IMG/VR virus record: IMGVR_UViG_3300031088_000008
Location: 224,001-288,000 of that record
DNA length: 64,000 nucleotides
Reading direction: 5' to 3' (one strand)
Source of the DNA: a virus
Lineage: Duplodnaviria; Caudoviricetes
Numbering within the stretch: the first letter of the stretch is position 1; the number at the start of each line of letters is the position of its first letter. Shown here piece after piece: positions 1 through 64,000 of this stretch. The position numbers were made by a program, and so were the translations under genes. A model generated the notes under the pieces. That model worked only from the letters and a program-made list of their open reading frames with translations. It had not been told where the DNA came from and searched no databases.

Positions 1-84
1 TGGAACACCGACAATGATCAGTCACTGGCATCCCCGGCCCCTGGTGAGCCGGTGAGCGTTTCCTTGGGAGCATCGAGCAGCTAA
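1..84 (+). CDS. 3' end of an upstream structural protein, ending in the N-terminal half of an Ig-like repeat (partial)
   Basis: Frame 1 reads WNTDNDQSLASPAPGEPVSVSLGASSS*; TAA 82-84 overlaps the ATG at 84; resembles the WxT..L....G..S..L.A segment of the repeats in the next gene. Confidence 0.7.
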   Translation, partial: WNTDNDQSLASPAPGEPVSVSLGASSS

Positions 85-1229
85 TGGCAAAGACACTGAA
101 GATCCGCTACACAGTTCAGTCGGGCCCTTTGCCCAATGGACTAACATTGAACCCCGATACAGGTCTTCTGGAAGGCAATGTGGGCTGGGACGCACTTGGG
201 CTAGGGCCTCGATGGACAGGCCCCAAGGCGGGCTCCATTGGCGCCTACAATGAGAACGATCCATTCGATGCCGCAACCTTCTCGGCCACAACTGATAAGA
301 CGCCGGTCAGATACAGTATCGTCGGTGGTGTGATCCCCTGGGGTCTGGTGTTTAACGCACAGAGTGGCATGTTGACTGGCACGATCTCCCCGCTAAAACA
401 GAGAACCAACGAGACGGCATCCAACTATGATGGCCCGGCTTGGAACACTTCCTTTGGTACCCTGGCAAACTTTGATGAAGGTTCGACCTCATCGCTGGTT
501 CTTTCCGCTACACCAATTGGCAACAGGACGATGCGTGGTTTCCAGATCGTTGATGGCTATCTTCCCTGGGGACTGAGGCTGGACTTGAACAGTGGTATTA
601 TCTCTGGTAATACCGCGCCACTGAAGAACCCCGGTGCCTATGTGGATGTTCCCAAACTGCCCGTTCCAGTCTGGACCACACCCGGCGGCACGATGGGAAC
701 TTTTGATGAGTTGGCAACCTTCAACCTAACTCTCGCGGCTACTCCAGCCTCTGGTCGTTCAATGGCAAAATACAACATCAACCGTGGTGCATTGCCATTT
801 GGTTTGAGGCTAAACCAGAGAACAGGTGCTATCACTGGTGACTTCGCCAACATGTTCGTTGAAGAAGCTAGTTTTGTTGATCCGGCTAACAATCCAACGA
901 TCTCCAACGCGATGGTAATTCAGAGTGGAAACGCTATCGTGGCAGATGGTGGGTCTCTGGGCTCCTATGCCAAAGGTACCGAGGTAAGTATTGGTTTGAT
1001 TGCAAGGGCGATCACAGGGCGCCAGATCAAGAGCTACCAGATAACCAGCGGTTATCTACCATTTGGTCTGAGGTTGAATCTTCAAAATGGTGTAATCTCT
1101 GGAACCGTTCTAAACAACATTAGAACACAGAGTGGAACCTATACTTTCACCGTTCAAGTTTACGACAAAGGCGATGCTCTGCTTCGTCAGAACTCGGTAA
1201 GCCGAACCTATTCTATCACTGTCCAGTAA
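84..1229 (+). CDS. Putative Ig (He_PIG-like) repeat virion/tail-fibre scaffold protein
   Basis: Five [LI]PxGLx[LF]xxxxGx[IL]xG repeats; C-terminal YTFTVQVYD...RTYSITVQ hairpin. Confidence 0.8.
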   Translation: MAKTLKIRYTVQSGPLPNGLTLNPDTGLLEGNVGWDALGLGPRWTGPKAGSIGAYNENDPFDAATFSATTDKTPVRYSIVGGVIPWGLVFNAQSGMLTGTISPLKQRTNETASNYDGPAWNTSFGTLANFDEGSTSSLVLSATPIGNRTMRGFQIVDGYLPWGLRLDLNSGIISGNTAPLKNPGAYVDVPKLPVPVWTTPGGTMGTFDELATFNLTLAATPASGRSMAKYNINRGALPFGLRLNQRTGAITGDFANMFVEEASFVDPANNPTISNAMVIQSGNAIVADGGSLGSYAKGTEVSIGLIARAITGRQIKSYQITSGYLPFGLRLNLQNGVISGTVLNNIRTQSGTYTFTVQVYDKGDALLRQNSVSRTYSITVQ

Positions 1230-1241
1230 GAGGTAAACCAA

Positions 1242-2468
1242 ATGGCAGTATTTCCTTTCACCGTCCGTGCAACTGATAGCGAAGGTTCCTATGCGGATCG
1301 TCAGTTCTCCATTACGGTTCGCAACAGTCGCGTTGAACGCTTTATGCTTCTAAATGCTACCGATGCCTACACCAGCCCAGATGCAACCTCTTGGACCAAG
1401 AGGACCGGTCAGGGTGGTACAATGTGTGCCTATGGTAATGGTTTCTGGCTCACAGTATTGACAAATCAGACCAATCAGTTTGGCTCGTTCAGTGGTATCT
1501 CCATCCGTAAATCAACTGATGGTATCAACTACCAGTTCTCTCCTGGTACTTCTCTGACCTTTCTAAAAAGTGATGGTACACCCTGGTCCACTAATCTTAA
1601 CCTATTCTTTGGCATGGGTACTCCAACCAGCGGCTACAAGTTGACGTTTTGGAACGGTAAGTTTTGGTTCCTGTCTCCGGGAAATACATTGACCTCTGCT
1701 GTCATCGCAAACACAATGCTCTTGTGGTCGTCGCCGGATGGCCTGACGTGGACCTCGACGGTTCTCAATACGTCCACCAGTGCCACCAATGCCATTAGCA
1801 TGAACTCTGTTGGAAACATCTTTTCTGTCAGCGTTTCCGATGGTGTAATGATGGTTCCAAACTATGCTCTAGGTGGCACCACCTTCTGCATGGGTTGGGT
1901 AACCAGCGATGGCGTAAACTTTACCCAGCTTAAGAACAGTGCAAGTTCCGCGGCAACTAATCAATACAGTCACAGCCTGACGCGAATCAATGGTCTATAC
2001 CTGTCCATGTACAATCAGGTTACCGGTACTGGTACATCTTCCTATAACATCTATCAGTTTTCTACTGATGGTCTTAACTGGACAACCGCACCATTGCCCA
2101 CCACCCCAAGTGGATCAAACTACTCAGGTCCGTTCTTTTATATGAATGGCTTGGTTTATAGTTTCTACTCGTCCACTGTCGCCAACCAGCCTGCTTCATT
2201 CCTTTACTCCAGTGATGCAATCAATTGGACCATTGGCCAGTTTCAGAGTTCTACCAATGCCACTGGTAGCTTTCCCTACTCGGTTGTTGCGAAGAATGGC
2301 TTGCTGGTTGCAGCTTGTCAGAAACAGATGGCTACTGACCTGCCAAACTCTTCCCCCGGCACTCCCACCAATGGTATTAGGGTGTCGGTTGATGGCTTGA
2401 CCTTTACCAGTGTGAGTCTTCCAGGATTGCCAACTGACTTGGTTTCGGACTTGGCTGCAATGAGCTAA
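1242..2468 (+). CDS. Asp-box/BNR beta-propeller protein, putative receptor-binding protein with an N-terminal Ig hairpin
   Basis: Repeated S/T-x-D-G/A-x-x-W/F/Y motifs (SPDATSW, STDGINY, SPDGLTW, TSDGVNF, STDGLNW, SSDAINW, SVDGLTF); S/T/N-rich; SD GAGGT. Confidence 0.75.
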   Translation: MAVFPFTVRATDSEGSYADRQFSITVRNSRVERFMLLNATDAYTSPDATSWTKRTGQGGTMCAYGNGFWLTVLTNQTNQFGSFSGISIRKSTDGINYQFSPGTSLTFLKSDGTPWSTNLNLFFGMGTPTSGYKLTFWNGKFWFLSPGNTLTSAVIANTMLLWSSPDGLTWTSTVLNTSTSATNAISMNSVGNIFSVSVSDGVMMVPNYALGGTTFCMGWVTSDGVNFTQLKNSASSAATNQYSHSLTRINGLYLSMYNQVTGTGTSSYNIYQFSTDGLNWTTAPLPTTPSGSNYSGPFFYMNGLVYSFYSSTVANQPASFLYSSDAINWTIGQFQSSTNATGSFPYSVVAKNGLLVAACQKQMATDLPNSSPGTPTNGIRVSVDGLTFTSVSLPGLPTDLVSDLAAMS

Positions 2469-2474
2469 GGGTGT

Positions 2475-2502
2475 GGCCCAGGGTTCCTTAAAACCCTGGG
2501 CC
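2475..2502 (+). terminator. Hairpin after the structural genes
   Basis: ggcccagggtt-ccttaa-aaccctgggcc, 11-bp stem; weak U-tract. Confidence 0.55.
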
Positions 2503-2622
2503 CATTAACTATACCTGTTAGGGTTAATAAAAAGAGTTGGAAAGTGGCTCTTATTCTGGTTGACTGGCTCTTTGTTGGTGCTAATTCTGGTACATCGGAA
2601 ACGCACACAGGAGTTTGGCAAA

Positions 2623-2919
2623 ATGAAGATCGGTAAAGTGTTCGAGACCCTGCAGGCAAACAAGAAGGTCGAGAAGATCGAGTTCGCTTTCGGCAAGTCC
2701 AAAGTAACGCTCAAGCAGGGCTTCAAGACTGGCGACGAACGTGTTGCCCTTTGTGCAAACGCCCGGGAAGCAAACGCTTTCGTCCGCGCTGCCAAGCCCG
2801 TCGCTGTGGTGCCGGAAATGAAGACCGTTACGAACATGATGAGCGGCAAGCCCATCCAGATCGCTGCTGATACTCCTCGTTGCTGCGATCCGTCGACCGA
2901 ACTTTACTGGAGCATGTAA
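2623..2919 (+). CDS. Hypothetical phage protein
   Basis: ATG after cassette RBS; ends TPRCCDPSTELYWSM. Confidence 0.75.
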   Translation: MKIGKVFETLQANKKVEKIEFAFGKSKVTLKQGFKTGDERVALCANAREANAFVRAAKPVAVVPEMKTVTNMMSGKPIQIAADTPRCCDPSTELYWSM

Positions 2920-2922
2920 AAC

Positions 2923-2940
2923 TGGGGGCTTCGGCCCCCA
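2923..2940 (+). terminator. GC hairpin with UUCG loop
   Basis: tgggggc-ttcg-gccccca right after the stop codon. Confidence 0.55.
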
Positions 2941-2968
2941 ACTCATTTCAATCACAGGGAGAAACCTC

Positions 2969-3445
2969 TTGAATAAGATCGTGAAGTATAGCCTGGTTGG
3001 CTTCGGTTCGTTCGTAGCACTTGGTACACTCGGGAATCTGCTACCTGATCAGCCAGTCCAGAATACCACAGTTGCTTCATCGACTGCCGCGCCGGAAAAG
3101 GTAACTGAAGTTACTGAAAAGAAAGAGGTCAAGGCCCCAATCGACAATACCAAACAAATCGCAAAGGTAGAGTCCGAACTCAAGCGTGAGGCCAAAATCA
3201 AAGACCTCTTCCACGATTCATCCCTTGCAGTTCAGTGGACCGTTGGAGTTCTGGATGACGGCTCACGCCGGTTCGGATATGCTGGATATGTTTGCCAAGT
3301 CATCACCGATGGAGGTGCGCTGGAAAACGACGGCAGCACCTATGTTCGAGTAGTCGACGTGGTAAAGGTTGCGAACGGCGAATCTCCTCGTTCTGCAAGT
3401 CTCGGACAGGTTCGTTGCAATGATCAGGAGGTTATCGAAAGATAA
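2969..3445 (+). CDS. Membrane-anchored or secreted hypothetical protein
   Basis: N-terminal hydrophobic segment, then a low-complexity linker and a globular domain; SD GGGAG. Confidence 0.7.
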   Translation: MNKIVKYSLVGFGSFVALGTLGNLLPDQPVQNTTVASSTAAPEKVTEVTEKKEVKAPIDNTKQIAKVESELKREAKIKDLFHDSSLAVQWTVGVLDDGSRRFGYAGYVCQVITDGGALENDGSTYVRVVDVVKVANGESPRSASLGQVRCNDQEVIER

Positions 3446-3593
3446 TGAGCAAAAGCAAATTCGGATCCTACCTGGGGCTGGCACTTGTGCTGGCCCTTCT
3501 CGTCCTCATGGTTTCTTTGATGTTTCTGTGAACTCTTTGGTTGCAAGCTGGTAACCAGGTTGTAAAAAGAGAACAACAGCAAGGAGATCAAAG

Positions 3594-3809
3594 ATGGCCG
3601 GCAAGCGCAGCTTGGAAGTAGTTCTCAAAAACTGGAACGCAGGTGATCGAGTAGCAGCCGTTGGCGCGCTCGAGGACGCGGGCATCCAGATCGCTGAAGC
3701 GCGTCAGAATTGGATCCAGGTTCGCAACACGACGCCAACCGAAATCCGCCGTCTCGTCAAGCCCACGGGCATCAAGATTCACAACATTGGCGAGGGCTTT
3801 CGTCGCTGA
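3594..3809 (+). CDS. Hypothetical protein
   Basis: Cassette promoter, AAGGAG RBS. Confidence 0.7.
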   Translation: MAGKRSLEVVLKNWNAGDRVAAVGALEDAGIQIAEARQNWIQVRNTTPTEIRRLVKPTGIKIHNIGEGFRR

Positions 3810-3866
3810 TCCTGGTTGACACCAGAAACCCAGAGTGCTAGGGCTGTGGCAACAAAGGAGCAAACG

Positions 3867-4154
3867 ATGATCGAACAAGCAAAGGCCCGCCTGCTGGAAA
3901 GCAACCTCTCGGCACAGGAACTGGCCGACATTGCGTCCTGCTCCTCAACGTCGGGCTCGTACAGCTGGGCAGAGATTGCGGCGGCCGCTGAGCTGTCCAT
4001 CAAGCCGGGTTCGATGGTTCGAATGGAGTTCGCAGAGGGGCTCTATGAGCTGGTTCACGTGGAGGCCATTGAAGATGGTGTCGTTTATGGAACTGGTGAA
4101 GATGGCGAGCCATTTTGCTCGCCGGTCAACAACTGTGAAGTGGAATCCACTTAA
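3867..4154 (+). CDS. Hypothetical protein
   Basis: Cassette promoter, AAGGAG RBS, start corrected to 3867. Confidence 0.7.
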   Translation: MIEQAKARLLESNLSAQELADIASCSSTSGSYSWAEIAAAAELSIKPGSMVRMEFAEGLYELVHVEAIEDGVVYGTGEDGEPFCSPVNNCEVEST

Positions 4155-4357
4155 TGGACTTGATCTTTCAAGTCATCGCCCTCGCCTATATTGCCACAGG
4201 TACCTGGCTTGCCTGTGATACCATGGATGCCTGCGCGAAGAACGATCCCAAGTACACCCTGTTCCAGAACTTCGTCGGCCAATACATCATCGTCATGCTG
4301 GTGGTCGTTGGCTGGGGGTTTGTCTTTTTGTGGGTTTTCTTCCGCGAGAAGCGATAA
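4154..4357 (+). CDS. Small two-TM membrane protein
   Basis: Two hydrophobic helices; TAATG coupling. Confidence 0.65.
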   Translation: MDLIFQVIALAYIATGTWLACDTMDACAKNDPKYTLFQNFVGQYIIVMLVVVGWGFVFLWVFFREKR

Positions 4358-4420
4358 ACTGGTTGCGCTCCTCACCAGTCCTGCTAGTGTCTGTTTATCG
4401 GAACAAACAGGAGTGAGCAA

Positions 4421-4708
4421 ATGCAGATCATCGCAACGCCAAACAGCCCGTATGGTAACGCCAGCGATCGCAGCTTCAAGACCGTTGGTAGCGCGCTGAC
4501 CTTTATCCTGCGCTCCTACTTTGTCAAAGGCGGTGTTGCCCGCCACGTCGCAGTCTACAACATGACTGCTCCTCTTGTGCGCTTCGACTTTACTGAAGAC
4601 ATGGAAATTATCCTGACGAGCGGGTCGGTTGACGATTGGAATGTTGGTGACGTCAAGACGCTCACGCAGGCTCTGAAGCTTGTGAAAACTTATCACCACG
4701 AGGGCTAA
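4421..4708 (+). CDS. Hypothetical protein
   Basis: Cassette promoter and RBS. Confidence 0.7.
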   Translation: MQIIATPNSPYGNASDRSFKTVGSALTFILRSYFVKGGVARHVAVYNMTAPLVRFDFTEDMEIILTSGSVDDWNVGDVKTLTQALKLVKTYHHEG

Positions 4709-4767
4709 AAAGCGGTTGATCCCCTGTCCAGTTCTGCTATTCAGGATTGGACAGCAGGGAGATCGAG

Positions 4768-5199
4768 ATGCTCATTTACAGGATCGAAAGCGACGAAGGC
4801 AAGGGCATTTACAGTGCTGGCTTTGGTCATCGCTTTACCCGCGCAGTCCTGGAGGGAAATGAGGATCGGCTCTGCCATCCCAGCCCCGAAGAGGAAGAGG
4901 AACTCCGCGTCTTTTGGCTGGGCCTGAAAATGAGCCGGGCCAAGCAACGCGACTGGGAGCTCAATGGCCGGCGTGAGTGGTTTTGCGGCTTTGACAGCAT
5001 GGAGCAGCTTCTCGCCTGGTGGTCACGCGATGGTCTAAAGCTGATGTGGATGACGATGCTCAAGCATGGTCGCACGGCGCGGATCGTCACTTACAAGATC
5101 AACGCCAATCAGACAAAGCGTGGCACCAAGCAAACGGTGTTCCGCAAGGCCAAAGCTGAACAGATTGCAAGCCAGCCCTTGGAGCGTTTTGTTCCATAA
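4768..5199 (+). CDS. Hypothetical protein
   Basis: Cassette promoter, GGGAGATCGAG-ATG. Confidence 0.7.
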   Translation: MLIYRIESDEGKGIYSAGFGHRFTRAVLEGNEDRLCHPSPEEEEELRVFWLGLKMSRAKQRDWELNGRREWFCGFDSMEQLLAWWSRDGLKLMWMTMLKHGRTARIVTYKINANQTKRGTKQTVFRKAKAEQIASQPLERFVP

Positions 5200-5237
5200 G
5201 ACGGTTGACAGTAGAGTTTTAGAAGCTAAGTTGGTTG

Positions 5238-5449
5238 AACAAGTTTGGTGCCCCCGATTTCAAAAAGTCCGAACGTCTTGGGCTTGGAGGCTCCAGCTGC
5301 CAAAGGTGACGATCTCGTTGTAGACAAAAATCATTGTCGTCCCGGGAGGTAAACGCGGTCGGGTAAGGGTGCTCAAGACGGGGTGTGCCGCGAAGCTGGA
5401 GAAAGACAAAGATCGTGGGGTGGATTGTTAGCGCAGTCCACCCCATTTT
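5238..5449 (+). ncRNA. Candidate structured ncRNA (about 210 nt)
   Basis: Promoter TTGACA 5205 / GCTA 5225; no RBS-led ORF; terminator 5416-5449; several long-range complementary segments. Confidence 0.55.
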
Positions 5450-5510
5450 CTTGGTTGACAAGGATTGTTCTGGGATTAATACCAGAACATAGGCAACGAG
5501 GAGACAGTGG

Positions 5511-5669
5511 ATGCAGATCGAACGGGCGTTTAAGGCAGAGGATGTAAAAGATCTTCCGCGCTTCAAACAAAGCCAGGGCGCTCTGAACGATCAGCTGGCC
5601 CGTCTTTACGATGTCGCCAACCAGCTTGGGCTGTATGATGCAGCCAGCTTTATCTCGCGGAGTTTCTGA
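5511..5669 (+). CDS. Small hypothetical protein (52 aa, not in ORF track)
   Basis: Cassette promoter + GAGGAG; MQIERAFKAEDVKDLP...FISRSF. Confidence 0.65.
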   Translation: MQIERAFKAEDVKDLPRFKQSQGALNDQLARLYDVANQLGLYDAASFISRSF

Positions 5670-5671
5670 AC

Positions 5672-6178
5672 ATGGACGACGAAATGAAGGCAGCCTATAA
5701 CGCTTGCTGCGACGCAATCATCGAATCGCAGATGAAGGATGCTGGGATGACCATTCCGCCTTCCGCTCCGCTTACCCTGTCGTCAGCGGCCTGGGATGGC
5801 GTCACTCTCCTGATGGGTCCCCACATCAGCGATTTTCCTGCTCTGCAGCACGATATGCGGGATGCTCCGCTGGTTCTGGCAATCGTTGGCGAGCCTGGCC
5901 TGGGCAAAAGCTACCACTTCAATCCCTTCACGCATGAGAGCGCAGCAGAGCGCGAGAGCCGCGAGGAAGGCCCAATGTGGCGCGAGCAACTGGTTGAGCG
6001 AAAGCTGACCATCAACTATCTGGGCTTCGATGAATATTTTCCCAACATCGACTATCAGAACTATCGACTGCTCGACGAGGACAAAAAGGCTCCTGAGTGG
6101 CAAAAGCGGCGCAACCGCAGCGCGTCGGCCAAACAGGATCTGATCGACAAGCTGAAGGCCAAGCGCAATGCTCGTTGA
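5672..6178 (+). CDS. Hypothetical protein with an isolated P-loop-like motif
   Basis: LAIVGEPGLGKS, but too short for a full AAA domain. Confidence 0.6.
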   Translation: MDDEMKAAYNACCDAIIESQMKDAGMTIPPSAPLTLSSAAWDGVTLLMGPHISDFPALQHDMRDAPLVLAIVGEPGLGKSYHFNPFTHESAAERESREEGPMWREQLVERKLTINYLGFDEYFPNIDYQNYRLLDEDKKAPEWQKRRNRSASAKQDLIDKLKAKRNAR

Positions 6179-6767
6179 TATCACGTTCCGCCCCTTTGCG
6201 GACGATCATCAGGCACGATACAGGGCGCTGGCCGAGGAGCACAACGCCAAGAATCCTGATGATCTCCTGCCCCTGGAGCTCAGCCATCCGCCCCGCATGG
6301 CCAAGGGCATGTACGTGGCAAATGGCAACTTCAACGTTCGTGACATCGTTCAGACAGTGGTCGAGGATGTTCCTCCCTATTATGAGCTGATGCGAAAGGA
6401 CAACTGGGAGGGCTATCACGAGGCCCGGAGCGCCTACAAGCGGAAGATGAACAAACTGTACTCGGAAAAGTACAAGAAGGGGCCGTACCGCGGCGTGGAA
6501 GGTCTGGGTGCATACGGGCTTTGCGATTCGCCTGAACAGTTCCTTGAATGCTTTCCGCACATCGCTGATGACGAGATTCCCCGCTTTCTAACCTTTTATG
6601 GCATCAAGCGAGAGCACCAGAGTCCGCAGGGTGGTTTCCGCTACCACAAGAACGGAACCTACTATGGCAAACAGAAGCCGCGTTGCGAGTATCTGTACGA
6701 TGACACCCACATCGACATGATCTGCGGCTTCCACATTTATAGGGTGGAGGATGTGATCAGCGCATGA
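6168..6767 (+). CDS. Hypothetical protein
   Basis: Operon-style overlap with neighbours. Confidence 0.7.
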   Translation: MLVDITFRPFADDHQARYRALAEEHNAKNPDDLLPLELSHPPRMAKGMYVANGNFNVRDIVQTVVEDVPPYYELMRKDNWEGYHEARSAYKRKMNKLYSEKYKKGPYRGVEGLGAYGLCDSPEQFLECFPHIADDEIPRFLTFYGIKREHQSPQGGFRYHKNGTYYGKQKPRCEYLYDDTHIDMICGFHIYRVEDVISA

Positions 6768-6976
6768 AACTATATCTGGCCAATGTAACGCTCCACGTCA
6801 GCCCCTACATGGAAAAGAGCTACCAGGAAAAGGTCCAGACGCTGGTCTGGGGCACCGACTACGAGGATGCGGAAAACAAGATTCGCGAACATTATACCAA
6901 CGACGACCAGTATGGTCTGGACAAAAGCGTCTGGGAGGTTGAACTAATTGCAGCCTTGGGTGATTTTCCCGGTTGA
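6764..6976 (+). CDS. Hypothetical protein
   Basis: ATGA overlap; GGAGG RBS. Confidence 0.65.
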   Translation: MKLYLANVTLHVSPYMEKSYQEKVQTLVWGTDYEDAENKIREHYTNDDQYGLDKSVWEVELIAALGDFPG

Positions 6977-7033
6977 CGCACCTGACTCTGGTGTTAAAAC
7001 CAGAACATAGGCAAGCAACACGGAGATCGGTCG

Positions 7034-7468
7034 ATGGCAAACTGGAACGAGATGAGCAAGGGCGCGCAGAAGGCAGCAAGCACGGCAGCGCACGTTCTCA
7101 ACGAGCTGGAAATCCAGGGCAAGGCGCGCTTTACGATGACCGAGGCCACGACGGCGATCTGGGGCACGTCGGGCACTGGCAACCCCAACGCGGTCCGGCT
7201 GATCGAGGCAACTGCGGCGCTAGGCTTTCTCAAGATCGTGCCCCACGGCAAGCGGACGCGCTACGTTGAAGCAGGTGCGAAGCCGGTCCCCAGCGAGGCG
7301 ATGTCGCAGGAGGACAAGGACTTTGCAAAGCGGATGCACCAGGAAACGATCCAGATCGAGGCAGACGCCATGGAGCGTCGGGTCAGGGACGCAATCCAGA
7401 ATGATCCCAAGAATGCCAGTAAGGTGTTTATGAGCGAGCTGGGCAACTTCCTCGGAGGTCGTCGCTGA
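7034..7468 (+). CDS. Hypothetical protein
   Basis: Cassette promoter and RBS. Confidence 0.7.
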   Translation: MANWNEMSKGAQKAASTAAHVLNELEIQGKARFTMTEATTAIWGTSGTGNPNAVRLIEATAALGFLKIVPHGKRTRYVEAGAKPVPSEAMSQEDKDFAKRMHQETIQIEADAMERRVRDAIQNDPKNASKVFMSELGNFLGGRR

Positions 7469-7805
7469 TGGCACAGGAAATCATGCCCAAGGCTCTCGAG
7501 GGAGAGATCGTGGCCGACCTCGCGCTCACTGGTCTGGAGACTCCAGAGGAGATCTACGATATGCTGGAGCGTCTGCATTCCGTTCTCCTCAAGCCGGTTG
7601 AGGCGGCGTGATGCGGCGCCTTCCCCTGATCCTCTTTTGGGTCCTGCTCGCTGGTGCGGTGCTCTTTGCGTTCGATCGCATGATGAAGCACGATGAACAG
7701 GTGCTTTGCAAGCGCGGCGTGGAAAGATTCTGCGACGTCTAAAAAGTGGTTGCAACTGTCTGTTCTGGTGTTAGATCCAGAACATCGGCAACGAGGAGAT
7801 CGAAA

Positions 7806-8255
7806 ATGAACGCAGAGCAGCAGGCACGTTTTGACGCAGTAGCGCCCATTGTGGCAGCACACGGCCGCGCACTCGTTGAGCTGGCCGCCGACAAGACGGT
7901 CGCAGTGGTGGGCAAGACGCGCAAGCGTTATGGTCAGGTCTATCCTGGTCAGGACAGCGGCCTCAAGGCAACTGTCGGCAAGCGCGAAGGTGTCAAGTTC
8001 ATCCGACTGTTTGGCACTTACAATAACAAGGCCGTGGATCGGACTTTCAAGGTCGGCGAAACTGTCGAGTACGACAGCTACAATCTTCGTTACTTGGGCG
8101 TGATCACCAACATCACCGACAAGCGCGTAACGGTCCAGCCACGTTATGGTGCAGGCGCCAAGTCGATGGATCTTTACGGATTCGCCTGGCGCAACTACAA
8201 TTTCAATCTTGAGCAGGCTGTCGAAGAAAATCACCAGACCAGCTATTATATCTGA
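7806..8255 (+). CDS. Hypothetical phage protein
   Basis: Cassette promoter, GAGGAGATCGAAA-ATG. Confidence 0.75.
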   Translation: MNAEQQARFDAVAPIVAAHGRALVELAADKTVAVVGKTRKRYGQVYPGQDSGLKATVGKREGVKFIRLFGTYNNKAVDRTFKVGETVEYDSYNLRYLGVITNITDKRVTVQPRYGAGAKSMDLYGFAWRNYNFNLEQAVEENHQTSYYI

Positions 8256-8436
8256 GGGAGTAAACCATGTTCATCGGTATCGCAATCGGGCTCATTCTCT
8301 GGACGATCTTTTTCGTCGCCAATCTCCTGACGCTGAAGAACTATGAGAACATCAACGTCAAGATGACCTTCTGCTGGTTCGTGGTCTTCGTGAGCTTCTT
8401 CGGCGCAGCGGGCTATCTGATCTCACTGTTCTTCTG

Positions 8437-8688
8437 ATGCAACTGGCGATCATCGAGGCAGTAATCGACAACTATGGTCGACTCAGCCGGGTCATCGAGG
8501 AGATCGCCAGAAAGCACGTGGAGGCCGAGAAGTCTGAAAAGGACTTTCAGGTCTTCAAGACCAACGCCCATATGGAGTCCTTCTACGTTGAGGAGGACTC
8601 CACCATCACAGTCTATTTTGATTACAGCCATCCCTACGAGGGCGACGAGACGATCTCCTTTGATGTCTCGGAGATTGAGCACTTTTAG
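8437..8688 (+). CDS. Acidic hypothetical protein
   Basis: TGATG coupling. Confidence 0.6.
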   Translation: MQLAIIEAVIDNYGRLSRVIEEIARKHVEAEKSEKDFQVFKTNAHMESFYVEEDSTITVYFDYSHPYEGDETISFDVSEIEHF

Positions 8689-8727
8689 TTTCTTGCGGCG
8701 AGGTGCTCCCTAGCGTAACATTCCGCT

Positions 8728-9162
8728 ATGAATGTTCTCATTGTAGGCGATCGGCCTGGACCCAACACGGATCCCAAAGATCCACTGTTCATCCACACGA
8801 CCACTGGCGCGGCTGCGCGGCTTGCCAAGATGATGGCTCTGGACAGTGATGCCTATCACGCAATCCGCCGCATCAACGCTCGTCACGATGGTGAAAAGCT
8901 TCTGGAACTCGATGAAGCGCGAACCCGCCTCCGCAAGACGCTGATGGATCTTGAGGGTCCCTGGCTAACGATCCTCGTGGGAGCCGAGGCAGCGCGCGTC
9001 TATGGCGGTTCCCTGATAGCAGGAAACCCCGTTAGCAGTGGCGATCTCCGTGCCCTCTACATTCCCCACACAAGTGGGATGAATCGTTTCTGGAACGTCC
9101 CCGAAAACGTCCAGTTCTATGAGATGCTCCTAAAAGCGGAACTGGCTAAGATAACTGGTTGA
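8728..9162 (+). CDS. Uracil-DNA glycosylase superfamily-like protein
   Basis: VLIVGDRPG (motif A-like), ILVGAEA, IPHTSGMN (HPS-like motif B). Confidence 0.6.
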   Translation: MNVLIVGDRPGPNTDPKDPLFIHTTTGAAARLAKMMALDSDAYHAIRRINARHDGEKLLELDEARTRLRKTLMDLEGPWLTILVGAEAARVYGGSLIAGNPVSSGDLRALYIPHTSGMNRFWNVPENVQFYEMLLKAELAKITG

Positions 9163-9220
9163 CGTGCTCAACTCTGGTGCTATTCCTGGTACATAGGAAA
9201 CGCACACAGGGAGACAGCAG

Positions 9221-9592
9221 ATGGCCGTTGTGATCAAGATCAAGGCGACGAAGATTTCGGCAAAGAGCAAGCAGGATATCATCCGCAAGCTCGAAGGTGA
9301 TTTCCGCACTGGTTTCCAGCGCCATTACGGCTACGGTCTGGTCGGTCGACGGGATGGCCGTTACGATGGCATCGTCCGCCTTTACAGCCTCGAGAAGCAC
9401 AATCGGAAGGTGCAGGTCACCAAGAAGCTGATCACTCGCGGCAAGGACAAGGGCAAGCTCGCAGAGACGCGGACGGTGCTTCGTGAGAGCGGCTGGATCG
9501 CCCACTACTACGATATCCCCGAGGATATGGTCGAGACGGCGGGTACTTCGCAGGGTACTCGGACGTTCAAGCTCAAGCTGAAGGGCGCGTAA
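9221..9592 (+). CDS. Basic hypothetical protein
   Basis: Cassette promoter and RBS. Confidence 0.7.
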   Translation: MAVVIKIKATKISAKSKQDIIRKLEGDFRTGFQRHYGYGLVGRRDGRYDGIVRLYSLEKHNRKVQVTKKLITRGKDKGKLAETRTVLRESGWIAHYYDIPEDMVETAGTSQGTRTFKLKLKGA

Positions 9593-9828
9593 TGGACTGT
9601 GGTCATCAGTGCCATGAGATCGGGGGTCCCTGGATAGCAGAGGACCCCAACTGCCCCATTCATGGCACCAACGGCGTTGGGGAAGATCTTGAGCGTATGG
9701 TTGACATGCGTGAGGTCATCCGTCTTCTGGTCGAGGCACTGGAACTTCATGAGCGGAACGCCCACTGCTCGCTTTCCCTGGATAGTGAGGACAAGGCGTT
9801 GATCGAGAGGGCCAACTCTTTTCTGTAA
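9592..9828 (+). CDS. Hypothetical protein
   Basis: TAATG coupling; CxxxC...CPIH. Confidence 0.6.
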   Translation: MDCGHQCHEIGGPWIAEDPNCPIHGTNGVGEDLERMVDMREVIRLLVEALELHERNAHCSLSLDSEDKALIERANSFL

Positions 9829-9892
9829 AACTGGTTGACAGCCCTGTCCAGTTTGCTAGGACAGGGGTGTAGGCAACGTAGGGAGAAACAAG

Positions 9893-10069
9893 ATGAGCAA
9901 CACGACGGGAAAGCGGGGCGTTCGCAACATGCAGCGCCGCCAGGTGCGACGTGTTCTCAACGGCTCCCCTGAGTTCTTCACCCGCGCTGGCTCGGCCATC
10001 ACCATCCGCAAGGGCTGGGGCGGCGGCATCGGAAAGAACAATCTCCTCGACCGCAGCGTGGAGGCATAA
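9893..10069 (+). CDS. Small basic protein (58 aa, not in ORF track)
   Basis: Cassette promoter + GGGAG; MSNTTGKRGVRNMQRR... Confidence 0.6.
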   Translation: MSNTTGKRGVRNMQRRQVRRVLNGSPEFFTRAGSAITIRKGWGGGIGKNNLLDRSVEA

Positions 10070-10070
10070 A

Positions 10071-10373
10071 ATGGGCTACGCGGATCTTCTGAGCGGCTCC
10101 AGTATTGCTGGCATGCTGGCACAGGCCATCGCCGAAATGAGCACCCAGACCGAGGACACTCCTCACTGGGAAGAGGGTCGGCAGATCGACATGGATGCGT
10201 TCGATCGTCTCCCACGTCAGGTTCGCGACCACATCAACGAGCATGGCAGCTTTTACCCCATCGAGGACGTCCTCTGGGAACATCAGAACGATCATCGCGG
10301 TGACTGGGAGCTCACGCTGGTCTGGCTGCTGGAATGTGAGGACTTGGAGCGCGAACTCGCGACCGTCCACTGA
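10071..10373 (+). CDS. Hypothetical protein
   Basis: GGAGG RBS; start corrected to 10071. Confidence 0.65.
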   Translation: MGYADLLSGSSIAGMLAQAIAEMSTQTEDTPHWEEGRQIDMDAFDRLPRQVRDHINEHGSFYPIEDVLWEHQNDHRGDWELTLVWLLECEDLERELATVH

Positions 10374-10822
10374 TGAGCAGCCGTCCCAAAGCCCCTGTTG
10401 GTCTCTTTATTGGCGGACCACGTTGCAAGCGGTGCGATGTTCCGTTTGCCTCTGGCATAATGAGCGATGGTATTGGCTACTGCCGAAACTGTCAATGGGA
10501 ACAAGGCTATGAGGGACCGCAGCGTGAGAGCCAGTGCCTTTCCTGTTTCAACAACATTGGGCTTGACAAAAAGGGTCACGTTCAATGCGCGGCGCTGATG
10601 TATCAGATGCGCGATGGCACCTGGAGGGATCGAACCAACCAAGCGGAACGTTGTCACTTCATTGAAATGGGCATGAAGAAGATCTGTCAGCCCATTGTTC
10701 CAGATACTCGCAAGAAGCCTGAGTTCATGTGCGAATGTTATGAGGACTTAAAGGGCAAGAGCCGGAACTGTGTTCAGGTAATGGATCCAGAAAACTTCTT
10801 CTCGCGCAAGAGATTCTGGTAG
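10373..10822 (+). CDS. Cys-rich (Zn-finger-like) protein
   Basis: CxxC x3; TGATG coupling. Confidence 0.6.
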   Translation: MSSRPKAPVGLFIGGPRCKRCDVPFASGIMSDGIGYCRNCQWEQGYEGPQRESQCLSCFNNIGLDKKGHVQCAALMYQMRDGTWRDRTNQAERCHFIEMGMKKICQPIVPDTRKKPEFMCECYEDLKGKSRNCVQVMDPENFFSRKRFW

Positions 10823-10873
10823 ACAACCAGGATGGGTCTGCTATCCAGAATGCAGACAACGAGGAGAAACGCG

Positions 10874-11530
10874 GTGGCGAAGACGATCGAACAACTGACG
10901 GCAGATCTTGATCGAGCCCGCAATGCTCTCAAGAGGGCCCAGGACAACTTCCACATCGCCCACAACGCTTTCACCACCGCCCAGCTGGCCGAAGAGGCCA
11001 AGGAAGCGATGACGCTGGAAAAGGCGCTGGAAACCAACGTGGCCAGCGGCTGGAACAAGCGCGGCGATGCGTATCTCTCGCAGCTTTCCTGGAAGGGCGC
11101 ATGGGCCGGCACTGGTCTGCGGAACGGTGGCGGTCACTGGTGCCGGACGGATCAGAACTGCCTCACGGTCGCGGTCAACCACAAGTGGGATGACGACAAG
11201 CTGGTGACCCTGAGCCAGCTGATCGAAAGCGTCCTGCCCGTGATCCGCCCCGGAATGTTCGAGGGAACGCTCAAGCTGACCAGCAAGGGAGCAGCGGTCA
11301 AGACTGACCTGATGCGCGGATTTAACATTGCGGAGCACACTCTTTCCCGCTATAGCGACTGGAAGTTGGCGTGGATCCAGGGTGACGAGTGGGCGATCTT
11401 TGATCACCGTGACATCGATCGCAGCTGGGGCAGGGCTCGGGTTACTGGTTCGCTTTTGGAATGCTTGAAGGAAATCAGGCAGTACCTCTGGAGCGAGGGT
11501 GGGACTTATTCGGAAGAGGATGACAACTGA
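10874..11530 (+). CDS. Hypothetical protein with N-terminal coiled coil
   Basis: Cassette-like promoter, GAGGAG, GTG start. Confidence 0.7.
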   Translation: MAKTIEQLTADLDRARNALKRAQDNFHIAHNAFTTAQLAEEAKEAMTLEKALETNVASGWNKRGDAYLSQLSWKGAWAGTGLRNGGGHWCRTDQNCLTVAVNHKWDDDKLVTLSQLIESVLPVIRPGMFEGTLKLTSKGAAVKTDLMRGFNIAEHTLSRYSDWKLAWIQGDEWAIFDHRDIDRSWGRARVTGSLLECLKEIRQYLWSEGGTYSEEDDN

Positions 11531-12399
11531 TGTCGTGGTACCATTTGCACAACAATCCTGACACGATGGTTGAGATAGGAAATCTCAAGGGCGACATCTA
11601 CCGGGGACGGTACGCTGACCAGTCCGACGAGACGATCGAGAATGTGATCGCCAATCGCCAGCTTCTCATCCAGGGCATGGCCAAGATGGTCGAGGACTTC
11701 AAGGCTGGTCGGCCCATCTATGCCAAGATCCACAGTGGTGCAAGGGCCGGCAGCATCGCAAAGATCGAGCGCGACTGTCTTCAACTCCGCAACATAAGTT
11801 CAGTTCCCAAGGGCCCCGCTTATAATATCATCCGCCAAGGAACGTTGCCAACGGATCCCAACATCTTCATCCGCGAAAGCAAGTCGGGTTTCATGGGTAT
11901 CAGGGAGCCCAACCTGCTGGAAATCTACATGATGGAGTGGATTGAGCAGGACGGCTCAAAGACGCTTCGTTACGAGTTCGATGGTCGAAAGCCCGTTGCT
12001 ACTAACTGGGGCGACCAAACCGGCCTGGAGATCCTTCCCAATCACGTGGGACCAACGGTTTATCTGTTTGCCAAAAAGCCTCCCAAGACCGAGGAGGAAA
12101 AGGCCAAGAAGGTTGATCTCCTGCCCTGCGTTCCCCTGGATATGTTCGGCAACGAGCTGGCAATCGGTGACATGTTCATCTATTCGCGCCGCGATGAGCT
12201 GGTGATCGCACGTCTGAAAAGAACCCACGCCAGCGGTTTCATCACCGCAGAGACCATCCTTGACAAAAAGGAAGTGCGGCTGCAGGGAGAAGTCAGCAGC
12301 CACGCGACCAAGACTGGTCAGCACAATCCGGCGCTGATGAAGTTTGACAAAAACGAGGTGCTCAGCACCAAACTGATGATGGAGAAATTGAAGCGGTGA
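11530..12399 (+). CDS. Hypothetical protein
   Basis: 289-aa ORF coupled to neighbours. Confidence 0.75.
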   Translation: MSWYHLHNNPDTMVEIGNLKGDIYRGRYADQSDETIENVIANRQLLIQGMAKMVEDFKAGRPIYAKIHSGARAGSIAKIERDCLQLRNISSVPKGPAYNIIRQGTLPTDPNIFIRESKSGFMGIREPNLLEIYMMEWIEQDGSKTLRYEFDGRKPVATNWGDQTGLEILPNHVGPTVYLFAKKPPKTEEEKAKKVDLLPCVPLDMFGNELAIGDMFIYSRRDELVIARLKRTHASGFITAETILDKKEVRLQGEVSSHATKTGQHNPALMKFDKNEVLSTKLMMEKLKR

Positions 12400-12725
12400 G
12401 TGACCTTTTAGCCAGAGCCCAAGCGGCGTTGAAGAAGGCTGAGCAGGACACACTCAACTGGCCCGGTCCCTGTCATCAGTGCAAATACTGGAAAAGCTGG
12501 CTGGGAGGTGTGTCCAATTTCGACTACTGCACCAACGAGCTGGCGCGTCTCGAGACATTCACTCCTCATGGTGGCTACGATGTCAAGCTGCCAGAGTGTG
12601 CCAACGTTCGCTCCCAAAAGGGAATGTGCGGCCCAGAGGGAAAACTCTTTGAGCCCAAGGCCACCGCGGTCATCGCCAAAAACATCGCCAAAAAGGGTTT
12701 CTGGGCCTGGCTTCGAGGCAAATAA
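12396..12725 (+). CDS. Cys-containing hypothetical protein
   Basis: CHQC...C...C...CGPEGKLFE. Confidence 0.65.
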   Translation: MSDLLARAQAALKKAEQDTLNWPGPCHQCKYWKSWLGGVSNFDYCTNELARLETFTPHGGYDVKLPECANVRSQKGMCGPEGKLFEPKATAVIAKNIAKKGFWAWLRGK

Positions 12726-12785
12726 CTGGTTGCATAGCCAAACTCTGGTGCTAGTGTCTGTTTATCGGACGCACAGGAGATAGAC

Positions 12786-13088
12786 ATGCTGCTCATTTAC
12801 ACCCACAATACGCGCATGAAGACCGGTTGGATCATCACCGAGGATCTGATCGCGCCGGGTGGCGGCAAGTATATCCCCGCAAAGCTCAAGCATCCGCAAG
12901 CGCAAAATGCCCAGCTGATGTGCGAGGCGCTCTCGCGTTACTTCCGCGAAGACACTAACATGCGTGTGCGGCCAACGCTCCGCGCTGCATACGAAGGTGC
13001 CCTCAAGTATCTCGCAAACGCAACCGACTACAAGTATTTGCCCGCAACTGCTCTCGCTGCAGAGCGTATTCTCGTAAAGGGGAACTGA
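12786..13088 (+). CDS. Hypothetical protein
   Basis: Cassette promoter and RBS. Confidence 0.7.
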   Translation: MLLIYTHNTRMKTGWIITEDLIAPGGGKYIPAKLKHPQAQNAQLMCEALSRYFREDTNMRVRPTLRAAYEGALKYLANATDYKYLPATALAAERILVKGN

Positions 13089-13089
13089 T

Positions 13090-13665
13090 ATGCCGTGGAA
13101 CAAGGTCGAGGACATTGCTCCTCCCACCGATCGCGTGGTCGAGGTAACAAGCGGCGGAGCGTGGACCTACGAGGACAGCTTTCTCGACTCCACGCATCGC
13201 CATCGTCCCAACACAACCGCTCGCCACTGGACATATCAGGGCGATGTTGCCCTTGTGCTCTGGTACAGCGCCGAGGCACTTGGTACCAAGCAAGGTTCCT
13301 TTCTGTCCACCAAGGGAGGCATGATGCCTCCGTTTACCTTCTGGCGGGAGTATGAGAATCCACTCGCCGGCCTTGAGGGCTACATCACGGACACCACGCC
13401 ACCTCGTCCAATCAACGAGCGGTTCGATGGCGATGCTCGCCTCCGACTGTATCCTGATATCGAGGCAGCAGCCAACAAAAACATCGCCTGGCTGCAGGAC
13501 GTGATCGGTCGCGATGTGGCCGCTGGTCGTCCACCCCTTCCATCGTCGGAGCGTGGTCTGCGACTGGGTATCGAGCATGCCAACAAGGTCACCGCCGACC
13601 GCGCAGCGGCGTATGACCCCTATGAGCTTCCAGAAAACGTCCGAGGAAAAGCAAAAAGCGGTTGA
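13090..13665 (+). CDS. Hypothetical protein
   Basis: Operonic ORF. Confidence 0.7.
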   Translation: MPWNKVEDIAPPTDRVVEVTSGGAWTYEDSFLDSTHRHRPNTTARHWTYQGDVALVLWYSAEALGTKQGSFLSTKGGMMPPFTFWREYENPLAGLEGYITDTTPPRPINERFDGDARLRLYPDIEAAANKNIAWLQDVIGRDVAAGRPPLPSSERGLRLGIEHANKVTADRAAAYDPYELPENVRGKAKSG

Positions 13666-13719
13666 TCACCAGGATCCTGGTGTTACCCCTCTTTTATAGA
13701 AAACACCAGGAGGTCAACT

Positions 13720-13890
13720 ATGGGTGGTAAAATTCGTACCGGTTGGTTCATCGAGATCCTCGCCAAGCTACACCGCAGCAACAAAAACGGTGGCATGGAC
13801 GGCGGCGACCATCGAAAGGACATGAGCTACCGTGCCACCAGCGCGCGGAAGCGTCGCCGTGAGGGCAAAAAGATCGACCTCGATGATTGA
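13720..13890 (+). CDS. Small basic protein (56 aa, not in ORF track)
   Basis: Cassette promoter + AGGAGGT. Confidence 0.6.
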   Translation: MGGKIRTGWFIEILAKLHRSNKNGGMDGGDHRKDMSYRATSARKRRREGKKIDLDD

Positions 13891-13986
13891 TCAAATTATC
13901 TGAACAAAACCAGAACAAAACTGGTTGACGTTCCATTTCCTGGTGTTAGAGCTTGTTTATCGGAAACGCAAACAAAGGAACACAAG

Positions 13987-14352
13987 ATGGGCAAGCTGGT
14001 AAACCTGAACAAGAACGCTTCGGCACTGATCGGCACTTCGGCTAAGGTTCGCGTCCGCGTCCTCGGCGGCATGTTGCAGATTCTCCCCACGAATCGTGTC
14101 AAGTCCATCAACTTGCCCAAGGGCGAAATGCTTGCTGAACTGAAGGTTCGCGCAGATCGCGGTACGGTTCGCTTCCAGATGCCCGACGTGGCCGGTCTCA
14201 ACGAACTCGACGGCGCAGAGGGCGCAAAGTTCAACATCGTCCAGGGCAAGCATGGCTGGCTCACGATGGTCAACGTGACCGAGGCCGCAGAGCTGCTGAA
14301 GACCCCGATCGGTCAGGCTGCCCCAGCTGGCGCAAGCATCACCGCAAAGTAA
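13987..14352 (+). CDS. Paralog family A protein 1
   Basis: VNLNK..SA.IG...KVR.R...G.LQ.LPTNRVKSINLPKGE shared with 14456 and, more loosely, 49869. Confidence 0.8.
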   Translation: MGKLVNLNKNASALIGTSAKVRVRVLGGMLQILPTNRVKSINLPKGEMLAELKVRADRGTVRFQMPDVAGLNELDGAEGAKFNIVQGKHGWLTMVNVTEAAELLKTPIGQAAPAGASITAK

Positions 14353-14455
14353 AAGACTTTGCAACTCTGGTGAGAAAGTGGTTGACGCCCTCTCACCAGA
14401 GTGTAGATCCAGAACATGGACGGGGCGATGGTCGCCCACAGCGAGGAGATCGAAA

Positions 14456-14812
14456 ATGGCTACTGTGAACCTGAACAAGCTGGCATCGGCAATGATCGGC
14501 GAAAACACCAAGGTCCGGATTCGACTGGTCGATGGTGCGCTCCAGATGCTGCCGACCAACCGGGTCAAGTCCATCAATCTCCCCAAGGGTGAGACGCTGG
14601 TCGATCTCCGAGTCAAGAAGGGCGCAGTCAACACGTTCCGCTTCACGCTTCCCAAGGAAATGGAACTGCAGGTCTCGATGATGCATCGTGCGGTTCGCGG
14701 AAAGCACGGCTGGATTGCCCTGGAAGCGATGTCGGCCGAGGAGCGCGCAGCGGCGCTGATCGTCAACGGCGCAGGCCCCAAGCCAGCCCACGCTTCGGTG
14801 TCGGAAAAGTAA
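14456..14812 (+). CDS. Paralog family A protein 2
   Basis: Tandem paralog of 13987-14352 with its own cassette promoter. Confidence 0.8.
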   Translation: MATVNLNKLASAMIGENTKVRIRLVDGALQMLPTNRVKSINLPKGETLVDLRVKKGAVNTFRFTLPKEMELQVSMMHRAVRGKHGWIALEAMSAEERAAALIVNGAGPKPAHASVSEK

Positions 14813-14854
14813 AATAACGGTTGACGCTCAGGATGTTGGCACTAACGTCCTGAG

Positions 14855-15120
14855 TGTTACTACGGACTTACAACGGATCAACGCTAACTGAAAGGAGGTA
14901 CGTATGCGCTAAGGAACATGGCGTCGCCCCATAGCGCCGAGGGGCTTTAGAGAAAAGATAGGATCGGGATTACTGCTGCCATGGAAGTTGGCGCGGAATC
15001 CAATGGACTCCAGCCCAACGGCGCCCTCAGGGGCGCTGTTGTCGTATCCGGCGTCCAGCGCGGCACCCAATTGGAAGACTTCTCCTTTAGCGGATGGTAA
15101 AGCGAGGAAGTCGCGCCTTT
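14855..15120 (+). ncRNA. Candidate GGA-rich small RNA
   Basis: Promoter TTGACG 14821; about 440-bp gap with no ORF; 9 GGA motifs in 14864-15007; hairpins 15016-15041 and 15077-15112. Confidence 0.5.
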
Positions 15121-15256
15121 GTGTTGCTTCTTAATTGAGATATTCTGAAATCCATGCTATTCCGGGTCAGCCCGCTGGAAGGGGCTGGGTCGTAATATCG
15201 TGTATCTCATATCTAATTTAGTTGCAAGCCAAAGTAGCTTATAATATGGGTCAAAG

Positions 15257-15733
15257 ATGATGAAGACACTCTGGCTATACCGACCCCTATTGAACACCAG
15301 CGATGTGGTGCAGTGGGCCTATGAGACTGGGATCAAGAAGATCATGCCAGTCCATGAGCTGCACTTGACACTGGCAACCTGTCGAGAACCCGTTGACTGG
15401 AGTGGCATCACCCTTCAGACCAATCAGCTGGTTATCCCCGAAGGTTACAAGACCATTCAGATCTTCGGCTACATCGCGAAAGCTATCAGCTTCGGCCATC
15501 CCGCAGTCAAGGAACGCCACGAGGCGCTCGCAGCACTCCTGCCCACGATGGATCATTCAAACATCCTACGGCCCCACGTCACGCTGATGCGTGGTGGAAA
15601 GATGCCCCGCGAGGGCTATCCCGGCAAGCTGGTCTTTGGTCCTGAGGTACTCGAGGAGTTCAACGAAACTGCGGTGAAGAATATCAAGCACGTTCTGGTC
15701 AAGGACTTGATGCCCGAGGAACCCACTGAATAA
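15257..15733 (+). CDS. 2H phosphoesterase, anti-CBASS Acb1-like
   Basis: Two HxT motifs (LHLTL, PHVTL); KTLWLYRPLLN...PVDW N-terminal pattern; about 158 aa. Confidence 0.7.
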   Translation: MMKTLWLYRPLLNTSDVVQWAYETGIKKIMPVHELHLTLATCREPVDWSGITLQTNQLVIPEGYKTIQIFGYIAKAISFGHPAVKERHEALAALLPTMDHSNILRPHVTLMRGGKMPREGYPGKLVFGPEVLEEFNETAVKNIKHVLVKDLMPEEPTE

Positions 15734-15793
15734 TCTGGTTGCCCTGTGAGTTCCTGGTGTTAATTCCAGGACAACAGATGCAGGAGACAGGCA

Positions 15794-16396
15794 GTGATTG
15801 ACCAGGAACAGATCGAACTAGTCCGCAAGATGTGCAAGCGTCCGGCAAGTGGTTCGCCCATCGTGATCGGCATCTGGGGCGATGATCGGACGTCCACCGT
15901 GGAGTCGATCATGGGCCCCGACATCAAGTATCGGATGCTGGGTGCCAAGGCCCTGGACGCGATCAACGACAAGGAGATCACCGTCCTGGTCGACTTCTGG
16001 CCCGAGCATGAAACGGAATGGACGCGCCACTTCGATCAGCTTCGCTTCCGCAACCAGATCATCATCATGCTCGACCCTGGTCAGCCCTATGGCGAGCGTT
16101 TTCTCTCGCGCATCGCGCTGGTCGGCGAGCGTGAGCCCAAGCCAACCCCGCCGGTCAACTTCCGCAAGTCGCTCAACGCCTATACGTCGATGCAGACCAA
16201 TCACCGTGATGCGCGGAACTTTGTCCTGGACATTGAGGCAAAGTACGACCTGGAACCTCGCAGCACTTTCAGCGGTGGTGGTCTGGAGAGCGTGACGTTT
16301 TACAAGGCCGATGGTGAAAAGGATAACCGCTTTATCGTTTGCTTTCTCTTCCAAGATGCTGCACAGGTCGATATCCTCTTTGGAGAGCTAGTGTGA
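15794..16396 (+). CDS. Hypothetical protein
   Basis: Cassette promoter and RBS. Confidence 0.7.
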   Translation: MIDQEQIELVRKMCKRPASGSPIVIGIWGDDRTSTVESIMGPDIKYRMLGAKALDAINDKEITVLVDFWPEHETEWTRHFDQLRFRNQIIIMLDPGQPYGERFLSRIALVGEREPKPTPPVNFRKSLNAYTSMQTNHRDARNFVLDIEAKYDLEPRSTFSGGGLESVTFYKADGEKDNRFIVCFLFQDAAQVDILFGELV

Positions 16397-16818
16397 TCGA
16401 GGCAACGGCCAGGGCAATATTCGACAAGCTCAGCGAGGGTACGCCCAAACGTACCCCTGACTGGGACAAACAGCCCGAGCATCTAAAGGATGTCTTCCGT
16501 CGAAAGGTCGTGGCCGGCAATCGGTGGTACCACTATGGCGCCAACCTCGCTTTCATTGTCCGTGGCGACCTGACACTGGCAACCTACACGCCCTTTACCG
16601 AGCGCCTGGCCATGAAGCAGTTCAATGGTCCGCCTCCCGCTCCTCGCTTTGGTGCCCAGATCCAACTCGACAAAGAGATCGCGGTCGCCCGCAAGGAAGC
16701 CCATGAGGCCGAGGAAAAGGTAAAGCTCAATCCTGGTTCGCTGGGTCATCAACAGATGGCGCAGGTGTCTCAGGACAAACTGGCAGAACTCCTGCATAGA
16801 AAGGAACTGATATCGTGA
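16393..16818 (+). CDS. Hypothetical protein
   Basis: GTGA overlap. Confidence 0.6.
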   Translation: MIEATARAIFDKLSEGTPKRTPDWDKQPEHLKDVFRRKVVAGNRWYHYGANLAFIVRGDLTLATYTPFTERLAMKQFNGPPPAPRFGAQIQLDKEIAVARKEAHEAEEKVKLNPGSLGHQQMAQVSQDKLAELLHRKELIS

Positions 16819-17059
16819 CCCGTGCAACCAAGCTGGACTTCAGTGCCAACGAGGAAGCGGAATTCCTAAAGGAAACTGGCTTTCAAAAGCTGGAGGGCAA
16901 GGGTGTCCTGGCAATCATCGACCTGATCCTGATCAAGCGGGTTGCCCGTATGCGTGAAGACGAGGAGCATCGTCGCTGGGAAGCACAGGGCGGCTATTAA
17001 ACTGGTTGACAGCTTCCACTCTTGGCTCCATAGTTGGACACACACAACGGGAGGTAGCA

Positions 17060-17410
17060 GTGGCATCAACGGCAACATATTCGTGCAAGCGGTGCCAGCA
17101 GCCTTTTACGGCTAGGACGGCAGATCGCGCACGTGGATGGGCACAGTTTTGCAGCAAGTCCTGCAAGGCCATCAAACAGGTTCAGAGCGGCGGCGCATCA
17201 GGCCCCGGTCACGTGGGTAACAGCAAGCCCAGCAAAAAGTATCCGCGCCACGATGGTCGTTCGCCCATGAAGTACAAGTTCTGCGATACGTGTGGCGAGC
17301 CCGCGATCAATGGCGCGATCGGGGCCGGTGGTATCGAATGGTATTGCCAGCGACATGAGCATGAGGCTCGTACTCATCCCTTCTCCAGTGAGGCACACGG
17401 GCAGTGGTAG
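17060..17410 (+). CDS. Zn-finger-like protein
   Basis: CKRC...FCSKSC and CDTC...CQRH; GGGAGGT RBS. Confidence 0.65.
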   Translation: MASTATYSCKRCQQPFTARTADRARGWAQFCSKSCKAIKQVQSGGASGPGHVGNSKPSKKYPRHDGRSPMKYKFCDTCGEPAINGAIGAGGIEWYCQRHEHEARTHPFSSEAHGQW

Positions 17411-17709
17411 ACAACCTGTTTCCCAAAACGCCCCACAAGTGGCGTGCTAGTCAGATGGGTTACGATCCATCGAGCTATTGCGACCACTGTGGTGCCAACA
17501 ATTACGCAAGTTTTGGCACTGAGTATTGCGAAGACTATGTTCAGGCCAAGCTGGAAGAAGAGCAGAAGAAAACTCACACTCATCCACCAACCGAGGCAGC
17601 TTTCGCCAAGGCCAGGACGCTTTTGACGGAAGAGGAGTGGAAGCTTCTTGGTCTCGACCGCTATCCAAACGGTCGTGAGTACCGTCCCAAGGATTATATT
17701 CGGGTATGA
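17404..17709 (+). CDS. Hypothetical protein
   Basis: Coupled ORF, CDHC motif. Confidence 0.6.
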   Translation: MVDNLFPKTPHKWRASQMGYDPSSYCDHCGANNYASFGTEYCEDYVQAKLEEEQKKTHTHPPTEAAFAKARTLLTEEEWKLLGLDRYPNGREYRPKDYIRV

Positions 17710-17826
17710 CACATGATCACTGGATTGGCGTCATAATAGGATTGGGAGGTTTTCTCTTGATCCTCGTCCTAATCGTGCTATTCACACCAAGTGGAAAAGC
17801 CCCAGGGGGCTGGTAGGAGATCGAAC

Positions 17827-18522
17827 GTGGCAAAACTATCGGAAGATGAACTCAACAAGATTCGGCAGGATGTCAAGAACATTGCCCTGGGCATCGCAGT
17901 GCAGATGACTCCCGAGGAAGAGGAAGCTGCCCATCAGAATCGGATGACTCCGGCGGGCGGTGAGGAGGCCGAATATGCGATGGATCGTTTTGCCATCGCA
18001 CAGGACAGCTTGTTCGCCAATCATCCCATGTTCAGCAATCCAGTCTCGATCTATCGACAGGCGCTGACCACCTATCCCATCGTGCCCACGTATGGTTCGG
18101 GATCAATCAGCTTCGACGGCGACAAGATCTACGTATCGCCCGAGTGGTATTCGGAACGTCCGCTCGAGGAACTCAAGTTCACGACCGCCTGGATGGCCTT
18201 TCTGATCGCACGTGGTCATCACAAGACCGGGCAGGATCGAAAGGACGAGGAGGGCTTTTCCTTTTATCACTGGAACACGGCCGCCAATCTCCTGATCAAT
18301 CGCGTGATGGTCGACGCCAAGACGGGAACTCTGCCGCAGGTCGGTGTCTTCCTCACCGGCATCGGCAACGAACTCAACGCCGAGACGACCATCGAGGAAG
18401 TCTACGAGCTGATTCGTGAAAAGTCGGAGCGTGAGCTGAACAAGCTGTTCTGGCCGCTGTTGGCTGGCAAGTGGATCGACTACGATGAACTCGACGTTCT
18501 GGATGTGGACTTTCCCGAATGA
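17827..18522 (+). CDS. DUF2201 N-terminal (metallopeptidase-like) homolog lacking HExxH
   Basis: DGDKIYVSPEW..ELKF...GHH..G.DR...WNTAANLLIN...TIEEVYELI pattern; TAWMAF at the usual HExxH position. Confidence 0.55.
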   Translation: MAKLSEDELNKIRQDVKNIALGIAVQMTPEEEEAAHQNRMTPAGGEEAEYAMDRFAIAQDSLFANHPMFSNPVSIYRQALTTYPIVPTYGSGSISFDGDKIYVSPEWYSERPLEELKFTTAWMAFLIARGHHKTGQDRKDEEGFSFYHWNTAANLLINRVMVDAKTGTLPQVGVFLTGIGNELNAETTIEEVYELIREKSERELNKLFWPLLAGKWIDYDELDVLDVDFPE

Positions 18523-19538
18523 GCACAATCGTTTCCGGAGTTCAGACCACCGGCTCACTGCATCTGGGAAACTACCTAGGTGCAGTGAAAAACTGGGTTG
18601 AACTTGCTCGGCAGGGTCATACCAGTTACCTGATGCTGGCCGACCTCCACGCCATCACGGTCTATCAGAAGCCCTCGGACCTCGCAGCCAGTGTGAAGAA
18701 CATCGCACGACTGCTGATGGCCTGTGGTCTGGCCGATGATGATCTGATGTGGCCCAACGGCTCCACGTATCTGTTCCGTCAGTCATCGGTTTCCCAGCAC
18801 ACCGAACTTCAGTGGCTTCTAATGGGCACAGCACGAATGGGCTGGCTCAACAGGATGACGCAGTTCAAGGACAAGGGTGGAGCAGGCACCAGCGTGAGCG
18901 CCGGGCTGTTCGCATACCCAGTGCTTCAGGCCGCTGATATTCTGCTCTACGGTGCTGATCTGGTGCCCGTTGGTGATGATCAGAGCCAGCACTTGCAACT
19001 GACACGGGACATTGCCGAAAAGTTCAACGCGGACTTTGGTCAGACGTTCAAGCTGCCTCAGGCTCTGGTTCCGCCGATCAACGCGCGGGTGATGAGCCTT
19101 CAGGATCCAATGAAGAAGATGAGCAAGAGCGAGCCCAATGATAGCTCGCGCATCAACCTTCTGGACACCGACGTGATGATCAGCAAAAAGTACCGAGCAG
19201 CGGTCGCCGACAGCGTCACAACTCTGCCCAGCGAACCTGAGGGGCTTGAGGGCCGGGTAGCGGTGGGCAATCTCGTGTCGCTTCTTGCGGGCATTCAAGA
19301 CCGGAAGGTCGAGGAAGTCCTGCGGGATCTGGGCGGAAAGGGCAACGGAGCTCTCAAGTCGGCACTGACTGACGCGACGATCTCGCTTCTGGAACCCATC
19401 AAGGAAGCATTCTCGCAGCTGAGCGATCGTCAGGTCGAGGATCATCTGGAGTTCTCGACCAGTTCCTTTGGTGGACCTAGACTGGTTGCCCTAGACACCA
19501 TGAACAATGTAAAAGCAGCAATGGGATTGTGGGACTGA
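18519..19538 (+). CDS. trpS: Tryptophanyl-tRNA synthetase
   Basis: SGVQTTGSLHLGNYLG (HIGH), ADLHAIT, YPVLQAADIL, VPVGDDQSQH, KMSKS. Confidence 0.96.
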   Translation: MSTIVSGVQTTGSLHLGNYLGAVKNWVELARQGHTSYLMLADLHAITVYQKPSDLAASVKNIARLLMACGLADDDLMWPNGSTYLFRQSSVSQHTELQWLLMGTARMGWLNRMTQFKDKGGAGTSVSAGLFAYPVLQAADILLYGADLVPVGDDQSQHLQLTRDIAEKFNADFGQTFKLPQALVPPINARVMSLQDPMKKMSKSEPNDSSRINLLDTDVMISKKYRAAVADSVTTLPSEPEGLEGRVAVGNLVSLLAGIQDRKVEEVLRDLGGKGNGALKSALTDATISLLEPIKEAFSQLSDRQVEDHLEFSTSSFGGPRLVALDTMNNVKAAMGLWD

Positions 19539-19539
19539 T

Positions 19540-19896
19540 ATGGCAGACGGATACACAGACGAAAACATCGCCTCCAAGGTGGAGATGACCCAGTTCCGCT
19601 GGGGCATGAGCGCACTGATCGTGGGCATCGTGACGGTCCTGGGCTGTCTCACATTCTCCTGTGCCGACAGTCGGATGAAGGATGCGGATCAGAAGCGAGC
19701 CGACACTCAGATCACCGCTGGTCAAAAGGTGGAGTGCGTGAAGGCCGGTGGCTCGTGGATTCCCGTTCAGGGTGTGAAGATGAGCAACGGTGCGCCCTAT
19801 CCTGACTACGATATGGGTTGCGTCAGCCAGAGCGCCCAGGGGGCGATCATCGCGCAGAACTCCAAAGTCATCGAAACATTCAAGCCCAAAGATTAA
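19540..19896 (+). CDS. Membrane-anchored hypothetical protein
   Basis: One TM helix; CVKAGGSW motif. Confidence 0.65.
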   Translation: MADGYTDENIASKVEMTQFRWGMSALIVGIVTVLGCLTFSCADSRMKDADQKRADTQITAGQKVECVKAGGSWIPVQGVKMSNGAPYPDYDMGCVSQSAQGAIIAQNSKVIETFKPKD

Positions 19897-19964
19897 CTCC
19901 TTTGTGGTTGCAACTCTGGACAACCCTGCTAGTGTCTCTTTATAGGAACTAGCAGGAGTTTGGC

Positions 19965-20189
19965 ATGCGGTACGTTGCATACACCACCGAGGGAATGTTC
20001 GAAGAGCGCGACAGCAAAGAGGGCGCTCTCAAGGTCTGCAAGCATGAGTTCGTCAATGAACCGGGCTGCATCATCTATCTTCTCGAAATCAACGCTCGCG
20101 ACCTGGTGGAAAACACCTGGATCCTGACCGACGTTGACACGCTGGTCATGGACAGCACGTTCAACGGTGACGACGTCGATTCGCTGTAA
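19965..20189 (+). CDS. Hypothetical protein
   Basis: Cassette promoter and RBS. Confidence 0.65.
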   Translation: MRYVAYTTEGMFEERDSKEGALKVCKHEFVNEPGCIIYLLEINARDLVENTWILTDVDTLVMDSTFNGDDVDSL

Positions 20190-20251
20190 AAAGTGGTTGC
20201 AGGCTCCTGTTCTGGTGTTAGGAACAGGAGCAACAACTAGGGAGATCGAGC

Positions 20252-20752
20252 ATGGCGTTGAAGCCGGAAACTATCGCGAGGATCCAAGGCATCCTTGATG
20301 GCACAATCAAGGTAGAACCCGCTCCGCCGCCCGATCTTTCCAAGCTGAGTGAAGGAACTCGAGCCCGCATTCAGGAGATACTCGACAGGCCACGTGAGCC
20401 TGCTGCCGCTCCCCTCACATCCATCGAGGAAACTGACGTGACAGACGAACAACCAGACGCAGGTTCGCTCCGCGATGCCGACAGTCTGATGGAAATGCTC
20501 GACGATCGCGGGTATGGCGACTACAGGGCGTTCCGAAATGAGATTGCCCTAGACATTTACGACAAGGGTCACTACTCGGGTCACGACACGGCGCACTTCA
20601 ACCCCGAAGAGTATGACGAAACGTCCACGCTACAGGGCTTCTACGTGATCCAGGAAGATCACTACGACCAGCACATGGACGACGATCCCGACAAGCCCTC
20701 CTGGGAAAGCATGGTAGCTGAAGTGCCCAACGGTTATCTCTGGATGAATTAA
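20252..20752 (+). CDS. Acidic hypothetical protein
   Basis: Cassette promoter; internal repeat T.ARIQ.ILD. Confidence 0.7.
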   Translation: MALKPETIARIQGILDGTIKVEPAPPPDLSKLSEGTRARIQEILDRPREPAAAPLTSIEETDVTDEQPDAGSLRDADSLMEMLDDRGYGDYRAFRNEIALDIYDKGHYSGHDTAHFNPEEYDETSTLQGFYVIQEDHYDQHMDDDPDKPSWESMVAEVPNGYLWMN

Positions 20753-20814
20753 CTGGTTGACGCGCACCTGTGTGGTGCTATTCCTGGTTTATCGGAACAA
20801 AAAGGAGATCGAGC

Positions 20815-21390
20815 GTGGGCTACAAGATGAAAGCACCCAAGTCCTTCAAGGCACTTCGCGAGCAGTCGGACACTCGGAAGGAAGCGCGTCGCCAGATGGG
20901 CGCGCTCTCGCGTCGGATGGATGGCCTTCGACAGAGCTTTGAGAGCGTTGAGGATCTTCGCGCAGCCAAGGCGGTCGCAGAGTCCACCCCAGCGCATTCC
21001 TATTACGATCTCCCCTCGCGGAGCGATCAGGCCGGCGACGCGATCGTCGAGGCGATGAATCGCGCAAGGGCTCGCGACAATGAGCGCCACAAGGTCAACG
21101 GCTACACGCTGCCCAAGTATATGAGCCAGGCATACGTGGACAACCTGGAGACCAACAAGGCCGAACTCGAGGGCAAGGGCGAAAAAGGCCAGCGTTGCAA
21201 TCGGACGGCCTGCCAGGCTCCTGGTGCGTACTGGTTCAACCACAGCACTCGGAAGTATTACTGCGGCACGTGCGCTGACATCATCAACGATGACAGCACC
21301 AAGTTCCGCGACACGTATCTGGAGTCCCTGGGGCATCCACTCCTCACGATCGACCCCGACTTCGCCGACAAAATAAACGAGCGGATGTGA
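20815..21390 (+). CDS. Hypothetical protein with Cys motif
   Basis: CNRTAC...YYCGTC; cassette promoter. Confidence 0.7.
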   Translation: MGYKMKAPKSFKALREQSDTRKEARRQMGALSRRMDGLRQSFESVEDLRAAKAVAESTPAHSYYDLPSRSDQAGDAIVEAMNRARARDNERHKVNGYTLPKYMSQAYVDNLETNKAELEGKGEKGQRCNRTACQAPGAYWFNHSTRKYYCGTCADIINDDSTKFRDTYLESLGHPLLTIDPDFADKINERM

Positions 21391-21671
21391 AAACTCTGGT
21401 TGCAAACACTCTGGATACTGCTATCCAGATGTGGTGCGCAGGCGTTGCGCTGGGTGGTCCGCTGATCACCCTCGCAGCGGCCCTTCTTTGTTTTGCACCG
21501 GGAGATTATCTGATGGGCATCGTTGTCGTGATCGCACTTGCGAGTTTCTTCTTTGGGCTTTACATTGCTCCAAAGATGGTCATGAAGCGGCTGCTCTCCA
21601 GGCTCCGTACGCGCACGTTCTACCACAAGCTGGATGACGGACGCTTTCTGATCGAGGAAGTCAGAGGGTAA
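21387..21671 (+). CDS. Membrane protein
   Basis: Two hydrophobic helices; start may be ATG 21429. Confidence 0.55.
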   Translation: MKTLVANTLDTAIQMWCAGVALGGPLITLAAALLCFAPGDYLMGIVVVIALASFFFGLYIAPKMVMKRLLSRLRTRTFYHKLDDGRFLIEEVRG

Positions 21672-21673
21672 TA

Positions 21674-22039
21674 GTGAGCGTAAGGTTTGGTCATCGGTGC
21701 AAGAACTTCTTCACTACCCTGAGTTTCGGGGCGGTGAGGGAGGACGTCATGCTGATTGTTCGCCTGCTGGAAATAAACAAGGATTGGCAAAAGACCCAAT
21801 ACGTCTGGTATCATCCCAGCGGCGTGTCGCTCTGGGTCGCAAATCTGAACATTGGTATCTCGGTCAAGTGGAATACCAATAGTCTGCAGGACTACCATGC
21901 CATCTATCAGGCAGGAAAGTGGCGCCTCAATCGGCCAGAGGTCCGGCTTGTCAAGCGGGCAATGACAGAGCATCATGTCAGCGAGGATGAGCAAAAGGTT
22001 CGCGACGTGGCGGCCAAGATCCTAAAAATGTACGGCTAG
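21674..22039 (+). CDS. Hypothetical protein
   Basis: Operonic ORF. Confidence 0.6.
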   Translation: MSVRFGHRCKNFFTTLSFGAVREDVMLIVRLLEINKDWQKTQYVWYHPSGVSLWVANLNIGISVKWNTNSLQDYHAIYQAGKWRLNRPEVRLVKRAMTEHHVSEDEQKVRDVAAKILKMYG

Positions 22040-22107
22040 ACATCCTGAGTGGTTGACTGCCAGGATTGGGCTGCTAAATCCTGGTGTAACGGTAACGGAG
22101 ACACTAG

Positions 22108-22620
22108 ATGAAACTTTTCCTCGCAGCAATGGCACTCTCGATGGCACCCCTGGTCGCAAGCGCGCAGGACATCACTGGCGTCAAAGAGGTCTCCGATGTT
22201 TCCATTCTTCGAGCCGGCCAGTTTTACTGGAGCGACGATGCAATGGTCGATGGCGCCGTTTACGTTCGGGTAAATCTCGCCACGCAGATGGCGCAAGTCT
22301 ATCGCGGCGATATGCTGATCGGACTGTCCACGATCTCGTCGGGAAAGCCGGGCAAGGAAACGCCCACTGGGGTGTTCAACATCCTGCAAAAGGCGGCCAC
22401 GCATCGGAGCAACAAATACGCCAACGCTCCCATGCCATTCATGCAGCGGCTGACCTGGGACGGCATCGCCCTTCACGCAGGACACCTTCCCGGCTATCCT
22501 GCAAGCCACGGCTGCATCCGCTTGCCCAAGGCGTTTGCGGCACTTCTCTTCGCTGCCACGCAAAAGGGTGATCGCGTGGAGGTGGTCGACGATGAGCCCT
22601 ACATCGAAGGCATCTACTAA
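22108..22620 (+). CDS. L,D-transpeptidase (YkuD family) with signal peptide
   Basis: TPTG.F...GIALHAG.LPGYPASHGCIRL catalytic motif; signal peptide ending ASA. Confidence 0.92.
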   Translation: MKLFLAAMALSMAPLVASAQDITGVKEVSDVSILRAGQFYWSDDAMVDGAVYVRVNLATQMAQVYRGDMLIGLSTISSGKPGKETPTGVFNILQKAATHRSNKYANAPMPFMQRLTWDGIALHAGHLPGYPASHGCIRLPKAFAALLFAATQKGDRVEVVDDEPYIEGIY

Positions 22621-22677
22621 ACTGGTTGACACTGGGGGCGTTGGTGCTAACTCTGGTGTAACAGCAGGAGACACTAA

Positions 22678-22953
22678 GTGATCATCAACGCAAACCTTCA
22701 TAGCAAGGTAGACGCAATCGTTTCTCGCGTTCGTCAGCTTGGTCAGCACTCGCGACCAGTGCTCAGCAGCACTGATACGTGGGAATACTGCGGGATCAGG
22801 GTTATGGTAAGCGATGGTGGCTACAGTCAAAAGCTGGTCACCGACAAGGTGAATGTTTGGGTCGAGCATGGCTCCGGCAACAGCGGCTGGTCACTTGGTG
22901 GTCCACAGCAGATCGATCGTCTCCTCTATGAACTGGGGATCGCAGCACAATGA
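22678..22953 (+). CDS. Hypothetical protein
   Basis: Cassette promoter and RBS. Confidence 0.65.
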   Translation: MIINANLHSKVDAIVSRVRQLGQHSRPVLSSTDTWEYCGIRVMVSDGGYSQKLVTDKVNVWVEHGSGNSGWSLGGPQQIDRLLYELGIAAQ

Positions 22954-23286
22954 GCGCGGACATAATCTATCGCAACTATGCGATCCGCTACATAAAGCGA
23001 TCGGATACCTGGGCGGTTCTGGAGCCACACAGCGATATCCTGATCAAGTGTGGCGGGTTCGCCCACTCCGAGGACGCGGCCAAGTTCATCGACGCGGATA
23101 TCGAGCGTATCCGCCTTGCCAATGAGGACGAAGGAGAATACGATTGATTCGCTCAGTTCGTTACCTGATCGGCCTCACCGCTATTCTAGCAGCCGAGACC
23201 TCGGCGGGCACGCCAACCATTCACACAGGGTCGGAAATCTGCATTGTGATCGGTGATCAATTCTCCTGCACGAAGGAACGTTTTTG

Positions 23287-23586
23287 ATGGCACATGCCAG
23301 CAACATTGTGCTCTGCACTGGTCCCGAGGACCCATACGCGCTGTTCAACATATCACTGGTACCACGCAATGGTGCCCTGGATGCTAGGTGCCCAGTGTGT
23401 CATGGCCACGGTCAATGGAACGCGGAAATCGACCTCGTGAGCATGAGAAGCAAGCGGGCAATCTGCGACAACTGCTATGGTGCAGGCTGGGTCGAGACGG
23501 GCAACGATGCCAGGGCAGTCCCCGACATTGTAATGACTCCCGAGGGCTACCCCAAGTGGATTATCCGCTACATTCCCTGCAGGTAG
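23287..23586 (+). CDS. DnaJ-type CxxCxGxG zinc-finger protein
   Basis: CPVCHGHG and CDNCYGAG. Confidence 0.65.
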   Translation: MAHASNIVLCTGPEDPYALFNISLVPRNGALDARCPVCHGHGQWNAEIDLVSMRSKRAICDNCYGAGWVETGNDARAVPDIVMTPEGYPKWIIRYIPCR

Positions 23587-23650
23587 ATATTGACGCACAG
23601 GAACTAGGCGCTATGGTGTCCAGTACCAATAGTTGGTCTAGGAGTTTTAT

Positions 23651-23812
23651 ATGAAGAAGATTGTTCTCGTCGCTGGTCTGGTTTCGGCTCTCGCACTCGC
23701 AGCTTGCGATGGTCGCGATGACGCGGTCACCAACAACTCGACCTCGACGACCCAGGTTCTGGACAACGGCACGGTCGCCACGACCAACACCACGACGACC
23801 GCCAAGCACTAA
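23651..23812 (+). CDS. Small Thr-rich lipoprotein (53 aa, not in ORF track)
   Basis: MKKIVLVAGLVSALALAAC lipobox; AGGAG RBS; own promoter; terminator 23820-23849. Confidence 0.75.
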   Translation: MKKIVLVAGLVSALALAACDGRDDAVTNNSTSTTQVLDNGTVATTNTTTTAKH

Positions 23813-23902
23813 GAGAAACTGGCGCGAGGGTAAAACTTCGCGCCATTTCTTTGGTTGATTTCCATGTCCAGAGTGCTAACTGGGGTGGGAAGGAGATCGA
23901 CC

Positions 23903-24232
23903 GTGGATAAGAACGTCATCAATATCAAGGGCGTCTCGTGGGCCAAACTGCCCGCCAAGGACAAACTGTTCATCATCAATCACGAGGTTCTCCATCGCGT
24001 CTGGTACAACACCAAGGCCGCAGAGATGGGCGAAGAACTCCAGCCGCTTCCAACCAACCATGTTCTCCTGATGGAGCCCGGCGAGCGGCAGATCGAACTT
24101 TCTCGCGCACTGGACAACTACCTGGCCCGCATGGCCGATCAGGAAGCGGTCTTTGAACTGATGGAGCGCGCCGACTGGTCCATGGAAGCAATGGTCGACA
24201 CCCTGGCCCGATATCAGTTGATGCGAGGCTAA
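23903..24232 (+). CDS. Small HExxH-containing protein
   Basis: LFIINHEVLH; cassette promoter. Confidence 0.65.
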   Translation: MDKNVINIKGVSWAKLPAKDKLFIINHEVLHRVWYNTKAAEMGEELQPLPTNHVLLMEPGERQIELSRALDNYLARMADQEAVFELMERADWSMEAMVDTLARYQLMRG

Positions 24233-24295
24233 AAAGCGGTTGATCTCCTCACCAGTTCTGCTAGGACTGGTACATCGGAAACGAGGAGATTGAAC

Positions 24296-24463
24296 GTGAA
24301 GAAGATGCTGCAGACTCGGTCGCGCAATTCCAGCAACGAAGCTGATTGGCGGAACGAAAAAGTCTTCAAGTTCAACAAGTTCAACGAGCTCAGCGACGGG
24401 GGCGAAAAGTTCCTGAGGTCGATTGATCGTGATCGCCACGAGATTCGGTGGGTGGCCGCATAA
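24296..24463 (+). CDS. Small protein ending in VAA (55 aa, not in ORF track)
   Basis: Cassette promoter + GAGGAG. Confidence 0.6.
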   Translation: MKKMLQTRSRNSSNEADWRNEKVFKFNKFNELSDGGEKFLRSIDRDRHEIRWVAA

Positions 24464-24524
24464 AGCGGTTGCCCTACCAAACTCTGGTGTTAGATCCAGA
24501 ACATCGGCAACGAGGAGATCTAGA

Positions 24525-24986
24525 ATGGCACACGGCGGAACGTTCAGCAACATGGCAGCTTTTCGTAAGTTCGCTCTGGCGGGCAACGCCGTGTTCACTG
24601 TGGTCAGCAAGCGGACGGGAACTCGCTTCACCTATCGGGTGCGAAAGCCCCGCGCAGAGGGCGCCAAGAACCCATATTTCGTCCAGCTTCTCAACGGCCC
24701 CGACAACACCAACAGCTACGCCTATTTTGGCATCATGTTCGGCAAGGGCGCTGATACGGACTTTGCCAGCTATCGTTACGGCGGGGCCAAGGCCAAAGTT
24801 TCCCAGACGGCTCCCAGTGTTCAGGGGCTCGAATGGCTGTTCAGCAACATCATGAACGAGAAGGTGCTGGAGCGCGTTGAGATCTGGCACCAGGGAAAGT
24901 GCGGAAAGTGCCGCAAGGCATTGACTGTGCCGGAAAGCATTGCTAGCGGGTTGGGACCAGTTTGTGCAAAGGGTGGTCGAGACTAA
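24525..24986 (+). CDS. DUF6011-like Zn-binding protein
   Basis: C-terminal CGKCRKALTVPESIASGLGPVC. Confidence 0.75.
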   Translation: MAHGGTFSNMAAFRKFALAGNAVFTVVSKRTGTRFTYRVRKPRAEGAKNPYFVQLLNGPDNTNSYAYFGIMFGKGADTDFASYRYGGAKAKVSQTAPSVQGLEWLFSNIMNEKVLERVEIWHQGKCGKCRKALTVPESIASGLGPVCAKGGRD

Positions 24987-25385
24987 TGGCAACGAGTACT
25001 GCGGCATTCATCGTCGGCCAGCTGGAGCCTGAGGGCGGCTGGTGGACTTCCGCCACGCAAGAGATCCTGCTGGAAATCTCCGATGACATGCTGGCTGGTG
25101 GCGCTGACCCCGAGGATATCAGGGACGTGCTGAGCCGCCTGATCTCGGCCATCCGTGCTGAGTATGGTGAGTGAATCGCTGGATTATTGAATACTACGAC
25201 AACCTGTGGTATCGTCGCGGCTCCAAGGTAAAGCGGGGATCCTGGACTGCCAAGGACTCGGTGGACCGTATGGAGGCCGCTGACACGTTTGAAACGCTCG
25301 CGGAAGCGCAAAAGGCCAAGGTTGCACGCCTGGTGCGCCGTTACGTTGAAGTAGTCGTGACCATGCAGGAAACCGGCAACGCCGT

Positions 25386-25751
25386 TTAGTCCATGACTCC
25401 GGACAGCTTGGCTGCCACGATGTTGCCACCCTTCAGAAATACTTCCTGAAGCTTTTTCAGCTCTTCGATCCGAGTGGCAGCAGTGTCGGCCTTTTCCCTG
25501 ATCTTGGATCCATCGTCACAGATATAGGGGATAACCTTTAGCCAGCCCTCCATTTCCGCTGTGAATACATGGTTGTGGTCGACATCAGCCAAGTTGGTCT
25601 TGGTCCACTGATCCATTCGAGTAACGGTCTTTTTCAGGACTTCCATTACCACGAGGCTATTTTCCAGCCGTCGGAGTTCATCCGAGATTGTGATAAAGGC
25701 TCGTTCATTGGGAGTCATCTCTGCCATCCTTCTCTTATAGCAGGTTTCCAC
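25386..25751 (-). CDS. Hypothetical protein (inverted orientation)
   Basis: 121-aa minus-strand ORF filling a gap in the + strand array. Confidence 0.6.
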   Translation of the reverse strand: METCYKRRMAEMTPNERAFITISDELRRLENSLVVMEVLKKTVTRMDQWTKTNLADVDHNHVFTAEMEGWLKVIPYICDDGSKIREKADTAATRIEELKKLQEVFLKGGNIVAAKLSGVMD

Positions 25752-25977
25752 TACGTTTCAATAACTGGTTGCCCTGGCGCCCAGTCCTGCTATTGTGGAG
25801 ATCAGAGGAGATCACGATGGCACTTGGACCCCGGCACCCTGCAGACACGATGACCTACGAGGACTGGGTTGAGCGCTGCGCCGACTATCGGACCCGAGAG
25901 CTGTGGGAAATGCTCAAGTATGCCGAGGGCAAGCGTGATGCAGCCCTCAAGGCCAAACGATTCAGAAAGGTTGCCTA

Positions 25978-26304
25978 ATGGACACCAACAATCCCATTGA
26001 TATCGTGCGGCATTTTGCCCGCGAGATCAACAACGGCCGGACTCTCTTCGACATTCATGCCCACGGCGAGCGTGAGATGGTTGAGCTCAAGGATGAGCTG
26101 ATCGCAGACGTGGACCAGAGTGATCATGGTTCCGATGGTGTGGTCGGCGAAGCCATCGACGTAATCGCTTGTATGCTGGACGCTATCTTTGTATATCGTC
26201 CGGAGACAACCGACGAGGAAATCACAACTATCCTGCTTGCCAAGTGCCAGAAGTGGTCACGACGTTACCGGGATAGTGTGGAAGGAGACCGATCCATTGA
26301 CTGA
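25978..26304 (+). CDS. MazG-like nucleotide pyrophosphohydrolase
   Basis: EMVEL...GEAIDV (ExxE...ExxD) in an about 108-aa helical protein. Confidence 0.6.
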   Translation: MDTNNPIDIVRHFAREINNGRTLFDIHAHGEREMVELKDELIADVDQSDHGSDGVVGEAIDVIACMLDAIFVYRPETTDEEITTILLAKCQKWSRRYRDSVEGDRSID

Positions 26305-26553
26305 GAAGCTTCCACCCTTTTGGGCAGTCCGTCAGGCACTTGGGCTCAGCAGCAACGATGTTCGCATCATCAGCCACGATACCGGCGTTGATACGGATGC
26401 CATCGACCATGAGCCCATCGAGGCCTTGGGTGTTCTGGCCGACACCATGAACAACTATCATGGTCAGATGCGGTTGACAATCCTCAATCCAGACAACAGT
26501 GTGTTCAAGCAGTGGAATGTTACCACTGATGGATACTTGCAGGAGATCGAATA

Positions 26554-26871
26554 ATGGCCGTTGACATGGCTACCCTGAAGGCAGTCACGTTCGGCGATCC
26601 CGAATCGAGCCTGACCGTCAAGCGAAAGTGGCTGGGAGAAGTCTACAAACTTCTGGTCGAAGGCGCGCAAGCCAAAGCTGATCTGGCCCATCTGAAGGCC
26701 AAGGTCGCTGAGCACAACAAGATGCTGGAAGCCCACAACGCTGGTCTTCGTCGTCCCAGTGATCGCGACATGGACGAGGGCTTCGCGCAGATGGACGAGG
26801 GAATGGGCAAGATCTTCGGCGAGGGCGGTGCCTTTGACACGATCTTTGGCAAGGGTCGGAAGCGACGCTGA
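26554..26871 (+). CDS. Hypothetical protein
   Basis: AGGAG RBS, coupled ORF. Confidence 0.65.
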   Translation: MAVDMATLKAVTFGDPESSLTVKRKWLGEVYKLLVEGAQAKADLAHLKAKVAEHNKMLEAHNAGLRRPSDRDMDEGFAQMDEGMGKIFGEGGAFDTIFGKGRKRR

Positions 26872-27421
26872 TGTCAAGGCAATCCGACATCATAGATCGG
26901 ATGACAGAGAAGATGCGAGAGGAGGCCGAGACTGGTCTTCCTGATCGCATCTTCCGTCACATCAATTTCAGAGCCCTTGCCCTCTCGGCATACCTGGCAA
27001 TACGAACAGACTTAAAGGAGATCGATGATGGCGATCAATCTGTGGCACCATGAAGAAGAGCCGGGCTACGACAAGAACAAAAGCACAACCGCTTTTACCA
27101 AGTGGCGCGTTCTCGTAATGGAACGTCTGGGTCAGCTCAACCAGCAGGGTAACGATGCGGCGGTTCAGACCATGCACGCCTATGGTCTGGAAGCTCTGGG
27201 CACCTCGTATGAGGATGGCACCACGGCCGAGGAACTGGCTCAGAAGCTGAACAGCAAGTGATCGGCTGGATCAAAGGCCTATTCAGGAGGTCGCGGAGCA
27301 TTCCACTTCGTGTGGGCGATGTTGCTCCCGACAGCTTGCTGAATCGCGAACCAGGTACAAATATCGGGGCCTTTGTTTCCATCGACCCCGACACCAAAAT
27401 CATCACCGCGATCTTTATACC

Positions 27422-27805
27422 TTAGTAGGTCAGTTCCTCCTGCCCCTCAAGCTGCCCATACTGCATTACCAGCAACGTTAGCTCGATGACCAGCATCGCG
27501 CGCTCCTCGATCTCGACCGGGCCCCAAACGTCCCCAAAGTCCTTCCGATCCAAATACCAGCCGTTGTCGCCAGTTTTCTTAATTGCCATCGTGCCATCTT
27601 TTAGCACGTTTACCAGCTGCTCGCCGTATGCAAGACCAACAGCGTACCAGCTGCCCGGCTTCGCACCATAGCTGTTCGTGATCATGCGCTTTCGCTGTAT
27701 CATGTAGCGCGTCGTCGAACCCTGCCCCAAAGTGATCCGCAGACCAAAAGCCTTCAAAGTCTTGTTAATTGCCTTCTTTGCTTTTGCGTCGATCTCTAAG
27801 TGCAT
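27422..27805 (-). CDS. Hypothetical protein, left gene of a divergent pair
   Basis: Minus-strand cassette promoter at 27872 and GGAG RBS; start 27805. Confidence 0.75.
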   Translation of the reverse strand: MHLEIDAKAKKAINKTLKAFGLRITLGQGSTTRYMIQRKRMITNSYGAKPGSWYAVGLAYGEQLVNVLKDGTMAIKKTGDNGWYLDRKDFGDVWGPVEIEERAMLVIELTLLVMQYGQLEGQEELTY

Positions 27806-27827
27806 TTTGTTACTCCGCTTTGTGCGT

Positions 27828-27984
27828 TTCCGATAAACAGACATTAGCATAAACCAGAGTTACTGCAACCAGTTTTACGCAAAAAGGGCAATTTTGCGCG
27901 CATTTTTTAGTTCAATTATTTTTGAAACTGAGTACTTTTTTGCTTGCGCGTTTCCAGTTTTATGCTAATGTCTGTTTATCGGAA
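27828..27984. repeat. 26-bp perfect inverted repeat forming back-to-back promoters around an AT-rich spacer
   Basis: ttccgataaacagacattagcataaa (27828-27853) / tttatgctaatgtctgtttatcggaa (27959-27984). Confidence 0.85.
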
Positions 27985-28007
27985 GCAAACAAACAAAGGA
28001 CTACAAA

Positions 28008-28355
28008 ATGAGCAAGATCGAAAACACGCTTGTTGTGCGCGCTGCAATCCAGACTGCAAACACTTTCAATGACGACACGCTGTACAACTGGGCATCAGAC
28101 TTGACGCTGCACAACAACAATGAGCACGCAAGCGTTGACGTAACAAACGATGAGCTTGACGACACGTTTGAAGCAGACATGAAAGCACTGGGACATGATA
28201 CTGACGCAGTGTACAACATGACTGACAATGAGTTGCAGTTGACTGGGCGCGCTTTTGTTTATGAAGCGATGGAACTTAAGGGCAACAACAGCAAAGTTAT
28301 TGCAGCTTACAAAAAAGCAATTAAGCAGCGCACAAAGTGGCTTAAGACGCGTTAA
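28008..28355 (+). CDS. Acidic D/N/T-rich protein with a basic tail, right gene of the divergent pair
   Basis: AAGGA RBS; no Pro; own terminator. Confidence 0.8.
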   Translation: MSKIENTLVVRAAIQTANTFNDDTLYNWASDLTLHNNNEHASVDVTNDELDDTFEADMKALGHDTDAVYNMTDNELQLTGRAFVYEAMELKGNNSKVIAAYKKAIKQRTKWLKTR

Positions 28356-28362
28356 GCAAAAG

Positions 28363-28393
28363 AGAGCGCGCTGGGAAACTAGCGCGCTTTTTT
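28363..28393 (+). terminator. Intrinsic terminator
   Basis: agagcgcgctgg-gaaa-ctagcgcgct-tttttt. Confidence 0.8.
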
Positions 28394-28458
28394 GTGACTA
28401 AACTGGTTGACGCGTTCCAGTCTGGCACTATGTTGAATGGAACAACAGGAGATCGAAA

Positions 28459-29487
28459 TTGGAAATTCGTAACGAAAAGACCAACATGGTCATGGAGCCC
28501 GCGCTCAAGAGGGCACTGGAAATTGTCCGCGAGGCACGGAACTTCGTGGTCGAGGACTACATCGAACGAAAGACCATTCTCCTCAACGACTACTATCGTC
28601 AGGCAGGGCTCAAGTCCGCCGTTGTCGCAGTGTCGGGCGGCATCGACAGCGCAGTCGTCCTCGGCCTCGTGGAAATGGCTGCTCGGGCCGACAACAGCCC
28701 CATCGAGCGCATCGTGGCAATCACAATGCCCGACAACGTCAACCCAGGGGTCACGGGCCAGAAGCAGGCCACGCGGCTCGCACAGGAAGTCTGCGAGGCT
28801 TTTGGTGTCAAGGCCGCAGTGATCAATATGAGCCGAATCACTGGTCCACTGATCGCAGAGGTCGAGAGCGCAGTCGGGTATCCCAGCGACGAAAAGGAAC
28901 TGTGGTGCGCTGGTCAGGCAACCAGCTACGCACGGACGCCCGCTTACTATTACGTGACCAGCATCCTGGCAGCACAGGGTCAGCCTGGCCTGATGATCGG
29001 CACGACCAATCTTTCGGAGGGCGGCTATCTGGGATACTTCGGCAAGGCCAGCGATGGCATGGTCGACGTTCAGCTGATCAGCGATGCGTACAAGAGTGAG
29101 ATCTACGATCTGGGTCGTTTCCTGGGTGTGCCCGAGGAGGTCCTGAATCGCGCCCCAACTGGCGATATGTATGACGCGACGACCGACGAGGTTGTGTTCG
29201 GCGCTCCATATGATTTCGTGGAGCTCTACATGGAGTTCAAGCGCGCTGGTGCTCGACAGCTTGCCTATGGTGGCGTCGACAGTGTGGTCTATGATGTCAC
29301 GCGCTGCCTGAGCATCGGCAACAATCTCCCAGCAGCCCAGGCACAGTGGGAGGAATATTCGGAAAACCTGGAGCGTATGCACAAGTACAACTCCCACAAA
29401 TATCTGGGTAGGTCGCCTGCTGTCCACCTTGACATCCTGGATTGTGGTGTTACTGGTGGCTGGAACAACACTCCCTGGAGGGCATGA
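28459..29487 (+). CDS. nadE: NH3-dependent NAD+ synthetase
   Basis: VVAVSGGIDSAV PP-loop; GTTNLSE..LGYFGK..DG..D.QLISD.YKSE; APTGD. Confidence 0.9.
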   Translation: MEIRNEKTNMVMEPALKRALEIVREARNFVVEDYIERKTILLNDYYRQAGLKSAVVAVSGGIDSAVVLGLVEMAARADNSPIERIVAITMPDNVNPGVTGQKQATRLAQEVCEAFGVKAAVINMSRITGPLIAEVESAVGYPSDEKELWCAGQATSYARTPAYYYVTSILAAQGQPGLMIGTTNLSEGGYLGYFGKASDGMVDVQLISDAYKSEIYDLGRFLGVPEEVLNRAPTGDMYDATTDEVVFGAPYDFVELYMEFKRAGARQLAYGGVDSVVYDVTRCLSIGNNLPAAQAQWEEYSENLERMHKYNSHKYLGRSPAVHLDILDCGVTGGWNNTPWRA

Positions 29488-29646
29488 TGAGCCATTACGG
29501 ACAGGTTATCGCAGAGATCGAAATGCGCGAAGCGGCACGAAAGGTAGAGGCCCAGAAGGCCGCTGATGCCGCGGCTGCCAAGAACCATCGCGCATGGCTT
29601 CGGCTTTGCGGTATGATGGATCCAATCGGTCGTCTCCAGGACTGAT

Positions 29647-30417
29647 GTGATGGTTGACAAGTCCAACTTTGTAAACCACTTCGAACTCGATGATGCTGCA
29701 CAGGCTTCCATCGACGATAGCTGGGGCGTTCTGCCCGGTCGGACCTTCGAGAATGTTCCCGGCACCCCACACAGCGTGGAAGTGATCGACAATCTGTTGG
29801 GCTGGCAGATCACCGCGACGCTCCGGGAGCAGCTGGACAAGAACAAGTGGCTGGCAGTGGGACTGGATGGCAAAGCCGACCATACCTACAATGAGATCGG
29901 AAACTACAGGCTTTCCAACTGGAACCCCGCGCTGGCGGAACGCATCTGGGAACGCCTGCGGCCCTTCTATGGTGACCGGATGCTCTGTGAAGCAACCTCG
30001 CCCACCGATCACGACGGCTACCCCGTATGGCGCCCCATTGGCGTATCTCCGCTATTCCGTTACATTCGGTACGCAGAAGGCGGAAAGCTGGTTGCCCACT
30101 ATGACGAGACGTTTCGTCAAAGCCGTGAGATCAGGACCCTGGAAACGCTGGTCATTTACTTGACCACTAACGAGCATGGCGCGACACGATTCATCCACGA
30201 CGAGCAAGTAGGAAAGCCCATGTGGGAATACAACTTCTCGGACTGGGATCGCAGTGCTCGAGAGGATGAGGTAGCCCTTCGCGTGGCACCACAGGAAGGT
30301 TCCGCGCTATTGTTCCCGCATCGTATGCTCCACGACAGCGAGCCACTGGCAGTCGGTGATCCTGAGAAGATCATCATCCGCACCGACATTTTGTTTGAAA
30401 GGGTTCCCCTTGCCTGA
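29647..30417 (+). CDS. 2-oxoglutarate/Fe(II)-dependent oxygenase
   Basis: RY..GG.L..HYD, LVIYL...G.TRF, GSALLF.H...H, K.IIRTD. Confidence 0.85.
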   Translation: MMVDKSNFVNHFELDDAAQASIDDSWGVLPGRTFENVPGTPHSVEVIDNLLGWQITATLREQLDKNKWLAVGLDGKADHTYNEIGNYRLSNWNPALAERIWERLRPFYGDRMLCEATSPTDHDGYPVWRPIGVSPLFRYIRYAEGGKLVAHYDETFRQSREIRTLETLVIYLTTNEHGATRFIHDEQVGKPMWEYNFSDWDRSAREDEVALRVAPQEGSALLFPHRMLHDSEPLAVGDPEKIIIRTDILFERVPLA

Positions 30418-30734
30418 GATGTTTCTCATCTTCCTCGGCGTCATTGCCAGCATCGTCGTAACAGCAATCAAGGCGCTTTTCGCCATCACGGCCTTTGGTT
30501 GGCTCGCCTGTTGGATTCCGCTTCTCATCGCAGTGGTGATCGTTCTGCTCATGAACGGCATCGACTTTTGGGATTAACCAAGGCGTAGGTTGTAATTAAC
30601 CTGCACTCCAGTTTAACATCCTTAATATATCGCAACACTTTTTAATCAAAAACGTTGCGATTTTTGTTTGACAGCCCTGCAGAATTGTCGCAGCTTAACT
30701 ACAGCTTAACGCTTTGTTAGGCCTTAGGAGATCG

Positions 30735-31385
30735 ATGATGAAGCACATCTTTATGGGCGCCGTTGCGGCGCTGGCACTGACGGTTGCGGGCGCGGCTTCG
30801 GCACAGTCCAACACACAGTCGAACAGCAACAGCGCATCGCAGAGCGGTTCGCAGGCCTCGACGACGACCATCAACAATGGTCAGAACGCCTTCAGCACGA
30901 TGGGCTTCTCCAATCAGGGCGGCACCAACAACGCCGGCCAGTCGGCCAACATCAACGGCACGTTCAACGGCAACGGCAACACGATCGGTTCGTCCGCATC
31001 AGGTTTCAACACCACGTTGGGCGGTTCGGCCAATGATGCGTTCGCGCGCTTCGAGAGCAATGGCACGGCATACAGCCAGACCAGCGTGACGCCGTTCGAG
31101 ACCACAACGACCAGCAACCACTCGGGCTTCGCAACGGGCACCGTTGACAATGGCGGCGCGTTCCAGGCTTCGGTCCAGACGTTCGGTCAGAGCAATGGCG
31201 GTTCGGCCTTCTCGGTTCGCGTCGACGGTGGCTACACTGCCTACGAAAACACCACGGGGTATGCCAACCAGGCTTCCAACTACTCCAACTACCAGGCCGC
31301 CCAGTCGTCCTTCCAGGACTTCTCGGCCAGCAACAGCAACTCCAACAGCGCCAGCAACTCGCATAGCGACGAGTCGAACAACTGA
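30735..31385 (+). CDS. Secreted S/N/G/Q-rich low-complexity protein
   Basis: Signal peptide ending ASA-Q; repetitive polar sequence; hairpin 31396-31420. Confidence 0.75.
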   Translation: MMKHIFMGAVAALALTVAGAASAQSNTQSNSNSASQSGSQASTTTINNGQNAFSTMGFSNQGGTNNAGQSANINGTFNGNGNTIGSSASGFNTTLGGSANDAFARFESNGTAYSQTSVTPFETTTTSNHSGFATGTVDNGGAFQASVQTFGQSNGGSAFSVRVDGGYTAYENTTGYANQASNYSNYQAAQSSFQDFSASNSNSNSASNSHSDESNN

Positions 31386-31451
31386 GCCAACTCCCTGGGA
31401 GGGGCCTAAAACCCCTCCCAACTTTTAATCCGTGAAACTAAGGGGAGAGAG

Positions 31452-32114
31452 ATGCGTAAACTCATTCTATTGTTGAGCATGTTGCTCAGCGGTCCGGCTC
31501 TGGCACAGACCACAGACGGAAACGCCAATGGTTCCACACCGGGTACCAACAGCACAACTGGTACCAGTCAAGCAACGAACGTAGTGAACGTTCAAGCAAT
31601 CACAGGTCCCCAGACCAATGTCCCGCAAAAGCAGGATGTCAACTATAGCGGCCACACCTACACGACTCCGAGTGTTAGTGGCAGTTACTTTGCTGGTGCT
31701 AACCCATGCTTGGTTGGTACTGGTGTGGGGGGCGCAGGTGGTCCCATCGGCTTCAACATCAACATCGGCAAGAATGACCAGGACTGTACGCGGAGAAGTG
31801 ACGCAGCAGCGTGGTTTGCGCTTGGACTCTCGGGCGTCGCAGTCACACGCCTCTGCCAAGATCGAGACAGCCGCAACCCAATGAACGCCGACGCCTTCTA
31901 CAGCGCAACTGGCTTCGCATGTCCGGGCAGCAACACCAAGGGCCGGTACAAGCTGGCAGATGGTACGCTGGCTCCCTATGCCATGCTGGGCAATGCGATG
32001 AAGATTCGCAACACCCCGGAGTTCAAAGATCCGGCCCTTACTCCGCTGGATCCAGCGATCCCCAACCCTCGCCAGGGCGCAGTGAGCCCAACAATCCCCT
32101 CAGCCAACCGCTAA
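31452..32114 (+). CDS. Secreted Cys-containing protein
   Basis: Signal peptide ending ALA-Q; four Cys; DQDCTRR...AVTRLCQD. Confidence 0.75.
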   Translation: MRKLILLLSMLLSGPALAQTTDGNANGSTPGTNSTTGTSQATNVVNVQAITGPQTNVPQKQDVNYSGHTYTTPSVSGSYFAGANPCLVGTGVGGAGGPIGFNINIGKNDQDCTRRSDAAAWFALGLSGVAVTRLCQDRDSRNPMNADAFYSATGFACPGSNTKGRYKLADGTLAPYAMLGNAMKIRNTPEFKDPALTPLDPAIPNPRQGAVSPTIPSANR

Positions 32115-32162
32115 AACTGCCCCCGGCCAATCCATAAGTAATGGGTTGGTTTGGAGGGCAGA

Positions 32163-32516
32163 ATGGCGCTGATTACATTTGGAACATTGACCACCGCCGG
32201 GTGGGCAGCATGGAAATATTGGCGCATTCCTTATCGCTTGTACCTCTGGCGCAAGGCTGAGGAAACAGAACCCGCAACTGGCCAGGTATGGCTGGAGGCG
32301 GGCTTCTCGCCCAAGGACAGCAAGTGGAAGATCAAGGAAGTCGAGGAGCTCAGTATCCTTCTCGAGAGCGTTCCGCCCAAAGATGGCGATGACACGGTTG
32401 AGCTAGACTTGGTCTGGGATGATTGGTCCGCCATGGTCAAGAAGACCCGCTTGTTCTGTCACGATAAGAATGACAGCATCCATGACCAATACTGGGGCGC
32501 AGGGGTGGACGACTGA
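32163..32516 (+). CDS. Membrane-anchored hypothetical protein
   Basis: GGAGG RBS; N-terminal hydrophobic segment. Confidence 0.6.
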   Translation: MALITFGTLTTAGWAAWKYWRIPYRLYLWRKAEETEPATGQVWLEAGFSPKDSKWKIKEVEELSILLESVPPKDGDDTVELDLVWDDWSAMVKKTRLFCHDKNDSIHDQYWGAGVDD

Positions 32517-32682
32517 TGGTTGTCTACAAGGGCTGGACCCTGACCACCGAGGGAATCCACTACTTTGCCCGGCAAGGAAATCTAAGCCGTCGTTTTGCCA
32601 CACGTGGAGCGCGTGAAGCTTGGATAAATCAACAACCCTAAATCTCTGGTTGACGTGCCCAACCAGAGTGCTAAACAGCTGG

Positions 32683-32843
32683 TAACAAGACGCTCGGTAT
32701 TGTTTACAGCCCGGCATAAAGAGCCCGATTCCAGAAAAAGGGCAGCGTGGTTTTGTTAGCGGTCCTCAGGCCCCGGATATGGCTTCCGGGAGATAATCCT
32801 GAGATCAACTGCGGTTATCGGGAGGGCTTGTCCCTCCCGTTTC
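32683..32843 (+). ncRNA. Candidate structured ncRNA (about 160 nt)
   Basis: Cassette promoter (TTGACG 32650, GCTA 32670) with no RBS or ORF; two stem domains; terminator 32819-32843. Confidence 0.55.
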
Positions 32844-32918
32844 TGCCTGTGACTGAATAAAACTGGTTGACAGTGTTCCAGTTTCTGCTAACTCTGGTGT
32901 ATAGGCAGCGGAGAACAG

Positions 32919-33164
32919 GTGATGACGATGCGGACTTTTAAGAGCCAGGACTTTAAGTGGAAGTCCAATGAGGGCGTTAGCTTTCTGGACGATCTTAAGA
33001 TTCACGGCTTTCCCCTCTCGGGCTTTTACATCAAGAGCGCGCTGACGGGTCGCATGAAGCTTTTTCTCCCCAACAACGCAACTGCTGAAAACCTCGATGG
33101 CCAGGCATACGATTATTTCTCGCCTGGCGGTAACGTAACGGTGCGTCTTTATGCAGAAGTCTGA
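32919..33164 (+). CDS. Hypothetical protein
   Basis: Cassette promoter and RBS. Confidence 0.65.
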   Translation: MMTMRTFKSQDFKWKSNEGVSFLDDLKIHGFPLSGFYIKSALTGRMKLFLPNNATAENLDGQAYDYFSPGGNVTVRLYAEV

Positions 33165-33495
33165 CGCACTTCCCCCAGAGGGTCCATATGATTGCCAGGC
33201 TTGCGGCGCATGTTGCGTCGTGGCCGGCAAAGTTTCTGTGACGCCCGAGGACTCCACCCCCAAGCGTATGGTCACTGGTGGCTTTCTCAAACGGCACCTC
33301 GGTGGACGCTGCCAAGCACTCGAGGGAACCATTGGCGCTTGTGTGGGCTGCACGATATACCGGAAGCGACCCAGCGTCTGCGTGAGCTTTGCCGCCGGCA
33401 GCGAGGGCTGCAGGTATGCCCGGGAGGTTGCCAGCTACGCCATAAAGAGTGGCGGTCGTCGCGGCTTTGGTGACAACTGGCGCGAGACTGTCTAG
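33151..33495 (+). CDS. YkgJ-family Cys-cluster (Zn/Fe-chelating) protein
   Basis: CQACGACC...RCQAL...CTIYRKRPSVC. Confidence 0.8.
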   Translation: MQKSDALPPEGPYDCQACGACCVVAGKVSVTPEDSTPKRMVTGGFLKRHLGGRCQALEGTIGACVGCTIYRKRPSVCVSFAAGSEGCRYAREVASYAIKSGGRRGFGDNWRETV

Positions 33496-33572
33496 GATTT
33501 GACAACTCGCTAACGCTTCTTTAAGGATATTGTTGCATAGACGTAGAACAATGTTCTTGGAGATCGAATAGA

Positions 33573-34505
33573 ATGTCAGTTAATCAGACCATTGCCTTTA
33601 CGTCCGACCTGATGTCGGAAGACGATTGGTCAACCCAAATCCCCGGTGCGCGTGAGACAATGCGTCACAAGTTCCATCGTGCTCAGCCCAGCGAGATTCT
33701 CGCAGAAGAGATCGTCAGCCGCGGCACCAAGCCCATGATCGCCGGTATCCTCGCCGCAGGGTTGATTGCCAGCGCGCCAGCAGCGCAGCATCGTCCCTCC
33801 ACTCACAGCAAGGCCCACACCGCGCACGTCAAGGCCAAGCCCAAGGTTCACCGGAAGCGAACCAAGATCCGCATCCGTCGTCACCGCATTCCTCGCGACA
33901 CCTACAGTGGTCCCATCAACGAGACGCCACTGGCGGTCACGACCTGGATGGAAGCGCGGAATCAAAAGCGTCCCGGTCGCCTCGCAGTCATGCACGTTAT
34001 CAAGAATCGTGTCCTGGCCAACAAGCGGATGTTTGGCATCGGTCTCCGGGGAGTGTGTCACAAGCCCTGGCAGTACAGCGCATGGAACCGGAACGACGAC
34101 AGCCAGCGGGTTGCGTTCTTCAACATGCTCCAGCTTCCCGAAGACCATCCCGAGAAGATCCTCTGGCGCAGCATTCAAAAGGATGCCAAGCTGGTGTGGA
34201 ACGGCGACAACACGGATAACACTGGTGGGGCAACCTACTACCACACACCGGCAGTCAAGCCCAAATGGCGCTATGATATGACGGTCGTGGGGCAGATCGG
34301 TGACCACATCTTTTACCGTGAGATGACCACACGTGAGCGAAAGCTGAAGGCGCGTGACGATGCGGCGAATCGTCGGCTGAAGAAGGCTCGGAAGATTGCC
34401 CGTCGTGCCAACACCCGACAGGTGACCATGACGATCAGCATCCGCTACAAGACGCGGACCAGTCAGGCAGTTCCAATGCGGGTTGCAGCAACGCATCGTC
34501 GATAA
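33573..34505 (+). CDS. Cell-wall hydrolase, SleB/Hydrolase_2 family
   Basis: EARNQ...AV.HVI.NRV...QYS.WN...TGGATYYH...P.W...IGDHIFY; hydrophobic segment and basic linker N-terminal. Confidence 0.85.
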   Translation: MSVNQTIAFTSDLMSEDDWSTQIPGARETMRHKFHRAQPSEILAEEIVSRGTKPMIAGILAAGLIASAPAAQHRPSTHSKAHTAHVKAKPKVHRKRTKIRIRRHRIPRDTYSGPINETPLAVTTWMEARNQKRPGRLAVMHVIKNRVLANKRMFGIGLRGVCHKPWQYSAWNRNDDSQRVAFFNMLQLPEDHPEKILWRSIQKDAKLVWNGDNTDNTGGATYYHTPAVKPKWRYDMTVVGQIGDHIFYREMTTRERKLKARDDAANRRLKKARKIARRANTRQVTMTISIRYKTRTSQAVPMRVAATHRR

Positions 34506-34596
34506 AAAAGTTCAAACTCTGGTTAAAAAGCGGTTGCGCGGCCAAACTCTGGTGCTATTGTCTGTTTATCGGAAACGCACACAGCAGGAGCAGAAA

Positions 34597-34929
34597 ATGG
34601 CCGCACAGATCGAAATCATCGCAGCAGCGCACTTTTACAACGAGGGCAAGCGCGGCATTCGCGGCGGCGCAGCGCAGAACGACAAGGTCTGGGGCCTGGC
34701 GAAGATCGGCAACACGCTGGTTCGCTTCTGGGGTCGTCGCAACGGCGCGCTGAAGTTCAAGACCGAGATCAACGGCGTCCCTGCTGATCTCCTGCGTAGC
34801 AAGCTGGCAAAGGGCTACGAGACGATGGGCGGCAACTACATGGCGATGCTGACGCCCCGCCTGAAGGCCGACATGCCCTCGCAGTATTACAGCGCGATGG
34901 CACGTGGTGCGCTTAACACGCGGCACTAA
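34597..34929 (+). CDS. WGR-like domain protein
   Basis: DKVWG...FWGRR...KL.KGY; paralog of 63402-63764. Confidence 0.6.
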   Translation: MAAQIEIIAAAHFYNEGKRGIRGGAAQNDKVWGLAKIGNTLVRFWGRRNGALKFKTEINGVPADLLRSKLAKGYETMGGNYMAMLTPRLKADMPSQYYSAMARGALNTRH

Positions 34930-35221
34930 AAAGCGGTTGACCCAGAGTTAGAATGTGCTAACTCTGGGTTGTAGGCAAACAACTAGGAGATCGAAGATGA
35001 GCGTACTGACCCCGCGGATGCTGAAGGCAATCATCGACAACATGGATGAGATCCAGCTGGACATGGCGATCACCATCGCAGGTGAAGATGATCGTCTCAC
35101 CCAGGCCGAAGATGCAACGCTCACGCAGGATGGCGCGCTGATCATCGGCGAATAAGGCGGTTGACTCTGGTGTGGAATCCGCTACACCAAAGTTATAGGA
35201 AACGAAGACAGGAGATCGAAG

Positions 35222-35386
35222 ATGAAGACGGAAACGAAGCTGGTCGGGCAGGGCGTGGCAATTGGTTCGCTGGTTACCTCGATGGCGCTTACCTTCCCCA
35301 AGATCACGCTGGTCATCGCGCTGGCATTCATCGCCTGGCTGATCATTCCGGCCGCGATCGGCGCCTACAAGGACACGCGGGGCTGA
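35222..35386 (+). CDS. Small membrane protein (54 aa)
   Basis: Cassette promoter and RBS; hydrophobic. Confidence 0.6.
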   Translation: MKTETKLVGQGVAIGSLVTSMALTFPKITLVIALAFIAWLIIPAAIGAYKDTRG

Positions 35387-35580
35387 TGAACTTTCCATTC
35401 TATCTCGATACGTCGGGCAGCATGAGCGACGAGATGATCCGCGATTTTAAGCGGGAAGTCGATGCCATCATGTTGCTGGAGCGGGCACGTCGTGCCAAGT
35501 TCCTCTTGTGGCAGCGTCGTGCCAAGCCGGAACGGGCAAGGAATCGCATCCGCCGCGCAAGCCGTCGCGCAAATCGCTAG
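35386..35580 (+). CDS. Small protein with a vWA/DUF2201-like MIDAS fragment
   Basis: FYLDTSGSMSDE then a basic tail; TGATG coupling. Confidence 0.55.
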   Translation: MNFPFYLDTSGSMSDEMIRDFKREVDAIMLLERARRAKFLLWQRRAKPERARNRIRRASRRANR

Positions 35581-35850
35581 GAGAGAAGACCATGATGATC
35601 GAAGTCCCGGACGAGTTCATTGCTCGTATGAAGAAGCTGGCCGCCAAGGCAATGGACTATGAGGACGATGATTTCGATCTGAATAGCTACGTGGGCGGCA
35701 ACATCGACGACGCCTATTCGCGTGGCGAGGATCAGGGCGAGATCCAGGCTGCTCGCGAGATCGTGAGTTTTCTGCCCAAAGAGGACTAAAACTGGTTGCC
35801 CTGCTGTCCAGTTCTGCTAAAACCAGAACATAGGCAAGCAGGAGCAAGCA

Positions 35851-36117
35851 ATGTTCGAGAACGGTCAGAAAGTCAAGTTCACCAAGCATGGCGTGGAAGT
35901 CGAAGGCCGCATTGATGGTCGTCGGACGTGGTGCCAGGTTGGTGGACATTGCCACACCAAGCATCAGACGGCGGCTGTAAACACGGCCGTGATGGCATGG
36001 GGCTTCAAGGTCCACGCTCCCATCGTTCAGCCGGACGGCACTTTCTATAAGGATCGCCACGATCGCCCCCTGATGGGTCTGGGCTACATGGATGAAAAGC
36101 TGCTCACCGCTGCATAA
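35851..36117 (+). CDS. Hypothetical protein ending in TAA
   Basis: Cassette promoter and RBS. Confidence 0.7.
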   Translation: MFENGQKVKFTKHGVEVEGRIDGRRTWCQVGGHCHTKHQTAAVNTAVMAWGFKVHAPIVQPDGTFYKDRHDRPLMGLGYMDEKLLTAA

Positions 36118-36195
36118 AGCGGTTGACGCACAGCGTCCAGGTTGTAAAACCAGAACATAGGCAAACAGCGCAAACGCGCAGCAGGAGATCGAAAC

Positions 36196-36468
36196 ATGGC
36201 ACAGGTAACGACGGATCGCGATGGCATGGAATTCACCGGCGAGGCCGTTGAGTTCACGCTGGGCACTGGTGGCAAGACGATCGAAGACGCCAAGGAATTC
36301 TGCGAAGATATGTGGGGCGGCGCCCAGAAGGGCGATATCGCAGTTCTCCACGAGGGGATCTACTACGTTTGCGATGGCGTGGACCCCAACGCTGGCAAGC
36401 CATTCACTGATGCGCAGGTCGGTGAAATCGTCCTCCACTTTGGTCCGGAGAATGTGACTTTCTTCTGA
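36196..36468 (+). CDS. Acidic hypothetical protein
   Basis: Cassette promoter and RBS. Confidence 0.7.
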   Translation: MAQVTTDRDGMEFTGEAVEFTLGTGGKTIEDAKEFCEDMWGGAQKGDIAVLHEGIYYVCDGVDPNAGKPFTDAQVGEIVLHFGPENVTFF

Positions 36469-36535
36469 AAACTGGTTGACCCTGGGTGTTCTGGTGTTAC
36501 AACCAGAACATAGGCAGACAACGTGGAGATCGGCA

Positions 36536-36799
36536 ATGCGCGGACTGGTAAAGAAGACGACCATCAAGGCAACGTTCACCGCTGACCAGTGGGACCTGTA
36601 CGGAAACAAGGGTCGCGATACGGCGGCCAAGCATCTGAATCAGGCCCTGGAAGCGGCTGTCAATATGGAGGGTTCCAGTCCCAGCAGTGTGTGGCGTGCA
36701 ATGAACACCGCGATGAACGAGTTCATCCACTTGGGCGCCTGCGACAGCGAGCCCAACCGGATGGTCGACGATATCCTGGCCGAGATTTACACCTCGTAA
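36536..36799 (+). CDS. Hypothetical protein
   Basis: Cassette promoter and RBS. Confidence 0.7.
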   Translation: MRGLVKKTTIKATFTADQWDLYGNKGRDTAAKHLNQALEAAVNMEGSSPSSVWRAMNTAMNEFIHLGACDSEPNRMVDDILAEIYTS

Positions 36800-36862
36800 A
36801 AGCGGTTGCATCCGCCTGTCCTGGTGTTAGGACAGTTTTATCGGAAACAAAAGGAGGGCCCA

Positions 36863-37063
36863 ATGGACGGTCGTGAAGCAAATCTGGCCAAGGACAAGAT
36901 GGTCGCGGACCTGTATGCGCGAACCTACGCCGCAGCAATCTCGGCCAACGATAACGGGGTGATCCCCGCCGTGGAGGCCAAACAGGCCGTGAAGAAGTTC
37001 ATCGAGATGATGAAGGTTCTGAGCGCTCCCGAGTGGATGTGGTACAAGGAAAACGAGCTTTGA
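36863..37063 (+). CDS. Hypothetical protein
   Basis: Cassette promoter, AAGGAGG. Confidence 0.65.
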   Translation: MDGREANLAKDKMVADLYARTYAAAISANDNGVIPAVEAKQAVKKFIEMMKVLSAPEWMWYKENEL

Positions 37064-37380
37064 TCCGCCAGTGGATGAGTCGCCCCCTGACGATGAACGT
37101 CTGGGTCAATGCCCTCTTTTACGGCTTCGTCGCTGTAACGACCAACAACCTGATCAACCGTTTTTGGGTCACGCCTCAGAATCCCGAGGGCCTGACTGGC
37201 TTCTTCGGCTACGTGGTCCTGTTCTTCTCCGTGGGCTTTTGCACCTGGCTGAGCAATCGTGAGAACGAGTGGGTGTCGGAGATCAAAAAGGCCGAGAAAG
37301 CCTCGCAGAAGCGATAACCTGGTTGACACTGCCCAGCGCGGTGTTACATCCAGAACATCGGAAATGCAGAGGAGAGTGGA

Positions 37381-37569
37381 ATGTTCGTCGTTGAAGTAAT
37401 GGGGAAGTTCTCCAAGAAAAACGAAGAGTTCTACCTTGATGCGCAGGGCAAGAAGAACCGCTTCTTCAGCAAGGCTGCGTCCTTTCCCACTGCAGAGTCC
37501 GCCGAGGCCGCGGGTCGGCTGTTTGTTGAATCTGGCAAGGGCTACGGCTTCCAGGTCAACGCCGCTTAG
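37381..37569 (+). CDS. Small protein ending in QVNAA
   Basis: Cassette promoter, GAGGAG. Confidence 0.7.
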   Translation: MFVVEVMGKFSKKNEEFYLDAQGKKNRFFSKAASFPTAESAEAAGRLFVESGKGYGFQVNAA

Positions 37570-37579
37570 GAGATCGAAT

Positions 37580-38341
37580 ATGACGAGTCAGCTGTTTAAG
37601 ATCGTGGAGCGCGAGCGTGATCCCCAGACGGTTCTGGAAACGATTGCTGTTCTGATCGCCGGCGCAGAGCGCAACTATCCCGTTGAAGAGGCGGTCAAGA
37701 CCCACTTCAACAAGAGCATCGAGAGCGATGGTCGTCGCTGGGGCGAGCATCAGGGAACCATCGAGGACATTCGGCTCCAGCGCGAGGCACTTGATCGTGG
37801 CTTCCGCGTAACGTTCTCCTATGATGAGTATGCGCGCGGCTGCCATATGGGTTCCACCCGCTACGTTACGTTCATCCCCGACAATCTCGTCACCCTCTGG
37901 GAAGTATGGCAGGACGAGGACCAGGGCTTCGCGATCCAGGACGAGGGTTCGGCCGTCGACACCTACGAGGCGTTCCAGAGCGCCCTGATGGAGCACACCA
38001 AGGAGCGGATCGAGAGCATCCGCCGCGACATCAAGGAGACCGCCCGTCAGGAAGAAGCCGATCGTGTCGCGCAGGCCAACGCAACCTACGAGCTGCTGGG
38101 AAGCTGGCACAGTGGCGAGACGGAAGCGCGCTACCAGGAACTGGCCAACTCCAGCAAAGCCGGAACGGCAACCGACGAGGAGATCGACAACTTTCTGGTC
38201 AAGCTGCTCGACGAAGCGCCCACTGACGTGACGATCGGCTATGCGCGTCGCATCCTGGTCGTGGATAAGATGCGCTTCAACCCCAGCAAGTCGGTGGCCT
38301 GGGCCCGGATCCAGAAGATGATGGTAAATCTCCTGGTCTAA
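37580..38341 (+). CDS. Hypothetical protein
   Basis: AGGAGATCGA RBS; start corrected to 37580. Confidence 0.75.
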   Translation: MTSQLFKIVERERDPQTVLETIAVLIAGAERNYPVEEAVKTHFNKSIESDGRRWGEHQGTIEDIRLQREALDRGFRVTFSYDEYARGCHMGSTRYVTFIPDNLVTLWEVWQDEDQGFAIQDEGSAVDTYEAFQSALMEHTKERIESIRRDIKETARQEEADRVAQANATYELLGSWHSGETEARYQELANSSKAGTATDEEIDNFLVKLLDEAPTDVTIGYARRILVVDKMRFNPSKSVAWARIQKMMVNLLV

Positions 38342-38399
38342 ACTGGTTGACTGTCCCAGCTCTGGTGTTAGGGCTGGGACAACGGCTAGGGAGAACATC

Positions 38400-38807
38400 G
38401 TGGCACTCACTTACAATCAGGCTTTGGAAGTTGAACCCGAGGTTCTCCGGCAGATGTTTCTCGTGGCATTCGGCCACTATCCAGTCTTAGAGTGGCACGA
38501 GAACTGGACCATGTATGATGATGGCGATGGTTTCGAATACGATGAGCCCATGGTCATGCGGGACTTTCACCTCCTGATCGACACGGAACTTCTGCATAAG
38601 GTCGACGAGTTTTCCTACAGCTACATTCGGCACCTCTTGGTTGAGGTCGTGGAGGACAAGCTGCGAAAGCCCGAGATCTTCCACACCAACCTCAGGGCAA
38701 GCCGAAAGTACAGCTTCAGCGACACCGAGGACTGGTGGGACAGCATCACGTTCAAAGGCGACATTGGCGAGCGCACTCGCTTCGACGTATCGGTGACAAT
38801 CGGATGA
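38400..38807 (+). CDS. Hypothetical protein
   Basis: Cassette promoter and RBS. Confidence 0.7.
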   Translation: MALTYNQALEVEPEVLRQMFLVAFGHYPVLEWHENWTMYDDGDGFEYDEPMVMRDFHLLIDTELLHKVDEFSYSYIRHLLVEVVEDKLRKPEIFHTNLRASRKYSFSDTEDWWDSITFKGDIGERTRFDVSVTIG

Positions 38808-39169
38808 CCTACGGACTCAGACGCTTCGAGGAATACGCCCTGGAGCCCGCAGAGGGCATGGCCCGCCTACACTGCGAGTGGACATCAGAGGCAAGCGGGT
38901 TGGAGATCTACGTTCGGCGGTCGATCCGCTGGAAGGGTGTGATCACACTAGCAAACATCACGCTTCCTCGCCACCTTCAGCAGCAGGGAATATTCACGCG
39001 CTTTTGTGAAGACTGGAAGCCCCGTCTTCCACTGTTCATTGAGCACGTGGGCAATCCTGATCTGGATCGTTGGCTCAATCGAACGGGCTGGTACCTCTAC
39101 GATCTGGATGGCCACAACGGCTATTACAATGATCTAGCCAGCGCAATCATTGATCGGCGTTTCAAATAA
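38804..39169 (+). CDS. GNAT-like acetyltransferase
   Basis: LANITLPRHLQQQGIF (acetyl-CoA motif A-like); VGNP.L..WL.R.GW. Confidence 0.45.
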   Translation: MTYGLRRFEEYALEPAEGMARLHCEWTSEASGLEIYVRRSIRWKGVITLANITLPRHLQQQGIFTRFCEDWKPRLPLFIEHVGNPDLDRWLNRTGWYLYDLDGHNGYYNDLASAIIDRRFK

Positions 39170-39227
39170 AAGGTTGAACTCTCACCAGTGTTCGCTATTT
39201 AGAAGTGATACTGGTTGGAGATTGAAC

Positions 39228-39410
39228 ATGAAGCGTACCCCAATATGGCTGCTACCGATTGGCTTTAATGCCAACGAGGTCGAGGGGCGTGAAGCGTTCG
39301 AAGCTGGTGAGGACGTTGACTTTCACCCATATGGTGACAGTGCAGCGGCCAAGGATTTTCAGAGGGGTTGGCGTCAGGCCGAACTCCGGAGCAAGGAGGC
39401 AAAGAAGTGA
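39228..39410 (+). CDS. Ribosome modulation factor (Rmf)-like small protein
   Basis: GREAFEAG.....HPY........FQRGWRQA matches the G..A...G.....PY...W..GW..A pattern. Confidence 0.55.
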   Translation: MKRTPIWLLPIGFNANEVEGREAFEAGEDVDFHPYGDSAAAKDFQRGWRQAELRSKEAKK

Positions 39411-40377
39411 TTCAGACCTACAATCCGTGCGAGCAGAATGATCCACGGTTCCAGGACGTTCGCGACAAGCATCTGGGCGTTGACATCATGTTCGTCAGCG
39501 GTATCTCTGGCTGGTCGTGGTCGGCCAAGCTGCCCAACGGCGATCAGCTCAGCGATGACTGCTTTCTGAGCCCCGAGGGTGCGATCGACAACTGCATCCT
39601 GGTTCTCTCCAACGATCCCCAGTGGCGTCCCGATCCGTTCGCCAGCAAGCCGGTGACCAGCCGGACCGACCTCGACGACTACTTGAAGCGGTGGACCGAA
39701 GAACACGGTTGACACTGGGCCAGTTCCTGTTAGGAGATCGAGCATGACGTTAAAGATCGCAAACTCGGCAATCAGCGAGACCCATCGGTTCACGGTGGGT
39801 ACCAGCAACCACGATGGCTATATGTACCTCCAGGTCGAGGACATGACCACACGGGAAGTGAGCTCCATAAAGCTGGACGATGAAAGTCGTTCCTGTCTTC
39901 GGAAGGTGCTCGGCCCCACGGAAAACTGGACTGGTATTTTCTGATGGGCAAGGCCATTCTTCTCCTCTTTGCGATCATGCAGGGCATCGCTATCGCACTG
40001 GGAATGATCAACGCCGGTGATTGGAACATCGGTCACTGGGACGAGGGAACCCGCAACGCGGTCGCTACCTTCCCAGCGACGATCATCATCTTCCTCATCC
40101 TCCTGTATTTTTCGGGAACCAAAGACGAGAAGGGAAAGTAAATGGCCTTGACTGCTGATGAGCGCGAGGAACTCACCAACCTGTACGCGCAGATGAAGGC
40201 AGGCGGAAAGGAGTGGAACCCCACCCCGGAAGCCAAGATCGAAAGCAACCAGCGCCTCGATGAAGCACTGTGGGCGGCGATGTGTCATCGGACTGGTCGC
40301 TGCGGTCTTGGTGTCGACCAGGCCTATCCGGAAACGCCACAGGCTCGCGTCTATCAACTCATGATGAAGGCACTGGG

Positions 40378-40794
40378 ATGAATATTGGAAAGTCGATCGG
40401 CATCGGCATAATGGTCGGCTGCGTGGCCGCTTGGGGTTATATCATTACCCCCGAGTACGTTCTGTTTCCCGACCGCGAAGCGCCCATGCGTTATTACTAT
40501 GACGCCAAGCGGGTCTTCAACGAAACGGAAACCAAGGAGTATGGTGACGGCGAGTCCTATACCCAGACCTACACGGGCGCTTGCCCCGACCTGAGCCTGA
40601 TGACGGCCAAGGCGCTGGGCGACAAAAAGCTCACGATCCGGGAAGTCCACGACCTGGGCAAGGAATCGCTCCGGCTGTTCAACACCGCCGAGGAAGTCAG
40701 TCGCCGCAACGAGGCTCTCAAGGCTGCTGGCCAGAAGATCACGGATAGCAATATCCAGTGTGAGCATGGTGATGAGCTCTTCCAAAACCTATAA
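40378..40794 (+). CDS. Membrane-anchored hypothetical protein
   Basis: N-terminal TM; ATGA overlap. Confidence 0.65.
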   Translation: MNIGKSIGIGIMVGCVAAWGYIITPEYVLFPDREAPMRYYYDAKRVFNETETKEYGDGESYTQTYTGACPDLSLMTAKALGDKKLTIREVHDLGKESLRLFNTAEEVSRRNEALKAAGQKITDSNIQCEHGDELFQNL

Positions 40795-40835
40795 AGCTGG
40801 TTGACTGGTCTCCAGACTGGTGCAAAGTGGGTGGC

Positions 40836-42551
40836 ATGACGGACACTTATTCATGCGGCATAACAGCCCACCGACCGGAAGCGGATCTTTATAATCTGCT
40901 GGGACTTCATCGCGTAGCAACGCGGGAAGAGATCGAAGAAGCTGGTTCAGGCAAGGTGCTAACAGACGATCAGCGGTACGCTTGGAAAGCACTCAGCGAT
41001 CCCACGTACCGTGAGGTCTATGACTTCCGCCACAATACCAAGGACCTGTTCAACGCAGGGTTCTTTGACGACGGGCTCCCCAAGTTGGTTGAGCAATATG
41101 GAACCTACAATCCAACGTTTCAGACCACGTCGCTTCAGAAGGTTCGCAACAACCTGATCAAGCTGATCGGCGGAAACAACGGTGGTCGTCGAGCAGTCCT
41201 GATCACAACTGGCGGAATGGCTCCCATCCACAACGGGCACATCGCAATGATGGAGCGCGCTCGTGAGATCGTTGAGGGCCAGGGCTTTCAAGTAATGGGT
41301 GGCTTCTTTGCCCCAGGACATGACAGCTACGTTAGCCAAAAGTACAACGGAACGGCTGGTATTTCGGCCGTCCATCGTATTGCAATGGTGGAGCTCGCAA
41401 CACAGGACAGTGATTGGCTTGAGGTCGATCCCTGGGCAGCCCGCTACATGCCGGCCGAGGTCAACTTCACGGCGATCGCTCGCCGGATGGAAGCATACTT
41501 GTCCCAGAACTTGGGACAGATCTTTGATGTCTTTTACGTCTACGGCTCCGACAACAGCGGCTTCCAGGAAACTGGCATTCCAAGCGTACAGGTAACGCGA
41601 AGCGAAGTGTCGAGCAAGCTGGTACGCGAGGGTGAGCATCACCACTTGAACCCCCGGGTTGCCAAGTATTTCCAGGAGTATAAGAACCGGGACACGGGAA
41701 ATCTTCCTTACTTGATCCGCAACGAGGAAGACGAGGCAATCGTTGGCTGGGCAAATAGGATGCCGGGCGGTCGTGAGGAGCTCACAAAGCGTCGGGTGCA
41801 GCTTCAGAGCGCGATTCGACTTGCAATCGCACACTTGTTCAAGGGTGCAGGTGGCAATCACAAAGTCCATCTCCTGCCGGTAAGTGAGCAGAAGGAAAAG
41901 GCCACCTGGCTGATCGGTGATCGGAAGGTGATCAGCCTAGATCCATTCTTCCATTACCATGGCGTACACCACCTGGACAGCACTCGCTACTTCAGTCAGA
42001 GCAGCTCACAGTTCTCGGCATTGTTCCGCGATACGCGCTTTGGCTTCGACAGCTTGCAGGAACAGGCAGACAGCATCCCGGACGGCGATTACGTGCTGGT
42101 CGAAGATGACAGCGTGACTGGCGAGACCATCAACAGCGCACGGATGAGACTGGGCGATCGCATCAACATCACGGATGTGATCCTTCTCTCGGACTTTGCA
42201 GACTACAAGGACGACGCCTACTATGATGTGGTGGACCTGAGGGACTTTATCGTTGGAAGTCACATGGGTGGGCTTTCCGTTGTGCTCAATGGTGGTCAAC
42301 GAGGCCGCGCACCATATGCGCTTCCCTACGTGAGCCTTCGCAGTCGGGCAAAGATTCCGCCCTCGGCCGAAATGGAACTCAGCCGTGTGATCTGGCAGGC
42401 CAACGTCCGCTTCTTCACCGACAGCGGGATCCTGATCCGAGATGCCTCGCTGGACTTGCAGGAACTGGCCAACAGCATTGGCTGGGGCAAAGATGGTACC
42501 ATGGAGGACTTTTGCCGCTGGCACGTCGACGCTTTGTTGGACGTGGTGTAA
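40836..42551 (+). CDS. Fusion: J-domain-like + nicotinate/nicotinamide-nucleotide adenylyltransferase + type I PRTase-like domain
   Basis: DLYNLLGL...AT.EEI...AW..LSDP..R..YD (J-like, no HPD); TGGMAPIHNGH...RIAMVELA...WL.VD.W...YVYGSD (NadD/NMNAT); YVLVEDDSVTGET (PRPP loop). Confidence 0.75.
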   Translation: MTDTYSCGITAHRPEADLYNLLGLHRVATREEIEEAGSGKVLTDDQRYAWKALSDPTYREVYDFRHNTKDLFNAGFFDDGLPKLVEQYGTYNPTFQTTSLQKVRNNLIKLIGGNNGGRRAVLITTGGMAPIHNGHIAMMERAREIVEGQGFQVMGGFFAPGHDSYVSQKYNGTAGISAVHRIAMVELATQDSDWLEVDPWAARYMPAEVNFTAIARRMEAYLSQNLGQIFDVFYVYGSDNSGFQETGIPSVQVTRSEVSSKLVREGEHHHLNPRVAKYFQEYKNRDTGNLPYLIRNEEDEAIVGWANRMPGGREELTKRRVQLQSAIRLAIAHLFKGAGGNHKVHLLPVSEQKEKATWLIGDRKVISLDPFFHYHGVHHLDSTRYFSQSSSQFSALFRDTRFGFDSLQEQADSIPDGDYVLVEDDSVTGETINSARMRLGDRINITDVILLSDFADYKDDAYYDVVDLRDFIVGSHMGGLSVVLNGGQRGRAPYALPYVSLRSRAKIPPSAEMELSRVIWQANVRFFTDSGILIRDASLDLQELANSIGWGKDGTMEDFCRWHVDALLDVV

Positions 42552-42621
42552 AAACCTGGTTGACGTGTTCCTGTTTGGTGCTAAATCTGGTACATAGGAA
42601 ACGCACACAGGAGTTGGTCAC

Positions 42622-43020
42622 ATGGCGCTGGTTCGGATCAAGGAAGACAAAACGCAGGCTCGCCACTATCCACGCAACGAGCGCGGTGGTCGCGGTTCGT
42701 ATGCAATGCGTCGCTATCACAGCAACAGCAAGGTGTACGTTTTCGAAGACGGTGAGTCGATCATCGAGAACCTGATGGAGCGCCGCCAGCGTCCCAGCGC
42801 ACGTTACAAGGCCATCGTCCTCGAGCAGCATCCGGAGCTCGAAGGCAAGATCCGGTGGTCGCAGAAGGCCGGCTGCTCGTGCGGTTGCAGCCCCGGCTTC
42901 CTGGTCGATCACACTGTCCGCAAGGATGGTTCGCCGGCCGACATTTTCATCACGATCACGACGAAGCCGCCCGAGCCCATCGTTGATATGAGCTACGTGG
43001 AAATGGCACTGGCCGCCTAA
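42622..43020 (+). CDS. Hypothetical protein ending in ALAA
   Basis: Cassette promoter; WSQKAGCSCGCSPGF motif. Confidence 0.75.
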   Translation: MALVRIKEDKTQARHYPRNERGGRGSYAMRRYHSNSKVYVFEDGESIIENLMERRQRPSARYKAIVLEQHPELEGKIRWSQKAGCSCGCSPGFLVDHTVRKDGSPADIFITITTKPPEPIVDMSYVEMALAA

Positions 43021-43088
43021 AAAGAGGTTGCGGTGTACCAGAGTGGTGCTAACTCTGGTACATCGGAAACGCAGATCGGAGATTGAAC

Positions 43089-43430
43089 ATGGACGCACAG
43101 GCACTCCACACGGAAGCAACCACGGCAGCCCAGAAGGCAGTCGACGACCTGATCGCCAAGTATGGCGAGTCCAGCAATATGTTCGGATGCTGCGGCTTTG
43201 CATGGGTGAAGATTCGCCCGGCGCGTGGCCCGTTCGTCAAGTTCCTGAAGGCCAACAACCTGGGCGACAAGAGCTACAACGGTGGCTACGAGGTTCGCCC
43301 CGAGGTAACGTATCCAGCGGGTTGCGTGGCCTGGCAGTCGATCGAGGTTCGCGAGGCAGGGTGTCGCGCATACGCGAAGGTCCTGAAGGACGCGGGCATC
43401 AACGCTTTCCTGCAGAGCATGGTTGACTAA
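43089..43430 (+). CDS. Hypothetical phage protein
   Basis: CGFAWV...QS...EA...AYA.VL...GI pattern; cassette promoter. Confidence 0.75.
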   Translation: MDAQALHTEATTAAQKAVDDLIAKYGESSNMFGCCGFAWVKIRPARGPFVKFLKANNLGDKSYNGGYEVRPEVTYPAGCVAWQSIEVREAGCRAYAKVLKDAGINAFLQSMVD

Positions 43431-43479
43431 CAGGAAAAGCCTGCTAGTCCTGGTTTATCGGAACAAAAGGAGATCGAGT

Positions 43480-44046
43480 GTGAAGATTCGTTACAATGGC
43501 CAAGACCTCGATCTCCACTACAATGAGAACGGTGGCATGTTCTATGTCACGGACCAGGATGGTGAGGTGGTCGATTGGCTTTGCGGCCGCCACGAAAAGA
43601 TCAGCTTCAACCAGTGCTGGCTCGATCGTCGATGCCTCGCGCAGTTTTCCGTTCGAGGCATCGTCCGGATGCGGGAACCCATGCAGGTTGCCGACGACCC
43701 CACGATGATGCAGGGTGTCGTGCTTTGCGATATCATCCACGACGAGTTCCACGATGACGGCTACAGCCCATTCGGGGACTTCTCGCGCAGCGTTCTCGGC
43801 CAACAGTGCCAGTATGGTTCGCGCTACATCGACGGACGCCTTGAGGGCTATCCTGCACTCGGCGAGGGACTCCGCTTCAACAATGGAAAGCCCTGGGGCA
43901 AAGTCCGTCCCCTGGACGCGTCGGACTATCATGCAGTTCGAATCCATCGCGAGGACATGGGCGAGTTCAAGCGTCGCTATGATGAGCACCGGGATCGGGT
44001 CGTCAACGACGTCAAGACCATTTTCGCCAAACCCAACTTTGATTAA
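43480..44046 (+). CDS. Hypothetical protein
   Basis: Cassette promoter and RBS. Confidence 0.7.
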   Translation: MKIRYNGQDLDLHYNENGGMFYVTDQDGEVVDWLCGRHEKISFNQCWLDRRCLAQFSVRGIVRMREPMQVADDPTMMQGVVLCDIIHDEFHDDGYSPFGDFSRSVLGQQCQYGSRYIDGRLEGYPALGEGLRFNNGKPWGKVRPLDASDYHAVRIHREDMGEFKRRYDEHRDRVVNDVKTIFAKPNFD

Positions 44047-44057
44047 GGAGAGATCGA

Positions 44058-44570
44058 ATGGCAAAGCAACGCCTCTGGCAGATGACCCTGGCCCAGTATG
44101 AAAAGCATCGCGAGAAGCAGTGGCAGCGATCGCTCCGCAAGTCGGGCATGACCTCGTCCAGCTATCGTGACAAGCGTCCTCGTCGCACGGCCAGTCTCTG
44201 GGGTCGGCCCGATCTGGTCCGGAATCCCACGTCGGCCTTCTTTTATCTGCTCGACAACGTGGCCGGCGCCAACGGCGGAAAGCTGCTCAGCGACTTCGGT
44301 GCGCGTGGCAAGTATTTCTGGCATGAGCGCAACCGTGACCGCGATCAGGCCTACTATCTGGTGCGAAAGCGCGGCGACTACATCGTCGTTACGCGGACTC
44401 GCTGGGTCGTGGAGGGCCAGGGCGTCAACACGTTCCTCGGCAGCATAGCGGGCTTCAAAGAGGAGCCCAAGCCGGTCCGTGAAGTGATCCTGAAGCATCC
44501 CATCATGCAGGTCAAGACGTTCCGGGATGCCTACAAGGCCGTGGCCCCTGATTTAGACTGGGACGATTAA
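44058..44570 (+). CDS. Basic hypothetical protein
   Basis: AAGGAG RBS. Confidence 0.7.
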   Translation: MAKQRLWQMTLAQYEKHREKQWQRSLRKSGMTSSSYRDKRPRRTASLWGRPDLVRNPTSAFFYLLDNVAGANGGKLLSDFGARGKYFWHERNRDRDQAYYLVRKRGDYIVVTRTRWVVEGQGVNTFLGSIAGFKEEPKPVREVILKHPIMQVKTFRDAYKAVAPDLDWDD

Positions 44571-44644
44571 ACCTGGTTGACAACTGGGTTCCTGGTGTTA
44601 AATCCAGAACATCGGCGCTGTTGCCGGGCAGAGGAGTGAATCAA

Positions 44645-45061
44645 ATGGGTCTTCAGTTCAACGACAACGGCGTCACCCGCACCCTCACCCTGGCCGACAT
44701 GGCCACGATGACCTTTCAGGAGGCCTACAGCGATCTCTACAAGGGGATCAACGGCTTCCGCCCCCGCGGCCACAGTGTGGAGTCCATGCTCCACTTCTTC
44801 GACACCTACGAGGAGCAGTTCGCGCAGTCCGAGAAGGAAGAGGCAGCAGCCCGCGCCAATCGCCTCGCTTACTTGAACCAGAAGCATGGTCAGGTCTTTG
44901 AAACCCTGACGATCGCCGAGCGCTTCAACGAGCAGGCGGCGTACAACCGCTTCATGGCCAAGATGGAGGCCGAGAGCGAGGCCGAGGCCGTCAAGGCGGA
45001 GTTCAAGCGCCGCTTTAGCCCGGCGCCCGTCATTGACGCATGGGAGCATGGAGCGATTTGA
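44645..45061 (+). CDS. Hypothetical protein
   Basis: YSDLYK.INGFRPR motif; cassette promoter. Confidence 0.7.
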   Translation: MGLQFNDNGVTRTLTLADMATMTFQEAYSDLYKGINGFRPRGHSVESMLHFFDTYEEQFAQSEKEEAAARANRLAYLNQKHGQVFETLTIAERFNEQAAYNRFMAKMEAESEAEAVKAEFKRRFSPAPVIDAWEHGAI

Positions 45062-45336
45062 GCCAGCCCAAAAACTTTGGTCCCCTTCACGAGCTCCTGG
45101 GAGGAAAGCCGGAGAACAACCCAGCTCAAAAGATGGGCTGGCATCGGGTCGTCATTCACCACACGGCTGGTGGAAAGGCAGGACGTTGGGCAACCGACGT
45201 CTTGACCTGCGAGTGGACGTTCTATACGGCCTGGCATGTTGGGTTCTTTATTGAGGATCGTGAGCAAGCCATGCTATTCAGGATGGCGTTCCTAGAGCAT
45301 GTTGTGGAAAAAGATGAGTCAGCCAAGTCCATTTAG
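45040..45336 (+). CDS. Paralog family B protein (A..F[KR]L-type C-terminal motif)
   Basis: FFIEDREQAMLFRMAF. Confidence 0.6.
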   Translation: MGAWSDLSQPKNFGPLHELLGGKPENNPAQKMGWHRVVIHHTAGGKAGRWATDVLTCEWTFYTAWHVGFFIEDREQAMLFRMAFLEHVVEKDESAKSI

Positions 45337-45595
45337 TCTAAAGTGCTTGGAGTGGCATGTCTTCCACGTACCGATCCCCACACAATACAGACGAAAGCGG
45401 GATGGTCGGGTTGTCAGAGTCTCGGACGAGAAGCATGACATCTTGGAGTGGTGCGACGATACGCTCCAGGGCAACTGGACATGGGGTGCAAACCAGGGAG
45501 GCAGTGTCCGGCCCTTTTATATACAGGACGCCAGTGATGCCATGCTGTTCAAGCTGACTTGGTTTGATCGGACTCAAAAGCCAGTCTTCCGTTGA
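45314..45595 (+). CDS. Paralog family B protein
   Basis: EWC...FYIQDASDAMLFKLTW. Confidence 0.7.
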   Translation: MSQPSPFSLKCLEWHVFHVPIPTQYRRKRDGRVVRVSDEKHDILEWCDDTLQGNWTWGANQGGSVRPFYIQDASDAMLFKLTWFDRTQKPVFR

Positions 45596-45845
45596 TTGGT
45601 TGACATGCTGCGAACTGGTGTTACTCAGAACATATGAGCATTACAATCACTTTGATGAACCTCGTCCACGGCATCACCGGTGTTCTACTGACTGGACTCA
45701 CGGCTATTGTGTTCGTGCTGTTTATCTGGTGGTCCGATGGTGTTCCCAAAAATATGCGTTGGAAGCCCCGACAGTTTATCCCAGTGTGGTCGCTGGGCCT
45801 TTTGGTCGTGGTGTTGTGGCCCCTCTGGATCATGTGGAGTCTCTG

Positions 45846-46508
45846 ATGGGAAGTCATCTTCCAGGTCTGCGGAACTTGCCAGTACCCGACATGTTCGTGG
45901 AGTTCGCGCACATCTATGCCGACGAGGTGTTTGGCGATGAGCAGCACCAAAGCCTGGATGTCATGAAGGACTATCTGGACAAGAACAGTGATCCCTCGGG
46001 TCTGGTCGTCAGTGCCATCCTGATCGACGAGCTGCATGTCAAAGCCAATACGCTGGACGTCACGGAGTTTATCCGCTGCATTCTGCGGCGTGGCCTTGCT
46101 CCTGACTTCGTGGTCTTTGAGGGCAAGATGGCGCCCGTGGCCGACCTGATCATAAGTCAGCTTCCACAGAAGTATCTTAGCTGGCAGACCATTCGAAAGG
46201 AAAACAAAAAGGTCCTGATGTTTGAGACGCCGATGGGTGATCGTATTGGGCTCAAGAACGTGTGGGATGATCGGGAGGAGCATACCTGCGCGCTGCTCAG
46301 TGCCGCGTGGTCTCTATGTCGTGCTGGCGTTGTACCGTTCCCCGATGATGCAATCGTGCGCTTGACTGAGGCTCCCACTACAGGTCTAAAGGTTGTGAGC
46401 GTCCTTCATAGCAAGTACAAGGGCGTTGAAGAAAAGGTCATCAAGCTGATTCGTGCTGCTGGCCATGAAGACCTCGTTCGTCGCTTTGAACTGGTATTTT
46501 TCGGTTGA
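45846..46508 (+). CDS. Hypothetical protein
   Basis: TGATG coupling to the 2-TM ORF 45634-45846. Confidence 0.7.
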   Translation: MGSHLPGLRNLPVPDMFVEFAHIYADEVFGDEQHQSLDVMKDYLDKNSDPSGLVVSAILIDELHVKANTLDVTEFIRCILRRGLAPDFVVFEGKMAPVADLIISQLPQKYLSWQTIRKENKKVLMFETPMGDRIGLKNVWDDREEHTCALLSAAWSLCRAGVVPFPDDAIVRLTEAPTTGLKVVSVLHSKYKGVEEKVIKLIRAAGHEDLVRRFELVFFG

Positions 46509-46562
46509 ACACTGGAAACCAGGTTATAAAGTGGGTGAATAGAGGGCAGTAGGAGTTCAACG

Positions 46563-47810
46563 GTGTCGCATATTGATGCAGGAGAAACGGTCAGGGCAGT
46601 GCGCTACCAGAACACCTGGTTGCAGATGGCCGATCTTGGCCTCTCGGACTATCAGATCGACCTGATCCAAAATGCAGAAGGCGTCGCAGGAGCCTGGCCC
46701 GACAACGTTCGAAGCTACGTGATCCGCGCACATCTCTATGATCCTCGTGGCGAAGTTGAGTCCATGAAGAACATGAAGCGCCTCAACATCGTGAGCGTTC
46801 GTGAGGACGGTCGCTACTGGCTTACTGGCAAGGGTGAGCTGTACCGCAAGGCGCTGGTTGAGAATCTCCCAGAGGTCAAGGCCCCCAAGATCAACCTCCC
46901 CGTTGTGGTCGAGGATCAAATGGACATCAACCTGGGCCGCGATGGTCTGATGGTAACGGCCAGCAAGTTCTGGTACGTTTGGACGCATCGTGACGAGATC
47001 AGGGCCGCACGGGACAAGAAGTGGCTTGAGGGCTTTCAGAATGGTCAAAAGGAGATCGATGAAGCGATCACCAAGATCCTGGAGCCCCGCGAACCAATCG
47101 TCCTAAAGCCGGAGCCCAAAGTCAACCCCTACTGGAGTGAAGCCCAGCAGCGTAAGAATAACGATCTGTATTGGATGACCCCGGATGCCTTCTGGCTTAA
47201 TCCTCGTGGCATCCTCGCTGAGCCCACGCCGGCTCCCGACTGGTGGACTGTTCCTGAGAACTATCAGCCCAAGGTCTATATTCCCCTCTCGACTGATGAG
47301 CTGGTCGATCAGAGCCTTCTGCCTCCGCCGACTGTTGGTCCTCAGGGTGTCACCGGCTTCCCAGGAATTCGGCAGGCAACAGCCGAGGAGATCGCGGCCA
47401 AGCATCGTCAGAAGAGTGCCGATATGGTCATTGACGAGATCCTCGCAGAGCTTGATCGTCTTGATGCCGAGCAGGTCCAGGAATATGCGGAGTACGAGTA
47501 CTCCATTGCAAAGAACTTTGATCACCACGATCTGGTCATGGTACAATATGGTGACGAGGTCGCTGGCTTCCCAACTGCACAGGAGGCCAACTTGTGGCTT
47601 GCGGCAAAGAAGCAAGCTGCTCGAATGGCTGAACAGCAGGCATACGTTGACGAAAATCGTCGCCAGCAAAAATTGGCGCAGGACCGCTTGCTCCAAGCTG
47701 CCAAGGCCAAGGTTCGCGGACAGAACAACTTCACGGACAATCGCGGCTACGAATATAGCAGCTACAGCGGGAGCAGCTATGACAGCGGTGGTTCGAGCAG
47801 CGACTGGTAA
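46563..47810 (+). CDS. Hypothetical protein with S/G/Y-rich tail
   Basis: 415 aa; ends YSGSSYDSGGSSSDW. Confidence 0.75.
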   Translation: MSHIDAGETVRAVRYQNTWLQMADLGLSDYQIDLIQNAEGVAGAWPDNVRSYVIRAHLYDPRGEVESMKNMKRLNIVSVREDGRYWLTGKGELYRKALVENLPEVKAPKINLPVVVEDQMDINLGRDGLMVTASKFWYVWTHRDEIRAARDKKWLEGFQNGQKEIDEAITKILEPREPIVLKPEPKVNPYWSEAQQRKNNDLYWMTPDAFWLNPRGILAEPTPAPDWWTVPENYQPKVYIPLSTDELVDQSLLPPPTVGPQGVTGFPGIRQATAEEIAAKHRQKSADMVIDEILAELDRLDAEQVQEYAEYEYSIAKNFDHHDLVMVQYGDEVAGFPTAQEANLWLAAKKQAARMAEQQAYVDENRRQQKLAQDRLLQAAKAKVRGQNNFTDNRGYEYSSYSGSSYDSGGSSSDW

Positions 47811-47873
47811 AAAGCGGTTGACGCGCTGCCTATTGGTGCTAACTCTGGTTTATAGGCAAACAGGAGATAGACG

Positions 47874-48233
47874 ATGGACATCGACGAAATGAAGGTTTAT
47901 GCTGCTGAGCACGTTCTCAACGAGCTTTGCGCGCCCAGCCAGGGCAGCATCTATCCCGGACTGGGCGGCATCGGTCGCTATCTCGTTCGCGCAACGGCCC
48001 AGAGCGCGCATGAGAACGCATCCCATCTGGGCAAGGTCGAGACTCCCGCTGGCGGTTTCGAAGCCATGCAGACCGCCGCTGTTCAGGACTTTGTTCTCGG
48101 CATCCTGGGAATGGGTGAGTTCATCGACGAGCGTGGGCTGACGGTTCATCATCGTACGCCAACACAGGCCGCTCAGGAACTGGTCAGCGCGGTCTGGCAC
48201 GCCTACATTGGATGGGCGCAGGCGGCCAAATAA
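47874..48233 (+). CDS. Hypothetical protein
   Basis: Cassette promoter and RBS. Confidence 0.7.
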   Translation: MDIDEMKVYAAEHVLNELCAPSQGSIYPGLGGIGRYLVRATAQSAHENASHLGKVETPAGGFEAMQTAAVQDFVLGILGMGEFIDERGLTVHHRTPTQAAQELVSAVWHAYIGWAQAAK

Positions 48234-48321
48234 CCGCAACATTCTCAATCCGCTAAGTACAACAGTTATTGATTGTTGAGCGGAGTTGTACCATAATGGG
48301 TTAACTCCTAGGGGATTGAGA

Positions 48322-48768
48322 ATGGACGACCTAACCAGTATTGCGGCTGGGCTCCAGCAGCTTGCCGCCAAAGCAGAAACAAAGAAGCCCAACACGGGCA
48401 CCGAAAACGTCATGATCGTTGATGACGAGCCCATGATCCTTGAGTTCGCAATGGACGTTCTCGAGGATTATGGCTATACGGTCAAGGGCGCCCTAAACGC
48501 CAATGAGGCTATCCAAAAGCTGGTCGGCGGTTTCAAGCCTGCTATCATGTGCTGCGACATTGTGTTGCCGGGTGGTATGAATGGCGTGGAACTTGCGCGG
48601 AAAGTCATGGAAGTGATGCCGGACGTCAAGATCCTGCTTTGCAGCGGATACGGAGCAGGCATGCTCGACGGCAGCAAAAACCAGGATGGCTTCAGCATGT
48701 TGGCTAAGCCCTATCAGGTTGAAGAGCTGGCACAGAGGGTGCGGAATATTCTCGACGGAAAAGAGTAA
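48322..48768 (+). CDS. Single-domain response regulator (receiver)
   Basis: VMIVDDE, phospho-Asp in CCDIVLPGGMNGVELA, SGY, KPY. Confidence 0.9.
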   Translation: MDDLTSIAAGLQQLAAKAETKKPNTGTENVMIVDDEPMILEFAMDVLEDYGYTVKGALNANEAIQKLVGGFKPAIMCCDIVLPGGMNGVELARKVMEVMPDVKILLCSGYGAGMLDGSKNQDGFSMLAKPYQVEELAQRVRNILDGKE

Positions 48769-48835
48769 ATCCTGGTTGACGTGCCAATCTCTCCTCTTTA
48801 TAGGAAGTATTGGAAACGCAGACAGGAGACACCAA

Positions 48836-49204
48836 ATGTCCATCGCAGCAGACGACTACCAGAACACGCAGAACGAAATCGCACGCCGCAATTACGCGCT
48901 GACGACCGAAACGCACGACTGCGAGAACATGCTCCAGATCAAGTGCGGTGGCGAGATTCTCGTTACGGTCTGCCAGCCGGCTGGTCCGACTGTTCCCACG
49001 GAGTTCCTGGTTTTCAACGGTGATGGCCTCGATGCCGAGGACAACGACCTGACGGCCGCCGACGCGGTCAAGGTGTTTCCGGTTCGTCTGGATGTCAATG
49101 ATGCGTGGCGCCAGGCTGCGCGCTTTGGCTATCTTCACGCACTGGCCCGCATGATGACTTCGGATATTCGTCAGGAGACCGAAGAACTGCTGATGATGGC
49201 TTAA
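48836..49204 (+). CDS. Hypothetical protein
   Basis: Cassette promoter and RBS. Confidence 0.7.
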   Translation: MSIAADDYQNTQNEIARRNYALTTETHDCENMLQIKCGGEILVTVCQPAGPTVPTEFLVFNGDGLDAEDNDLTAADAVKVFPVRLDVNDAWRQAARFGYLHALARMMTSDIRQETEELLMMA

Positions 49205-49731
49205 ACGCCCATCAGCTTTAGCGTTAGGTCACGAAGCCGATACAACGCGGCTTCCTGATCTTTTCGCAACCTACGAGGGATACGGTCGGCAACGCAAATG
49301 GTGCCCACACTGTATCCCTCGCTCGTCGTCAGCGACAATCCAGAATAAAATCTCAGATAATCGTAGGTTCCATTGACGAATGGAAGCCCGCAGACCTGTG
49401 AGTCCGCTTGTGCATCATAGATGATCACGGGCTGGTCGGGGCTTCTCGTCAACAGGTTGCAGAACGTTTCCTCGCGACAATAGCGAAGATCGGGGTTGGG
49501 ACTGCCCGTTAGAAGTGCTTTGTAGATGGTACGTTCGTCATCAATCAAGCTGACGGCCGCGACGGGCGTTTCGCAGATCTGTGATGCCAGGGCTGCGATA
49601 TGTAGGAAGTGCTCGTCTGGGAGTTCTCCGATACGGTCCAAGATTTTGGTTACCGCACAGGCGCGGATCGTCTCGGCCAGTTCTTCGCTCAAGCCTGTAA
49701 CGGCCTTTGCGGTGTTCTCGAGATTGTCCAT
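49201..49731 (-). CDS. Stand-alone GAF domain protein
   Basis: A.QIC.TPVA.VSLID..R...REETFC...DAQAD...PFV...LRFYSG..L...G...GTICVAD..PR.L; GAGGAG RBS. Confidence 0.85.
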   Translation of the reverse strand: MDNLENTAKAVTGLSEELAETIRACAVTKILDRIGELPDEHFLHIAALASQICETPVAAVSLIDDERTIYKALLTGSPNPDLRYCREETFCNLLTRSPDQPVIIYDAQADSQVCGLPFVNGTYDYLRFYSGLSLTTSEGYSVGTICVADRIPRRLRKDQEAALYRLRDLTLKLMGV

Positions 49732-49868
49732 CGTTTTCTCCTCTTGCTCTATTTAGTGAACAAAAAATGTCCTGGTGTGAAAAAAGCGGTTGACGTAAAC
49801 CAGGACGGCATTAGGTGTGTTGAGGACAGGGCAGCAGTTGTCCTGGGCATAACGAGGAGATCGAAATC

Positions 49869-50186
49869 GTGTCTTACAAGAATCTGAACATCAATGCAGC
49901 AGCAACCCTGGCACTCGTCGGTTCGGCCACCAAGGCTCGGATTCGGATGCGCGGTGAGACTCTGCAGATTCGCTTCACCGATCGCACCTCGCTGGTGAAT
50001 CTCCCCAAGGACGAGCAGGTCGCCAATCTCTCGGTCAAGGGCAACGGTCGTCGGCTCGGTCTGCGGTCGGCATTCGCTGGTCACCTGGAAGCCGGCAGCA
50101 AGGTCGCACTGGCGAACCCCAAGTATGGCTGGTACGATGTCGTGCCGAGCACCGAGAACATCGCAGCTTCGGTCACCGCAAACTGA
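49869..50186 (+). CDS. Paralog family A protein 3
   Basis: NLNINAAATLALVG...KARIR..G..LQI..T.R.S.VNLPKDE; KYGW. Confidence 0.7.
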   Translation: MSYKNLNINAAATLALVGSATKARIRMRGETLQIRFTDRTSLVNLPKDEQVANLSVKGNGRRLGLRSAFAGHLEAGSKVALANPKYGWYDVVPSTENIAASVTAN

Positions 50187-50406
50187 TCGGCGGGGGAGGG
50201 GATGATCTCCTCTCCCCTCCCCCTGCATAGGAGAAACGTGATGGCAAAGCTGATCATGGTGACCAAAAAGGGTCGTCATCGGAAAGAACATACTTTCCCC
50301 ATCGAGTTCGATGCCACGCAGGATCCCATCGCACGGGCGGCGGCAATCAGCACTGCAACGGCCAGTCTCCTGGACCCCGTTGTCAACTGGCGGATCGAGG
50401 AATAAA

Positions 50407-50841
50407 ATGGTGTGGGCTGTATTCCAAGACCATCGCGGTGTTCTACATTGCGAGCGCGTCAATGAGGGAATCCAGTGCTGGACCAAAGTTATTCCGGTGC
50501 GGCCCGAGATTCGTAGCTTTCTGGGTCGTGTAATTCAAAAGGGCCGCCAGGAAGAGACGCTTCTCCACACGGTGTTCCTGGAAAAGTTCTACGATCGGAA
50601 GGACTACACCGACAACGCTTTTGAACCCGCTGGTGAAGGCTACACGCTGGATCCTATGATGCGCTACATGAAGACCAACAAGTGGGGTCCCGTGAAGATT
50701 ATGGCGTTCATAAAATGTGACACCACAGGCCAGATACTGCATAGTAAGTTCAAAGCCTTTGAGCCGTTCTCTGAAAGCCAGGGACCCCGGCCGGGCAATG
50801 ATCGACTGGTAGCAATGGTGCATCAGTTGTCGGAGATTTGA
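50407..50841 (+). CDS. Hypothetical protein
   Basis: GAGGA RBS. Confidence 0.6.
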   Translation: MVWAVFQDHRGVLHCERVNEGIQCWTKVIPVRPEIRSFLGRVIQKGRQEETLLHTVFLEKFYDRKDYTDNAFEPAGEGYTLDPMMRYMKTNKWGPVKIMAFIKCDTTGQILHSKFKAFEPFSESQGPRPGNDRLVAMVHQLSEI

Positions 50842-51027
50842 TGTGGACGCTTTCGTGGGACTTGCTTTCTTATTCGTCGCAGTTTGCATCGTGTGTACCT
50901 TTGTAGTCGTAGGCCTCGCCCTCCTCATTGGTCTCCTGATGCTCATCGGAAAGCTGATTGTCTGGATGGCCTACCTTGGTGTGGTGTTCATTGCCCTGGC
51001 ATTAGTCAGCTGGATCGCGGTTAGTTC

Positions 51028-51738
51028 ATGGCAAGTATTTCGCGACTACTTTTCATAACCGGCACGTTCCTTGCAAGCCCAGTGGCTGCACAGGAACTCA
51101 AGCCACTTTGTCCCGATCGTGGGGCGTTTCAACCCTGCACCGTTGATCCCGGACACATTCAAGTTGAGATTGGTCTCCTTGACTGGTTCCAGGATGCCGA
51201 TGATACCCGTATGATCGCCGATGCGGTTGTCCGGCTGGGACTGGATGACACATCGGAAGTTCAGCTGGCCATGAGCCCCATGGTGCGTAAGAGCTTTGCT
51301 CAGGGTCGTGGTGATCTCCGCCTAAGCTACCGGAAGCGTCTTGTAGAAGGCGACTTCAGCCTAGCAGTCCAGCCCAGTCTCCAGTTGCCAACGGGTTCTC
51401 AGGGGCTCTCTGGTGATCGGTTGATCCCCGGAATTGCCATTGGGAGCACCTACGATCTAACTCCCAGCACTCAATTCTATCTCACGCCCTATGCGGTCAA
51501 GGGTCAGAATCTGCTCGGAGGCACATTTCTAGGTGTCAATCAGATCGTCCATGGTCCACTGGGTGCTTCGGCCGAGGTGATGTTTCAGCATCAAAAGGGC
51601 GAAACGCAGAGCAGTGCGGACTTCACTCTCACTTATACAGTAGGTAGTAGGATGGAGTTCGACACTTCAGCGAACTTCGGTCTAACTAGGCAAACTCCCG
51701 CTGTTGAACTTGTAGTTGGAGTAACGCGTCGCTTCTAG
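51028..51738 (+). CDS. Outer-membrane beta-barrel 'transporter' (MetA-pathway-like)
   Basis: Signal peptide; LCPDR...PCTVDPGH.QVE; amphipathic strands; C-terminal Phe. Confidence 0.7.
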   Translation: MASISRLLFITGTFLASPVAAQELKPLCPDRGAFQPCTVDPGHIQVEIGLLDWFQDADDTRMIADAVVRLGLDDTSEVQLAMSPMVRKSFAQGRGDLRLSYRKRLVEGDFSLAVQPSLQLPTGSQGLSGDRLIPGIAIGSTYDLTPSTQFYLTPYAVKGQNLLGGTFLGVNQIVHGPLGASAEVMFQHQKGETQSSADFTLTYTVGSRMEFDTSANFGLTRQTPAVELVVGVTRRF

Positions 51739-51784
51739 TGTGAAGTGTGGGGAATCGCAGAATTCTGCGGCTCTGAGGAGTAGA

Positions 51785-51909
51785 CACTTACAAGGGCACT
51801 TACAAGGGCACTTACAAGGGCACTTACAAGGGCACTTACAAGGGCACTTACAAGGGCACTTACAAGGGCACTTACAAGGGCACTTACAAGGGCACTTACA
51901 AGGGCACTT
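51785..51909. repeat. Perfect 12-bp tandem repeat (CACTTACAAGGG)x10 + CACTT
   Basis: Directly visible; intergenic. Confidence 0.97.
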
Positions 51910-51954
51910 CAACATAGTTGTTGACAAGTTGCTAATTTCAGTTAGTTGATGTGC

Positions 51955-52025
51955 AGTTGATGTTGACCTTGGTTGGCCACTGACATCAGTATTCAAAGGC
52001 GGTTGCTTCGGCGGCCGCCTTTTTT
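51955..52025 (+). ncRNA. Candidate about 70-nt antisense sRNA
   Basis: Promoter TTGACA 51921 / GTTA 51941; hairpin 51957-51989; terminator 51998-52025; loop complementary to 52091-52102. Confidence 0.55.
51998..52025 (+). terminator. Intrinsic terminator
   Basis: ggcggttgc-ttcg-gcggccgcc-tttttt. Confidence 0.85.
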
Positions 52026-52158
52026 CTTGCCTGAGCACTCTTTTTCTGCTTGACGCGAGTAGAACACGGTTACATTAAGGACAGCGCAAGGTGGCCAACC
52101 AAAACACTTTGTAAAAAGTAAAGCAAGCAACGTGCTTGCTACAGAAAAGGTTAACGTT

Positions 52159-52761
52159 ATGAAGAACACTCGCTTTGAAACCGGCTGCAATCTCCCGGGT
52201 CTGGAATCGCTCGTCATTGGGCAGTATGGCGCCTCGCTGTCGAAGAACAACAACCAGACGCCGGCCATGATGGTGCTGCTCTTCACGTTCGATACTGCGG
52301 AGGAGCGCAACAAATATCGGTATGTTCGCATCGAACAGGCCGGTGAGGGATATCTGGCCCGCCTGATGCAGAATCGTGCTCCAGGCTATCTGAGCAAGGG
52401 AGAAACTGCCGCAGTAAAACTCGGCGACTACAATAACTCCACTCGCCAGGCGTCTGCAGGTCGCGCGCAGAGCTGGCTGGGCCTCGATGATGTGATGTCC
52501 GAAATGGGCAAGAACACTGCGGTCATCAGCTGCATCAGCGAAGCGTATGATGACTACCAGGGCAACGGTCCGGAGATGCACGTCTACTTTACCGTTGAAG
52601 CAGTTCGCAACGTTTCGGAAACCACGACCACTGAGCCGCTTCTGGATTCGCTCCCGGCTGCTGAAAAGTTCATCATTGACATGAGCCTCCCAGCCGACGT
52701 GATCGCAAAGCTTCTGGATGTTGCCAAGATCAAGGGACAGGTTCCCGAATACCAGTTCTAA
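52159..52761 (+). CDS. Hypothetical protein with a structured 5' leader
   Basis: Promoter TTGACG 52050; leader hairpin 52122-52140; AAAGG RBS. Confidence 0.75.
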   Translation: MKNTRFETGCNLPGLESLVIGQYGASLSKNNNQTPAMMVLLFTFDTAEERNKYRYVRIEQAGEGYLARLMQNRAPGYLSKGETAAVKLGDYNNSTRQASAGRAQSWLGLDDVMSEMGKNTAVISCISEAYDDYQGNGPEMHVYFTVEAVRNVSETTTTEPLLDSLPAAEKFIIDMSLPADVIAKLLDVAKIKGQVPEYQF

Positions 52762-52827
52762 AATCCTGGTTGACACCGGCCACCAGTCTGCTAGGACTGG
52801 TGGCGTAGGTGCAACAGGAGATCGAAA

Positions 52828-53076
52828 ATGGCAGCGCGTCTTATTAGCATGGAAGAGATGAAGTCGATGGTGGATCGCATGTGCGACCCCACGCTCGATG
52901 GTGAGGGTCTCATCCGCGTAATGAACGAAGCTGCCCGCGCAGTTGGTGTCGACAATCGCCGCCGAGTTTCCATCAAGGAAAACTCCCACCGGGTTGCGGT
53001 ACGCAACGCATCCGCAACCGGCGATCTCGCGGAACTCCGCCGACTGGCAAACAAAAATCTCACGGGCCGCCGCTAA
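52828..53076 (+). CDS. Hypothetical protein
   Basis: Cassette promoter and RBS. Confidence 0.65.
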   Translation: MAARLISMEEMKSMVDRMCDPTLDGEGLIRVMNEAARAVGVDNRRRVSIKENSHRVAVRNASATGDLAELRRLANKNLTGRR

Positions 53077-53449
53077 TGGAGGAGCAGATCAAAGCTCTGA
53101 TCACCAAGTGGCGTGAGCAGTCCGATTATAGCTGGAGCATTGGTGACGATGGTGCAGGTCGTGCATGGTCTGAAGCCGCTGACCAGTTGGAAGAGGAGTT
53201 GAACGCATGAAGGTGTTCGTACTCATGCGCCACTATCTGGAAGACTACAGTCATCCATTCAATGAACCCGAGCGCATCACGGAGTTCAAGGGCGTCTATG
53301 CAAGCCGCAAGGATGCCGACACGGCCAAGGATCGTGCCGATGAACGTGCCAAGCTGCCCAAGTATGCAAGGCTGCAAGAGCGCTACGTGGTTATCGAGAC
53401 GGACGTCCTCGGGCTGTTTCCCGAGGACACCGTGATCATGAGGCGTATG

Positions 53450-54079
53450 TCAGGCCTCTGAAACCTTCGCTGCTTCAAGTTCCGCAACAGTGATAACTCG
53501 TTCGGTCTTGACATCCTGCCCACCCCAAGTCAGCTTGAACAATAGGGCGTCCTTGGGGTCCTTGAAGTAAAAGTTACCGCGCGACCAGCCGCTCATCATG
53601 CAGCGTTCCTGGTCGTCGCCAAACTGTTCCTTGCACCAAGCCTGCATCTCACGAACGTTCTCGCTGCTGGTCTGCCAGTAGCTTAGTCGAGTGTGACTTA
53701 CCCGTAGGCACATCCTATACTTGCTGTAGAACAGTTGCTTTCGAGTGATCAGCTTGTCGTTGCTTTCCAGCATCTGAGTGTGCTCTTCACTCAGTGGCTT
53801 TTCCAGCACACTGATAAAGTCCTCACCAACTTGTTCCTTCAAGTATTCAAAGACCACTGGATCCTTGAAGAACACTGAGCATTGCTGGCTTTTGTGAACA
53901 TAGCTGTAGGTGCTTACCGTGCGCCAACCGCCGTCAGGAAAACGCTTGTTCAGCAGCCACTCCACTGTTTCAGCGGTTGGCTTGATTACTGGTTCCCGGT
54001 AGCCACTAGTCCTTGCATTGATGACCAGGCGGTGGTCATACTTCTTGTAATAGATCTTCTTTGTAAACTGAGTTTCCAT
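53450..54079 (-). CDS. Paralog family B protein (two-unit version)
   Basis: VFFKDP and WC...FYFKDPKDALLFKLTW. Confidence 0.75.
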   Translation of the reverse strand: METQFTKKIYYKKYDHRLVINARTSGYREPVIKPTAETVEWLLNKRFPDGGWRTVSTYSYVHKSQQCSVFFKDPVVFEYLKEQVGEDFISVLEKPLSEEHTQMLESNDKLITRKQLFYSKYRMCLRVSHTRLSYWQTSSENVREMQAWCKEQFGDDQERCMMSGWSRGNFYFKDPKDALLFKLTWGGQDVKTERVITVAELEAAKVSEA

Positions 54080-54087
54080 CGAGCCTC

Positions 54088-54348
54088 CTACAGCGACAAA
54101 CGTAAAAGCGTCGCGTCTCGATCGTCGTAGGCTATGATGTGGGCTTCCAGATCAGTCTTCCCATAGACATCACTGGGAAAGAACTTGGGATACCAAGCTA
54201 CTGGTTTGTTCCACTTGGTGTCTTTGAGCCTCGTTATCAGCTCTACATATTCCTCGCCGTCCACGTCAATAATCCAGTGGTGGGCGGTCTCGTTGCCATA
54301 TGCAAACGCAAGGGTGCTACCAGGTTCGGCATAGGTCTTGATCTTCAT
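54088..54348 (-). CDS. Paralog family B protein
   Basis: Ends AYDDRDATLLRLSL. Confidence 0.65.
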   Translation of the reverse strand: MKIKTYAEPGSTLAFAYGNETAHHWIIDVDGEEYVELITRLKDTKWNKPVAWYPKFFPSDVYGKTDLEAHIIAYDDRDATLLRLSL

Positions 54349-54387
54349 GCAGTGACATTACGCGGGCATAACCCTGCGCGTCACTAT

Positions 54388-54699
54388 TCACATGGACAGT
54401 TTGAACCGGAGCGCGTCACCGGGATCTTTGAAGCAGAACTTCTTCTCGTGGATGATCGTCATGTTGCTGACAACCGAGGACTTCTTGCCTTGCTTGATCA
54501 TGGACAAGATAAAGGAAGTCATGTTGCCACTAGCGGGAGAACCATCGGGCAGGAATGCCTTGGTGACCACTGGATAGTCCATTACCCACATGGTCGCACT
54601 GGTCTTGACCCATTGCTCAGCTTTAGCGATCTCTTCCGCGGATCCTTCGATGTGGATCCACGTGAGCTCGTCCACCTTTTGCATCCGGGTAAAGCGCAT
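54388..54699 (-). CDS. Paralog family B protein
   Basis: Ends FCFKDPGDALRFKLSM. Confidence 0.7.
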   Translation of the reverse strand: MRFTRMQKVDELTWIHIEGSAEEIAKAEQWVKTSATMWVMDYPVVTKAFLPDGSPASGNMTSFILSMIKQGKKSSVVSNMTIIHEKKFCFKDPGDALRFKLSM

Positions 54700-54959
54700 C
54701 AGTAACTCAACTTGAAGAGAGTGGCGTCCTGTTTGCAGTAAAAGACGAATGCCATGTAGTGAGGACGATCAGCAAACGGTCCCGAGTAGTCGTGGCGACC
54801 ACTGCTGGGCTCGGCTAGACCCACTTCCACCTTTTCGGACCACTGGCGCCCAAGGACTTGTTCCTTTACGGATTCCAGATCGCGCATCGTGCCCTCGCAC
54901 CATACCCAAGTGGATCCGTCGTTGGACCAGTTGCTCATCGTGCTTTTGAAAGTGACCAC
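54699..54959 (-). CDS. Paralog family B protein
   Basis: Ends FYCKQDATLFKLSY. Confidence 0.7.
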   Translation of the reverse strand: MVTFKSTMSNWSNDGSTWVWCEGTMRDLESVKEQVLGRQWSEKVEVGLAEPSSGRHDYSGPFADRPHYMAFVFYCKQDATLFKLSY

Positions 54960-55036
54960 AGATGCTTCTTCCGTTACTCAAATGGGTGGGGAGCAACCCT
55001 CGCTGCTCCCCTTGGTCTTGACGTTTCCTTGACTGC

Positions 55037-56305
55037 TTACCAGTCGGAGCCACCACCGCCACCGCCCGAAGAGCCACCGCTGTCGTAGCTGGGTGAAGGG
55101 CTGGAGTAGTCGCTGCTGGACGACGAGCTGCTACCACCCCAGCTGGAACTGCTCGAACTTGCTGCTGCGGCAGCCGCTGCATCACGCGACCGGCGATCAT
55201 CGTCATCGCGCTGGCGCTGGCGGCGATCCTCGTCATCACGATCCTGCTGGCGCTTTCGGTCGCGTCGCCGCTGTTCCTCGGCCGCCGCTGCCAGTGCTGC
55301 CGCTGATGGCCCAGTATCGCGCTTGGGAGGAGCGGGTGGCGGGCTGTAGTTGCGCGCTGCCGTTGGCGTCCTGCCGACCGACGGCGAGGGCTTGGTGAAC
55401 GTTTCCCGAACTCGCTCCACGACCGTTGGCTTGGGCTTTGCTGCCTCGGCTGCACGAGCGGCCGCTGCGATTGCCTCATCCTTTTTGCGCTGAATGTCCC
55501 GCGCTACGGATGCCAGCTTGTACTGGACTGTTTCATTGCTGGGATCGAGTTCCAGCGCCTGCTGGTACTTGAGTTGTGCGTTGATCAGGTCGTCCCTGTA
55601 TTCATAAGTCTTGCCATCGCTGATCAGACCGTTGATGCGGAGCAGAAGCGCCTTGGCCTTTAGATGCTTGGGACGCTGGATGAACAAGTAGAATGCCAGC
55701 CAGGCCAGACCGAGGACCAGGAAGATCGCCAGAATGGTAAGCCACGTGTCGCTGCTCTCGGCCTTTTCCACCGCCGTCTGCGTACCAGGAGCCGTTGCTG
55801 CCAGCTGCTGGGGCGTGACCACTTCCTTGGTGATCGTCGTGCCGATTTGATCGACGCCTTGGCTGATTGCTGCCCCGTAGTCGCCGGCCTTCATCACCGG
55901 CTTCATCGCCTCTGTGATCTCCACCGACCTAGCATCCGTGAGCTCGCCTTCCAGACCATAGCCGGGAACGATCTGGAGCCGCCGTGGATTGCTCATGCTG
56001 ACCAGAAGCAGGACGCCATCGTTTCGCGTCCGGTTGCCGATCTTATAGTAGCGGAAGGCGTTGTTGCCGTACTCGACGCCACTGTAACCCTCCATCGTGG
56101 GAGTGGTCAGAACGACGATGTGGTGATGAGTCGCGTCATAGATCTGCCGCGTCTGCGCCTCGAGAGCAGCTTCCTGCGCGTCATCGAGGATGTTGGCTCC
56201 ATCGACCACACTTTTGGTGGGATCAAGGGGCGGGGGATTGGGGATTTCAGCAAAGGCCGGCGTCGTCAGCGCGAGCGCGGCCATTGCAAGTAGAATCCGC
56301 TTCAT
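55037..56305 (-). CDS. TPM-domain membrane protein with TPR-like helix and Gly/Ser tail
   Basis: Signal peptide; VVDGANIL...IG...NDGVLLLVS...GYGLEGELTD; TM; YQQALELDPSN; ends GGGGGGSDW. Confidence 0.85.
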   Translation of the reverse strand: MKRILLAMAALALTTPAFAEIPNPPPLDPTKSVVDGANILDDAQEAALEAQTRQIYDATHHHIVVLTTPTMEGYSGVEYGNNAFRYYKIGNRTRNDGVLLLVSMSNPRRLQIVPGYGLEGELTDARSVEITEAMKPVMKAGDYGAAISQGVDQIGTTITKEVVTPQQLAATAPGTQTAVEKAESSDTWLTILAIFLVLGLAWLAFYLFIQRPKHLKAKALLLRINGLISDGKTYEYRDDLINAQLKYQQALELDPSNETVQYKLASVARDIQRKKDEAIAAAARAAEAAKPKPTVVERVRETFTKPSPSVGRTPTAARNYSPPPAPPKRDTGPSAAALAAAAEEQRRRDRKRQQDRDDEDRRQRQRDDDDRRSRDAAAAAAASSSSSSWGGSSSSSSSDYSSPSPSYDSGGSSGGGGGGSDW

Positions 56306-56367
56306 AGTGGTCTCCTGGTTGCCTAACTGTAACCAGCATTAGCACCAGGGTTCCACAAATCAACCGC

Positions 56368-56595
56368 TTATATGATAGCCAGACGAAACATCATCGCTTC
56401 CTTGGGATCCGTGAAGCTGTAGCTGGTCTGGAAGGTTTGCACACCATCTTTGAGTATGGCTAACAATGGATTGCCCGCTATCATGCTCATTGAGATCTTC
56501 CAGAAGCGTTGTTCCAACTCCTCTAGTTCCTCCCGCGAGCCACGTACTTTGAAAACGTGGTCGGGTGGATTCTCAAAATAGTGGGCAAGTTCCAT
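56368..56595 (-). CDS. Paralog family B protein
   Basis: Ends YSFTDPKEAMMFRLAII. Confidence 0.65.
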   Translation of the reverse strand: MELAHYFENPPDHVFKVRGSREELEELEQRFWKISMSMIAGNPLLAILKDGVQTFQTSYSFTDPKEAMMFRLAII

Positions 56596-56860
56596 TAGTC
56601 CCTGGGCTCCATGTATTCGGGACGGAGAACGATGATTTCCACACCATGCTTGTGGTTGTTCATATGGTGATGGTCCCACTTTTCCAGAATCTTTGCAGAT
56701 TCCTTCAAGTGCTTGGCAATCTTGCGGAGCATCTTGGGGTCAGCGAGAAAGCAAACCTCCTCCAGTTCAACTGGCTTGATGCCCTCTTCGCTGTCGCTGG
56801 TCCCAACGACATTGCCCCAGGCTTTCAGCGGTAGTCGTTCGGCCTTTTTCTTCTTGCCCA

Positions 56861-57454
56861 TTATGCTTCCTTCGTAAGTGGGGCCAACGTGTCGCGCATC
56901 AGAGCTGAAAGGGTATCCAGTTCCAAGACCGTTTGTATTGCGGACATGAGTTGACTCTTCAGGTCAACTATCTCCTGTGCCTTAAGCTGGGAGTTGGTTT
57001 TTTCCTCCTCCCACCATTTTTTATATCGCGCGACCAGAGCTGTCTGCTCATTTGTGTCAGCCTTATGAAGGGCTCGAAGTTCCTCGAGTGTGTGGGGAAC
57101 TTCTACATCGAGGCCTCCGATGCGAACCTGAGGAATGCCATCTTTATTCCTACCATTTTCGATAATATGATAGGCATCGAAAACGTAATGATCTAGCTTC
57201 TGGTTGGCCATATCAACGATTTTCCATTCGTTGATACACCATCTGCGATTTACTTCTCGGACGTAGACATTGCTACTGTACTGACCTGGCCACCTAATAC
57301 CCAGACCTGGCCGACCTGGCCAACCACCAACCTTCCGAATAAATCCGGCAAAGTGAAATTCATCTAAGGCAGCTTCTGGAGTAATCGCAAAATATAATCT
57401 GCGATCTCCCTTGGTGTTGGTGCACTCATATAGCTTGAACTCTTTGTCAGCCAT
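56861..57454 (-). CDS. Hypothetical protein
   Basis: Coupled ORF; lower GC than neighbours. Confidence 0.65.
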   Translation of the reverse strand: MADKEFKLYECTNTKGDRRLYFAITPEAALDEFHFAGFIRKVGGWPGRPGLGIRWPGQYSSNVYVREVNRRWCINEWKIVDMANQKLDHYVFDAYHIIENGRNKDGIPQVRIGGLDVEVPHTLEELRALHKADTNEQTALVARYKKWWEEEKTNSQLKAQEIVDLKSQLMSAIQTVLELDTLSALMRDTLAPLTKEA

Positions 57455-59274
57455 TATGCTTCCTTCCAACCCTCACCATCGAGGTAAGCCTTGACCTCGT
57501 CGAACAAGCCCTCGCTGCTGTAGCTGAAGCCCGTCTCGGGGTTCTCACCCTTCCGCTTGTGGATCATCTGCGTGATGTCGTCGATGTTCCAGTCGCCGCC
57601 CCACTCCTTGAGCACCTCGCTCAAGACATCACCGGGGAGGTCGATGGTCTCCAGCAAGTTGCCTTCACGATCCAGATAGCCCATCTGCATCACGATGCCC
57701 GTGAACTCCCGGCGGACGAACTTGTAGCCCAGTCCGGTGATCTGTGCATCGCGGGGACGATAGCGATCCGACCACGTGAGATCGAGGGGAAGGTTGGCCT
57801 TGTTGGCACTGAAGGTGTTCCAGACCTCGCCGCAGAACTCCGCCCACTTGTCGCCACTGTCGCTGTTGATGTAGGCACTGGCTGCACCCACCGGAGGAGC
57901 CGGTGGAACAACGGCCGGCGGTGCTGCTGGGAGTGGAGCAAAGCTGCCCGCCCTTGCATTCATGGACGCTGGGCCGACCATTGGACCGGGCGAGCCACCG
58001 CCCATGTGACCGCCACCAAAGCCCGGCGACATCGGAGGAGCAACGTAGGGCGGCGGTGCAGGAGCCACGATATCGTAGGGCGCGGGATATGCCTGATCAT
58101 CATCACGGATGCTGACGTACTGGTCATCCTCGTCCATGTCCAGCACCGCTGCCAGATAATCGCTGAGATCCTCGTCCTGTGCGGCGAAGAAGTCGATCAG
58201 GGGATTGCTCGATCCATCGTCGTAGATCTCATAGAGCAGCCAGATTGCGTGACTGCGCTCGATTTCGATTTCGTCGACGCCGGACTGGAACTGCCTGTTG
58301 ATCGCCGCGTCATCGTCCCACGTGGAGTTGGCCTGATCCAAGCCCTGAAGGCCCATGATCCGCTGACTGATGAACGCTGCCTGTGCTGCCGGCTGAAGAT
58401 TGACCAGTTCTGGATAGCCACCGCTCATGATGGGCATCGCGGCCTGCATTCCAGGGCTGTTGAAGAGACCAGAGGGCGGAAGCGGAGGGACACCGCCCAG
58501 CGGCTGCATGGCCGGAATATGGGTGCTGCCGATAGTCACGCCACCGGTTGCACCCAGGGAACCAGCCATCTGACCGATAGCCGCCATCATCGCGGCCTGC
58601 TGTGCCTGATGCGTCGCGGCCTGCGCGGCTGCAACCTGTCCGGGATTCTTGTTGGCAAACCGGGTGATCGTGCTCGCCGGAGTGCTGCTCGAAGCCGGCT
58701 GAAGCGGTGCGCTGTAGTTGGGGTCGAGGACCGCAGGAACGATCGAGAGATCAGGACCGGGAGCCGGCGTGGTTGGCGCCTTGTGTGCCATCAGCCAGTC
58801 GGTCAGCTCACGCGAGAACTTGAAGCCGGCCTTCTTCAGCGTCATGTGGATCGTGAGTTCATTGTAGTCGTTCTTGCTGGCGATGAACTGATTCTCGCAT
58901 ACCTCATCGAGGTTCGCTGGAAGCCCCATCAGGGCGACCAGACCATCCTGCTGATGCTGGTCATACAGTTGAGCCGTCCGGAGAAAGCGATCGAGTGGTT
59001 CGAACGAAAGCACGAAGCTGCCGTCTTCGCCCAGATCTGCTGCGTCGCTGAACCCATAGATCCACTGATCCTTTTCCAGGATCTGGCAGTCTTCGTCGTC
59101 GCCCAGCGTATATACGGTGCGATTCAGCTTGGAGTTGTGGAACTCCCGGAAGTCATGCCCGCTTGCGAGAGTCCGCTTGTCGCGGCGCTTCCAGTCGGCG
59201 GCCTTGCTTCCCTTGACGTCCGTGCAATCGAAATAGTTGACGATTGCATCCTTGATATCGTCGCTTGCACTCAT
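57454..59274 (-). CDS. Multidomain hypothetical protein with Pro/Ala/Gly-rich linkers
   Basis: Cassette promoter + AGGAGATCG put the start at 59274 (MSASDD). Confidence 0.8.
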   Translation of the reverse strand: MSASDDIKDAIVNYFDCTDVKGSKAADWKRRDKRTLASGHDFREFHNSKLNRTVYTLGDDEDCQILEKDQWIYGFSDAADLGEDGSFVLSFEPLDRFLRTAQLYDQHQQDGLVALMGLPANLDEVCENQFIASKNDYNELTIHMTLKKAGFKFSRELTDWLMAHKAPTTPAPGPDLSIVPAVLDPNYSAPLQPASSSTPASTITRFANKNPGQVAAAQAATHQAQQAAMMAAIGQMAGSLGATGGVTIGSTHIPAMQPLGGVPPLPPSGLFNSPGMQAAMPIMSGGYPELVNLQPAAQAAFISQRIMGLQGLDQANSTWDDDAAINRQFQSGVDEIEIERSHAIWLLYEIYDDGSSNPLIDFFAAQDEDLSDYLAAVLDMDEDDQYVSIRDDDQAYPAPYDIVAPAPPPYVAPPMSPGFGGGHMGGGSPGPMVGPASMNARAGSFAPLPAAPPAVVPPAPPVGAASAYINSDSGDKWAEFCGEVWNTFSANKANLPLDLTWSDRYRPRDAQITGLGYKFVRREFTGIVMQMGYLDREGNLLETIDLPGDVLSEVLKEWGGDWNIDDITQMIHKRKGENPETGFSYSSEGLFDEVKAYLDGEGWKEA

Positions 59275-59326
59275 AGTGCCGATCTCCTGTTGATTCCCAG
59301 CTGGTGTAGCGCCAGGATCCTGTGTG

Positions 59327-59686
59327 TCAACCAAACATCGTTGATTCGCCGGGATCGGCTTGCTTGGTCTTGAGGTCCACGTAATCGATCACTGGGATCA
59401 TACGCTTTCGCTTGAACACCTGCTGGATCTCGATGCCGCCCTGATCAGCAAAGCCTTGAAGGAAGAGACTGCCTCGGCCAACCAGCTTTAAGACCACGTA
59501 AACGGATTCGGCGGGAATCCACTTGTACTCGATCACTTCCCAGGCAACCGGTTGCCCGTCGCTGTCCGCGGTCGTGACATTCATGCCAATTGGCTCAGGC
59601 TGCAGGCTCAGGAATACCCCGATGCGGCGGAGTTCCTCCGAGGGCATCTTTGCCGCAAGCTGTTCCTTGCTCCACAGTTCAATCAT
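59327..59686 (-). CDS. Hypothetical protein
   Basis: Operonic ORF. Confidence 0.65.
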   Translation of the reverse strand: MIELWSKEQLAAKMPSEELRRIGVFLSLQPEPIGMNVTTADSDGQPVAWEVIEYKWIPAESVYVVLKLVGRGSLFLQGFADQGGIEIQQVFKRKRMIPVIDYVDLKTKQADPGESTMFG

Positions 59687-60201
59687 TGGTGTTCTCCGAT
59701 AACACGATAGCTACCACTTCATTGCACCATTTTGCATGTCCTGCAAGGGCGTCATCCCAAGTCGCATACCGCTCCACAACGTCTCTGTACAAGACTTCGG
59801 TTCGCTCACTGGTGATCATGGTTTCAAAATACTTGGGACTTTCATCGTATATTCCAACATTTGATCCCAGGAAAACCGTTGACACATGGACGCCTAGAAT
59901 GGCTTCCGTGCGACCAACTATCCGGGAGTTGTTACCATTCTCAATGATGTGCGTTAGAAAGTTTCCCTTGACTTGCTGGACTTTCTTGTCCTTGTCTAGA
60001 TAGTAGAACACGATTATTTGTCCAGCTTGATTGTTGTGTGGACCATTCCCCAGATGCCCAGCACGAACAAAACGCCCAAGATGGGCATCAGCGTACTGGT
60101 AGCCCACAGGGGATGCTGCGCGGCATACCACGCAAGACCACAGACACAAGCCGTCAACGCTAGGATGACCAGCGTTACCAAAAAGCTCTTGACCAGGTCT
60201 T

Positions 60202-60774
60202 TCACAGTCCCTCAATCAGTTCATGGTAGCGGTCTTCACTGACGCCCAGTCGCTTGAGCCAATGCTCAAAGTAGAACGTGAGTTCCCGGCTGCGCGGATG
60301 GGACACCTGATGGTAGATGATGAAGTCTTTTCGGTTCTGCACCTTGTCGGCGATCAGCATGTTGTTGACTGCTGGGATGGGCGATAGACGAAGAGGCTTC
60401 AGAGGATAGACTTCCTCACGTCCCCAGGAGTTGGGACCAATGCCAATCTGATCACTCAGGAAGTCATTGGCAACATTGCGGTATTCCATCGCATAGGCGG
60501 CGACCATGTTGTCCAGGCGATCAATCTTGGTGAAGTTGGCCCGCAGGTCATCGTCGGCCTGAAACAGTGGATGGACCGCGTAGGCTTCCTTGGTTGTCAG
60601 GTCGGCCTCTAGCCGGTCTAGGATCTCCAGCCCCTCGTGGATGTGATTGATCAGTGGAACCAGGGACCGCCGGGTAGTCCGGTCACCATAGTGTTCCACG
60701 ATCATCTGATAGCCCGAAGTTGTCTCAATCAAAACCCAGTTCCTTTCGACGAGCAGCAGCTTTTTCTTCTTCAC
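60202..60774 (-). CDS. Hypothetical protein, possibly a diverged HD-fold hydrolase
   Basis: PLINHIHEG...AVHPL...LIADKVQN spacing resembles HD_4 hydrolases but lacks HD. Confidence 0.4.
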   Translation of the reverse strand: MKKKKLLLVERNWVLIETTSGYQMIVEHYGDRTTRRSLVPLINHIHEGLEILDRLEADLTTKEAYAVHPLFQADDDLRANFTKIDRLDNMVAAYAMEYRNVANDFLSDQIGIGPNSWGREEVYPLKPLRLSPIPAVNNMLIADKVQNRKDFIIYHQVSHPRSRELTFYFEHWLKRLGVSEDRYHELIEGL

Positions 60775-61068
60775 GTTCCGCCCAGGGCTTCAAGCCCATT
60801 CGCTCCTGGAATGCTGTCAAGCAAGCGATGCGACGGTCGGGCGTTTTGTCATAGATGTATCGGCGCATGTCAGCTTCCAGGCGCTCCACCGGATTCTCTT
60901 CCACGATGGTGACTTCATCGGGGAGAAGTTCCAGCAAGTTCTCATCACAGTAGAGACGACCATCCATCGTGATGTCGGTGACGGTGGCAAATCGGATCTT
61001 GTCCCCATACTTGTAGGAAACCTCAAGACCAACTGTGATCCACTTTTTGTTTGTATCAAAGACGTCCA

Positions 61069-62349
61069 TTACTTGGCATCCCTTATGCGACCCAGAGTCT
61101 GCTCCATTCCTAGGAGGACCATTACATCAAAGATCGGCGGACTGATTGTGCTGCCGGTCAGTGCTGCGCGAAGAACACCGGCGACCACGCCCAGCTTCAA
61201 ACCCATTACGTCTGCGTAGGCCTTGACACGGTGCTCCAGGTGCTCCTTGTCCCAAGGTGTTCCAACCAGCAGCTCATCCAGTTCCTCGAGGATCTTGCCG
61301 TCTAGCTTTTCGCCAGCCTTTTCCTCGATGAAGATGGGTCGCAGGTCCCAGAGAAACTGGGTTCCCTTCGCGAGAGCGTTGAGGTCCGTGGAACGCTCAC
61401 GGAGCGCCGTCATTGCCCCAACAAGTGTGGCATCGTCCCAGTCAATGCCCTGCTCATGCAGAAGCGGTCCAACCCAGTTCCTTGCAAGGATTTCCGGCTC
61501 GGTGTTCCTGATGTAGTGGCCGTTGATGCTGGCCAGCTTTTTCCTGTCCAGACGAGCTGCACCCTTGCCCACGTCCTTGATGTCAAACCACTCAATGGCT
61601 TGCTCCATCGTGAACAGCTCATCGTTGCCATGTCCCCAGCCCAGTCGTGCCAGGTAGTTGACCATTGCGGGTGCCAGGATGCCCATGTCCATCCGGTACT
61701 CGTCAACCGATGCCGCGCCGGTTCGCTTGCTGAGCTTTTTGCCATCCTCGCCGTGAATCAGGGGAATGTGACCATACCGGGGAATGGGCCAGTTCATTGC
61801 CTTGTAGATGCTCAGCTGACGGAAGGCATTGTTCAGATGGTCGTCACCGCGAATCACATGAGTAACACCCATGTCGTGATCATCCACAACCACTGCCAGC
61901 ATGTAGGTTGGCGTGCCATCGCTTCGGAGAATCACAAAGTCATCGATATCCTGGCGCCACGTTACCGTGCCTTGTACCAAGTCCTCGATGGTCTGCTCGC
62001 CCTTGATGCCACGGATTCGGACAGCCCGCTGGCCATCTTCATTGACGTTGTTGGGATCATAATAGGCCATGCCCTGGTCGATCAGCTGATTGGCTACCTC
62101 GACGTGACGGGCGGCATTCCTGCTCTGCAGCACGATATCCTCGTCGGGATCCAGCCCCAGCCAGGCCAGCCCGGTGAAGATTGCCTCGATGGCATCGGGA
62201 GTGTTTCGTTCCTTGTCGGTGTCCTCGATGCGGATCAGGAACTTTCCACCCATATGCCGAGCATAGAGCCAGTTGAAGAGTGCCGTACGGGCTCCTCCAA
62301 TATGAAGGTAGCCCGTTGGACTTGGCGCAAAGCGTGTCACTACTGTCAT
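61069..62349 (-). CDS. gltX: Glutamyl-tRNA synthetase
   Basis: TRFAPSPTGYLHIGGAR, RIEDTD, VVDDH.MG.THVIRGDDH, KLSKR, anticodon domain LRAALTG...SPP. Confidence 0.96.
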   Translation of the reverse strand: MTVVTRFAPSPTGYLHIGGARTALFNWLYARHMGGKFLIRIEDTDKERNTPDAIEAIFTGLAWLGLDPDEDIVLQSRNAARHVEVANQLIDQGMAYYDPNNVNEDGQRAVRIRGIKGEQTIEDLVQGTVTWRQDIDDFVILRSDGTPTYMLAVVVDDHDMGVTHVIRGDDHLNNAFRQLSIYKAMNWPIPRYGHIPLIHGEDGKKLSKRTGAASVDEYRMDMGILAPAMVNYLARLGWGHGNDELFTMEQAIEWFDIKDVGKGAARLDRKKLASINGHYIRNTEPEILARNWVGPLLHEQGIDWDDATLVGAMTALRERSTDLNALAKGTQFLWDLRPIFIEEKAGEKLDGKILEELDELLVGTPWDKEHLEHRVKAYADVMGLKLGVVAGVLRAALTGSTISPPIFDVMVLLGMEQTLGRIRDAK

Positions 62350-62618
62350 AGTCCAGTAGTTGCACCAAAGTGCCTGCCTGTCTAGCCTTTAGTTGGGTGC
62401 TGCCGTGTAGAGAAAGATGATCACCAGCAGCAGGTAGCCAACAACAAAGATCAGGAACTCACGGTTCTCAATCTTCTTGTACTCCTCGGGATGAAGGGCA
62501 CTTCGACCACCCAACGCCCATGCTTTGTAAATCTGACTGACGATTGCTGGCAAGAGGGTGACGAAGAGAACAAAGGCTCCAAAGAGAAGATGCTCCAGTA
62601 CCCAGATGGTCTTGTTGA

Positions 62619-63008
62619 TCATTCCTCGGGAAGCCTCTTGCTCTTGCCGTTCTCGTCGATGTGGACGAAAACGTACATGGCTTCGCAGACCTTGGTGGCC
62701 ACTCCGGTGCAGCCCGCAAGTGCATAGGTGCAGACCATGCAGTGCATCGAGGAACGACCAGTTTGTTTGATGTCCGCGTAGATGACAACCTCGTCGCCAA
62801 CCTTCACGGGAGCCATGAATTTGAATCCCTCAACGGCTACCGTTACAGTCCGGCCACCAGCGCGACGCTTGGTAACCGCTGCGGCCGCGAGATCCATCTG
62901 GCTCATCAACCATCCACCAAAGATGTCACCATCGGGATTGGTGTCGCCGGGCATGGCCGTCAGGATACGGACTGGTCGCCGCTCTGCGTTGTTGATTGGA
63001 TCGCTCAC
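62619..63008 (-). CDS. Acyl-CoA thioesterase (YciA-type hotdog fold)
   Basis: AMPGDTNPDGDIFGGWLMSQMDLAA...VTVAV...PVKVGD...GRSSM. Confidence 0.92.
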   Translation of the reverse strand: MSDPINNAERRPVRILTAMPGDTNPDGDIFGGWLMSQMDLAAAAVTKRRAGGRTVTVAVEGFKFMAPVKVGDEVVIYADIKQTGRSSMHCMVCTYALAGCTGVATKVCEAMYVFVHIDENGKSKRLPEE

Positions 63009-63401
63009 TGGGTTACCTCGTGTTGTTTCGATCTTCCAACAGGTGCTTGATATCCATCAAGTAGCCCAGGATGATCATTAGAAACCCCATGATCATCCGC
63101 CCCTGGACATAGTTGGGCTGAACATCATCTGTCAGTAACCAAATAGCCATGAGGGCAACCACTATGGTACCCACGACCTTGAGGCTCTGACTGATTGTTT
63201 CTGATGTGGAGCGCTTCATGGAACCATCCTGTACTTGCGGCTACCGGTCATGAACACCGGAAGGTTGGCCTCATAATCCCAGCCGCAACACCAGTGACCA
63301 TCATCGCCGCGCTCTGGGCAATTACTGCGGGACAGGTCATCATTCTCTGGCTCGCGACCAACCGCAGCGCGAAATCGCGCCGCAGTGATCTCCTCGGCCA
63401 T

Positions 63402-63764
63402 TTAGACTTCCTCGCCGAAGACCGTGCCGGCCAGACGCGCGAACGTCAGCTGGTTCTTGAAGCTCTTCGTGAAGCCCGCATAGCAAGCCTCGATGCCCGG
63501 ATAGTCGCCATCGTCGGTCTTCTGCAGATCGACTTCCTTGTAGCCCTTCCGCTTCTTCTCACTGGCCTTGGAGCTCGCATCATAGGCGCCCCAGACACCC
63601 GGCCACCGCTTGAAGGTCAGCTTCTTCTTGCCATCGAGATCGGCGCGACGACCCCAGAAGTTGTAGATCTTGCCGGCCACTTCCACGTAGCCCCAGATCT
63701 TGTCCGAGTTCTTGGCCTCGTCCTTGAACCACAGAAACTGTTTGATATCGAACTCAGTGCTCAT
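63402..63764 (-). CDS. WGR-like domain protein
   Basis: SDKIWG...FWGRR...KKRKGY; cassette promoter at 63814. Confidence 0.65.
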   Translation of the reverse strand: MSTEFDIKQFLWFKDEAKNSDKIWGYVEVAGKIYNFWGRRADLDGKKKLTFKRWPGVWGAYDASSKASEKKRKGYKEVDLQKTDDGDYPGIEACYAGFTKSFKNQLTFARLAGTVFGEEV

Positions 63765-64000
63765 GTCGATCTCCTTTGTTTCAACGTAGTGCCAGGATCC
63801 GGCCAGTCAACCAATTATTCGGCGATCGCAGCCTGACGAGCTGCCTCGAAAATATCGTGCTCAATCACACGACCAAACTCCGCGTAACGCTTGGCAGCCC
63901 AGTAGACACGGCAACGCATCCACCAGGAGAGATCCAAGTAGGTGCCATTGTACTTGAGACCCTCGTCCTCTCGATAAACCAGTTCGTCATAGGATGCCGT

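What the first reader, a model, noticed from the sequence alone, without database searches (positions are those of the whole stretch)
1..1330. Ig domains split across three adjacent genes: a plug-and-socket assembly system for receptor-binding proteins
Seen in sequence: the 381-aa protein (84-1229) has five He_PIG-like repeats, with LPxGL cores at aa ~16, 84, 160, 237 and 325. Only the last carries the terminal hairpin (YTFTVQVYD...RTYSITVQ); repeats 1-4 run from the GxIxG strand through a short linker into the next repeat. The next gene (1242) starts with exactly that missing hairpin (FPFTVRATDSEGSYADRQFSITV), fused to a beta-propeller. Repeat 1 also lacks its first strands, and the upstream gene ends with them (WNTDNDQSLASPAPGEPVSVSLGASSS*; compare WNTSFGTLANFDEGSTSSLVLSAT). 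Inference: the scaffold offers four incomplete Ig sockets, filled in trans by propeller heads with an N-terminal plug, and itself docks onto the upstream protein. This would give a branched, swappable adsorption device, conceptually like donor-strand complementation in chaperone-usher pili but in a phage.
Basis: partly seen in the sequence, partly recalled or inferred. Interest (0 to 1): 0.88.

Follow-up and report, generated by a model that had tools for sequence, protein, structure and literature searches.

The report
Phage fibre joined by split Ig domains
Three neighbouring genes of a giant phage each carry a different piece of an immunoglobulin-like fold, a cut kept in many related phages, so the three fibre proteins probably snap together by rebuilding that fold; binding is predicted, not shown.

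Summary
The window starts inside a three-gene cassette of a 417-kb Atu_ph07-like jumbo phage. g1 is the anchor and ends with He_PIG strands A-B. g2 is a 381-aa scaffold of five He_PIG repeats; repeat 1 lacks A-B, and repeats 1-4 lack the F-G hairpin. g3 is a propeller that starts with an F-G-type hairpin.

The cuts are not errors. A diverged copy of the cassette lies just upstream. The same borders recur in Atu_ph07, Phosso and all related loci examined, with variable frames and overlaps.

One relative encodes g1+g2 as a single chain, so the g1|g2 domain is one fold. In other phage fibres the same hairpin closes a complete He_PIG domain directly before a head domain. The g3 hairpin is the most conserved part of its family.

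AlphaFold2 gives repeats 2-4 only one sheet and disordered linkers. A complex prediction gave weak support only: 0.36 against a best control of 0.00.

Joining by fold complementation is therefore likely (about 0.58). "Four sockets, four heads" remains untested.

A solved precedent exists: the BppU hairpin completes a BppA sandwich in phage Tuc2009. This scan has already reported the same family on other DNA.

The parts
1..84 (+). 3' end of g1b, the anchor protein (239 aa; genome C1:223365-224084). These last 27 codons plus the stop encode strands A-B of a He_PIG repeat and nothing after them. The stop overlaps the g2 start (TAATG).
   Evidence: All 32 g1 relatives end 1-3 residues after the invariant A-x-S that follows strand B. 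The N-terminal tag M-x-I-[RK]-x-x-G-x-[YF]-x-P is shared with g1a and two other proteins of the fibre cluster.
84..1229 (+). g2b, the scaffold protein (381 aa) with five He_PIG repeats.
   Evidence: He_PIG E 9.4e-27, 5 stretches. (42 full-length relatives). (AlphaFold2 mean pLDDT 83.7, pTM 0.40, beads on a string). (Foldseek: tandem cadherin/Ig arrays).
84..179 (+). Repeat 1 of g2b (aa 1-32). It holds strands C-E only, with core LPNGL. It lacks A-B, which are supplied by the g1 tail, and lacks F-G.
   Evidence: (profile positions 36-64 of 96). In L010 the equivalent repeat is continuous with the g1-like part in one ORF.
207..842 (+). Repeats 2-4 of g2b (aa 42-100, 118-176, 195-253). They hold strands A-E, with cores IPWGL, LPWGL and LPFGL. 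They have no F-G hairpin and are joined by linkers of 14-19 aa.
   Evidence: profile 24-67 and 15-63 for two of them. (3-5 short strands per repeat; the 10-residue blocks at 101-120 and 181-190 average pLDDT 55-59). (no internal hairpin in 16 of 16 separate scaffold genes).
900..1226 (+). Repeat 5 of g2b (aa 273-381), the only complete repeat. It has two extra N-terminal strands and its own F-G hairpin (aa 349-381, nt 1128-1226).
   Evidence: 316-380 = profile 37-95. (16-95). (pLDDT above 90 for most of it; strands 351-362 and 371-380).
1242..1322 (+). N-terminal hairpin ('plug') of g3b, aa 1-27. It is of F-G type and is the most conserved segment of the g3 family.
   Evidence: F4 F6 T7 V8 R9 A10 D12 G15 D19 R20 F22 I24 V26 at 90% or more in 69 sequences. 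(commonest-residue frequency 0.82 against 0.36 for aa 101-408). (60% of identical-residue codon pairs use different codons). (strands 2-11 and 17-26, pLDDT 68-81).
1242..2468 (+). g3b, the head protein (408 aa): hairpin, then the short conserved linker RNSRVERF, then a beta-propeller with S-x-D-G-x-x-W-like motifs.
   Evidence: pLDDT 86.5, pTM 0.86. (Foldseek: six-bladed propellers, GH74, endosialidase; TM about 0.4). (PF13088 BNR_2 precomputed on 8 of 73 relatives). (no Pfam family over cut-off on the query itself).
2475..2502 (+). G+C-rich inverted repeat (9-bp stem GGCCCAGGG/CCCTGGGCC, 10-nt loop) 7 nt after the g3b stop. It is a possible end of the transcription unit.
   Evidence: Read directly. 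Not flagged by the pattern scan because no T run follows. Not folded.

Best explanation
This is a three-protein virion fibre module of an Atu_ph07-like jumbo phage. The genome holds two diverged tandem copies of it.

- g1 is the anchor. It has a short N-terminal tag shared with other fibre proteins, then Ig-like modules, then one complete He_PIG domain. It stops after strands A-B of the next He_PIG domain.
- g2 is the scaffold. Its translation is coupled to g1 by an overlapping stop and start. It begins with strands C-E of that same domain, continues with three repeats that have A-E but no F-G hairpin, and ends with one complete repeat.
- g3 is the head. It is a beta-propeller that begins at residue 4 with an F-G-type hairpin.

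Most likely the chains are joined without covalent bonds by rebuilding Ig domains from their pieces. The g1 tail and the g2 head share one domain. The g3 hairpin supplies the missing second sheet of at least one hairpin-less repeat.

Shown here: the pieces, their exact conservation as separate genes, the cis versions in relatives, and the strong protein-level constraint on the hairpin.

Inferred: physical docking, which repeat or repeats accept the hairpin, the stoichiometry (one head or up to four per scaffold), and the role as an adsorption or whisker fibre.
For: 1. The borders are conserved.
- All 32 g1 relatives end just after strand B.
- All 40 aligned g2 relatives start with the C strand and LPxG core.
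- All 20 g3 genes in 11 loci start M-x-x-[FY]-x-F-[TK]-[VI]-R-A.
- By my count of the listing, 127 of the 150 listed relatives of g3 match from query residues 1-6. In 125 of those 127 the match starts at protein residues 1-6.
- In the metagenome loci the hairpin is N-terminal in 13 of 14 g3-type genes. The fourteenth (L106) has an ambiguous start.

2. There is no recoding. The g1|g2 overlap is -1, -4 or -8 nt. The g2|g3 gap runs from -4 to +12 nt and falls in all three relative frames.

3. Cis versions exist.
- L010 encodes g1+g2 as one 1379-aa ORF. It has complete repeats, then 11 hairpin-less repeats, then a last complete one.
- In 12 of 12 loci that matched only the hairpin, the same FTVRATD...ADRxFxITV hairpin ends a complete He_PIG domain in cis. 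In the proteins scanned, a head domain follows directly: Laminin_G_3 in L113 and Gly_rich_2 in L110.
- P0297 has He_PIG profile positions 50-94 directly before a propeller.

4. The hairpin is constrained. Its commonest-residue frequency is 0.82. The cis F-G hairpin of g2 repeat 5 scores 0.51 and the propeller 0.36. The selection acts on the protein: of 3288 identical-residue codon pairs, 1967 use different codons.

5. In the AlphaFold2 model, repeats 2-4 have only 3-5 short strands and poorly predicted linkers. The g3 hairpin is less confident than the propeller, pLDDT 68-81 against above 90.

6. Complex prediction: g1 203-239 + g2 1-117 + g3 1-36 gave a weak-support verdict.
- The score was 0.36 and the best of 3 controls 0.00.
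- The mark was reached by 58 of 80 solved complexes and 2 of 110 mismatched pairs.
- A passing score of 0.60 or under came from only 7 of those 80 solved complexes and from both mismatches that passed.
- The runs agree in at least 81% of contacts, and the partner's pLDDT is at least 60.
- No interface was given.
- The pass may stem from likeness to solved complete Ig domains.

7. Context. The cassettes lie beside fibre and baseplate-like genes. The g1 tag is shared by four proteins. The cultured relative Atu_ph07 has tail fibres and hair-like whiskers (PMC6102473, passages and section 29 read).
Against: - No experiment and no strong prediction shows binding. The only complex run is weak, gave no contacts, and had low pLDDT for the non-partner chains (45-48).
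- Any predictor would tend to complete a truncated Ig with its missing hairpin.
- g2's last repeat, the one directly before g3 in gene order, is already complete. The simple picture of one domain cut once therefore does not apply.
- Repeats 2-4 are predicted fairly confidently without a hairpin (pLDDT about 80-90). They carry a conserved aromatic residue in the core (LPWGL), so they could be a self-sufficient short variant.
- Similarity of the cis-type A-E half to repeat 1 versus repeats 2-4 did not single out any repeat as the ancestral partner.
- The virion proteome table of Atu_ph07 (Supplementary Table S5) could not be read. It is not shown that these proteins are in the particle.
Confidence: 0.58

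Rival explanations
1. Every hairpin-less repeat is a socket: four in this g2 counting the split one, and 6-11 in long relatives. Each socket is filled in trans by a propeller head, giving a branched, multivalent bottle-brush fibre with interchangeable heads. This is a more specific version of the best explanation.
For: - All four repeats lack the same two strands.
- The hairpin is almost invariant while the repeats diverge. That is expected if one plug must fit several different sockets.
- Both faces of the hairpin are conserved.
- Hairpins of the two cassettes of one genome are nearly identical in L003, L004, L005 and L006, so heads would be interchangeable.
- The 3 long scaffolds (6, 8 and 11 hairpin-less repeats: Phosso, L009, L010) are each followed by two g3 genes. 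The 14 short ones (13 with four hairpin-less repeats; only 3 units were detected in L007_2) have one g3 gene each.
- The g2 variant P0023 carries a Laminin_G_3 head at its own C-terminus. A cluster member of it shares its contig length (16543 bp) with a g1 hit and two g3 hits. This suggests g3 does not simply cap the scaffold's end.
Against: - Stoichiometry was not tested.
- Gene order and translational coupling suggest roughly 1:1:1 output.
- The link between scaffold length and two g3 genes rests on three loci, and at least two of them (Phosso and L009) look related.
- Repeats 2-4 have a conserved aromatic residue in the core that repeat 1 lacks. AlphaFold2 predicts them better than repeat 1, so they may not need a partner.
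Confidence: 0.25
2. A single three-chain joint. Only the split repeat is completed in trans: A-B from g1, C-E from g2 and F-G from g3. That Ig domain forms a three-way junction that ties anchor, arm and head together at 1:1:1. Repeats 2-4 are a shaft. This is also a version of the best explanation.
For: - The three pieces are collinear and add up to exactly one He_PIG domain.
- Single-chain fibres elsewhere have [anchor]-[Ig]-[complete He_PIG with the same hairpin]-[head]. That equals g1 + junction + g3 without g2.
- Repeat 1 has the ordinary LPNGL core, like complete domains.
- Genes are coupled one to one.
- The construct that passed weakly contained exactly these pieces plus one competitor repeat (0.36 against a best control of 0.00; same counts and caveats as above; no interface returned).
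Against: - It leaves unexplained why repeats 2-4, and up to 11 repeats in relatives, also lack the hairpin.
- No contact map was obtained, so it is unknown where the hairpin was placed.
- The similarity scores did not favour repeat 1.
Confidence: 0.25
3. There is no trans completion by g3. The hairpin-less repeats hide their open face in another way. They might stack sheet on sheet in a dimeric or trimeric shaft, or be covered by the conserved tryptophan and linkers. The g3 hairpin would then bind elsewhere: the edge of a complete repeat, another virion protein, or its own propeller.
For: - Many phage fibres are trimers (established knowledge).
- Repeats 2-4 reach pLDDT of about 80-90 alone.
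- W is conserved in their cores.
- The g3 hairpin forms on its own in the monomer model.
- The complex support is only weak (counts as above).
Against: - The linkers are the least confident parts of the model, and no extra strands appear.
- The hairpin is homologous to F-G hairpins that close He_PIG domains in cis.
- In the 11 loci where I read gene order, every g3 gene lies directly downstream of a hairpin-less scaffold gene.
- This rival does not explain the g1|g2 cut inside a domain that is continuous in L010.
Confidence: 0.3
4. An artefact or a recoding event. The three ORFs are one gene broken by sequencing errors, decaying pseudogenes, or genes fused by programmed frameshift or read-through.
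For: - Thirteen of 14 g1|g2 junctions put g2 in the -1 frame.
- In cassette b, g2 and g3 are in the same frame.
Against: - The same borders occur in two paralogous cassettes, two cultured phages and dozens of independent contigs.
- Every piece has its own start codon.
- The -1 frame follows from the common TAATG and ATGA overlaps. The own_a junction is in the +1 frame.
- g2|g3 junctions occur in all three frames.
- I saw no slippery heptamer at the window's junction.
- All parts are under purifying selection.
Confidence: 0.02

Closest known systems
Lactococcus phage Tuc2009 baseplate tripod: the BppU C-terminal beta-hairpin with BppA domain 2 (crystal structure; PMC4742702, passages of the section 'The Tuc2009 tripod structure' read)
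   Same: A beta-hairpin of about 25 residues at the end of one phage adsorption protein 'completes one of [the] beta-sheets' of a sandwich domain of another. The composite resembles an Ig-type (titin) domain. It attaches an accessory carbohydrate-binding protein.
   Different: - In Tuc2009 the hairpin is C-terminal and sits on the scaffold side. Here it is N-terminal and sits on the head.
- Here the fold is He_PIG (cadherin-like) and is cut at two places into three genes.
- The scaffold here holds a row of 4-11 hairpin-less repeats.
- No sequence relation was tested.
- The joint here is predicted, not solved.
Donor-strand complementation and exchange in chaperone-usher pili (Fim, Pap, Caf1). 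This is established knowledge. Related donor-strand fibres (CupE, TasA) appear in the listing, seen as titles and abstracts only.
   Same: An Ig-like fold is incomplete in one polypeptide and is completed by an N-terminal extension of another. This gives a non-covalent but potentially very stable joint in an adhesive fibre.
   Different: - Pilins lack one strand (G). Here two strands (F-G) are missing, and in repeat 1 A-B as well.
- Pili are head-to-tail polymers made with a periplasmic chaperone and an usher. This would be a cytoplasmic assembly of three different phage proteins.
- I did not search for a chaperone or usher, and saw no sequence relation.
Single-chain phage fibre proteins with a complete He_PIG domain directly before the head (loci L107-L118; for example L113 He_PIG + Laminin_G_3 + SPRY + DUF7483, and L110 He_PIG + Gly_rich_2)
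   Same: They have the same hairpin sequence (FTVRATD...ADRxFxITV), in the same position directly before a receptor-binding-type head.
   Different: Strands A-G lie in one chain. No hairpin-less repeats were seen next to the matched domain. The N-terminal anchors are of different kinds.
Branched receptor-binding complexes of phages such as CBA120 and G7C, which use T4 gp10-like adaptor domains (recalled, from no call)
   Same: Several receptor-binding proteins are hung on one another through conserved N-terminal attachment modules, and the heads are exchangeable.
   Different: Those use folded adaptor domains that dock as whole domains. They do not share strands within one Ig fold.

Membership tests
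He_PIG putative Ig domain (Pfam PF05345) | A match over the Pfam gathering score. | tested here: met
   g2b scores 93.7 bits against a cut-off of 24, in 5 stretches. g1b scores 50.5 bits.
He_PIG putative Ig domain (Pfam PF05345) | Each repeat covers the whole 96-position profile, including the last two strands. | tested here: not met
   Hairpin-less repeats stop at profile positions 63-71, and repeat 1 covers only 36-64. Only repeat 5 and the g1 domain reach 95/96. No internal hairpin was found in 16 of 16 separate scaffold genes.
Hairpin-completed composite Ig-like joint of the Tuc2009 BppU-BppA type | A terminal beta-hairpin of about 25 residues on one protein. | tested here: met
   In g3, strands 2-11 and 17-26 form a hairpin in the AlphaFold2 model. 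The hairpin is N-terminal in 125 of the 127 relatives that match from residues 1-6 (my count).
Hairpin-completed composite Ig-like joint of the Tuc2009 BppU-BppA type | The partner domain lacks that part of its sheet. | tested here: met
Hairpin-completed composite Ig-like joint of the Tuc2009 BppU-BppA type | The hairpin is seen inside the partner's sandwich. | tested here: inconclusive
   One search gave weak support: score 0.36, best of 3 controls 0.00. The mark was reached by 58 of 80 solved complexes and 2 of 110 mismatches. A passing score of 0.60 or under came from only 7 of the 80 solved complexes and from both passing mismatches. Runs agree in at least 81% of contacts, and partner pLDDT is at least 60. 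No interface was given.
Chaperone-usher donor-strand complementation | The subunit Ig fold lacks only the C-terminal G strand, which an N-terminal extension of the next subunit supplies. | tested here: not met
   Two strands (F-G) are missing, and in repeat 1 also A-B. The donor is a hairpin, not a single strand.
Chaperone-usher donor-strand complementation | A dedicated periplasmic chaperone and an outer-membrane usher. | not tested
   I ran no search for them. They are not expected for a phage protein assembled in the cytoplasm (inference).
BNR/sialidase-like beta-propeller (Pfam PF13088 BNR_2) for g3 | A Pfam match over the cut-off on the protein itself. | tested here: not met
   No family scored over its cut-off on g3b. 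PF13088 is precomputed on 8 of 73 relatives. The fold is a propeller by AlphaFold2 and Foldseek, with TM only about 0.4.
Ig-like domains added to phage structural proteins by programmed frameshift (recalled: Fraser and co-workers 2006; from no call) | A conserved frame relation and a slippery site at the junction. | tested here: not met
   Frames and gaps vary among 14 cassettes. Each gene has its own start codon. I saw no slippery heptamer at the window's junction.

The most novel reading that the evidence does not exclude
Every hairpin-less He_PIG repeat is a docking socket. One scaffold would then display four propeller heads, and up to eleven in relatives. The heads would be drawn from whatever plug-bearing genes the phage carries. 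That would be a natural, non-covalent tag-and-catcher system building a multivalent bottle-brush adhesin, anchored through a three-chain Ig domain. New specificities could be acquired simply by gaining a gene that starts with the 25-residue plug.
Probability: 0.25. Interest if true: 0.85.

Novelty: new variant of a known kind. Interest (0 to 1): 0.62.

Why it matters
If the joint is real, it is a simple and widely conserved way for giant phages to assemble and exchange receptor-binding heads. A two-strand peptide of about 25 residues would be the whole attachment module. The Ig fold itself would be the connector, possibly even a three-way junction.

It would explain how the fibre or whisker genes of Atu_ph07-like phages fit together. 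It would give annotators a rule: an ORF that starts M-x-x-F-x-F-T-V-R-A-x-D is a plug-in head. It would also offer a natural split-domain pair for protein engineering.

The question is directly testable by co-expression, native mass spectrometry and cryo-EM in two cultured phages, Atu_ph07 and Phosso.

I found no description of this in print. The only close precedent I could verify is Tuc2009 BppU-BppA.

Tried and rejected
- Sequencing error or pseudogene: rejected.
- Programmed frameshift or read-through: rejected, because frames and gaps vary.
- Linkers completing repeats 1-4: not seen in the AlphaFold2 model.
- Other plug-bearing genes in this genome: a regex and a profile found only g3a and g3b.
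- Fused g2-g3 forms: none among the 150 listed relatives, apart from the distant fragment P0297. Its viral relatives are unrelated propeller fibres without the Ig part in the 12 loci I read of the 78 fetched, so that path led nowhere.
- Which repeat is the ancestral partner of the hairpin: local alignment scores of 8 cis-type A-E halves against the g1 tail, the g2 head and repeats 2-5 of both cassettes gave no consistent ranking. This is inconclusive.
- PHROGs: nothing informative for g1, g2 or g3.
- PDB by sequence: only the SraP adhesin 4m03, at E 0.0024.
- Foldseek: generic tandem cadherins for g2 and generic propellers for g3.
- Promoter and terminator scan: counts no higher than in shuffles.
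Whether AUZ95021-AUZ95023 are virion proteins is unknown to me.
- Not run: the look-up of sequencing runs, read laying and the protein-atlas search.

Full report
WHAT IS THERE

The window is G000:C1:224001-288000 of a 416,714-bp virus record, about 90% complete. The nearest cultured relatives are Sinorhizobium phage Phosso and Agrobacterium phage Atu_ph07.

Window 84-1229 encodes a 381-aa protein (g2b). Window 1242-2468 encodes a 408-aa protein (g3b). Window 1-84 is the end of a 239-aa protein (g1b, genome 223365-224084).

Directly upstream lies a diverged paralogous cassette:
- g1a, 220365-220841
- g2a, 220834-221997, 38% identical to g2b
- g3a, 222009-223283, 32-33% identical to g3b

CHECK OF THE OBSERVATION

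Pfam He_PIG matches g2b at E 9.4e-27 in five stretches. The LPxGL cores lie at aa 16, 84, 160, 237 and 325.

In the He_PIG scan of the genome, complete copies cover profile positions 9-16 to 95/96. The scaffold repeats stop at 63-71, and repeat 1 covers only 36-64.

AlphaFold2 with 40 relatives gave mean pLDDT 83.7 and pTM 0.40. It shows long F and G strands only in repeat 5. Repeats 2-4 have 3-5 short strands each. The linkers are weak: residues 106-115 fall below pLDDT 50, and the 10-residue blocks at 101-120 and 181-190 average 55-59. The model therefore does not use the linkers to complete the domains.

g3b is a hairpin (strands 2-11 and 17-26, pLDDT 68-81) followed by a confident beta-propeller (pTM 0.86). 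Foldseek finds generic six-bladed propellers.

A profile of the first 34 residues of g3 finds only g3a and g3b strongly in the whole genome. It also finds two cis F-G hairpins of complete repeats weakly. So the N-terminus of g3 really is an F-G-type hairpin.

THE CUTS ARE CONSERVED, NOT ERRORS

- g1: all 32 aligned relatives end 1-3 residues after an invariant A-x-S that follows strand B.
- g2: 40 aligned relatives start with the C strand and core.
- g3 in the fetched loci: all 20 genes in 11 loci (own, Phosso, Atu_ph07, L003-L010) start with the hairpin at residue 4.
- g3 in the exhaustive profile-free search: 168 proteins had E <= 1e-3 and 150 were listed. By my count 127 match from query residues 1-6, and in 125 of these the match starts at protein residues 1-6. 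The two exceptions are P0243, a miscalled start with an M just before the hairpin, and P0297, discussed below.
- g3 in the metagenome loci: 13 of 14 g3-type genes start with the hairpin, and one has an ambiguous start.

Junction geometry varies. The g1|g2 overlap is -1, -4 or -8 nt. The g2|g3 gap runs from -4 to +12 nt and falls in all three frames. This excludes a conserved frameshift or read-through and points to translational coupling of g1 and g2.

In Atu_ph07 the annotated start of the g2 homologue (AUZ95022) is too far downstream. The frame opens 25 codons earlier, at an ATG overlapping the g1 stop, and those codons encode the C-E strands.

CIS VERSIONS IN RELATIVES

In L010 one 1379-aa ORF holds a g1-like N-terminus and complete He_PIG repeats, then 11 hairpin-less repeats, then a last complete repeat. 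Two g3 genes follow it. Where this genome is cut between g1 and g2, that protein is continuous. The two halves therefore belong to one domain.

Twelve of 12 metagenome loci that matched only the hairpin carry it in cis, as the end of a complete He_PIG domain. In the proteins scanned, a head domain follows directly: Laminin_G_3 in L113 and Gly_rich_2 in L110. These proteins have other fibre-type N-termini.

P0297 is a fragment from a 1321-bp contig. It has He_PIG profile positions 50-94 directly before a propeller.

So 'He_PIG then head' is a common fibre layout, and g3 keeps only its last two strands.

CONSTRAINT ON THE HAIRPIN

In the 69-sequence g3 alignment, residues 1-27 have a mean commonest-residue frequency of 0.82. 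The frequency is 0.36 for residues 101-408 and 0.51 for the cis hairpin of g2 repeat 5. Consecutive positions are conserved, which means both faces of the hairpin.

Across 190 pairs of 20 genes, 3288 of 4560 codon pairs encode the same residue. Of these, 1967 use different codons. The conservation is therefore at the protein level.

DOCKING PREDICTION

One job was allowed. I gave g1b 203-239, g2b 1-117 (the split repeat plus one hairpin-less repeat as a competitor) and g3b 1-36 as the partner, each with its alignment. The verdict was weak support:
- The score was 0.36 and the best of 3 controls 0.00.
- The mark was reached by 58 of 80 solved complexes and 2 of 110 mismatched pairs.
- A passing score of 0.60 or under came from only 7 of those 80 solved complexes and from both mismatches that passed.
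- The runs agree in at least 81% of contacts, and the partner's pLDDT is at least 60.
- The pLDDT of the other chains was 45-48.
- No interface was returned.

The pass may come from likeness to solved complete Ig domains. It cannot say which repeat received the hairpin.

HOW IT MOST LIKELY WORKS

g1 anchors the module. Its N-terminal tag (M-x-I-[RK]-x-x-G-x-[YF]-x-P) is shared with g1a and with two further proteins on the other strand (212141-212899 and 213289-214623). All four lie in a cluster with tail-fibre and baseplate-like genes.

The g1 tail and the g2 head rebuild one He_PIG domain. The g3 hairpin supplies the missing sheet of at least one hairpin-less repeat and so hangs a propeller head on the scaffold. 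I give this 0.58.

For several sockets:
- One near-invariant plug faces diverged repeats.
- Plugs of the two cassettes in one genome are nearly identical.
- The long scaffolds (3 of 3) are followed by two g3 genes, while the short ones (14 of 14) have one each.
- A g2 variant has its own C-terminal lectin-like head.

For one joint:
- The pieces add up collinearly to exactly one domain.
- Gene coupling is one to one.
- Repeat 1 has an ordinary core, while repeats 2-4 have a conserved aromatic residue.
- Single-chain relatives equal g1 + junction + g3.

The main rival (0.30) is that the hairpin-less repeats cover their open face by self-association or by their own residues, and the hairpin binds elsewhere.

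COMPARISON WITH WHAT IS KNOWN

The closest solved case is phage Tuc2009. There a 25-residue hairpin of BppU completes a sheet of BppA domain 2, and the composite resembles a titin Ig domain (PMC4742702, passages read).

Pilus donor-strand complementation is an analogy only. Its defining features are either not met (one strand missing, a polymer of like subunits) or were not tested here (chaperone and usher); see the membership rows.

Full-text searches found no description of split He_PIG domains or strand complementation in phage fibres. The Atu_ph07 paper reports tail fibres and mainly capsid-associated 'hairy' whiskers, and 131 virion proteins. The protein list is in a supplement I could not open.

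EARLIER NOTES OF THIS SCAN

The same split-Ig fibre family has been reported and followed up before, on other DNA and in the upstream cassette of this genome. The verdicts were similar: observation confirmed, reading partly supported.

New here are:
- the fused g1+g2 relative;
- the cis He_PIG-head relatives with the same hairpin;
- the codon-level test;
- the junction-frame table;
- the competitor design of the complex job.

VERDICT

The feature is real and conserved. It is most likely a fold-complementation joint of a modular fibre. It is a new variant of a known kind. The branched four-head reading is open at about 0.25. Interest: 0.62.

Noticed in passing
genome C1:212141-212899 (-), 213289-214623 (-), 220377-220841 (+), 223365-224084 (+); upstream of the window: Four proteins of the fibre cluster start with the same tag (M-x-[IVLM]-[KR]-x-x-G-x-[FY]-x-P), followed by different domains. 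One has a weak CBM_4_9 match, below cut-off. This is probably a common attachment peptide for one site on the virion.
   Followed up: partly
L002 (Atu_ph07, MF403008) 8974-10065: The annotated start of AUZ95022 ('EF hand domain/PKD domain protein') is probably 25 codons too far downstream. The frame opens at an ATG that overlaps the stop of AUZ95021 and encodes the C-E strands of the split repeat.
   Followed up: yes
P0023 (570 aa; cluster members P0331 and P0332): This is a scaffold variant with a Laminin_G_3 lectin-like domain fused after its last complete repeat. One cluster member lies on a 16543-bp contig. Same contig is inferred from that shared length only.
   Followed up: partly
L003 and L004 (IMG/VR contigs of 462 and 465 kb): The arrangement is g1-g2-g3-g2'-g3'. 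The second scaffold has no anchor gene of its own, so one anchor may serve two scaffolds.
   Followed up: no
genome C1:214697-215857 (-), 215869-218289 (-), 218298-220304 (-): These neighbours on the other strand are fibre or baseplate-like. The 386-aa protein matches tail-fibre PHROGs and, weakly, the T4 gp9/10 N-terminal domain. The 806-aa protein matches a tail-protein PHROG. The 668-aa protein has He_PIG repeats that extend to profile positions 86-94, so they keep at least part of the hairpin.
   Followed up: partly
window 2475-2502, and genome C1 about 223300-223330: G+C-rich inverted repeats follow the stop codons of g3b (9-bp stem) and g3a (GGGGAGAG...CTCTCCCC). Each cassette may therefore be its own transcription unit. 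No T run follows, so the terminator scan did not flag them.
   Followed up: no

What the first reader, a model, noticed from the sequence alone, without database searches (positions are those of the whole stretch)
4724..52804. Sequence-variable hairpins centred on the -10 element of the repeated promoters
Seen in sequence: at least 16 cassette promoters have an inverted repeat with the G(C/T)TA -10 element in or beside the loop, and the arm sequences differ between copies. Examples: 4724-4754 (13 bp, 2 G-T), 5466-5489 (8), 7761-7784 (8), 9842-9866 (8), 14827-14854 (11, 1 G-T), 20203-20231 (10), 21410-21429 (8), 22060-22084 (8), 24251-24271 (8, 1 G-T), 34940-34969 (12), 35168-35189 (8, 1 G-T), 36487-36510 (9), 36816-36835 (7), 38352-38381 (12, 1 G-T), 43031-43065 (14, 1 G-T), 52779-52804 (10). 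Within these stems the imperfections are G-T on the sense strand, and most have no U-tract. Inference: structure rather than sequence is under selection, in the sense strand or its RNA. Options are a DNA hairpin that pre-opens or gates the promoter (cf. N4 vRNAP hairpin promoters) or a processing/3'-protecting hairpin in read-through RNA. Copies with the gtctgtttatcgga leader mostly lack it, suggesting two promoter classes.
Basis: partly seen in the sequence, partly recalled or inferred. Interest (0 to 1): 0.8.

Follow-up and report, generated by a model that had tools for sequence, protein, structure and literature searches.

The report
Promoter hairpins insulating phage gene cassettes
A giant uncultured phage puts a bacterial-type promoter before most of its small genes, and in about four in ten the promoter's own spacer can pair with sequence just downstream, which probably marks or silences RNA that reads in from the gene before; it is a new variant of cassettes already known from T4-type phages.

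Summary
All 16 listed hairpins exist as described. They far exceed a null that keeps the CTGG/CCAG content: of 39 plus-strand window promoters, 10 have 8 or more Watson-Crick pairs around the -10 box, against 1.4 expected, and 0 of 5000 permutations reach this. The excess recurs genome-wide and in three relatives at about 55% protein identity.

The 5' arm lies between -35 and -10. By predicted start-site geometry, the hairpin can form only in read-through RNA or in DNA.

The promoter spacer pairs with the downstream Shine-Dalgarno sequence in 58 of 249 promoters. This class shows sense-strand G-U bias and compensatory changes between orthologues.

Hairpins are commoner where a co-directional gene abuts the promoter (96 of 184 against 11 of 46). 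Indels between near relatives end inside these promoter modules.

The closest known kinds are PeSL promoter/stem-loop cassettes of T4-type phages and the T4 gene e/soc translational masks. This scan has flagged PeSL-like cassettes before, on other phage DNA.

Its exact role is inferred. N4-like promoter gating is not supported.

The parts
2560..52840 (+). Array of 39 co-directional promoter modules (strict set). Each has an A-rich stop-codon region, (ct)GGTTGA/C hexamer, a 14-nt variable spacer, G(C/T)TA -10, a short conserved leader, AGGAGAtcg ribosome site and a start codon.
4724..4754 (+). -10-bracketing hairpin, 11 WC + 2 G-T pairs. CCC/GGG further out reaches the ribosome site.
5466..5489 (+). 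-10-bracketing hairpin TGTTCTGG/CCAGAACA (8 bp). It lies directly after a canonical terminator at 5415-5446.
7761..7784 (+). -10-bracketing hairpin, 8 bp, with the same arms as at 5466.
9842..9866 (+). -10-bracketing hairpin CCCTGTCC/GGACAGGG (8 bp).
13675..13711 (+). Spacer-to-ribosome-site pairing TCCTGGTGT/ACACCAGGA (9 bp); the 3' arm overlaps the Shine-Dalgarno sequence.
14827..14854 (+). -10-bracketing hairpin (10 WC + 2 G-T) around an ACTA box. No ribosome site follows, so it is not in my strict promoter set.
20203..20231 (+). -10-bracketing hairpin GCTCCTGTTC/GAACAGGAGC (10 bp).
21410..21429 (+). 8-bp hairpin with part of the GCTA box in the stem. It is not in my strict set, because no ribosome site lies in range.
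22060..22084 (+). -10-bracketing hairpin CCAGGATT/AATCCTGG (8 bp).
24243..24290 (+). Nested structure. The inner -10 hairpin at 24251-24271 has 8 WC + 1 G-T pairs. The outer helix ATCTCCTC/GAGGAGAT (8 bp) covers the Shine-Dalgarno sequence.
34940..34969 (+). -10-bracketing hairpin, 12 bp.
35168..35189 (+). -10-bracketing hairpin (7 WC + 1 G-T). With outer pairs it has one C-A mismatch, which is a C-G pair in the 98%-identical relative L004.
36487..36510 (+). -10-bracketing hairpin, 9 bp.
36816..36835 (+). -10-bracketing hairpin of 7-8 pairs, followed by TTTTAT. It is one of the few with a terminator-like tail.
38352..38381 (+). -10-bracketing hairpin, 11 WC + 2 G-T pairs.
42569..42612 (+). Spacer-to-ribosome-site pairing TCCTGT/ACAGGA (6 bp core; 9 pairs with one mismatch).
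43031..43065 (+). -10-bracketing hairpin, 13 WC + 1 G-T pairs. The 5' arm complements the conserved leader. L004 has a different 5' half here and no hairpin.
47827..47858 (+). 7-bp pairing TGCCTAT/ATAGGCA with an 18-nt loop around the -10. The three orthologous promoters in relatives each carry a hairpin with different arms.
52779..52804 (+). -10-bracketing hairpin, 10 WC + 1 G-T pairs. In L004 the whole promoter before the same downstream gene is replaced and the hairpin is weak.
56314..56349 (-). Minus-strand promoter with spacer-to-ribosome-site pairing CCTGGT/ACCAGG (6 bp).

Best explanation
These are PeSL-like composite promoter/stem-loop modules of a T4-superfamily jumbo phage, and the pairing works in RNA that reads in from the upstream gene.

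Geometry. Each small gene has a host-type promoter (TTGAC, spacer, GCTA). The 5' arm of every hairpin lies in the promoter spacer, upstream of the predicted start site. A transcript started at that promoter therefore lacks the arm, and only read-through RNA can fold.

Two forms exist.
- Class B. The spacer carries an anti-Shine-Dalgarno tract that pairs with the gene's own ribosome site. The gene would then be translated from its own transcript but not from read-through RNA. This is the principle known for T4 genes e, soc, 49 and I-TevI.
The spacer pairs with the 10-14 nt between the -10 box and the start site. This forms a stable hairpin without a U-tract about 15-40 nt after the upstream stop codon. 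I infer that it sets the 3' boundary of the upstream cistron, either as a weak attenuator or pause, or as a barrier to 3' exonucleases after cleavage in the A/U-rich leader.

Together the two forms would make each cassette's expression independent of its neighbours.

Shown: the structures, their excess over chance, their geometry, their link to gene context, and covariation. Inferred: the start site, RNA folding in vivo, and the biochemical effect.
For: (1) Excess of within-promoter pairing over cross-promoter chimeras in four genomes. Promoters with 8 or more WC bp: 17 of 78 (2.6 expected), 15 of 56 (2.3), 16 of 66 (6.2), 7 of 49 (2.1). In the window: 10 of 39 against 1.42, with 0 of 5000 permutations reaching this.

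(2) Geometry. Class A 5' arms lie mostly at +3 to +21 from the T of TTGAC, with a few starting just upstream of it. In most, the 3' arm ends at +28 to +42, most often +34, where a start site is expected about 7 nt after the -10. Pairing peaks on symmetry centres +20 to +23, on the GCTA box.

(3) Class B.
- Spacer-to-ribosome-site stems of 7 or more bp: 6 of 78, 5 of 56, 16 of 66 and 6 of 49, against 0.6-0.9 with shuffled spacers.
- CTCCT occurs in 6, 7, 17 and 3 spacers, against about 1 expected. Its reverse complement AGGAG occurs in 0.
- Predicted unpaired probability of the ribosome site is 0.33 in read-through RNA against 0.42 with a shuffled upstream part (247 promoters, p=2e-7). It is 0.59-0.66 in self-started RNA in the three genomes computed; the fourth gave no value.
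- G-T against A-C next to class B cores is 38 against 17 (p=0.006); the chimera baseline is 0.51.

(4) Context. Hairpins of either class occur at 96 of 184 promoters that abut a co-directional ORF, against 11 of 46 intergenic promoters that do not (p=0.0008). For class A alone: 46 of 184 against 4 of 46, p=0.016.

(5) Orthologues at about 30-75% protein identity keep masks or hairpins with changed arms.
- Genome 396376(-) GGTCTCC/GGAGACC; G001 GATCTCCTAT/ATAGGAGATC; G002 ACCTCCTGTG/CACAGGAGGT.
- 44084(+) CCAC/GTGG against G002 CAAC/GTTG.
- Window 47818 and all three orthologues are class A with four different arm pairs.

(6) Precedent read in papers.
[quoted passage not shown] (7) The genome has a T4 gp23-type capsid gene (Pfam Gp23, E=1e-95).

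(8) Differences from a 94-98% identical relative, and from contigs of four public DNA runs, begin or end in these promoter modules.
Against: - No RNA data exist. No RNA run holding this phage was listed, so start sites, 3' ends and read-through are all predicted.
- Class A shows no sense-strand wobble bias (G-T 23 against A-C 19; 6 against 3 inside extended stems). On that count it is equally compatible with a DNA-level palindrome.
- Class A has no U-tract, while the phage does use canonical terminators with U-tracts (for example 5415-5446). Efficient intrinsic termination is therefore unlikely.
- Hairpins are not rarer behind a detectable canonical terminator: 9 of 107 against 15 of 123, p=0.39. 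The hairpin at 5466-5489 sits right behind one.
- Class A does not lower the predicted accessibility of the ribosome site (0.42 against 0.36 for promoters without a hairpin).
- Retention between orthologues is only a trend: 15 of 26 against 9 of 29, p=0.06, and the pairs are not independent.
- In the near relative L004 the hairpins at 43031 and 52779 are absent, because the promoter half or the whole promoter was exchanged.
- 139 of 249 promoters have no hairpin or only a weak one.
- Against chimeras rather than shuffles, the masking of the ribosome site is only marginally stronger (p=0.04-0.15 per genome). This is because any pyrimidine-rich spacer can pair with the conserved site.
Confidence: 0.55

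Rival explanations
1. DNA-level hairpin or cruciform. Under negative supercoiling the inverted repeat extrudes and displays the -10 box in a single-stranded loop. This would gate the promoter, activating it as in N4 early promoters or shutting it off by destroying the -35/-10 spacing.
For: - Class A stems are symmetric, with no G-T over A-C bias (23 against 19).
- Symmetry centres sit tightly on the -10 box.
- Stems of 8-14 bp with loops of 3-9 nt are common.
Against: - The promoters keep a sigma70-type -35 and -10 at one fixed spacing. Extrusion would remove the duplex spacer that a sigma70-type holoenzyme needs (inference from established promoter structure).
- Many loops are 8-14 nt, which disfavours extrusion (general knowledge).
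- The sister class pairs with the ribosome site and shows RNA-type wobble bias.
- Class A is enriched where a co-directional gene abuts (p=0.016), which a purely DNA-level gate does not predict.
- The search for a T7/N4-type single-subunit polymerase was uninformative, because its control also failed.
Confidence: 0.1
2. Neutral by-product of mutation. Template switching at quasi-palindromes (seeded by the conserved CTGG...CCAG) and patchy gene conversion between promoter copies would make and extend perfect inverted repeats without any selected function.
For: - Several arms extend the conserved CTGG/CCAG or complement the conserved leader (5466, 7761, 36487, 43031).
- Class A has no strand bias.
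- Fine-scale mosaicism of spacers exists between the window and L004, for example at 47818.
Against: - Many arm pairs have no CTGG/CCAG seed (20203, 38352; genome 44084 and 111667).
- Hairpins are enriched at junctions with a co-directional upstream gene.
- Hairpins recur at orthologous junctions with unrelated arms in phages at about 30-40% protein identity.
- The chimera null already keeps the seeds.
Confidence: 0.12
3. The hairpins serve recombination. They mark or stimulate the crossover sites at which cassettes are gained, lost or swapped, as proposed for PeSL mini-circles, rather than acting on gene expression.
For: - Against L004, the window's alignment blocks break at 35230/35381, 37331/37340, 43013/43044, 47885/48232 and 51630/52756, at or next to promoters.
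- Contigs of four DNA runs carry insertions or replacements at 7753/7764, 9870-9877, 13695/13708, 14810/14816, 20773 and 22630. All lie inside promoter modules.
Against: - Seams also occur at promoters without hairpins (13695, 22630). The conserved roughly 60-nt promoter and leader homology suffices for homologous exchange.
- Sequence-variable arms reduce homology rather than add to it.
- This reading does not explain pairing with the ribosome site.
Confidence: 0.08
4. Palindromic operators for DNA-binding regulators that overlap the -10 box.
For: Inverted repeats over a -10 box are the classic layout of repressor operators (general knowledge). One palindrome outside the window, TTGCGATAG...CTATCGCA at genome 38119, is conserved in sequence in G001 while its loop differs.
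Against: At least a dozen unrelated arm sequences occur in one genome. That would need as many regulators. Arms change freely between orthologues while pairing stays.
Confidence: 0.03

Closest known systems
PeSLs (promoter-early stem-loops) of T4-type phages RB49/phi1, T4/PST and KVP40/nt-1. Arbiol et al. 2010, PMC2839356 (outline, section 13 and passages read). Comeau et al. 2014, PMC4122927 (parts 1-2 of 3 of the text read).
   Same: - Layout: upstream stop codon in an A(T)-rich stretch, a host sigma70-type promoter, a stem-loop that can lie between -35 and -10 or overlap the -10, then a Shine-Dalgarno sequence and start codon.
- Dozens of copies stand in front of small genes of unknown function.
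- G-T pairs occur in the stems.
- Indels and replacements between close relatives end in the motif.
- The host phage has a T4 gp23-type capsid gene.
   Different: - The promoter consensus is TTGAC...GCTA rather than TTGACA-N17-TATAAT. It resembles the alphaproteobacterial type (resemblance recalled, not tested here).
- Stems are unrelated in sequence from copy to copy, rather than G(n)-loop-C(n) or A3-4G3-loop-C3T3-4.
- There is no U-rich tail, so the terminator role measured for one RB49 stem-loop cannot be assumed.
- Only 110 of 249 promoters carry a stem.
- About half of those stems pair with the ribosome site, which the PeSL papers do not describe in the parts I read.
- Mini-circles were not tested.
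Translational masks of T4 genes e, soc, 49 and I-TevI. Review by Uzan and Miller 2010, PMC3014915 (passages read).
   Same: The ribosome site is sequestered in a helix whose 5' strand is encoded in or upstream of a promoter. Longer upstream-started transcripts are therefore silent, and promoter-started transcripts are translated. This matches class B by predicted geometry, wobble bias and compensatory change.
   Different: - In T4 it is a handful of genes, with late (gp55-type) promoters, and it serves to delay expression.
- Here it is a sigma70-type promoter motif used at 58 of 249 promoters, and 25 of 66 in one relative.
- No translation data exist here.
N4 early promoters for the virion RNA polymerase
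   Same: An inverted repeat at the promoter core. The idea is that a hairpin, not a sequence, is what is read.
   Different: N4 hairpins are recalled as short (5-7 bp stem, 3-nt loop) with conserved bases, read by a phage single-subunit polymerase with help from supercoiling and SSB. Here there are a -35 and a -10 at sigma70 spacing, loops of 3-14 nt and free arm sequences.
Intercistronic 'decay terminator' hairpins: the puf operon of Rhodobacter capsulatus and REP elements of E. coli
   Same: A stable hairpin without a U-tract sits shortly after a stop codon inside a polycistronic RNA, where it is thought to stop 3' exonucleases. This is the role I infer for class A.
   Different: Those hairpins are not built into a promoter. 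No decay data exist here.
RNase III processing hairpins of T7/T3 early RNA (recalled).
   Same: Hairpins punctuate a long early transcript between genes.
   Different: T7 sites are recalled as about two helical turns long with an internal loop. Here the stems are 7-14 bp, and the phage has no RNase III gene of its own (control valid).

Membership tests
PeSL (promoter-early stem-loop) cassette | Repeated host sigma70-type promoter in intergenic spaces, with the upstream stop codon in an A/T-rich stretch | tested here: met
   78 strict promoters genome-wide, 43 of them in the window. The consensus is aaaAactGGTTGAC-N15-GCTA. The stop codon lies a median 7.5-10 nt before TTGAC.
PeSL (promoter-early stem-loop) cassette | Stem-loop inside or next to the promoter (between -35 and -10, or overlapping the -10) | tested here: met
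   52 class A and 58 class B stems in 249 promoters of four genomes, in excess over chimeras. However, 139 of 249 have none or only 6 bp.
PeSL (promoter-early stem-loop) cassette | Shine-Dalgarno sequence and start codon of a small gene at the 3' end of the motif | tested here: met
   This was required by my promoter definition. AGGAGAtcg is visible in most listed promoters.
PeSL (promoter-early stem-loop) cassette | Indels and replacements between close relatives end in the motif (modular shuffling) | tested here: met
   L004 against the window. Joints in contigs of 4 DNA runs lie in promoter modules. Mini-circles were not tested.
PeSL (promoter-early stem-loop) cassette | Stem-loop acts as a transcription terminator or attenuator | not testable with these tools
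   No RNA runs were listed. The sequence argues against strong intrinsic termination: 1 of 48 has 5 or more T in the next 8 nt. The published assay is in a supplementary figure I could not open.
PeSL (promoter-early stem-loop) cassette | Host phage is T4-type | tested here: inconclusive
   A Pfam Gp23 hit at E=1e-95 exists in the genome. However, this is a 417-kb uncultured phage with no nucleotide match in the phage collection. I did not test other T4 core genes.
T4 e/soc/I-TevI-type translational mask | Ribosome site paired in the long transcript; the 5' strand of the helix lies upstream of the start site of a promoter just before the gene | tested here: met
   This is prediction only. The start site is inferred from the position of the -10 box.
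T4 e/soc/I-TevI-type translational mask | Translation low from long transcripts and high from promoter-started ones | not testable with these tools
   Needs reporters or ribosome profiling.
N4-type hairpin promoter | Short conserved hairpin (recalled: 5-7 bp stem, 3-nt loop) read by a phage single-subunit RNA polymerase | tested here: not met
   Loops are 3-14 nt, arms are free in sequence, and sigma70-type -35 and -10 boxes are present. The polymerase search with PF00940 was uninformative because its control rang nowhere.
Canonical intrinsic terminator | GC-rich hairpin followed directly by a U-tract | tested here: not met
   Mean 1.17 T in the 8 nt after the 3' arm, and 2 of 48 have 4 or more T. 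True terminators with U-tracts exist elsewhere in the window.

The most novel reading that the evidence does not exclude
The promoter spacer doubles as a 'self/non-self' switch for RNA across a whole clade of giant phages. By pairing with either the ribosome site or the pre-start region, it ensures that each portable gene cassette is expressed only from its own promoter. Translation would then be insulated without terminators. A bolder reading that is also still open is that the -10-bracketing stems act in DNA, as supercoiling-sensitive gates of host-type promoters.
Probability: 0.3. Interest if true: 0.65.

Novelty: new variant of a known kind. Interest (0 to 1): 0.45.

Why it matters
If the reading holds, it shows how a phage can pack about 60 co-directional promoters into 50 kb with few terminators and still keep each small gene under its own control. 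Insulation would be written into the promoter spacer, which also makes each cassette portable when it is shuffled.

It extends PeSL-type cassettes from enterobacterial and Vibrio T4-like phages to a clade of uncultured 280-465 kb phages found in plant-surface metagenomes. These use a different promoter consensus.

It also turns the T4 gene e/soc trick from a few special cases into a general design rule.

Practically, it gives compact, sequence-flexible insulator parts that could be tested in synthetic operons.

It is not a new principle. Both halves have published precedents, and this scan has repeatedly flagged PeSL-like cassettes in other phages.

Tried and rejected
- Nucleotide search of 5.7 kb of the window against the phage collection: no match. 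tRNA scan: none. Rfam at gathering thresholds over the window: 0 matches.
- PHROGs on 10 larger proteins: mostly no hit or 'unknown function', plus one endolysin-like hit. Not informative for this question.
- RNA evidence: no RNA holder was listed for window 33501-43500. Start sites and 3' ends could therefore not be examined.
- The DNA contigs laid on 4500-24499 list only 40 of about 1270 substitutions. One of those (5475, in a loop) lies in a hairpin, so no population-level covariation test was possible.
- Sense-versus-antisense folding energy looked striking at first (49 against 10 promoters). It proved largely compositional once chimeras were used as the null, and I dropped it as evidence.
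- The chimera null for masking of the ribosome site is weak, because the site is conserved. I replaced it with shuffled-spacer nulls.
- A link between hairpins and the absence of an upstream canonical terminator was not found (p=0.39; the detector is crude).
- Weaker -35 boxes in class A promoters: 13 of 52 are non-TTGAC, against 17 of 110 among promoters without hairpins. I did not pursue this.
- The idea that class A hairpins help or hinder masking of the ribosome site: no difference (0.42 against 0.36).
- Phage RNase III: absent, with a valid control. RegB (PF10715) and T7-type RNA polymerase (PF00940): the controls rang nowhere, so there is no conclusion.
- The close relative L004 is too similar (94-98%) to show compensatory changes. 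Most promoters are identical.
- I did not build a covariance model or use the count of structure pairs. The stems have different registers and unrelated arms, so no single consensus structure exists.
- Supplementary files of the PeSL papers are closed. These include the terminator and promoter assays in supplementary fig. S1 of PMC2839356, and they may bear on how strong such stem-loops are as terminators.

Full report
**What the window is.** The window is bases 224001-288000 of a single 416,714-bp virus record. It has no nucleotide match in the phage collection. The genome carries a T4 gp23-type major capsid gene (Pfam Gp23, E=1e-95), so it is an uncultured jumbo phage of the T4 superfamily. 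DNA runs that hold it are labelled phyllosphere or plant metagenomes.

From about 2.5 to 52.8 kb the plus strand is a row of small genes. GGTTGAC occurs 44 times in the window against 9.3 expected. G(C/T)TA follows GTTGA(C/T) at one fixed offset in 68 of 879 genomic sites, against 7 or fewer at other offsets. With a ribosome site and an open frame of 40 or more codons also required, I obtain 78 promoters genome-wide and 43 in the window, 39 of them on the plus strand. The consensus is aaaAactGGTTGAC-N15-GCTA, then a short conserved leader, then AGGAGAtcg and a start codon. The TTGAC...GCTA form resembles alphaproteobacterial housekeeping promoters; that resemblance is recalled, not tested. The upstream stop codon lies a median of 7.5-10 nt before TTGAC.

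**Checking the observation.** I paired the 5' half of each promoter with the 3' half of every other promoter.
- Genome-wide, 17 of 78 promoters have a contiguous Watson-Crick stem of 8 or more bp straddling the -10, against 2.4 expected. Six have 10 or more bp, against 0.22.
- Among the 39 plus-strand window promoters, 10 have 8 or more bp, against 1.42, and none of 5000 permutations reaches 10.
- MFE is -16 kcal/mol or lower in 15 of 78, against 1.5.
- Pairing concentrates on symmetry centres +20 to +23 from the T of TTGAC, on the GCTA box.
- Arms are unrelated between copies.
- The 8 nt after the 3' arm hold a mean of 1.17 T, and only 1 of 48 has 5 or more T.

The observation therefore stands. 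Two side claims are weaker.
- The 'G-T only' imperfections follow partly from how the stems were delimited. Next to the Watson-Crick cores I count G-T 23 and A-C 19.
- The apparent sense-strand stability (49 against 10 promoters) is mostly compositional, since chimeras show -1.69 kcal/mol of the observed -2.45.
- The four plus-strand window promoters with a gtctgtttatcgg-type leader do lack the hairpin. That is too few to establish two promoter classes, and leader type does not predict hairpins overall.

**Relatives.** A 574-aa protein of the window found three IMG/VR records at 53-56% identity and a metagenome contig at 98% (L004). I fetched the three virus records whole and applied the same promoter finder and the same null.

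The excess replicates. Promoters with 8 or more bp number 15 of 56 (2.3 expected), 16 of 66 (6.2) and 7 of 49 (2.1). The feature is thus a property of the clade.

**A second class.** Many of the best stems do not stop before the start site but reach the ribosome site. I sorted the 249 promoters of the four genomes as follows.
- Class A: stem of 7 or more bp that does not touch the Shine-Dalgarno sequence. There are 52.
- Class B: 3' arm overlaps the Shine-Dalgarno sequence. There are 58, including 25 of 66 in G002.
- Six-bp stems only: 29.
- No stem: 110.

Class B is not a composition effect.
- Spacer-to-ribosome-site stems of 7 or more bp occur in 6 of 78, 5 of 56, 16 of 66 and 6 of 49 promoters, against 0.6-0.9 with mononucleotide-shuffled spacers.
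- CTCCT occurs in 6, 7, 17 and 3 spacers and ranks first or joint first among the ten permutations of its letters. AGGAG occurs in none.
- The predicted unpaired probability of the ribosome site is 0.33 in read-through RNA against 0.42 with a shuffled upstream part (247 promoters, p=2e-7). It is 0.59-0.66 in RNA started at the predicted start site (three genomes; the fourth gave no value).
- Beside class B cores, G-T outnumbers A-C 38 to 17 (p=0.006, chimera baseline 0.51). Inside extended class B stems the count is 8 to 0. That is the signature of an RNA helix on the sense strand.

**Context and covariation.**
- Hairpins of either class occur at 96 of 184 promoters that directly follow a co-directional open frame of 60 or more codons. 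They occur at only 11 of 46 intergenic promoters without one (p=0.0008). For class A alone the figures are 46 of 184 against 4 of 46, p=0.016. Nineteen promoters lying inside long frames were set aside.
- Among 55 orthologous gene pairs between this phage and the three relatives, the hairpin state is kept in 15 of 26 pairs against 9 of 29 (p=0.06; pairs are not independent).
- Individual cases are clear. The gene at genome 396376(-) and its orthologues mask the ribosome site with GGTCTCC/GGAGACC, GATCTCCTAT/ATAGGAGATC and ACCTCCTGTG/CACAGGAGGT.
- 44084(+) and its G002 orthologue differ by CCAC/GTGG against CAAC/GTTG.
- The promoter at window 47818 and all three orthologues carry class A hairpins with four unrelated arm pairs.

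**Seams.**
- Against L004 (94-98% identical) the alignment breaks at 35230/35381, 37331/37340, 43013/43044, 47885/48232 and 51630/52756, at or next to promoters.
- At 43028 the window lacks a gene that L004 has. The window carries instead a promoter 5' half whose spacer complements the conserved leader over 14 bp, while L004 has no hairpin there.
- At 52770 the whole promoter is exchanged in front of the same gene.
- Contigs of four DNA runs from four studies show insertions or replacements at 7753/7764, 9870-9877, 13695/13708, 14810/14816, 20773 and 22630. All lie within promoter modules.

**What it most likely is.** By position the 5' arm (mostly +3 to +21) lies between -35 and -10. The 3' arm of class A ends most often at +34, where a start site is expected about 7 nt after the -10. 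A transcript started at the promoter therefore cannot contain the hairpin. It can form only in RNA arriving from upstream, or in DNA.

For class B the partner is the ribosome site, the wobble bias is RNA-like, and orthologues show compensatory change. [quoted passage not shown]

For class A the layout matches PeSLs of RB49/phi1. [quoted passage not shown] PeSLs occur in dozens of copies before small ORFans and act as seams of modular shuffling. One stem-loop reduced downstream lacZ like a strong terminator (PMC2839356, section 13 and passages; PMC4122927).

Class A stems lack U-tracts, and the phage has canonical terminators elsewhere. I therefore infer a weaker boundary role, either attenuation or pausing, or a barrier to 3' exonucleases after cleavage in the A/U-rich leader. 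This part is inference. Confidence in an RNA-level, read-through-dependent role overall is 0.55.

**Results against this reading.**
- There is no RNA evidence.
- Class A has no strand bias.
- There is no depletion behind detectable canonical terminators, and one hairpin (5466-5489) sits directly behind a terminator.
- Class A does not affect predicted access to the ribosome site.
- Hairpins are lost in the near relative where promoter halves were exchanged.
- More than half of the promoters have no hairpin.

**Rivals.**
- DNA cruciform gating (0.10) fits the symmetry. It conflicts with sigma70-type geometry and with the context dependence.
- Neutral growth of quasi-palindromes by template switching (0.12) fits the seeded arms. 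It does not fit the unseeded ones, the context, or the recurrence at orthologous junctions.
- A role in recombination (0.08) fits the seams. Seams also occur at promoters without hairpins, however, and variable arms lower homology.
- Operators (0.03) are excluded by the diversity of arms.

**Novelty.** Both halves of the explanation have published precedents, and this scan has noted PeSL-like cassettes in several other phage groups. Four things are new here.
- The promoter type and the phage clade.
- The free arm sequences centred on the -10, without a U-tail.
- The quantitative evidence for selection on pairing.
- The wholesale use of spacer-encoded masks of the ribosome site.

I rate it a new variant of a known kind, with interest 0.45.

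Noticed in passing
window 24243-24290: Two-tier structure. The inner hairpin would shorten the loop of the outer mask.
   Followed up: partly
window 4363, 12730, 34534 (plus strand) and 27868 (minus strand): Promoters with the gtctgtttatcgg leader can form a small hairpin inside their own 5' leader, just before the ribosome site (for example CTGTTT...AAACAG at 4363). This structure is transcribed, unlike the -10 hairpins.
   Followed up: no
G000 genome position 38119 (+), outside the window; G001 position 29747 (+): The palindrome TTGCGATAG...CTATCGCA overlaps the -35 and -10 of the promoter of a 437-aa protein gene. It is conserved in sequence between two phages at 71% protein identity, while its loop differs. 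It looks like a protein operator rather than an RNA hairpin.
   Followed up: no
window 42548-43044 against L004 11936-12726: L004 carries an extra gene of about 325 nt here. It is joined to the upstream gene by an overlapping ATGA and has no promoter of its own. The window has lost or never had it, and has a weak-looking -35 (TTGCGG) with a 14-bp hairpin instead.
   Followed up: partly
G002 (L032-L055), many promoters, for example locus L002 positions 11718, 20059, 20707: A promoter sub-family whose spacer reads GATCTCCTgttct, the exact complement of the conserved ribosome site AGGAGATC. This explains why 25 of 66 promoters in that relative are class B.
   Followed up: partly
window 5415-5446 and about 51990-52020: Canonical GC-rich terminators with T-runs. 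This shows that the host polymerase is expected to use ordinary intrinsic terminators. Further examples lie just upstream of promoters at 28407 and at genome 310916(-).
   Followed up: partly
window 14821-14854 and downstream: The promoter with an ACTA box and a 12-pair hairpin is followed by no ribosome site within range. It may drive a non-coding RNA, and another first-stage note calls 14855-15120 a GGA-rich small RNA.
   Followed up: no
window 18507-19173 and 21842-22508: Summed contig depth roughly doubles in these bins in all four DNA runs, and many contigs end with unlike sequence at 18840/18876 and 22432/22470. This suggests conserved segments shared with other organisms or with paralogous copies.
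   Followed up: no

Follow-up and report, generated by a model that had tools for sequence, protein, structure and literature searches.

What would a virus gain from an NAD synthetase homologue, a 2OG-Fe(II) oxygenase, and one protein that joins J-like, adenylyltransferase and phosphoribosyltransferase-like domains? A preliminary description of the window (the whole 64,000-nucleotide stretch analysed here, part of a 416,714-bp phage record) had read these three genes as a route that rebuilds NAD through deamidated intermediates. We find that the module to which they belong recurs as a set across numerous large phages and small bacteria. No published description of the NadE'/oxygenase/NMNAT-PRT' module was found in the literature, and the window genes are a phage copy of what is apparently an undescribed, conserved module of four activities.

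Genes and domains in the window

All three open reading frames lie where the preliminary description had placed them (Table 1), and its coordinates for the HNGH motif (41229-41240) and the PRPP loop (42093-42128) are exact. For the oxygenase, the ATG at 29650 is a likelier start than 29647. An in-frame GTG precedes the fusion gene at 40827, yet homologues begin at the ATG (40836).

Table 1. Positions of the module genes and domains in the window.
Feature	Position	Strand	Basis
NadE' (NH3-type NAD synthetase homologue, distinct subfamily)	28459..29487	+	342 aa from TTG; PF02540, TIGR00552
P4H-like 2OG-Fe(II) oxygenase, partner of NadE'	29647..30417	+	PF13640, HxD...H, Foldseek
Fusion protein with J-like, NMNAT and PRT' domains	40836-42551	+	
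J-like N-terminal domain of the fusion protein, without HPD	40836..41168	+	sub-cut-off Pfam DnaJ
NadD/eukaryote-type NMN/NaMN adenylyltransferase domain of the fusion protein	41169..41693	+	HNGH, SSxxxR, PF01467
PRT' (type I phosphoribosyltransferase-like domain with extra C-terminal subdomain)	41694..42548	+	PRPP loop, fold

The NadE' protein matches Pfam NAD_synthase (PF02540; E 7e-29, 101.1 bits, cut-off 21), exceeds the cut-off of NCBIfam TIGR00552 (100.6 bits against 63.65), and contains the PP-loop SGGIDS. The alignment also reveals a C-terminal extension with a conserved E..H..N.HKY..PA..D..W motif. NadE' is a separate NadE subfamily: with an HMM built for it, NadEs of the module type reach 400-517 bits, whereas four NadEs linked to PncB, among them the second NadE of the window genome, stay at 15-59 bits. 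Five module NadEs left out of HMM building still reach 400-430 bits. By these scores NadE' does not group with the canonical NadEs of PncB/NadD clusters. The two NadEs of the window genome are 24% identical.

The oxygenase possesses the iron triad, basic 2OG residue and DSBH fold of P4H-like 2OG-Fe(II) enzymes, and it scores 33.8 bits against Pfam 2OG-FeII_Oxy_3 (PF13640), for which the cut-off is 27. Its invariant residues are H151-x-D153, H225/H229 and R245. With the AF2 model (pLDDT 92.8), Foldseek retrieves prolyl 4-hydroxylases, among them P4H 3gze at E 1.3e-8.

The N-terminal part of the fusion protein had been named a J domain, a label that is too strong. Its match to Pfam DnaJ (PF00226) spans 20 residues at E 0.046 and 14.3 bits (cut-off 27.8), and the defining HPD motif occurs in none of 24 aligned family sequences; the domain is J-like only. 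It keeps the conserved motifs RYAWKALSDPxY and AGFFDDGL, and 163 of the 228 family proteins contain such a domain. The assignment of the middle domain as an NMNAT is solid, being based upon PF01467 (E 3.1e-8, 34.3 bits, cut-off 21), matches to NMNATs in the PDB (E 1.1e-12 to 6.5e-10), and the HNGH (residues 135-138) and SSxxxR motifs. Residues H135, G137, H138, S262, S263 and R267 are invariant and W203 is nearly so. Against the NadD equivalog TIGR00482 the domain reaches 40.9 bits, below the cut-off of 112.45.

Type I PRTases bind PRPP through a loop of four hydrophobic residues, an acidic pair and then TGxT. The PRT' loop VLVEDDSVTGET (fusion residues 423-434) aligns with the PRPP loop of APRT, and the pattern is present in YVLVEDDSVTGET, whose residues Y422, D427, D428 and G432 do not vary among 24 sequences, T434 being nearly invariant. 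Matches to APRT profiles are weak (E 0.016-0.018). Pfam Pribosyltran (PF00156) gave no match to the window PRT', and relatives score 22.2 and 21.6 bits, below the cut-off of 26.3. Compared by VIA-align, the AF2 model (pLDDT 95.6, pTM 0.92) has a PRTase, a PRPP synthetase, PurR or PyrR in 20 of its 23 best rows, at middling Z values of 6.1-7.8. Among solved structures, type I PRTases come closest, again at a middling Z of 7-8, and structural matches overall extend to Z 8.4. Foldseek against the PDB returned no row at E <= 0.001 for PRT', with a best E of at least 0.07. The extra C-terminal subdomain carries invariant D..R-D, R.PY, P.V, R and W residues. Taken together, the PRPP loop, the APRT profiles and the fold support a PRT-like domain of type I in a position for which one would have predicted type II, as had been proposed. 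All nicotinate PRTases known to us are of type II.

Linkage of the module genes and the oxidative partner

Among 38 other records with NadE', 37 encode the NMNAT and PRT-like fusion protein. NadE' adjoins the fusion gene in 19 of 19 MAG loci (MAGs may be incomplete, so that gene absences in them are soft), and the 19 viral records with NadE' include 18 with the fusion and 15 with an oxygenase within 10 kb. Starting from PRT', eight of 12 viral records also carry NadE' and the oxygenase; four of these eight match the order and spacing of the window, and four have all three genes clustered within about 5 kb. The genes are also joined physically. Thirteen of the 228 family proteins have the architecture NadE-2OG-(J)-NMNAT-PRT' and one is NadE-NMNAT-PRT'. 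Single polypeptides with NadE', 2OG oxygenase, NMNAT and PRT' form 13 protein clusters of 1131-1212 aa, and all six of the proteins scanned in this size range show NAD_synthase, 2OG-FeII_Oxy_3 and CTP_transf_like N-terminal to PRT'. These co-occurrence counts and gene fusions support a functional link among the three genes far beyond chance, which agrees with the preliminary description. As separate observations, forms of 705 aa carry a fused GNAT domain, and the cultured Xanthomonas phage BUDD has a 2OG-NadE pair without PRT'.

The oxygenase is tied to NadE' and not to the PRT-like step. In five MAG loci it is welded to the C-terminus of NadE'. Across the 38 NadE' records, the oxidative partner is a 2OG oxygenase in 20 and a radical SAM enzyme in 16, the other two being cut-off fragments, and in no locus do both enzymes appear. 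A radical SAM enzyme stands in for the oxygenase in oxygen-free settings, a replacement that the earlier scheme leaves unexplained. RaSEA-like radical SAM genes adjoin the module in viral loci L025 and L068 (TIGR01210, E 1.9e-48, below the cut-off). Thirteen anaerobe operons with the module also contain a PLP enzyme resembling DAP/Orn decarboxylases, which was not found in the three viral radical SAM loci.

Coexistence with other NAD genes

The window genome additionally holds a canonical PncA-PncB-Nudix-NadM-NadE cluster (C1:36992-43623), 186 kb away, which the preliminary description had missed. Its PncB, a type II enzyme (NF003704, 441.6 bits, cut-off 379), is the sole PF04095 match in the 416,714-bp record and carries NAPRTase_N, not NAMPT_N. 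Clusters of pncB-nadD-nadE in 'NAD-jumbo phages' were published previously (PMC11662467). An ordinary NadE accompanies NadE' in 14 of the 18 module-bearing bacterial genomes, several of these second copies adjoining PncB and NadD, and ten of the 18 have a PF04095 enzyme; in seven, neither type II PRTase family gave a significant match. Hence the module is not just "the" deamidated route, nor the sole or obvious one in this phage. Moreover, genomes that already have canonical PncB and NadE would gain little from another nicotinate route, and this redundancy speaks for a different substrate, product or nitrogen donor. In three of the 18 genomes (G026, G032 and G034) no NadE or NMNAT homologue was found besides those of the module, as would be expected if its product is truly NAD. 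Other loci place the module beside NAD genes: NrtR, PncB and a Gln-NadE in L039, where PncB directly follows the fusion gene, NrtR and NAMPT in L053, and Nudix and NAMPT in L025.

Comparison with the Preiss-Handler pathway (PncB, NadD and NadE) suggests the same formal succession of activities, namely phosphoribosyl transfer, adenylyl transfer and ATP-dependent amidation, and the module likewise uses NadD/NMNAT-type and NadE-type catalytic domains. The Preiss-Handler transferase is the type II PncB, whereas the putative transferase of the module is PRT-like and of type I, and forms one protein with the adenylyltransferase. The module also differs in its separate NadE' subfamily and its obligatory oxygenase or radical SAM partner, and we know of no oxidative enzyme in the textbook Preiss-Handler scheme. 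Nevertheless, it coexists with the canonical set in the window phage and in most bacteria examined. Glutamine-dependent NAD synthetase similarly fuses a NadE core to a second catalytic domain, although there it is an N-terminal CN-hydrolase (a nitrilase-like glutaminase) and here a C-terminal 2OG-Fe(II) oxygenase. By analogy, the domain fused to NadE' may handle the nitrogen donor.

In phages, NAD reconstitution is established for NARP1 and NARP2 (bioRxiv 10.1101/2024.02.11.579819), and NARP3 is a further such pathway (PMC13464706). Like the module, NARP1 (Adps and Namat) and NARP2 (Nampt and Nmnat) are phage-encoded and, as predicted for the module, employ PRPP/ATP chemistry with NAD as the end, and NARP1 also relies on a protein of PRPP-synthetase/PRT fold. 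In contrast, NadE and the oxygenase belong to the module and to neither NARP1 nor NARP2. The distinction drawn in the preliminary description is upheld in the window genome: PF13793 (the PRPP synthetase N-terminal domain) is unmatched in the 416,714-bp record, whose only PF04095 protein is PncB, and no enzyme with NAMPT_N is encoded.

A proposed pathway and its alternatives

We favor, with a probability of roughly 0.55, an interpretation in which the module is a separate line from PRPP to dinucleotide to amide that makes NAD or a near analogue and couples an oxidative step to NadE'. The set of domains, as judged from sequence, matches a predicted succession of phosphoribosylation, adenylylation and amidation. 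PRT' would link PRPP with a pyridine base bearing a carboxylate, for which nicotinate is the simplest candidate, the adenylyltransferase would add AMP to the resulting mononucleotide, and NadE' would convert the carboxylate to a carboxamide. The oxygenase step would directly precede or follow that of NadE'. NAD, or an analogue very close to it, would be produced in parallel to the canonical PncA-PncB-NadM-NadE cluster. Counting against this interpretation are the missing PF00156 match and middling structure scores of PRT', the redundancy with PncB and ordinary NadE, the oxidative enzyme foreign to the Preiss-Handler scheme, and the BUDD gene pair.

As a matter of pure inference, the phage module may serve mainly as a NARP-like counter-defence that rebuilds NAD after depletion of the SIR2/TIR/SEFIR type. 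This role, which is compatible with the chemistry proposed above, seems possible but rather doubtful. The NARP pathways provide phage precedents, and an Acb1-like anti-CBASS gene also lies in the window (15257-15733; PF23474, E 7.2e-11). However, the module is frequent among cellular genomes too, where it adjoins the housekeeping NAD regulator NrtR, and no part of it matches the components of NARP1, NARP2 or NARP3.

Alternatively, the same enzymes could perform other chemistry, with a base other than nicotinate or a product other than plain ammonia-derived NAD, for example an NAD analogue, or an amide whose nitrogen comes from an amino acid with the carbon skeleton removed by the oxygenase or radical SAM enzyme. 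Such chemistry would not be redundant with canonical PncB, NadD and NadE in the same genomes, and it agrees with the obligatory, exchangeable oxidative partner, the fusion of that partner to NadE' and not PRT', the PLP enzyme of the anaerobe operons and the GNAT domain of the 705-aa forms. A precedent exists in ArcS/RaSEA, in which lysine is reported to serve as nitrogen donor (PMC11298593). In archaeosine synthesis, lysine is attached and then cleaved off by a radical SAM enzyme. The RaSEA-like genes flanking the module in two viral loci recall this system, with a model score below cut-off, but the ArcS-RaSEA substrate is tRNA-bound preQ0 and its ligase is not a NadE, making the likeness an analogy only. 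We nonetheless consider a departure of this kind unlikely, as the NMNAT domain retains the tryptophan of the DPW motif like true NMNATs, the module is apparently the sole NAD route in three genomes, and the PLP enzyme is missing from the three viral radical SAM loci.

A further reading makes PRT' a regulatory or scaffolding domain that senses PRPP or nucleotides, comparable to PurR and PyrR, so that the module would boost only the host conversion of NaMN to NaAD to NAD and the oxygenase would be a regulator. PRT' could indeed be a PRPP binder that transfers no base, its structural matches include PurR and PyrR (Z 6.3-6.4), it falls outside Pfam PRTase membership, and many module-bearing genomes keep a type II PRTase. 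This arrangement appears quite improbable given that about 20 polar residues, the whole PRPP loop included, are invariant across about 30% identity, that the family comprises 1056 representative clusters, that stand-alone PRT' proteins exist, and that seven of the 18 module genomes lack a significant type II PRTase. Finally, mere proximity of unrelated genes in a densely packed jumbo-phage genome, as the 10.4 kb and approximately 20 ORFs between oxygenase and fusion gene in the window might suggest, is hardly credible in view of the single-polypeptide fusions and contiguous operons in many other records. The fused proteins contradict a chance neighbourhood.

A bolder reading, which we put forward as a long shot, is that the module finishes NAD independently of ammonia, starting from a PRTase that would be the first of type I in the nicotinate class. 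To adenylated NaAD, NadE' would attach an amino-acid amine (lysine-, ornithine- or DAP-like). Oxidation of the carbon adjoining the nitrogen, by the 2OG oxygenase or, without oxygen, by a radical SAM enzyme, would then make the adduct break down to NAD, with its primary amide, and an aldehyde. This would account for the fusion of the oxygenase to NadE' and not PRT', for its replacement by radical SAM enzymes, some RaSEA-like, in anaerobes, for the diamino-acid-decarboxylase-like PLP enzyme in anaerobic operons, and for the coexistence of the module with ordinary NadE. If true, the module would contain the first type I PRTase of the nicotinate class and would complete NAD independently of ammonia.

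The three genes of the module and the fusion protein

The module considered here consists of a NadE homologue of a distinct subfamily (NadE'), an oxidative partner, and a fusion protein that joins a J-like domain, an adenylyltransferase (NMNAT) domain and a C-terminal domain resembling type I phosphoribosyltransferases (PRT'). All three open reading frames named in the preliminary description exist where it had placed them (see the table), and the fusion gene contains both the HNGH motif (41229-41240) and the candidate PRPP loop VLVEDDSVTGET (42093-42128) exactly as claimed. The 2OG-Fe(II) oxygenase, which is the oxidative partner in the window, keeps H151-x-D153, H225/H229 and R245 invariant across 14 sequences. 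Its predicted structural neighbours are of generic P4H, AlkB, AsqJ, PolD and MysH types and indicate no substrate, and an Atlas query with this protein returned phage 2OG clusters only.

Features of the phage genome (C1, whole record), the window and phage BUDD; positions are those of the window unless marked otherwise
Feature	Position	Strand	Evidence or size
Acb1-like anti-CBASS phosphodiesterase homologue	15257-15733	+	PF23474 E 7.2e-11, 42.4 bits (cut-off 27)
Class I aminoacyl-tRNA synthetase, Trp/Tyr type	18519-19538	+	PF00579 E 3.1e-65
NadE homologue (NadE')	28459-29487		Pfam NAD_synthase E 7e-29; TIGR00552 100.6 bits (cut-off 63.65); PP-loop SGGIDS
2OG-Fe(II) oxygenase	29647-30417		PF13640 33.8 bits (cut-off 27)
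Cell-wall hydrolase/endolysin-like, between oxygenase and fusion gene	33573-34505	+	PF07486 E 4.2e-16; phrog_938
Fusion gene	40836-42551
J-domain resemblance only	fusion residues 1-114		Pfam DnaJ E 0.046 over 20 residues
NadD/eukaryote-type adenylyltransferase	fusion residues ~115-289		PF01467 E 3.1e-8
PRT'	fusion residues 290-574		no Pfam match
314-aa ORF, no known family	45564-46508	+
TPM-domain phosphatase with TPR repeat	55037-56305	-	PF04536 E 5.6e-33
Class I aminoacyl-tRNA synthetase, Glu/Gln type with anticodon-binding domain	61069-62349	-	PF00749 E 4.8e-79
Textbook NAD salvage cluster, outside the window	C1:36992-43623 (L011 6992-13623)		five genes
Salvage cluster: second NadE			372 aa; PF02540 E 5.4e-40
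Salvage cluster: PncB			437 aa; NF003704 441.6 bits (cut-off 379)
Salvage cluster: Nudix protein			238 aa
Salvage cluster: NadM-type NMNAT			215 aa
Salvage cluster: PncA-like isochorismatase			205 aa
NAD gene run of Xanthomonas phage BUDD (L058), ON758385.1	record 173922-188740		cultured, 199 kb

The adenylyltransferase domain matches solved NMNATs (E 1.1e-12 to 6.5e-10), with H135, G137, H138, S262, S263 and R267 invariant and W203 nearly so, and it reaches 40.9 bits with the NadD equivalog, far under the 112.45-bit cut-off. The N-terminus, earlier labelled a J-domain, is J-like only: the HPD motif is missing in 24 of 24 aligned relatives, and the DnaJ match is as poor as the table records. 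Profiles of PRT' match adenine PRTases at the PRPP loop only (E 0.016-0.018), and two relatives match Pfam Pribosyltran below threshold. When seven PRT'-only sequences were scanned with Pfam at a limit as loose as E 5, no informative match emerged, with one PRTase_2 match at E 0.27. A second APRT-like match past the loop ('D-x-R-G/D-F') had a negative score and was dropped.

The AlphaFold2 model of PRT', computed from a 42-row alignment, has a pLDDT of 95.6 and a pTM of 0.92. Foldseek found no PDB row at E <= 0.001 for this model, the top rows being APRT, PyrR and HGPRT at E ~0.07. In VIA-align against 48,161 chains an untitled entry ranks first (Z 8.4); below it, PRTases, PRPP synthetases, PurR and PyrR account for 20 of the top 23 rows, with middling values (Z 6.1-7.8). 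Because of these middling values we describe the predicted fold as type I PRT-like and bearing an additional C-terminal subdomain, rather than as a proven member of that class. The ESM Atlas ranks clusters named 'Phosphoribosyltransferase domain-containing protein' closest by feature similarity (0.89), which we take as a lead only.

The 416,714-bp virus record, rated 90% complete by CheckV, belongs to a jumbo phage, and its bases 224001-288000 form the window. Small genes on the + strand account for ~89% coding in the first 53 kb of the window, and the coding strand flips from + to - near 53.2-53.4 kb. The window, with its two aminoacyl-tRNA synthetases, contains no tRNA gene, and promoter and terminator scans of 27400-43200 stayed at or below shuffle expectation. 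When genes beside compact clusters were compared with the phage genome by local tblastn, the sole, weak common neighbour was a part of the 314-aa ORF (45897-46499), with 26% identity (E 1e-19) to the gene that immediately follows the fusion gene in viral locus L025; the ORF may represent an additional partner with a loose link to the module. Elsewhere in the genome there are two more cytidylyltransferase-like genes (C1:122909-123328 and 72783-73184) and three more Nudix genes (C1:389232-389603, 333382-333555 and 168291-168515).

Distribution of the module and its oxidative partners

A word-indexed search retrieved 82 full-length relatives of the fusion protein, many on contigs of 300-960 kb. 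A PRT' profile built from seven PRT'-only sequences and searched against 1.84 billion representatives matched 1056 of them at E <= 0.001; at the stricter limit of E <= 1e-30 the number was 391. When 228 family proteins were scored with local HMMs, domain matches under 50 residues being dropped, 153 had the order J-like-NMNAT-PRT', 31 NMNAT-PRT', 30 PRT' alone (many of them fragments), 13 NadE-2OG-(J-like)-NMNAT-PRT' and one NadE-NMNAT-PRT'. In the four-activity fusions the order of domains is that of the genes in the window. Pfam confirmed NAD_synthase, 2OG-FeII_Oxy_3 and CTP_transf_like in all six proteins scanned (1131-1212 aa), and NCBI names one such fusion merely 'NAD(+) synthase [bacterium]'. 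The module ranges over jumbo phages, gut Firmicutes-type genomes and CPR bacteria.

Co-occurrence of the genes was followed in three surveys. With the fusion as query against IMG/VR, 84 pattern matches yielded 15 loci, three of which matched in the NMNAT part alone; among the 12 records with PRT', eight have a NadE and an oxygenase homologue close by. The gene order and ~9-13 kb spacing of the window recur in four of these eight, and the other four hold the genes within ~5 kb, two of them in the order NadE-2OG-fusion. Of the four PRT' records without the full set, one is a fragment that ends too early, two are related to each other, lack NadE and have a distant oxygenase, and the last is a fragment in which NadE and NAMPT occur but the oxygenase is missing. 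A PRT' query against GTDB genomes gave 80 pattern matches and 19 loci, all in MAGs (0.8-2.4 Mb), and in every one a NadE of the module type adjoins the fusion; this NadE is fused to the oxygenase in five (585-598 aa), and the oxygenase is absent from the 14 others, which come from gut Bacilli, Clostridia and similar MAGs. Finally, a NadE' query against IMG/VR (47 pattern matches, 19 loci, 10 of them new records) found the oxygenase within 10 kb of NadE' in 15 loci, and the fusion, or NMNAT and PRT' as split genes, within 10 kb in 16 and ~13-14 kb off in two more; one 33-kb fragment has neither oxygenase nor fusion. P-loop kinase-like genes of the AAA_33/Zeta-toxin type adjoin the module in three viral loci, L021 (12243-13124), L022 (11256-12101) and L069 (5688-6890).

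Thirteen of the 14 gut loci share one operon of overlapping genes, in the order PLP-dependent decarboxylase-like, radical SAM (~290 aa), NadE' and fusion, and the contig of the remaining locus begins at NadE'. The radical SAM protein of these operons is 65-82% identical among genomes. NCBIfam gives it no name, the best rows (MoaA and viperin) lying far under their cut-offs. The PLP gene is restricted to the 13 MAG operons. A radical SAM gene also stands beside NadE' or the fusion in three of the four viral NadE' loci that lack the oxygenase. The protein of L069 has 48-50% identity to the gut type, and those of L025/L063 and L068 are RaSEA-like (TIGR01210 E 1.9e-48, 165 bits, below the 212 cut-off). 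Among 38 records, 20 have the oxygenase, 16 have a radical SAM enzyme without it and two are cut-off fragments; in the DNA examined the two enzymes never occur together. From this distribution, which does not in itself demonstrate equal function, we infer that the module includes an oxidative or radical step as an integral part, and that this step comes in O2-dependent and O2-independent forms.

In some gut MAG loci (L040 9265-16392 and its relatives L042-L045 and L055) the fusion carries a C-terminal GNAT domain. These operons continue with a SPASM-type radical SAM gene and then one for a protein of 618 aa that faintly resembles YdiU; in L040 two additional radical SAM genes come next, one fused to a CoaE-like kinase.

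Canonical NAD genes and known phage pathways

The same phage carries a textbook NAD salvage cluster, after which an RNA-ligase-like gene comes next; the PRPP synthetase N-terminal domain (PF13793) has no match in the phage genome. The two NadEs of the phage are 24% identical. NadE' is a subfamily of its own with a conserved C-terminal extension, because an HMM of the module type gives 400-430 bits for five module NadEs outside the training set and just 15-59 bits for four PncB-linked NadEs. Closeness to PDB 3fiu, an NMN-synthetase-type NadE, was discarded as evidence, since the genome's other NadE scores alike (69.9 versus 70.5 bits). Of the 18 module genomes searched, 14 encode another NadE, either Gln-dependent or of ordinary length, in several beside PncB and NadD. 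Ten of the 18 have a PF04095 enzyme, and one has NadC above cut-off. In L039 the genes for PncB, a Gln-NadE and NrtR, the NAD regulator, come immediately after the fusion gene, and NrtR and NAMPT lie upstream of the module in L053. In three genomes (G026, G032 and G034) no homologues turned up besides the module's own NadE' and NMNAT, absences that are soft because MAG completeness is not given.

In a tblastn search of 50,697 GenBank phage records (E 1e-5) the fusion had no match, and no cultured phage encoding it in full came to light. A pairing of 2OG and NadE, but no PRT', occurs in Xanthomonas phages BUDD and X1; the order in BUDD is a 372-aa protein with a weak NMNAT-like match, 2OG, NadE, two unnamed genes, NMNAT, one unnamed gene and NAMPT. 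Acinetobacter phage vB_AbaM_ME3 encodes a 212-aa protein with a predicted fold like that of PRT' (E 3e-7). Known phage NAD+ reconstitution pathways include NARP1 (Adps and Namat) and NARP2 (Nampt and Nmnat), both treated in a review (PMC13728456), and NARP3 (PnuC and NadR; PMC13464706). 'NAD-jumbo phages' are described as carrying pncB-nadD-nadE clusters (PMC11662467), and the supplementary tables of that paper may already count module genes as nadD or nadE. The passages of the phage X1 paper that concern pncB, nadM, nadD, nadE and NAMPT treat them as auxiliary genes and no more (PMC13384950), and NadE, NMNAT, 2OG and dioxygenase are all absent from the main text of one survey (PMC9503650). 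No description of the module was found in a literature search that was thin on subscription journals, so that the absence of one is not proven.

A candidate pyridine-dinucleotide assembly line

The best reading of the module is a putative pyridine-dinucleotide assembly line, because of its set of domains, the two recurrent fusions of PRT' to NMNAT and of NadE' to the oxygenase, and its NAD-regulon neighbours. PRT' would form a mononucleotide from PRPP and a carboxylated base, the adenylyltransferase would convert it to a dinucleotide, and NadE' would turn the dinucleotide into an amide. In outline this is the deamidated route suggested in the preliminary description, which is supported in part. 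The chemistry of the module is only half explained.

We would argue that the module is not a mere duplicate of the Preiss-Handler pathway, because canonical genes coexist with it, because an oxidative partner is needed, and because this partner is tied to NadE' and not to PRT'. The link between NadE and the oxygenase persists, for example, in cultured phage BUDD, where PRT' is lacking. For these reasons the module may differ in its base, its nitrogen donor or its product. In archaeosine synthesis, ArcS and RaSEA are reported to use lysine as nitrogen donor, its carbon skeleton being removed afterwards (PMC11298593). By analogy, it would be a coherent idea that NadE' takes an amino acid as nitrogen donor and that the oxygenase or radical SAM enzyme then removes the skeleton.

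The module is real and widespread, a variant of NAD-type biosynthesis that has apparently escaped description so far. In it, familiar NAD enzymes are joined with a type I PRT-like domain and an oxidative enzyme, two parts that await explanation. NAD biosynthesis is commonly regarded as completely mapped, and at the step where the module has a type I PRT-like domain we know only of type II enzymes. NAD supply is also one of the main fronts on which phages and bacterial immunity meet. In phage the module might serve in counter-defence. Surveys that label its genes as plain nadD and nadE would miscount pathways. If PRT' makes a pyridine mononucleotide, it would be a non-homologous replacement of PncB, NadC and NAMPT, and if the oxidative step serves amidation, it would represent new NAD chemistry.
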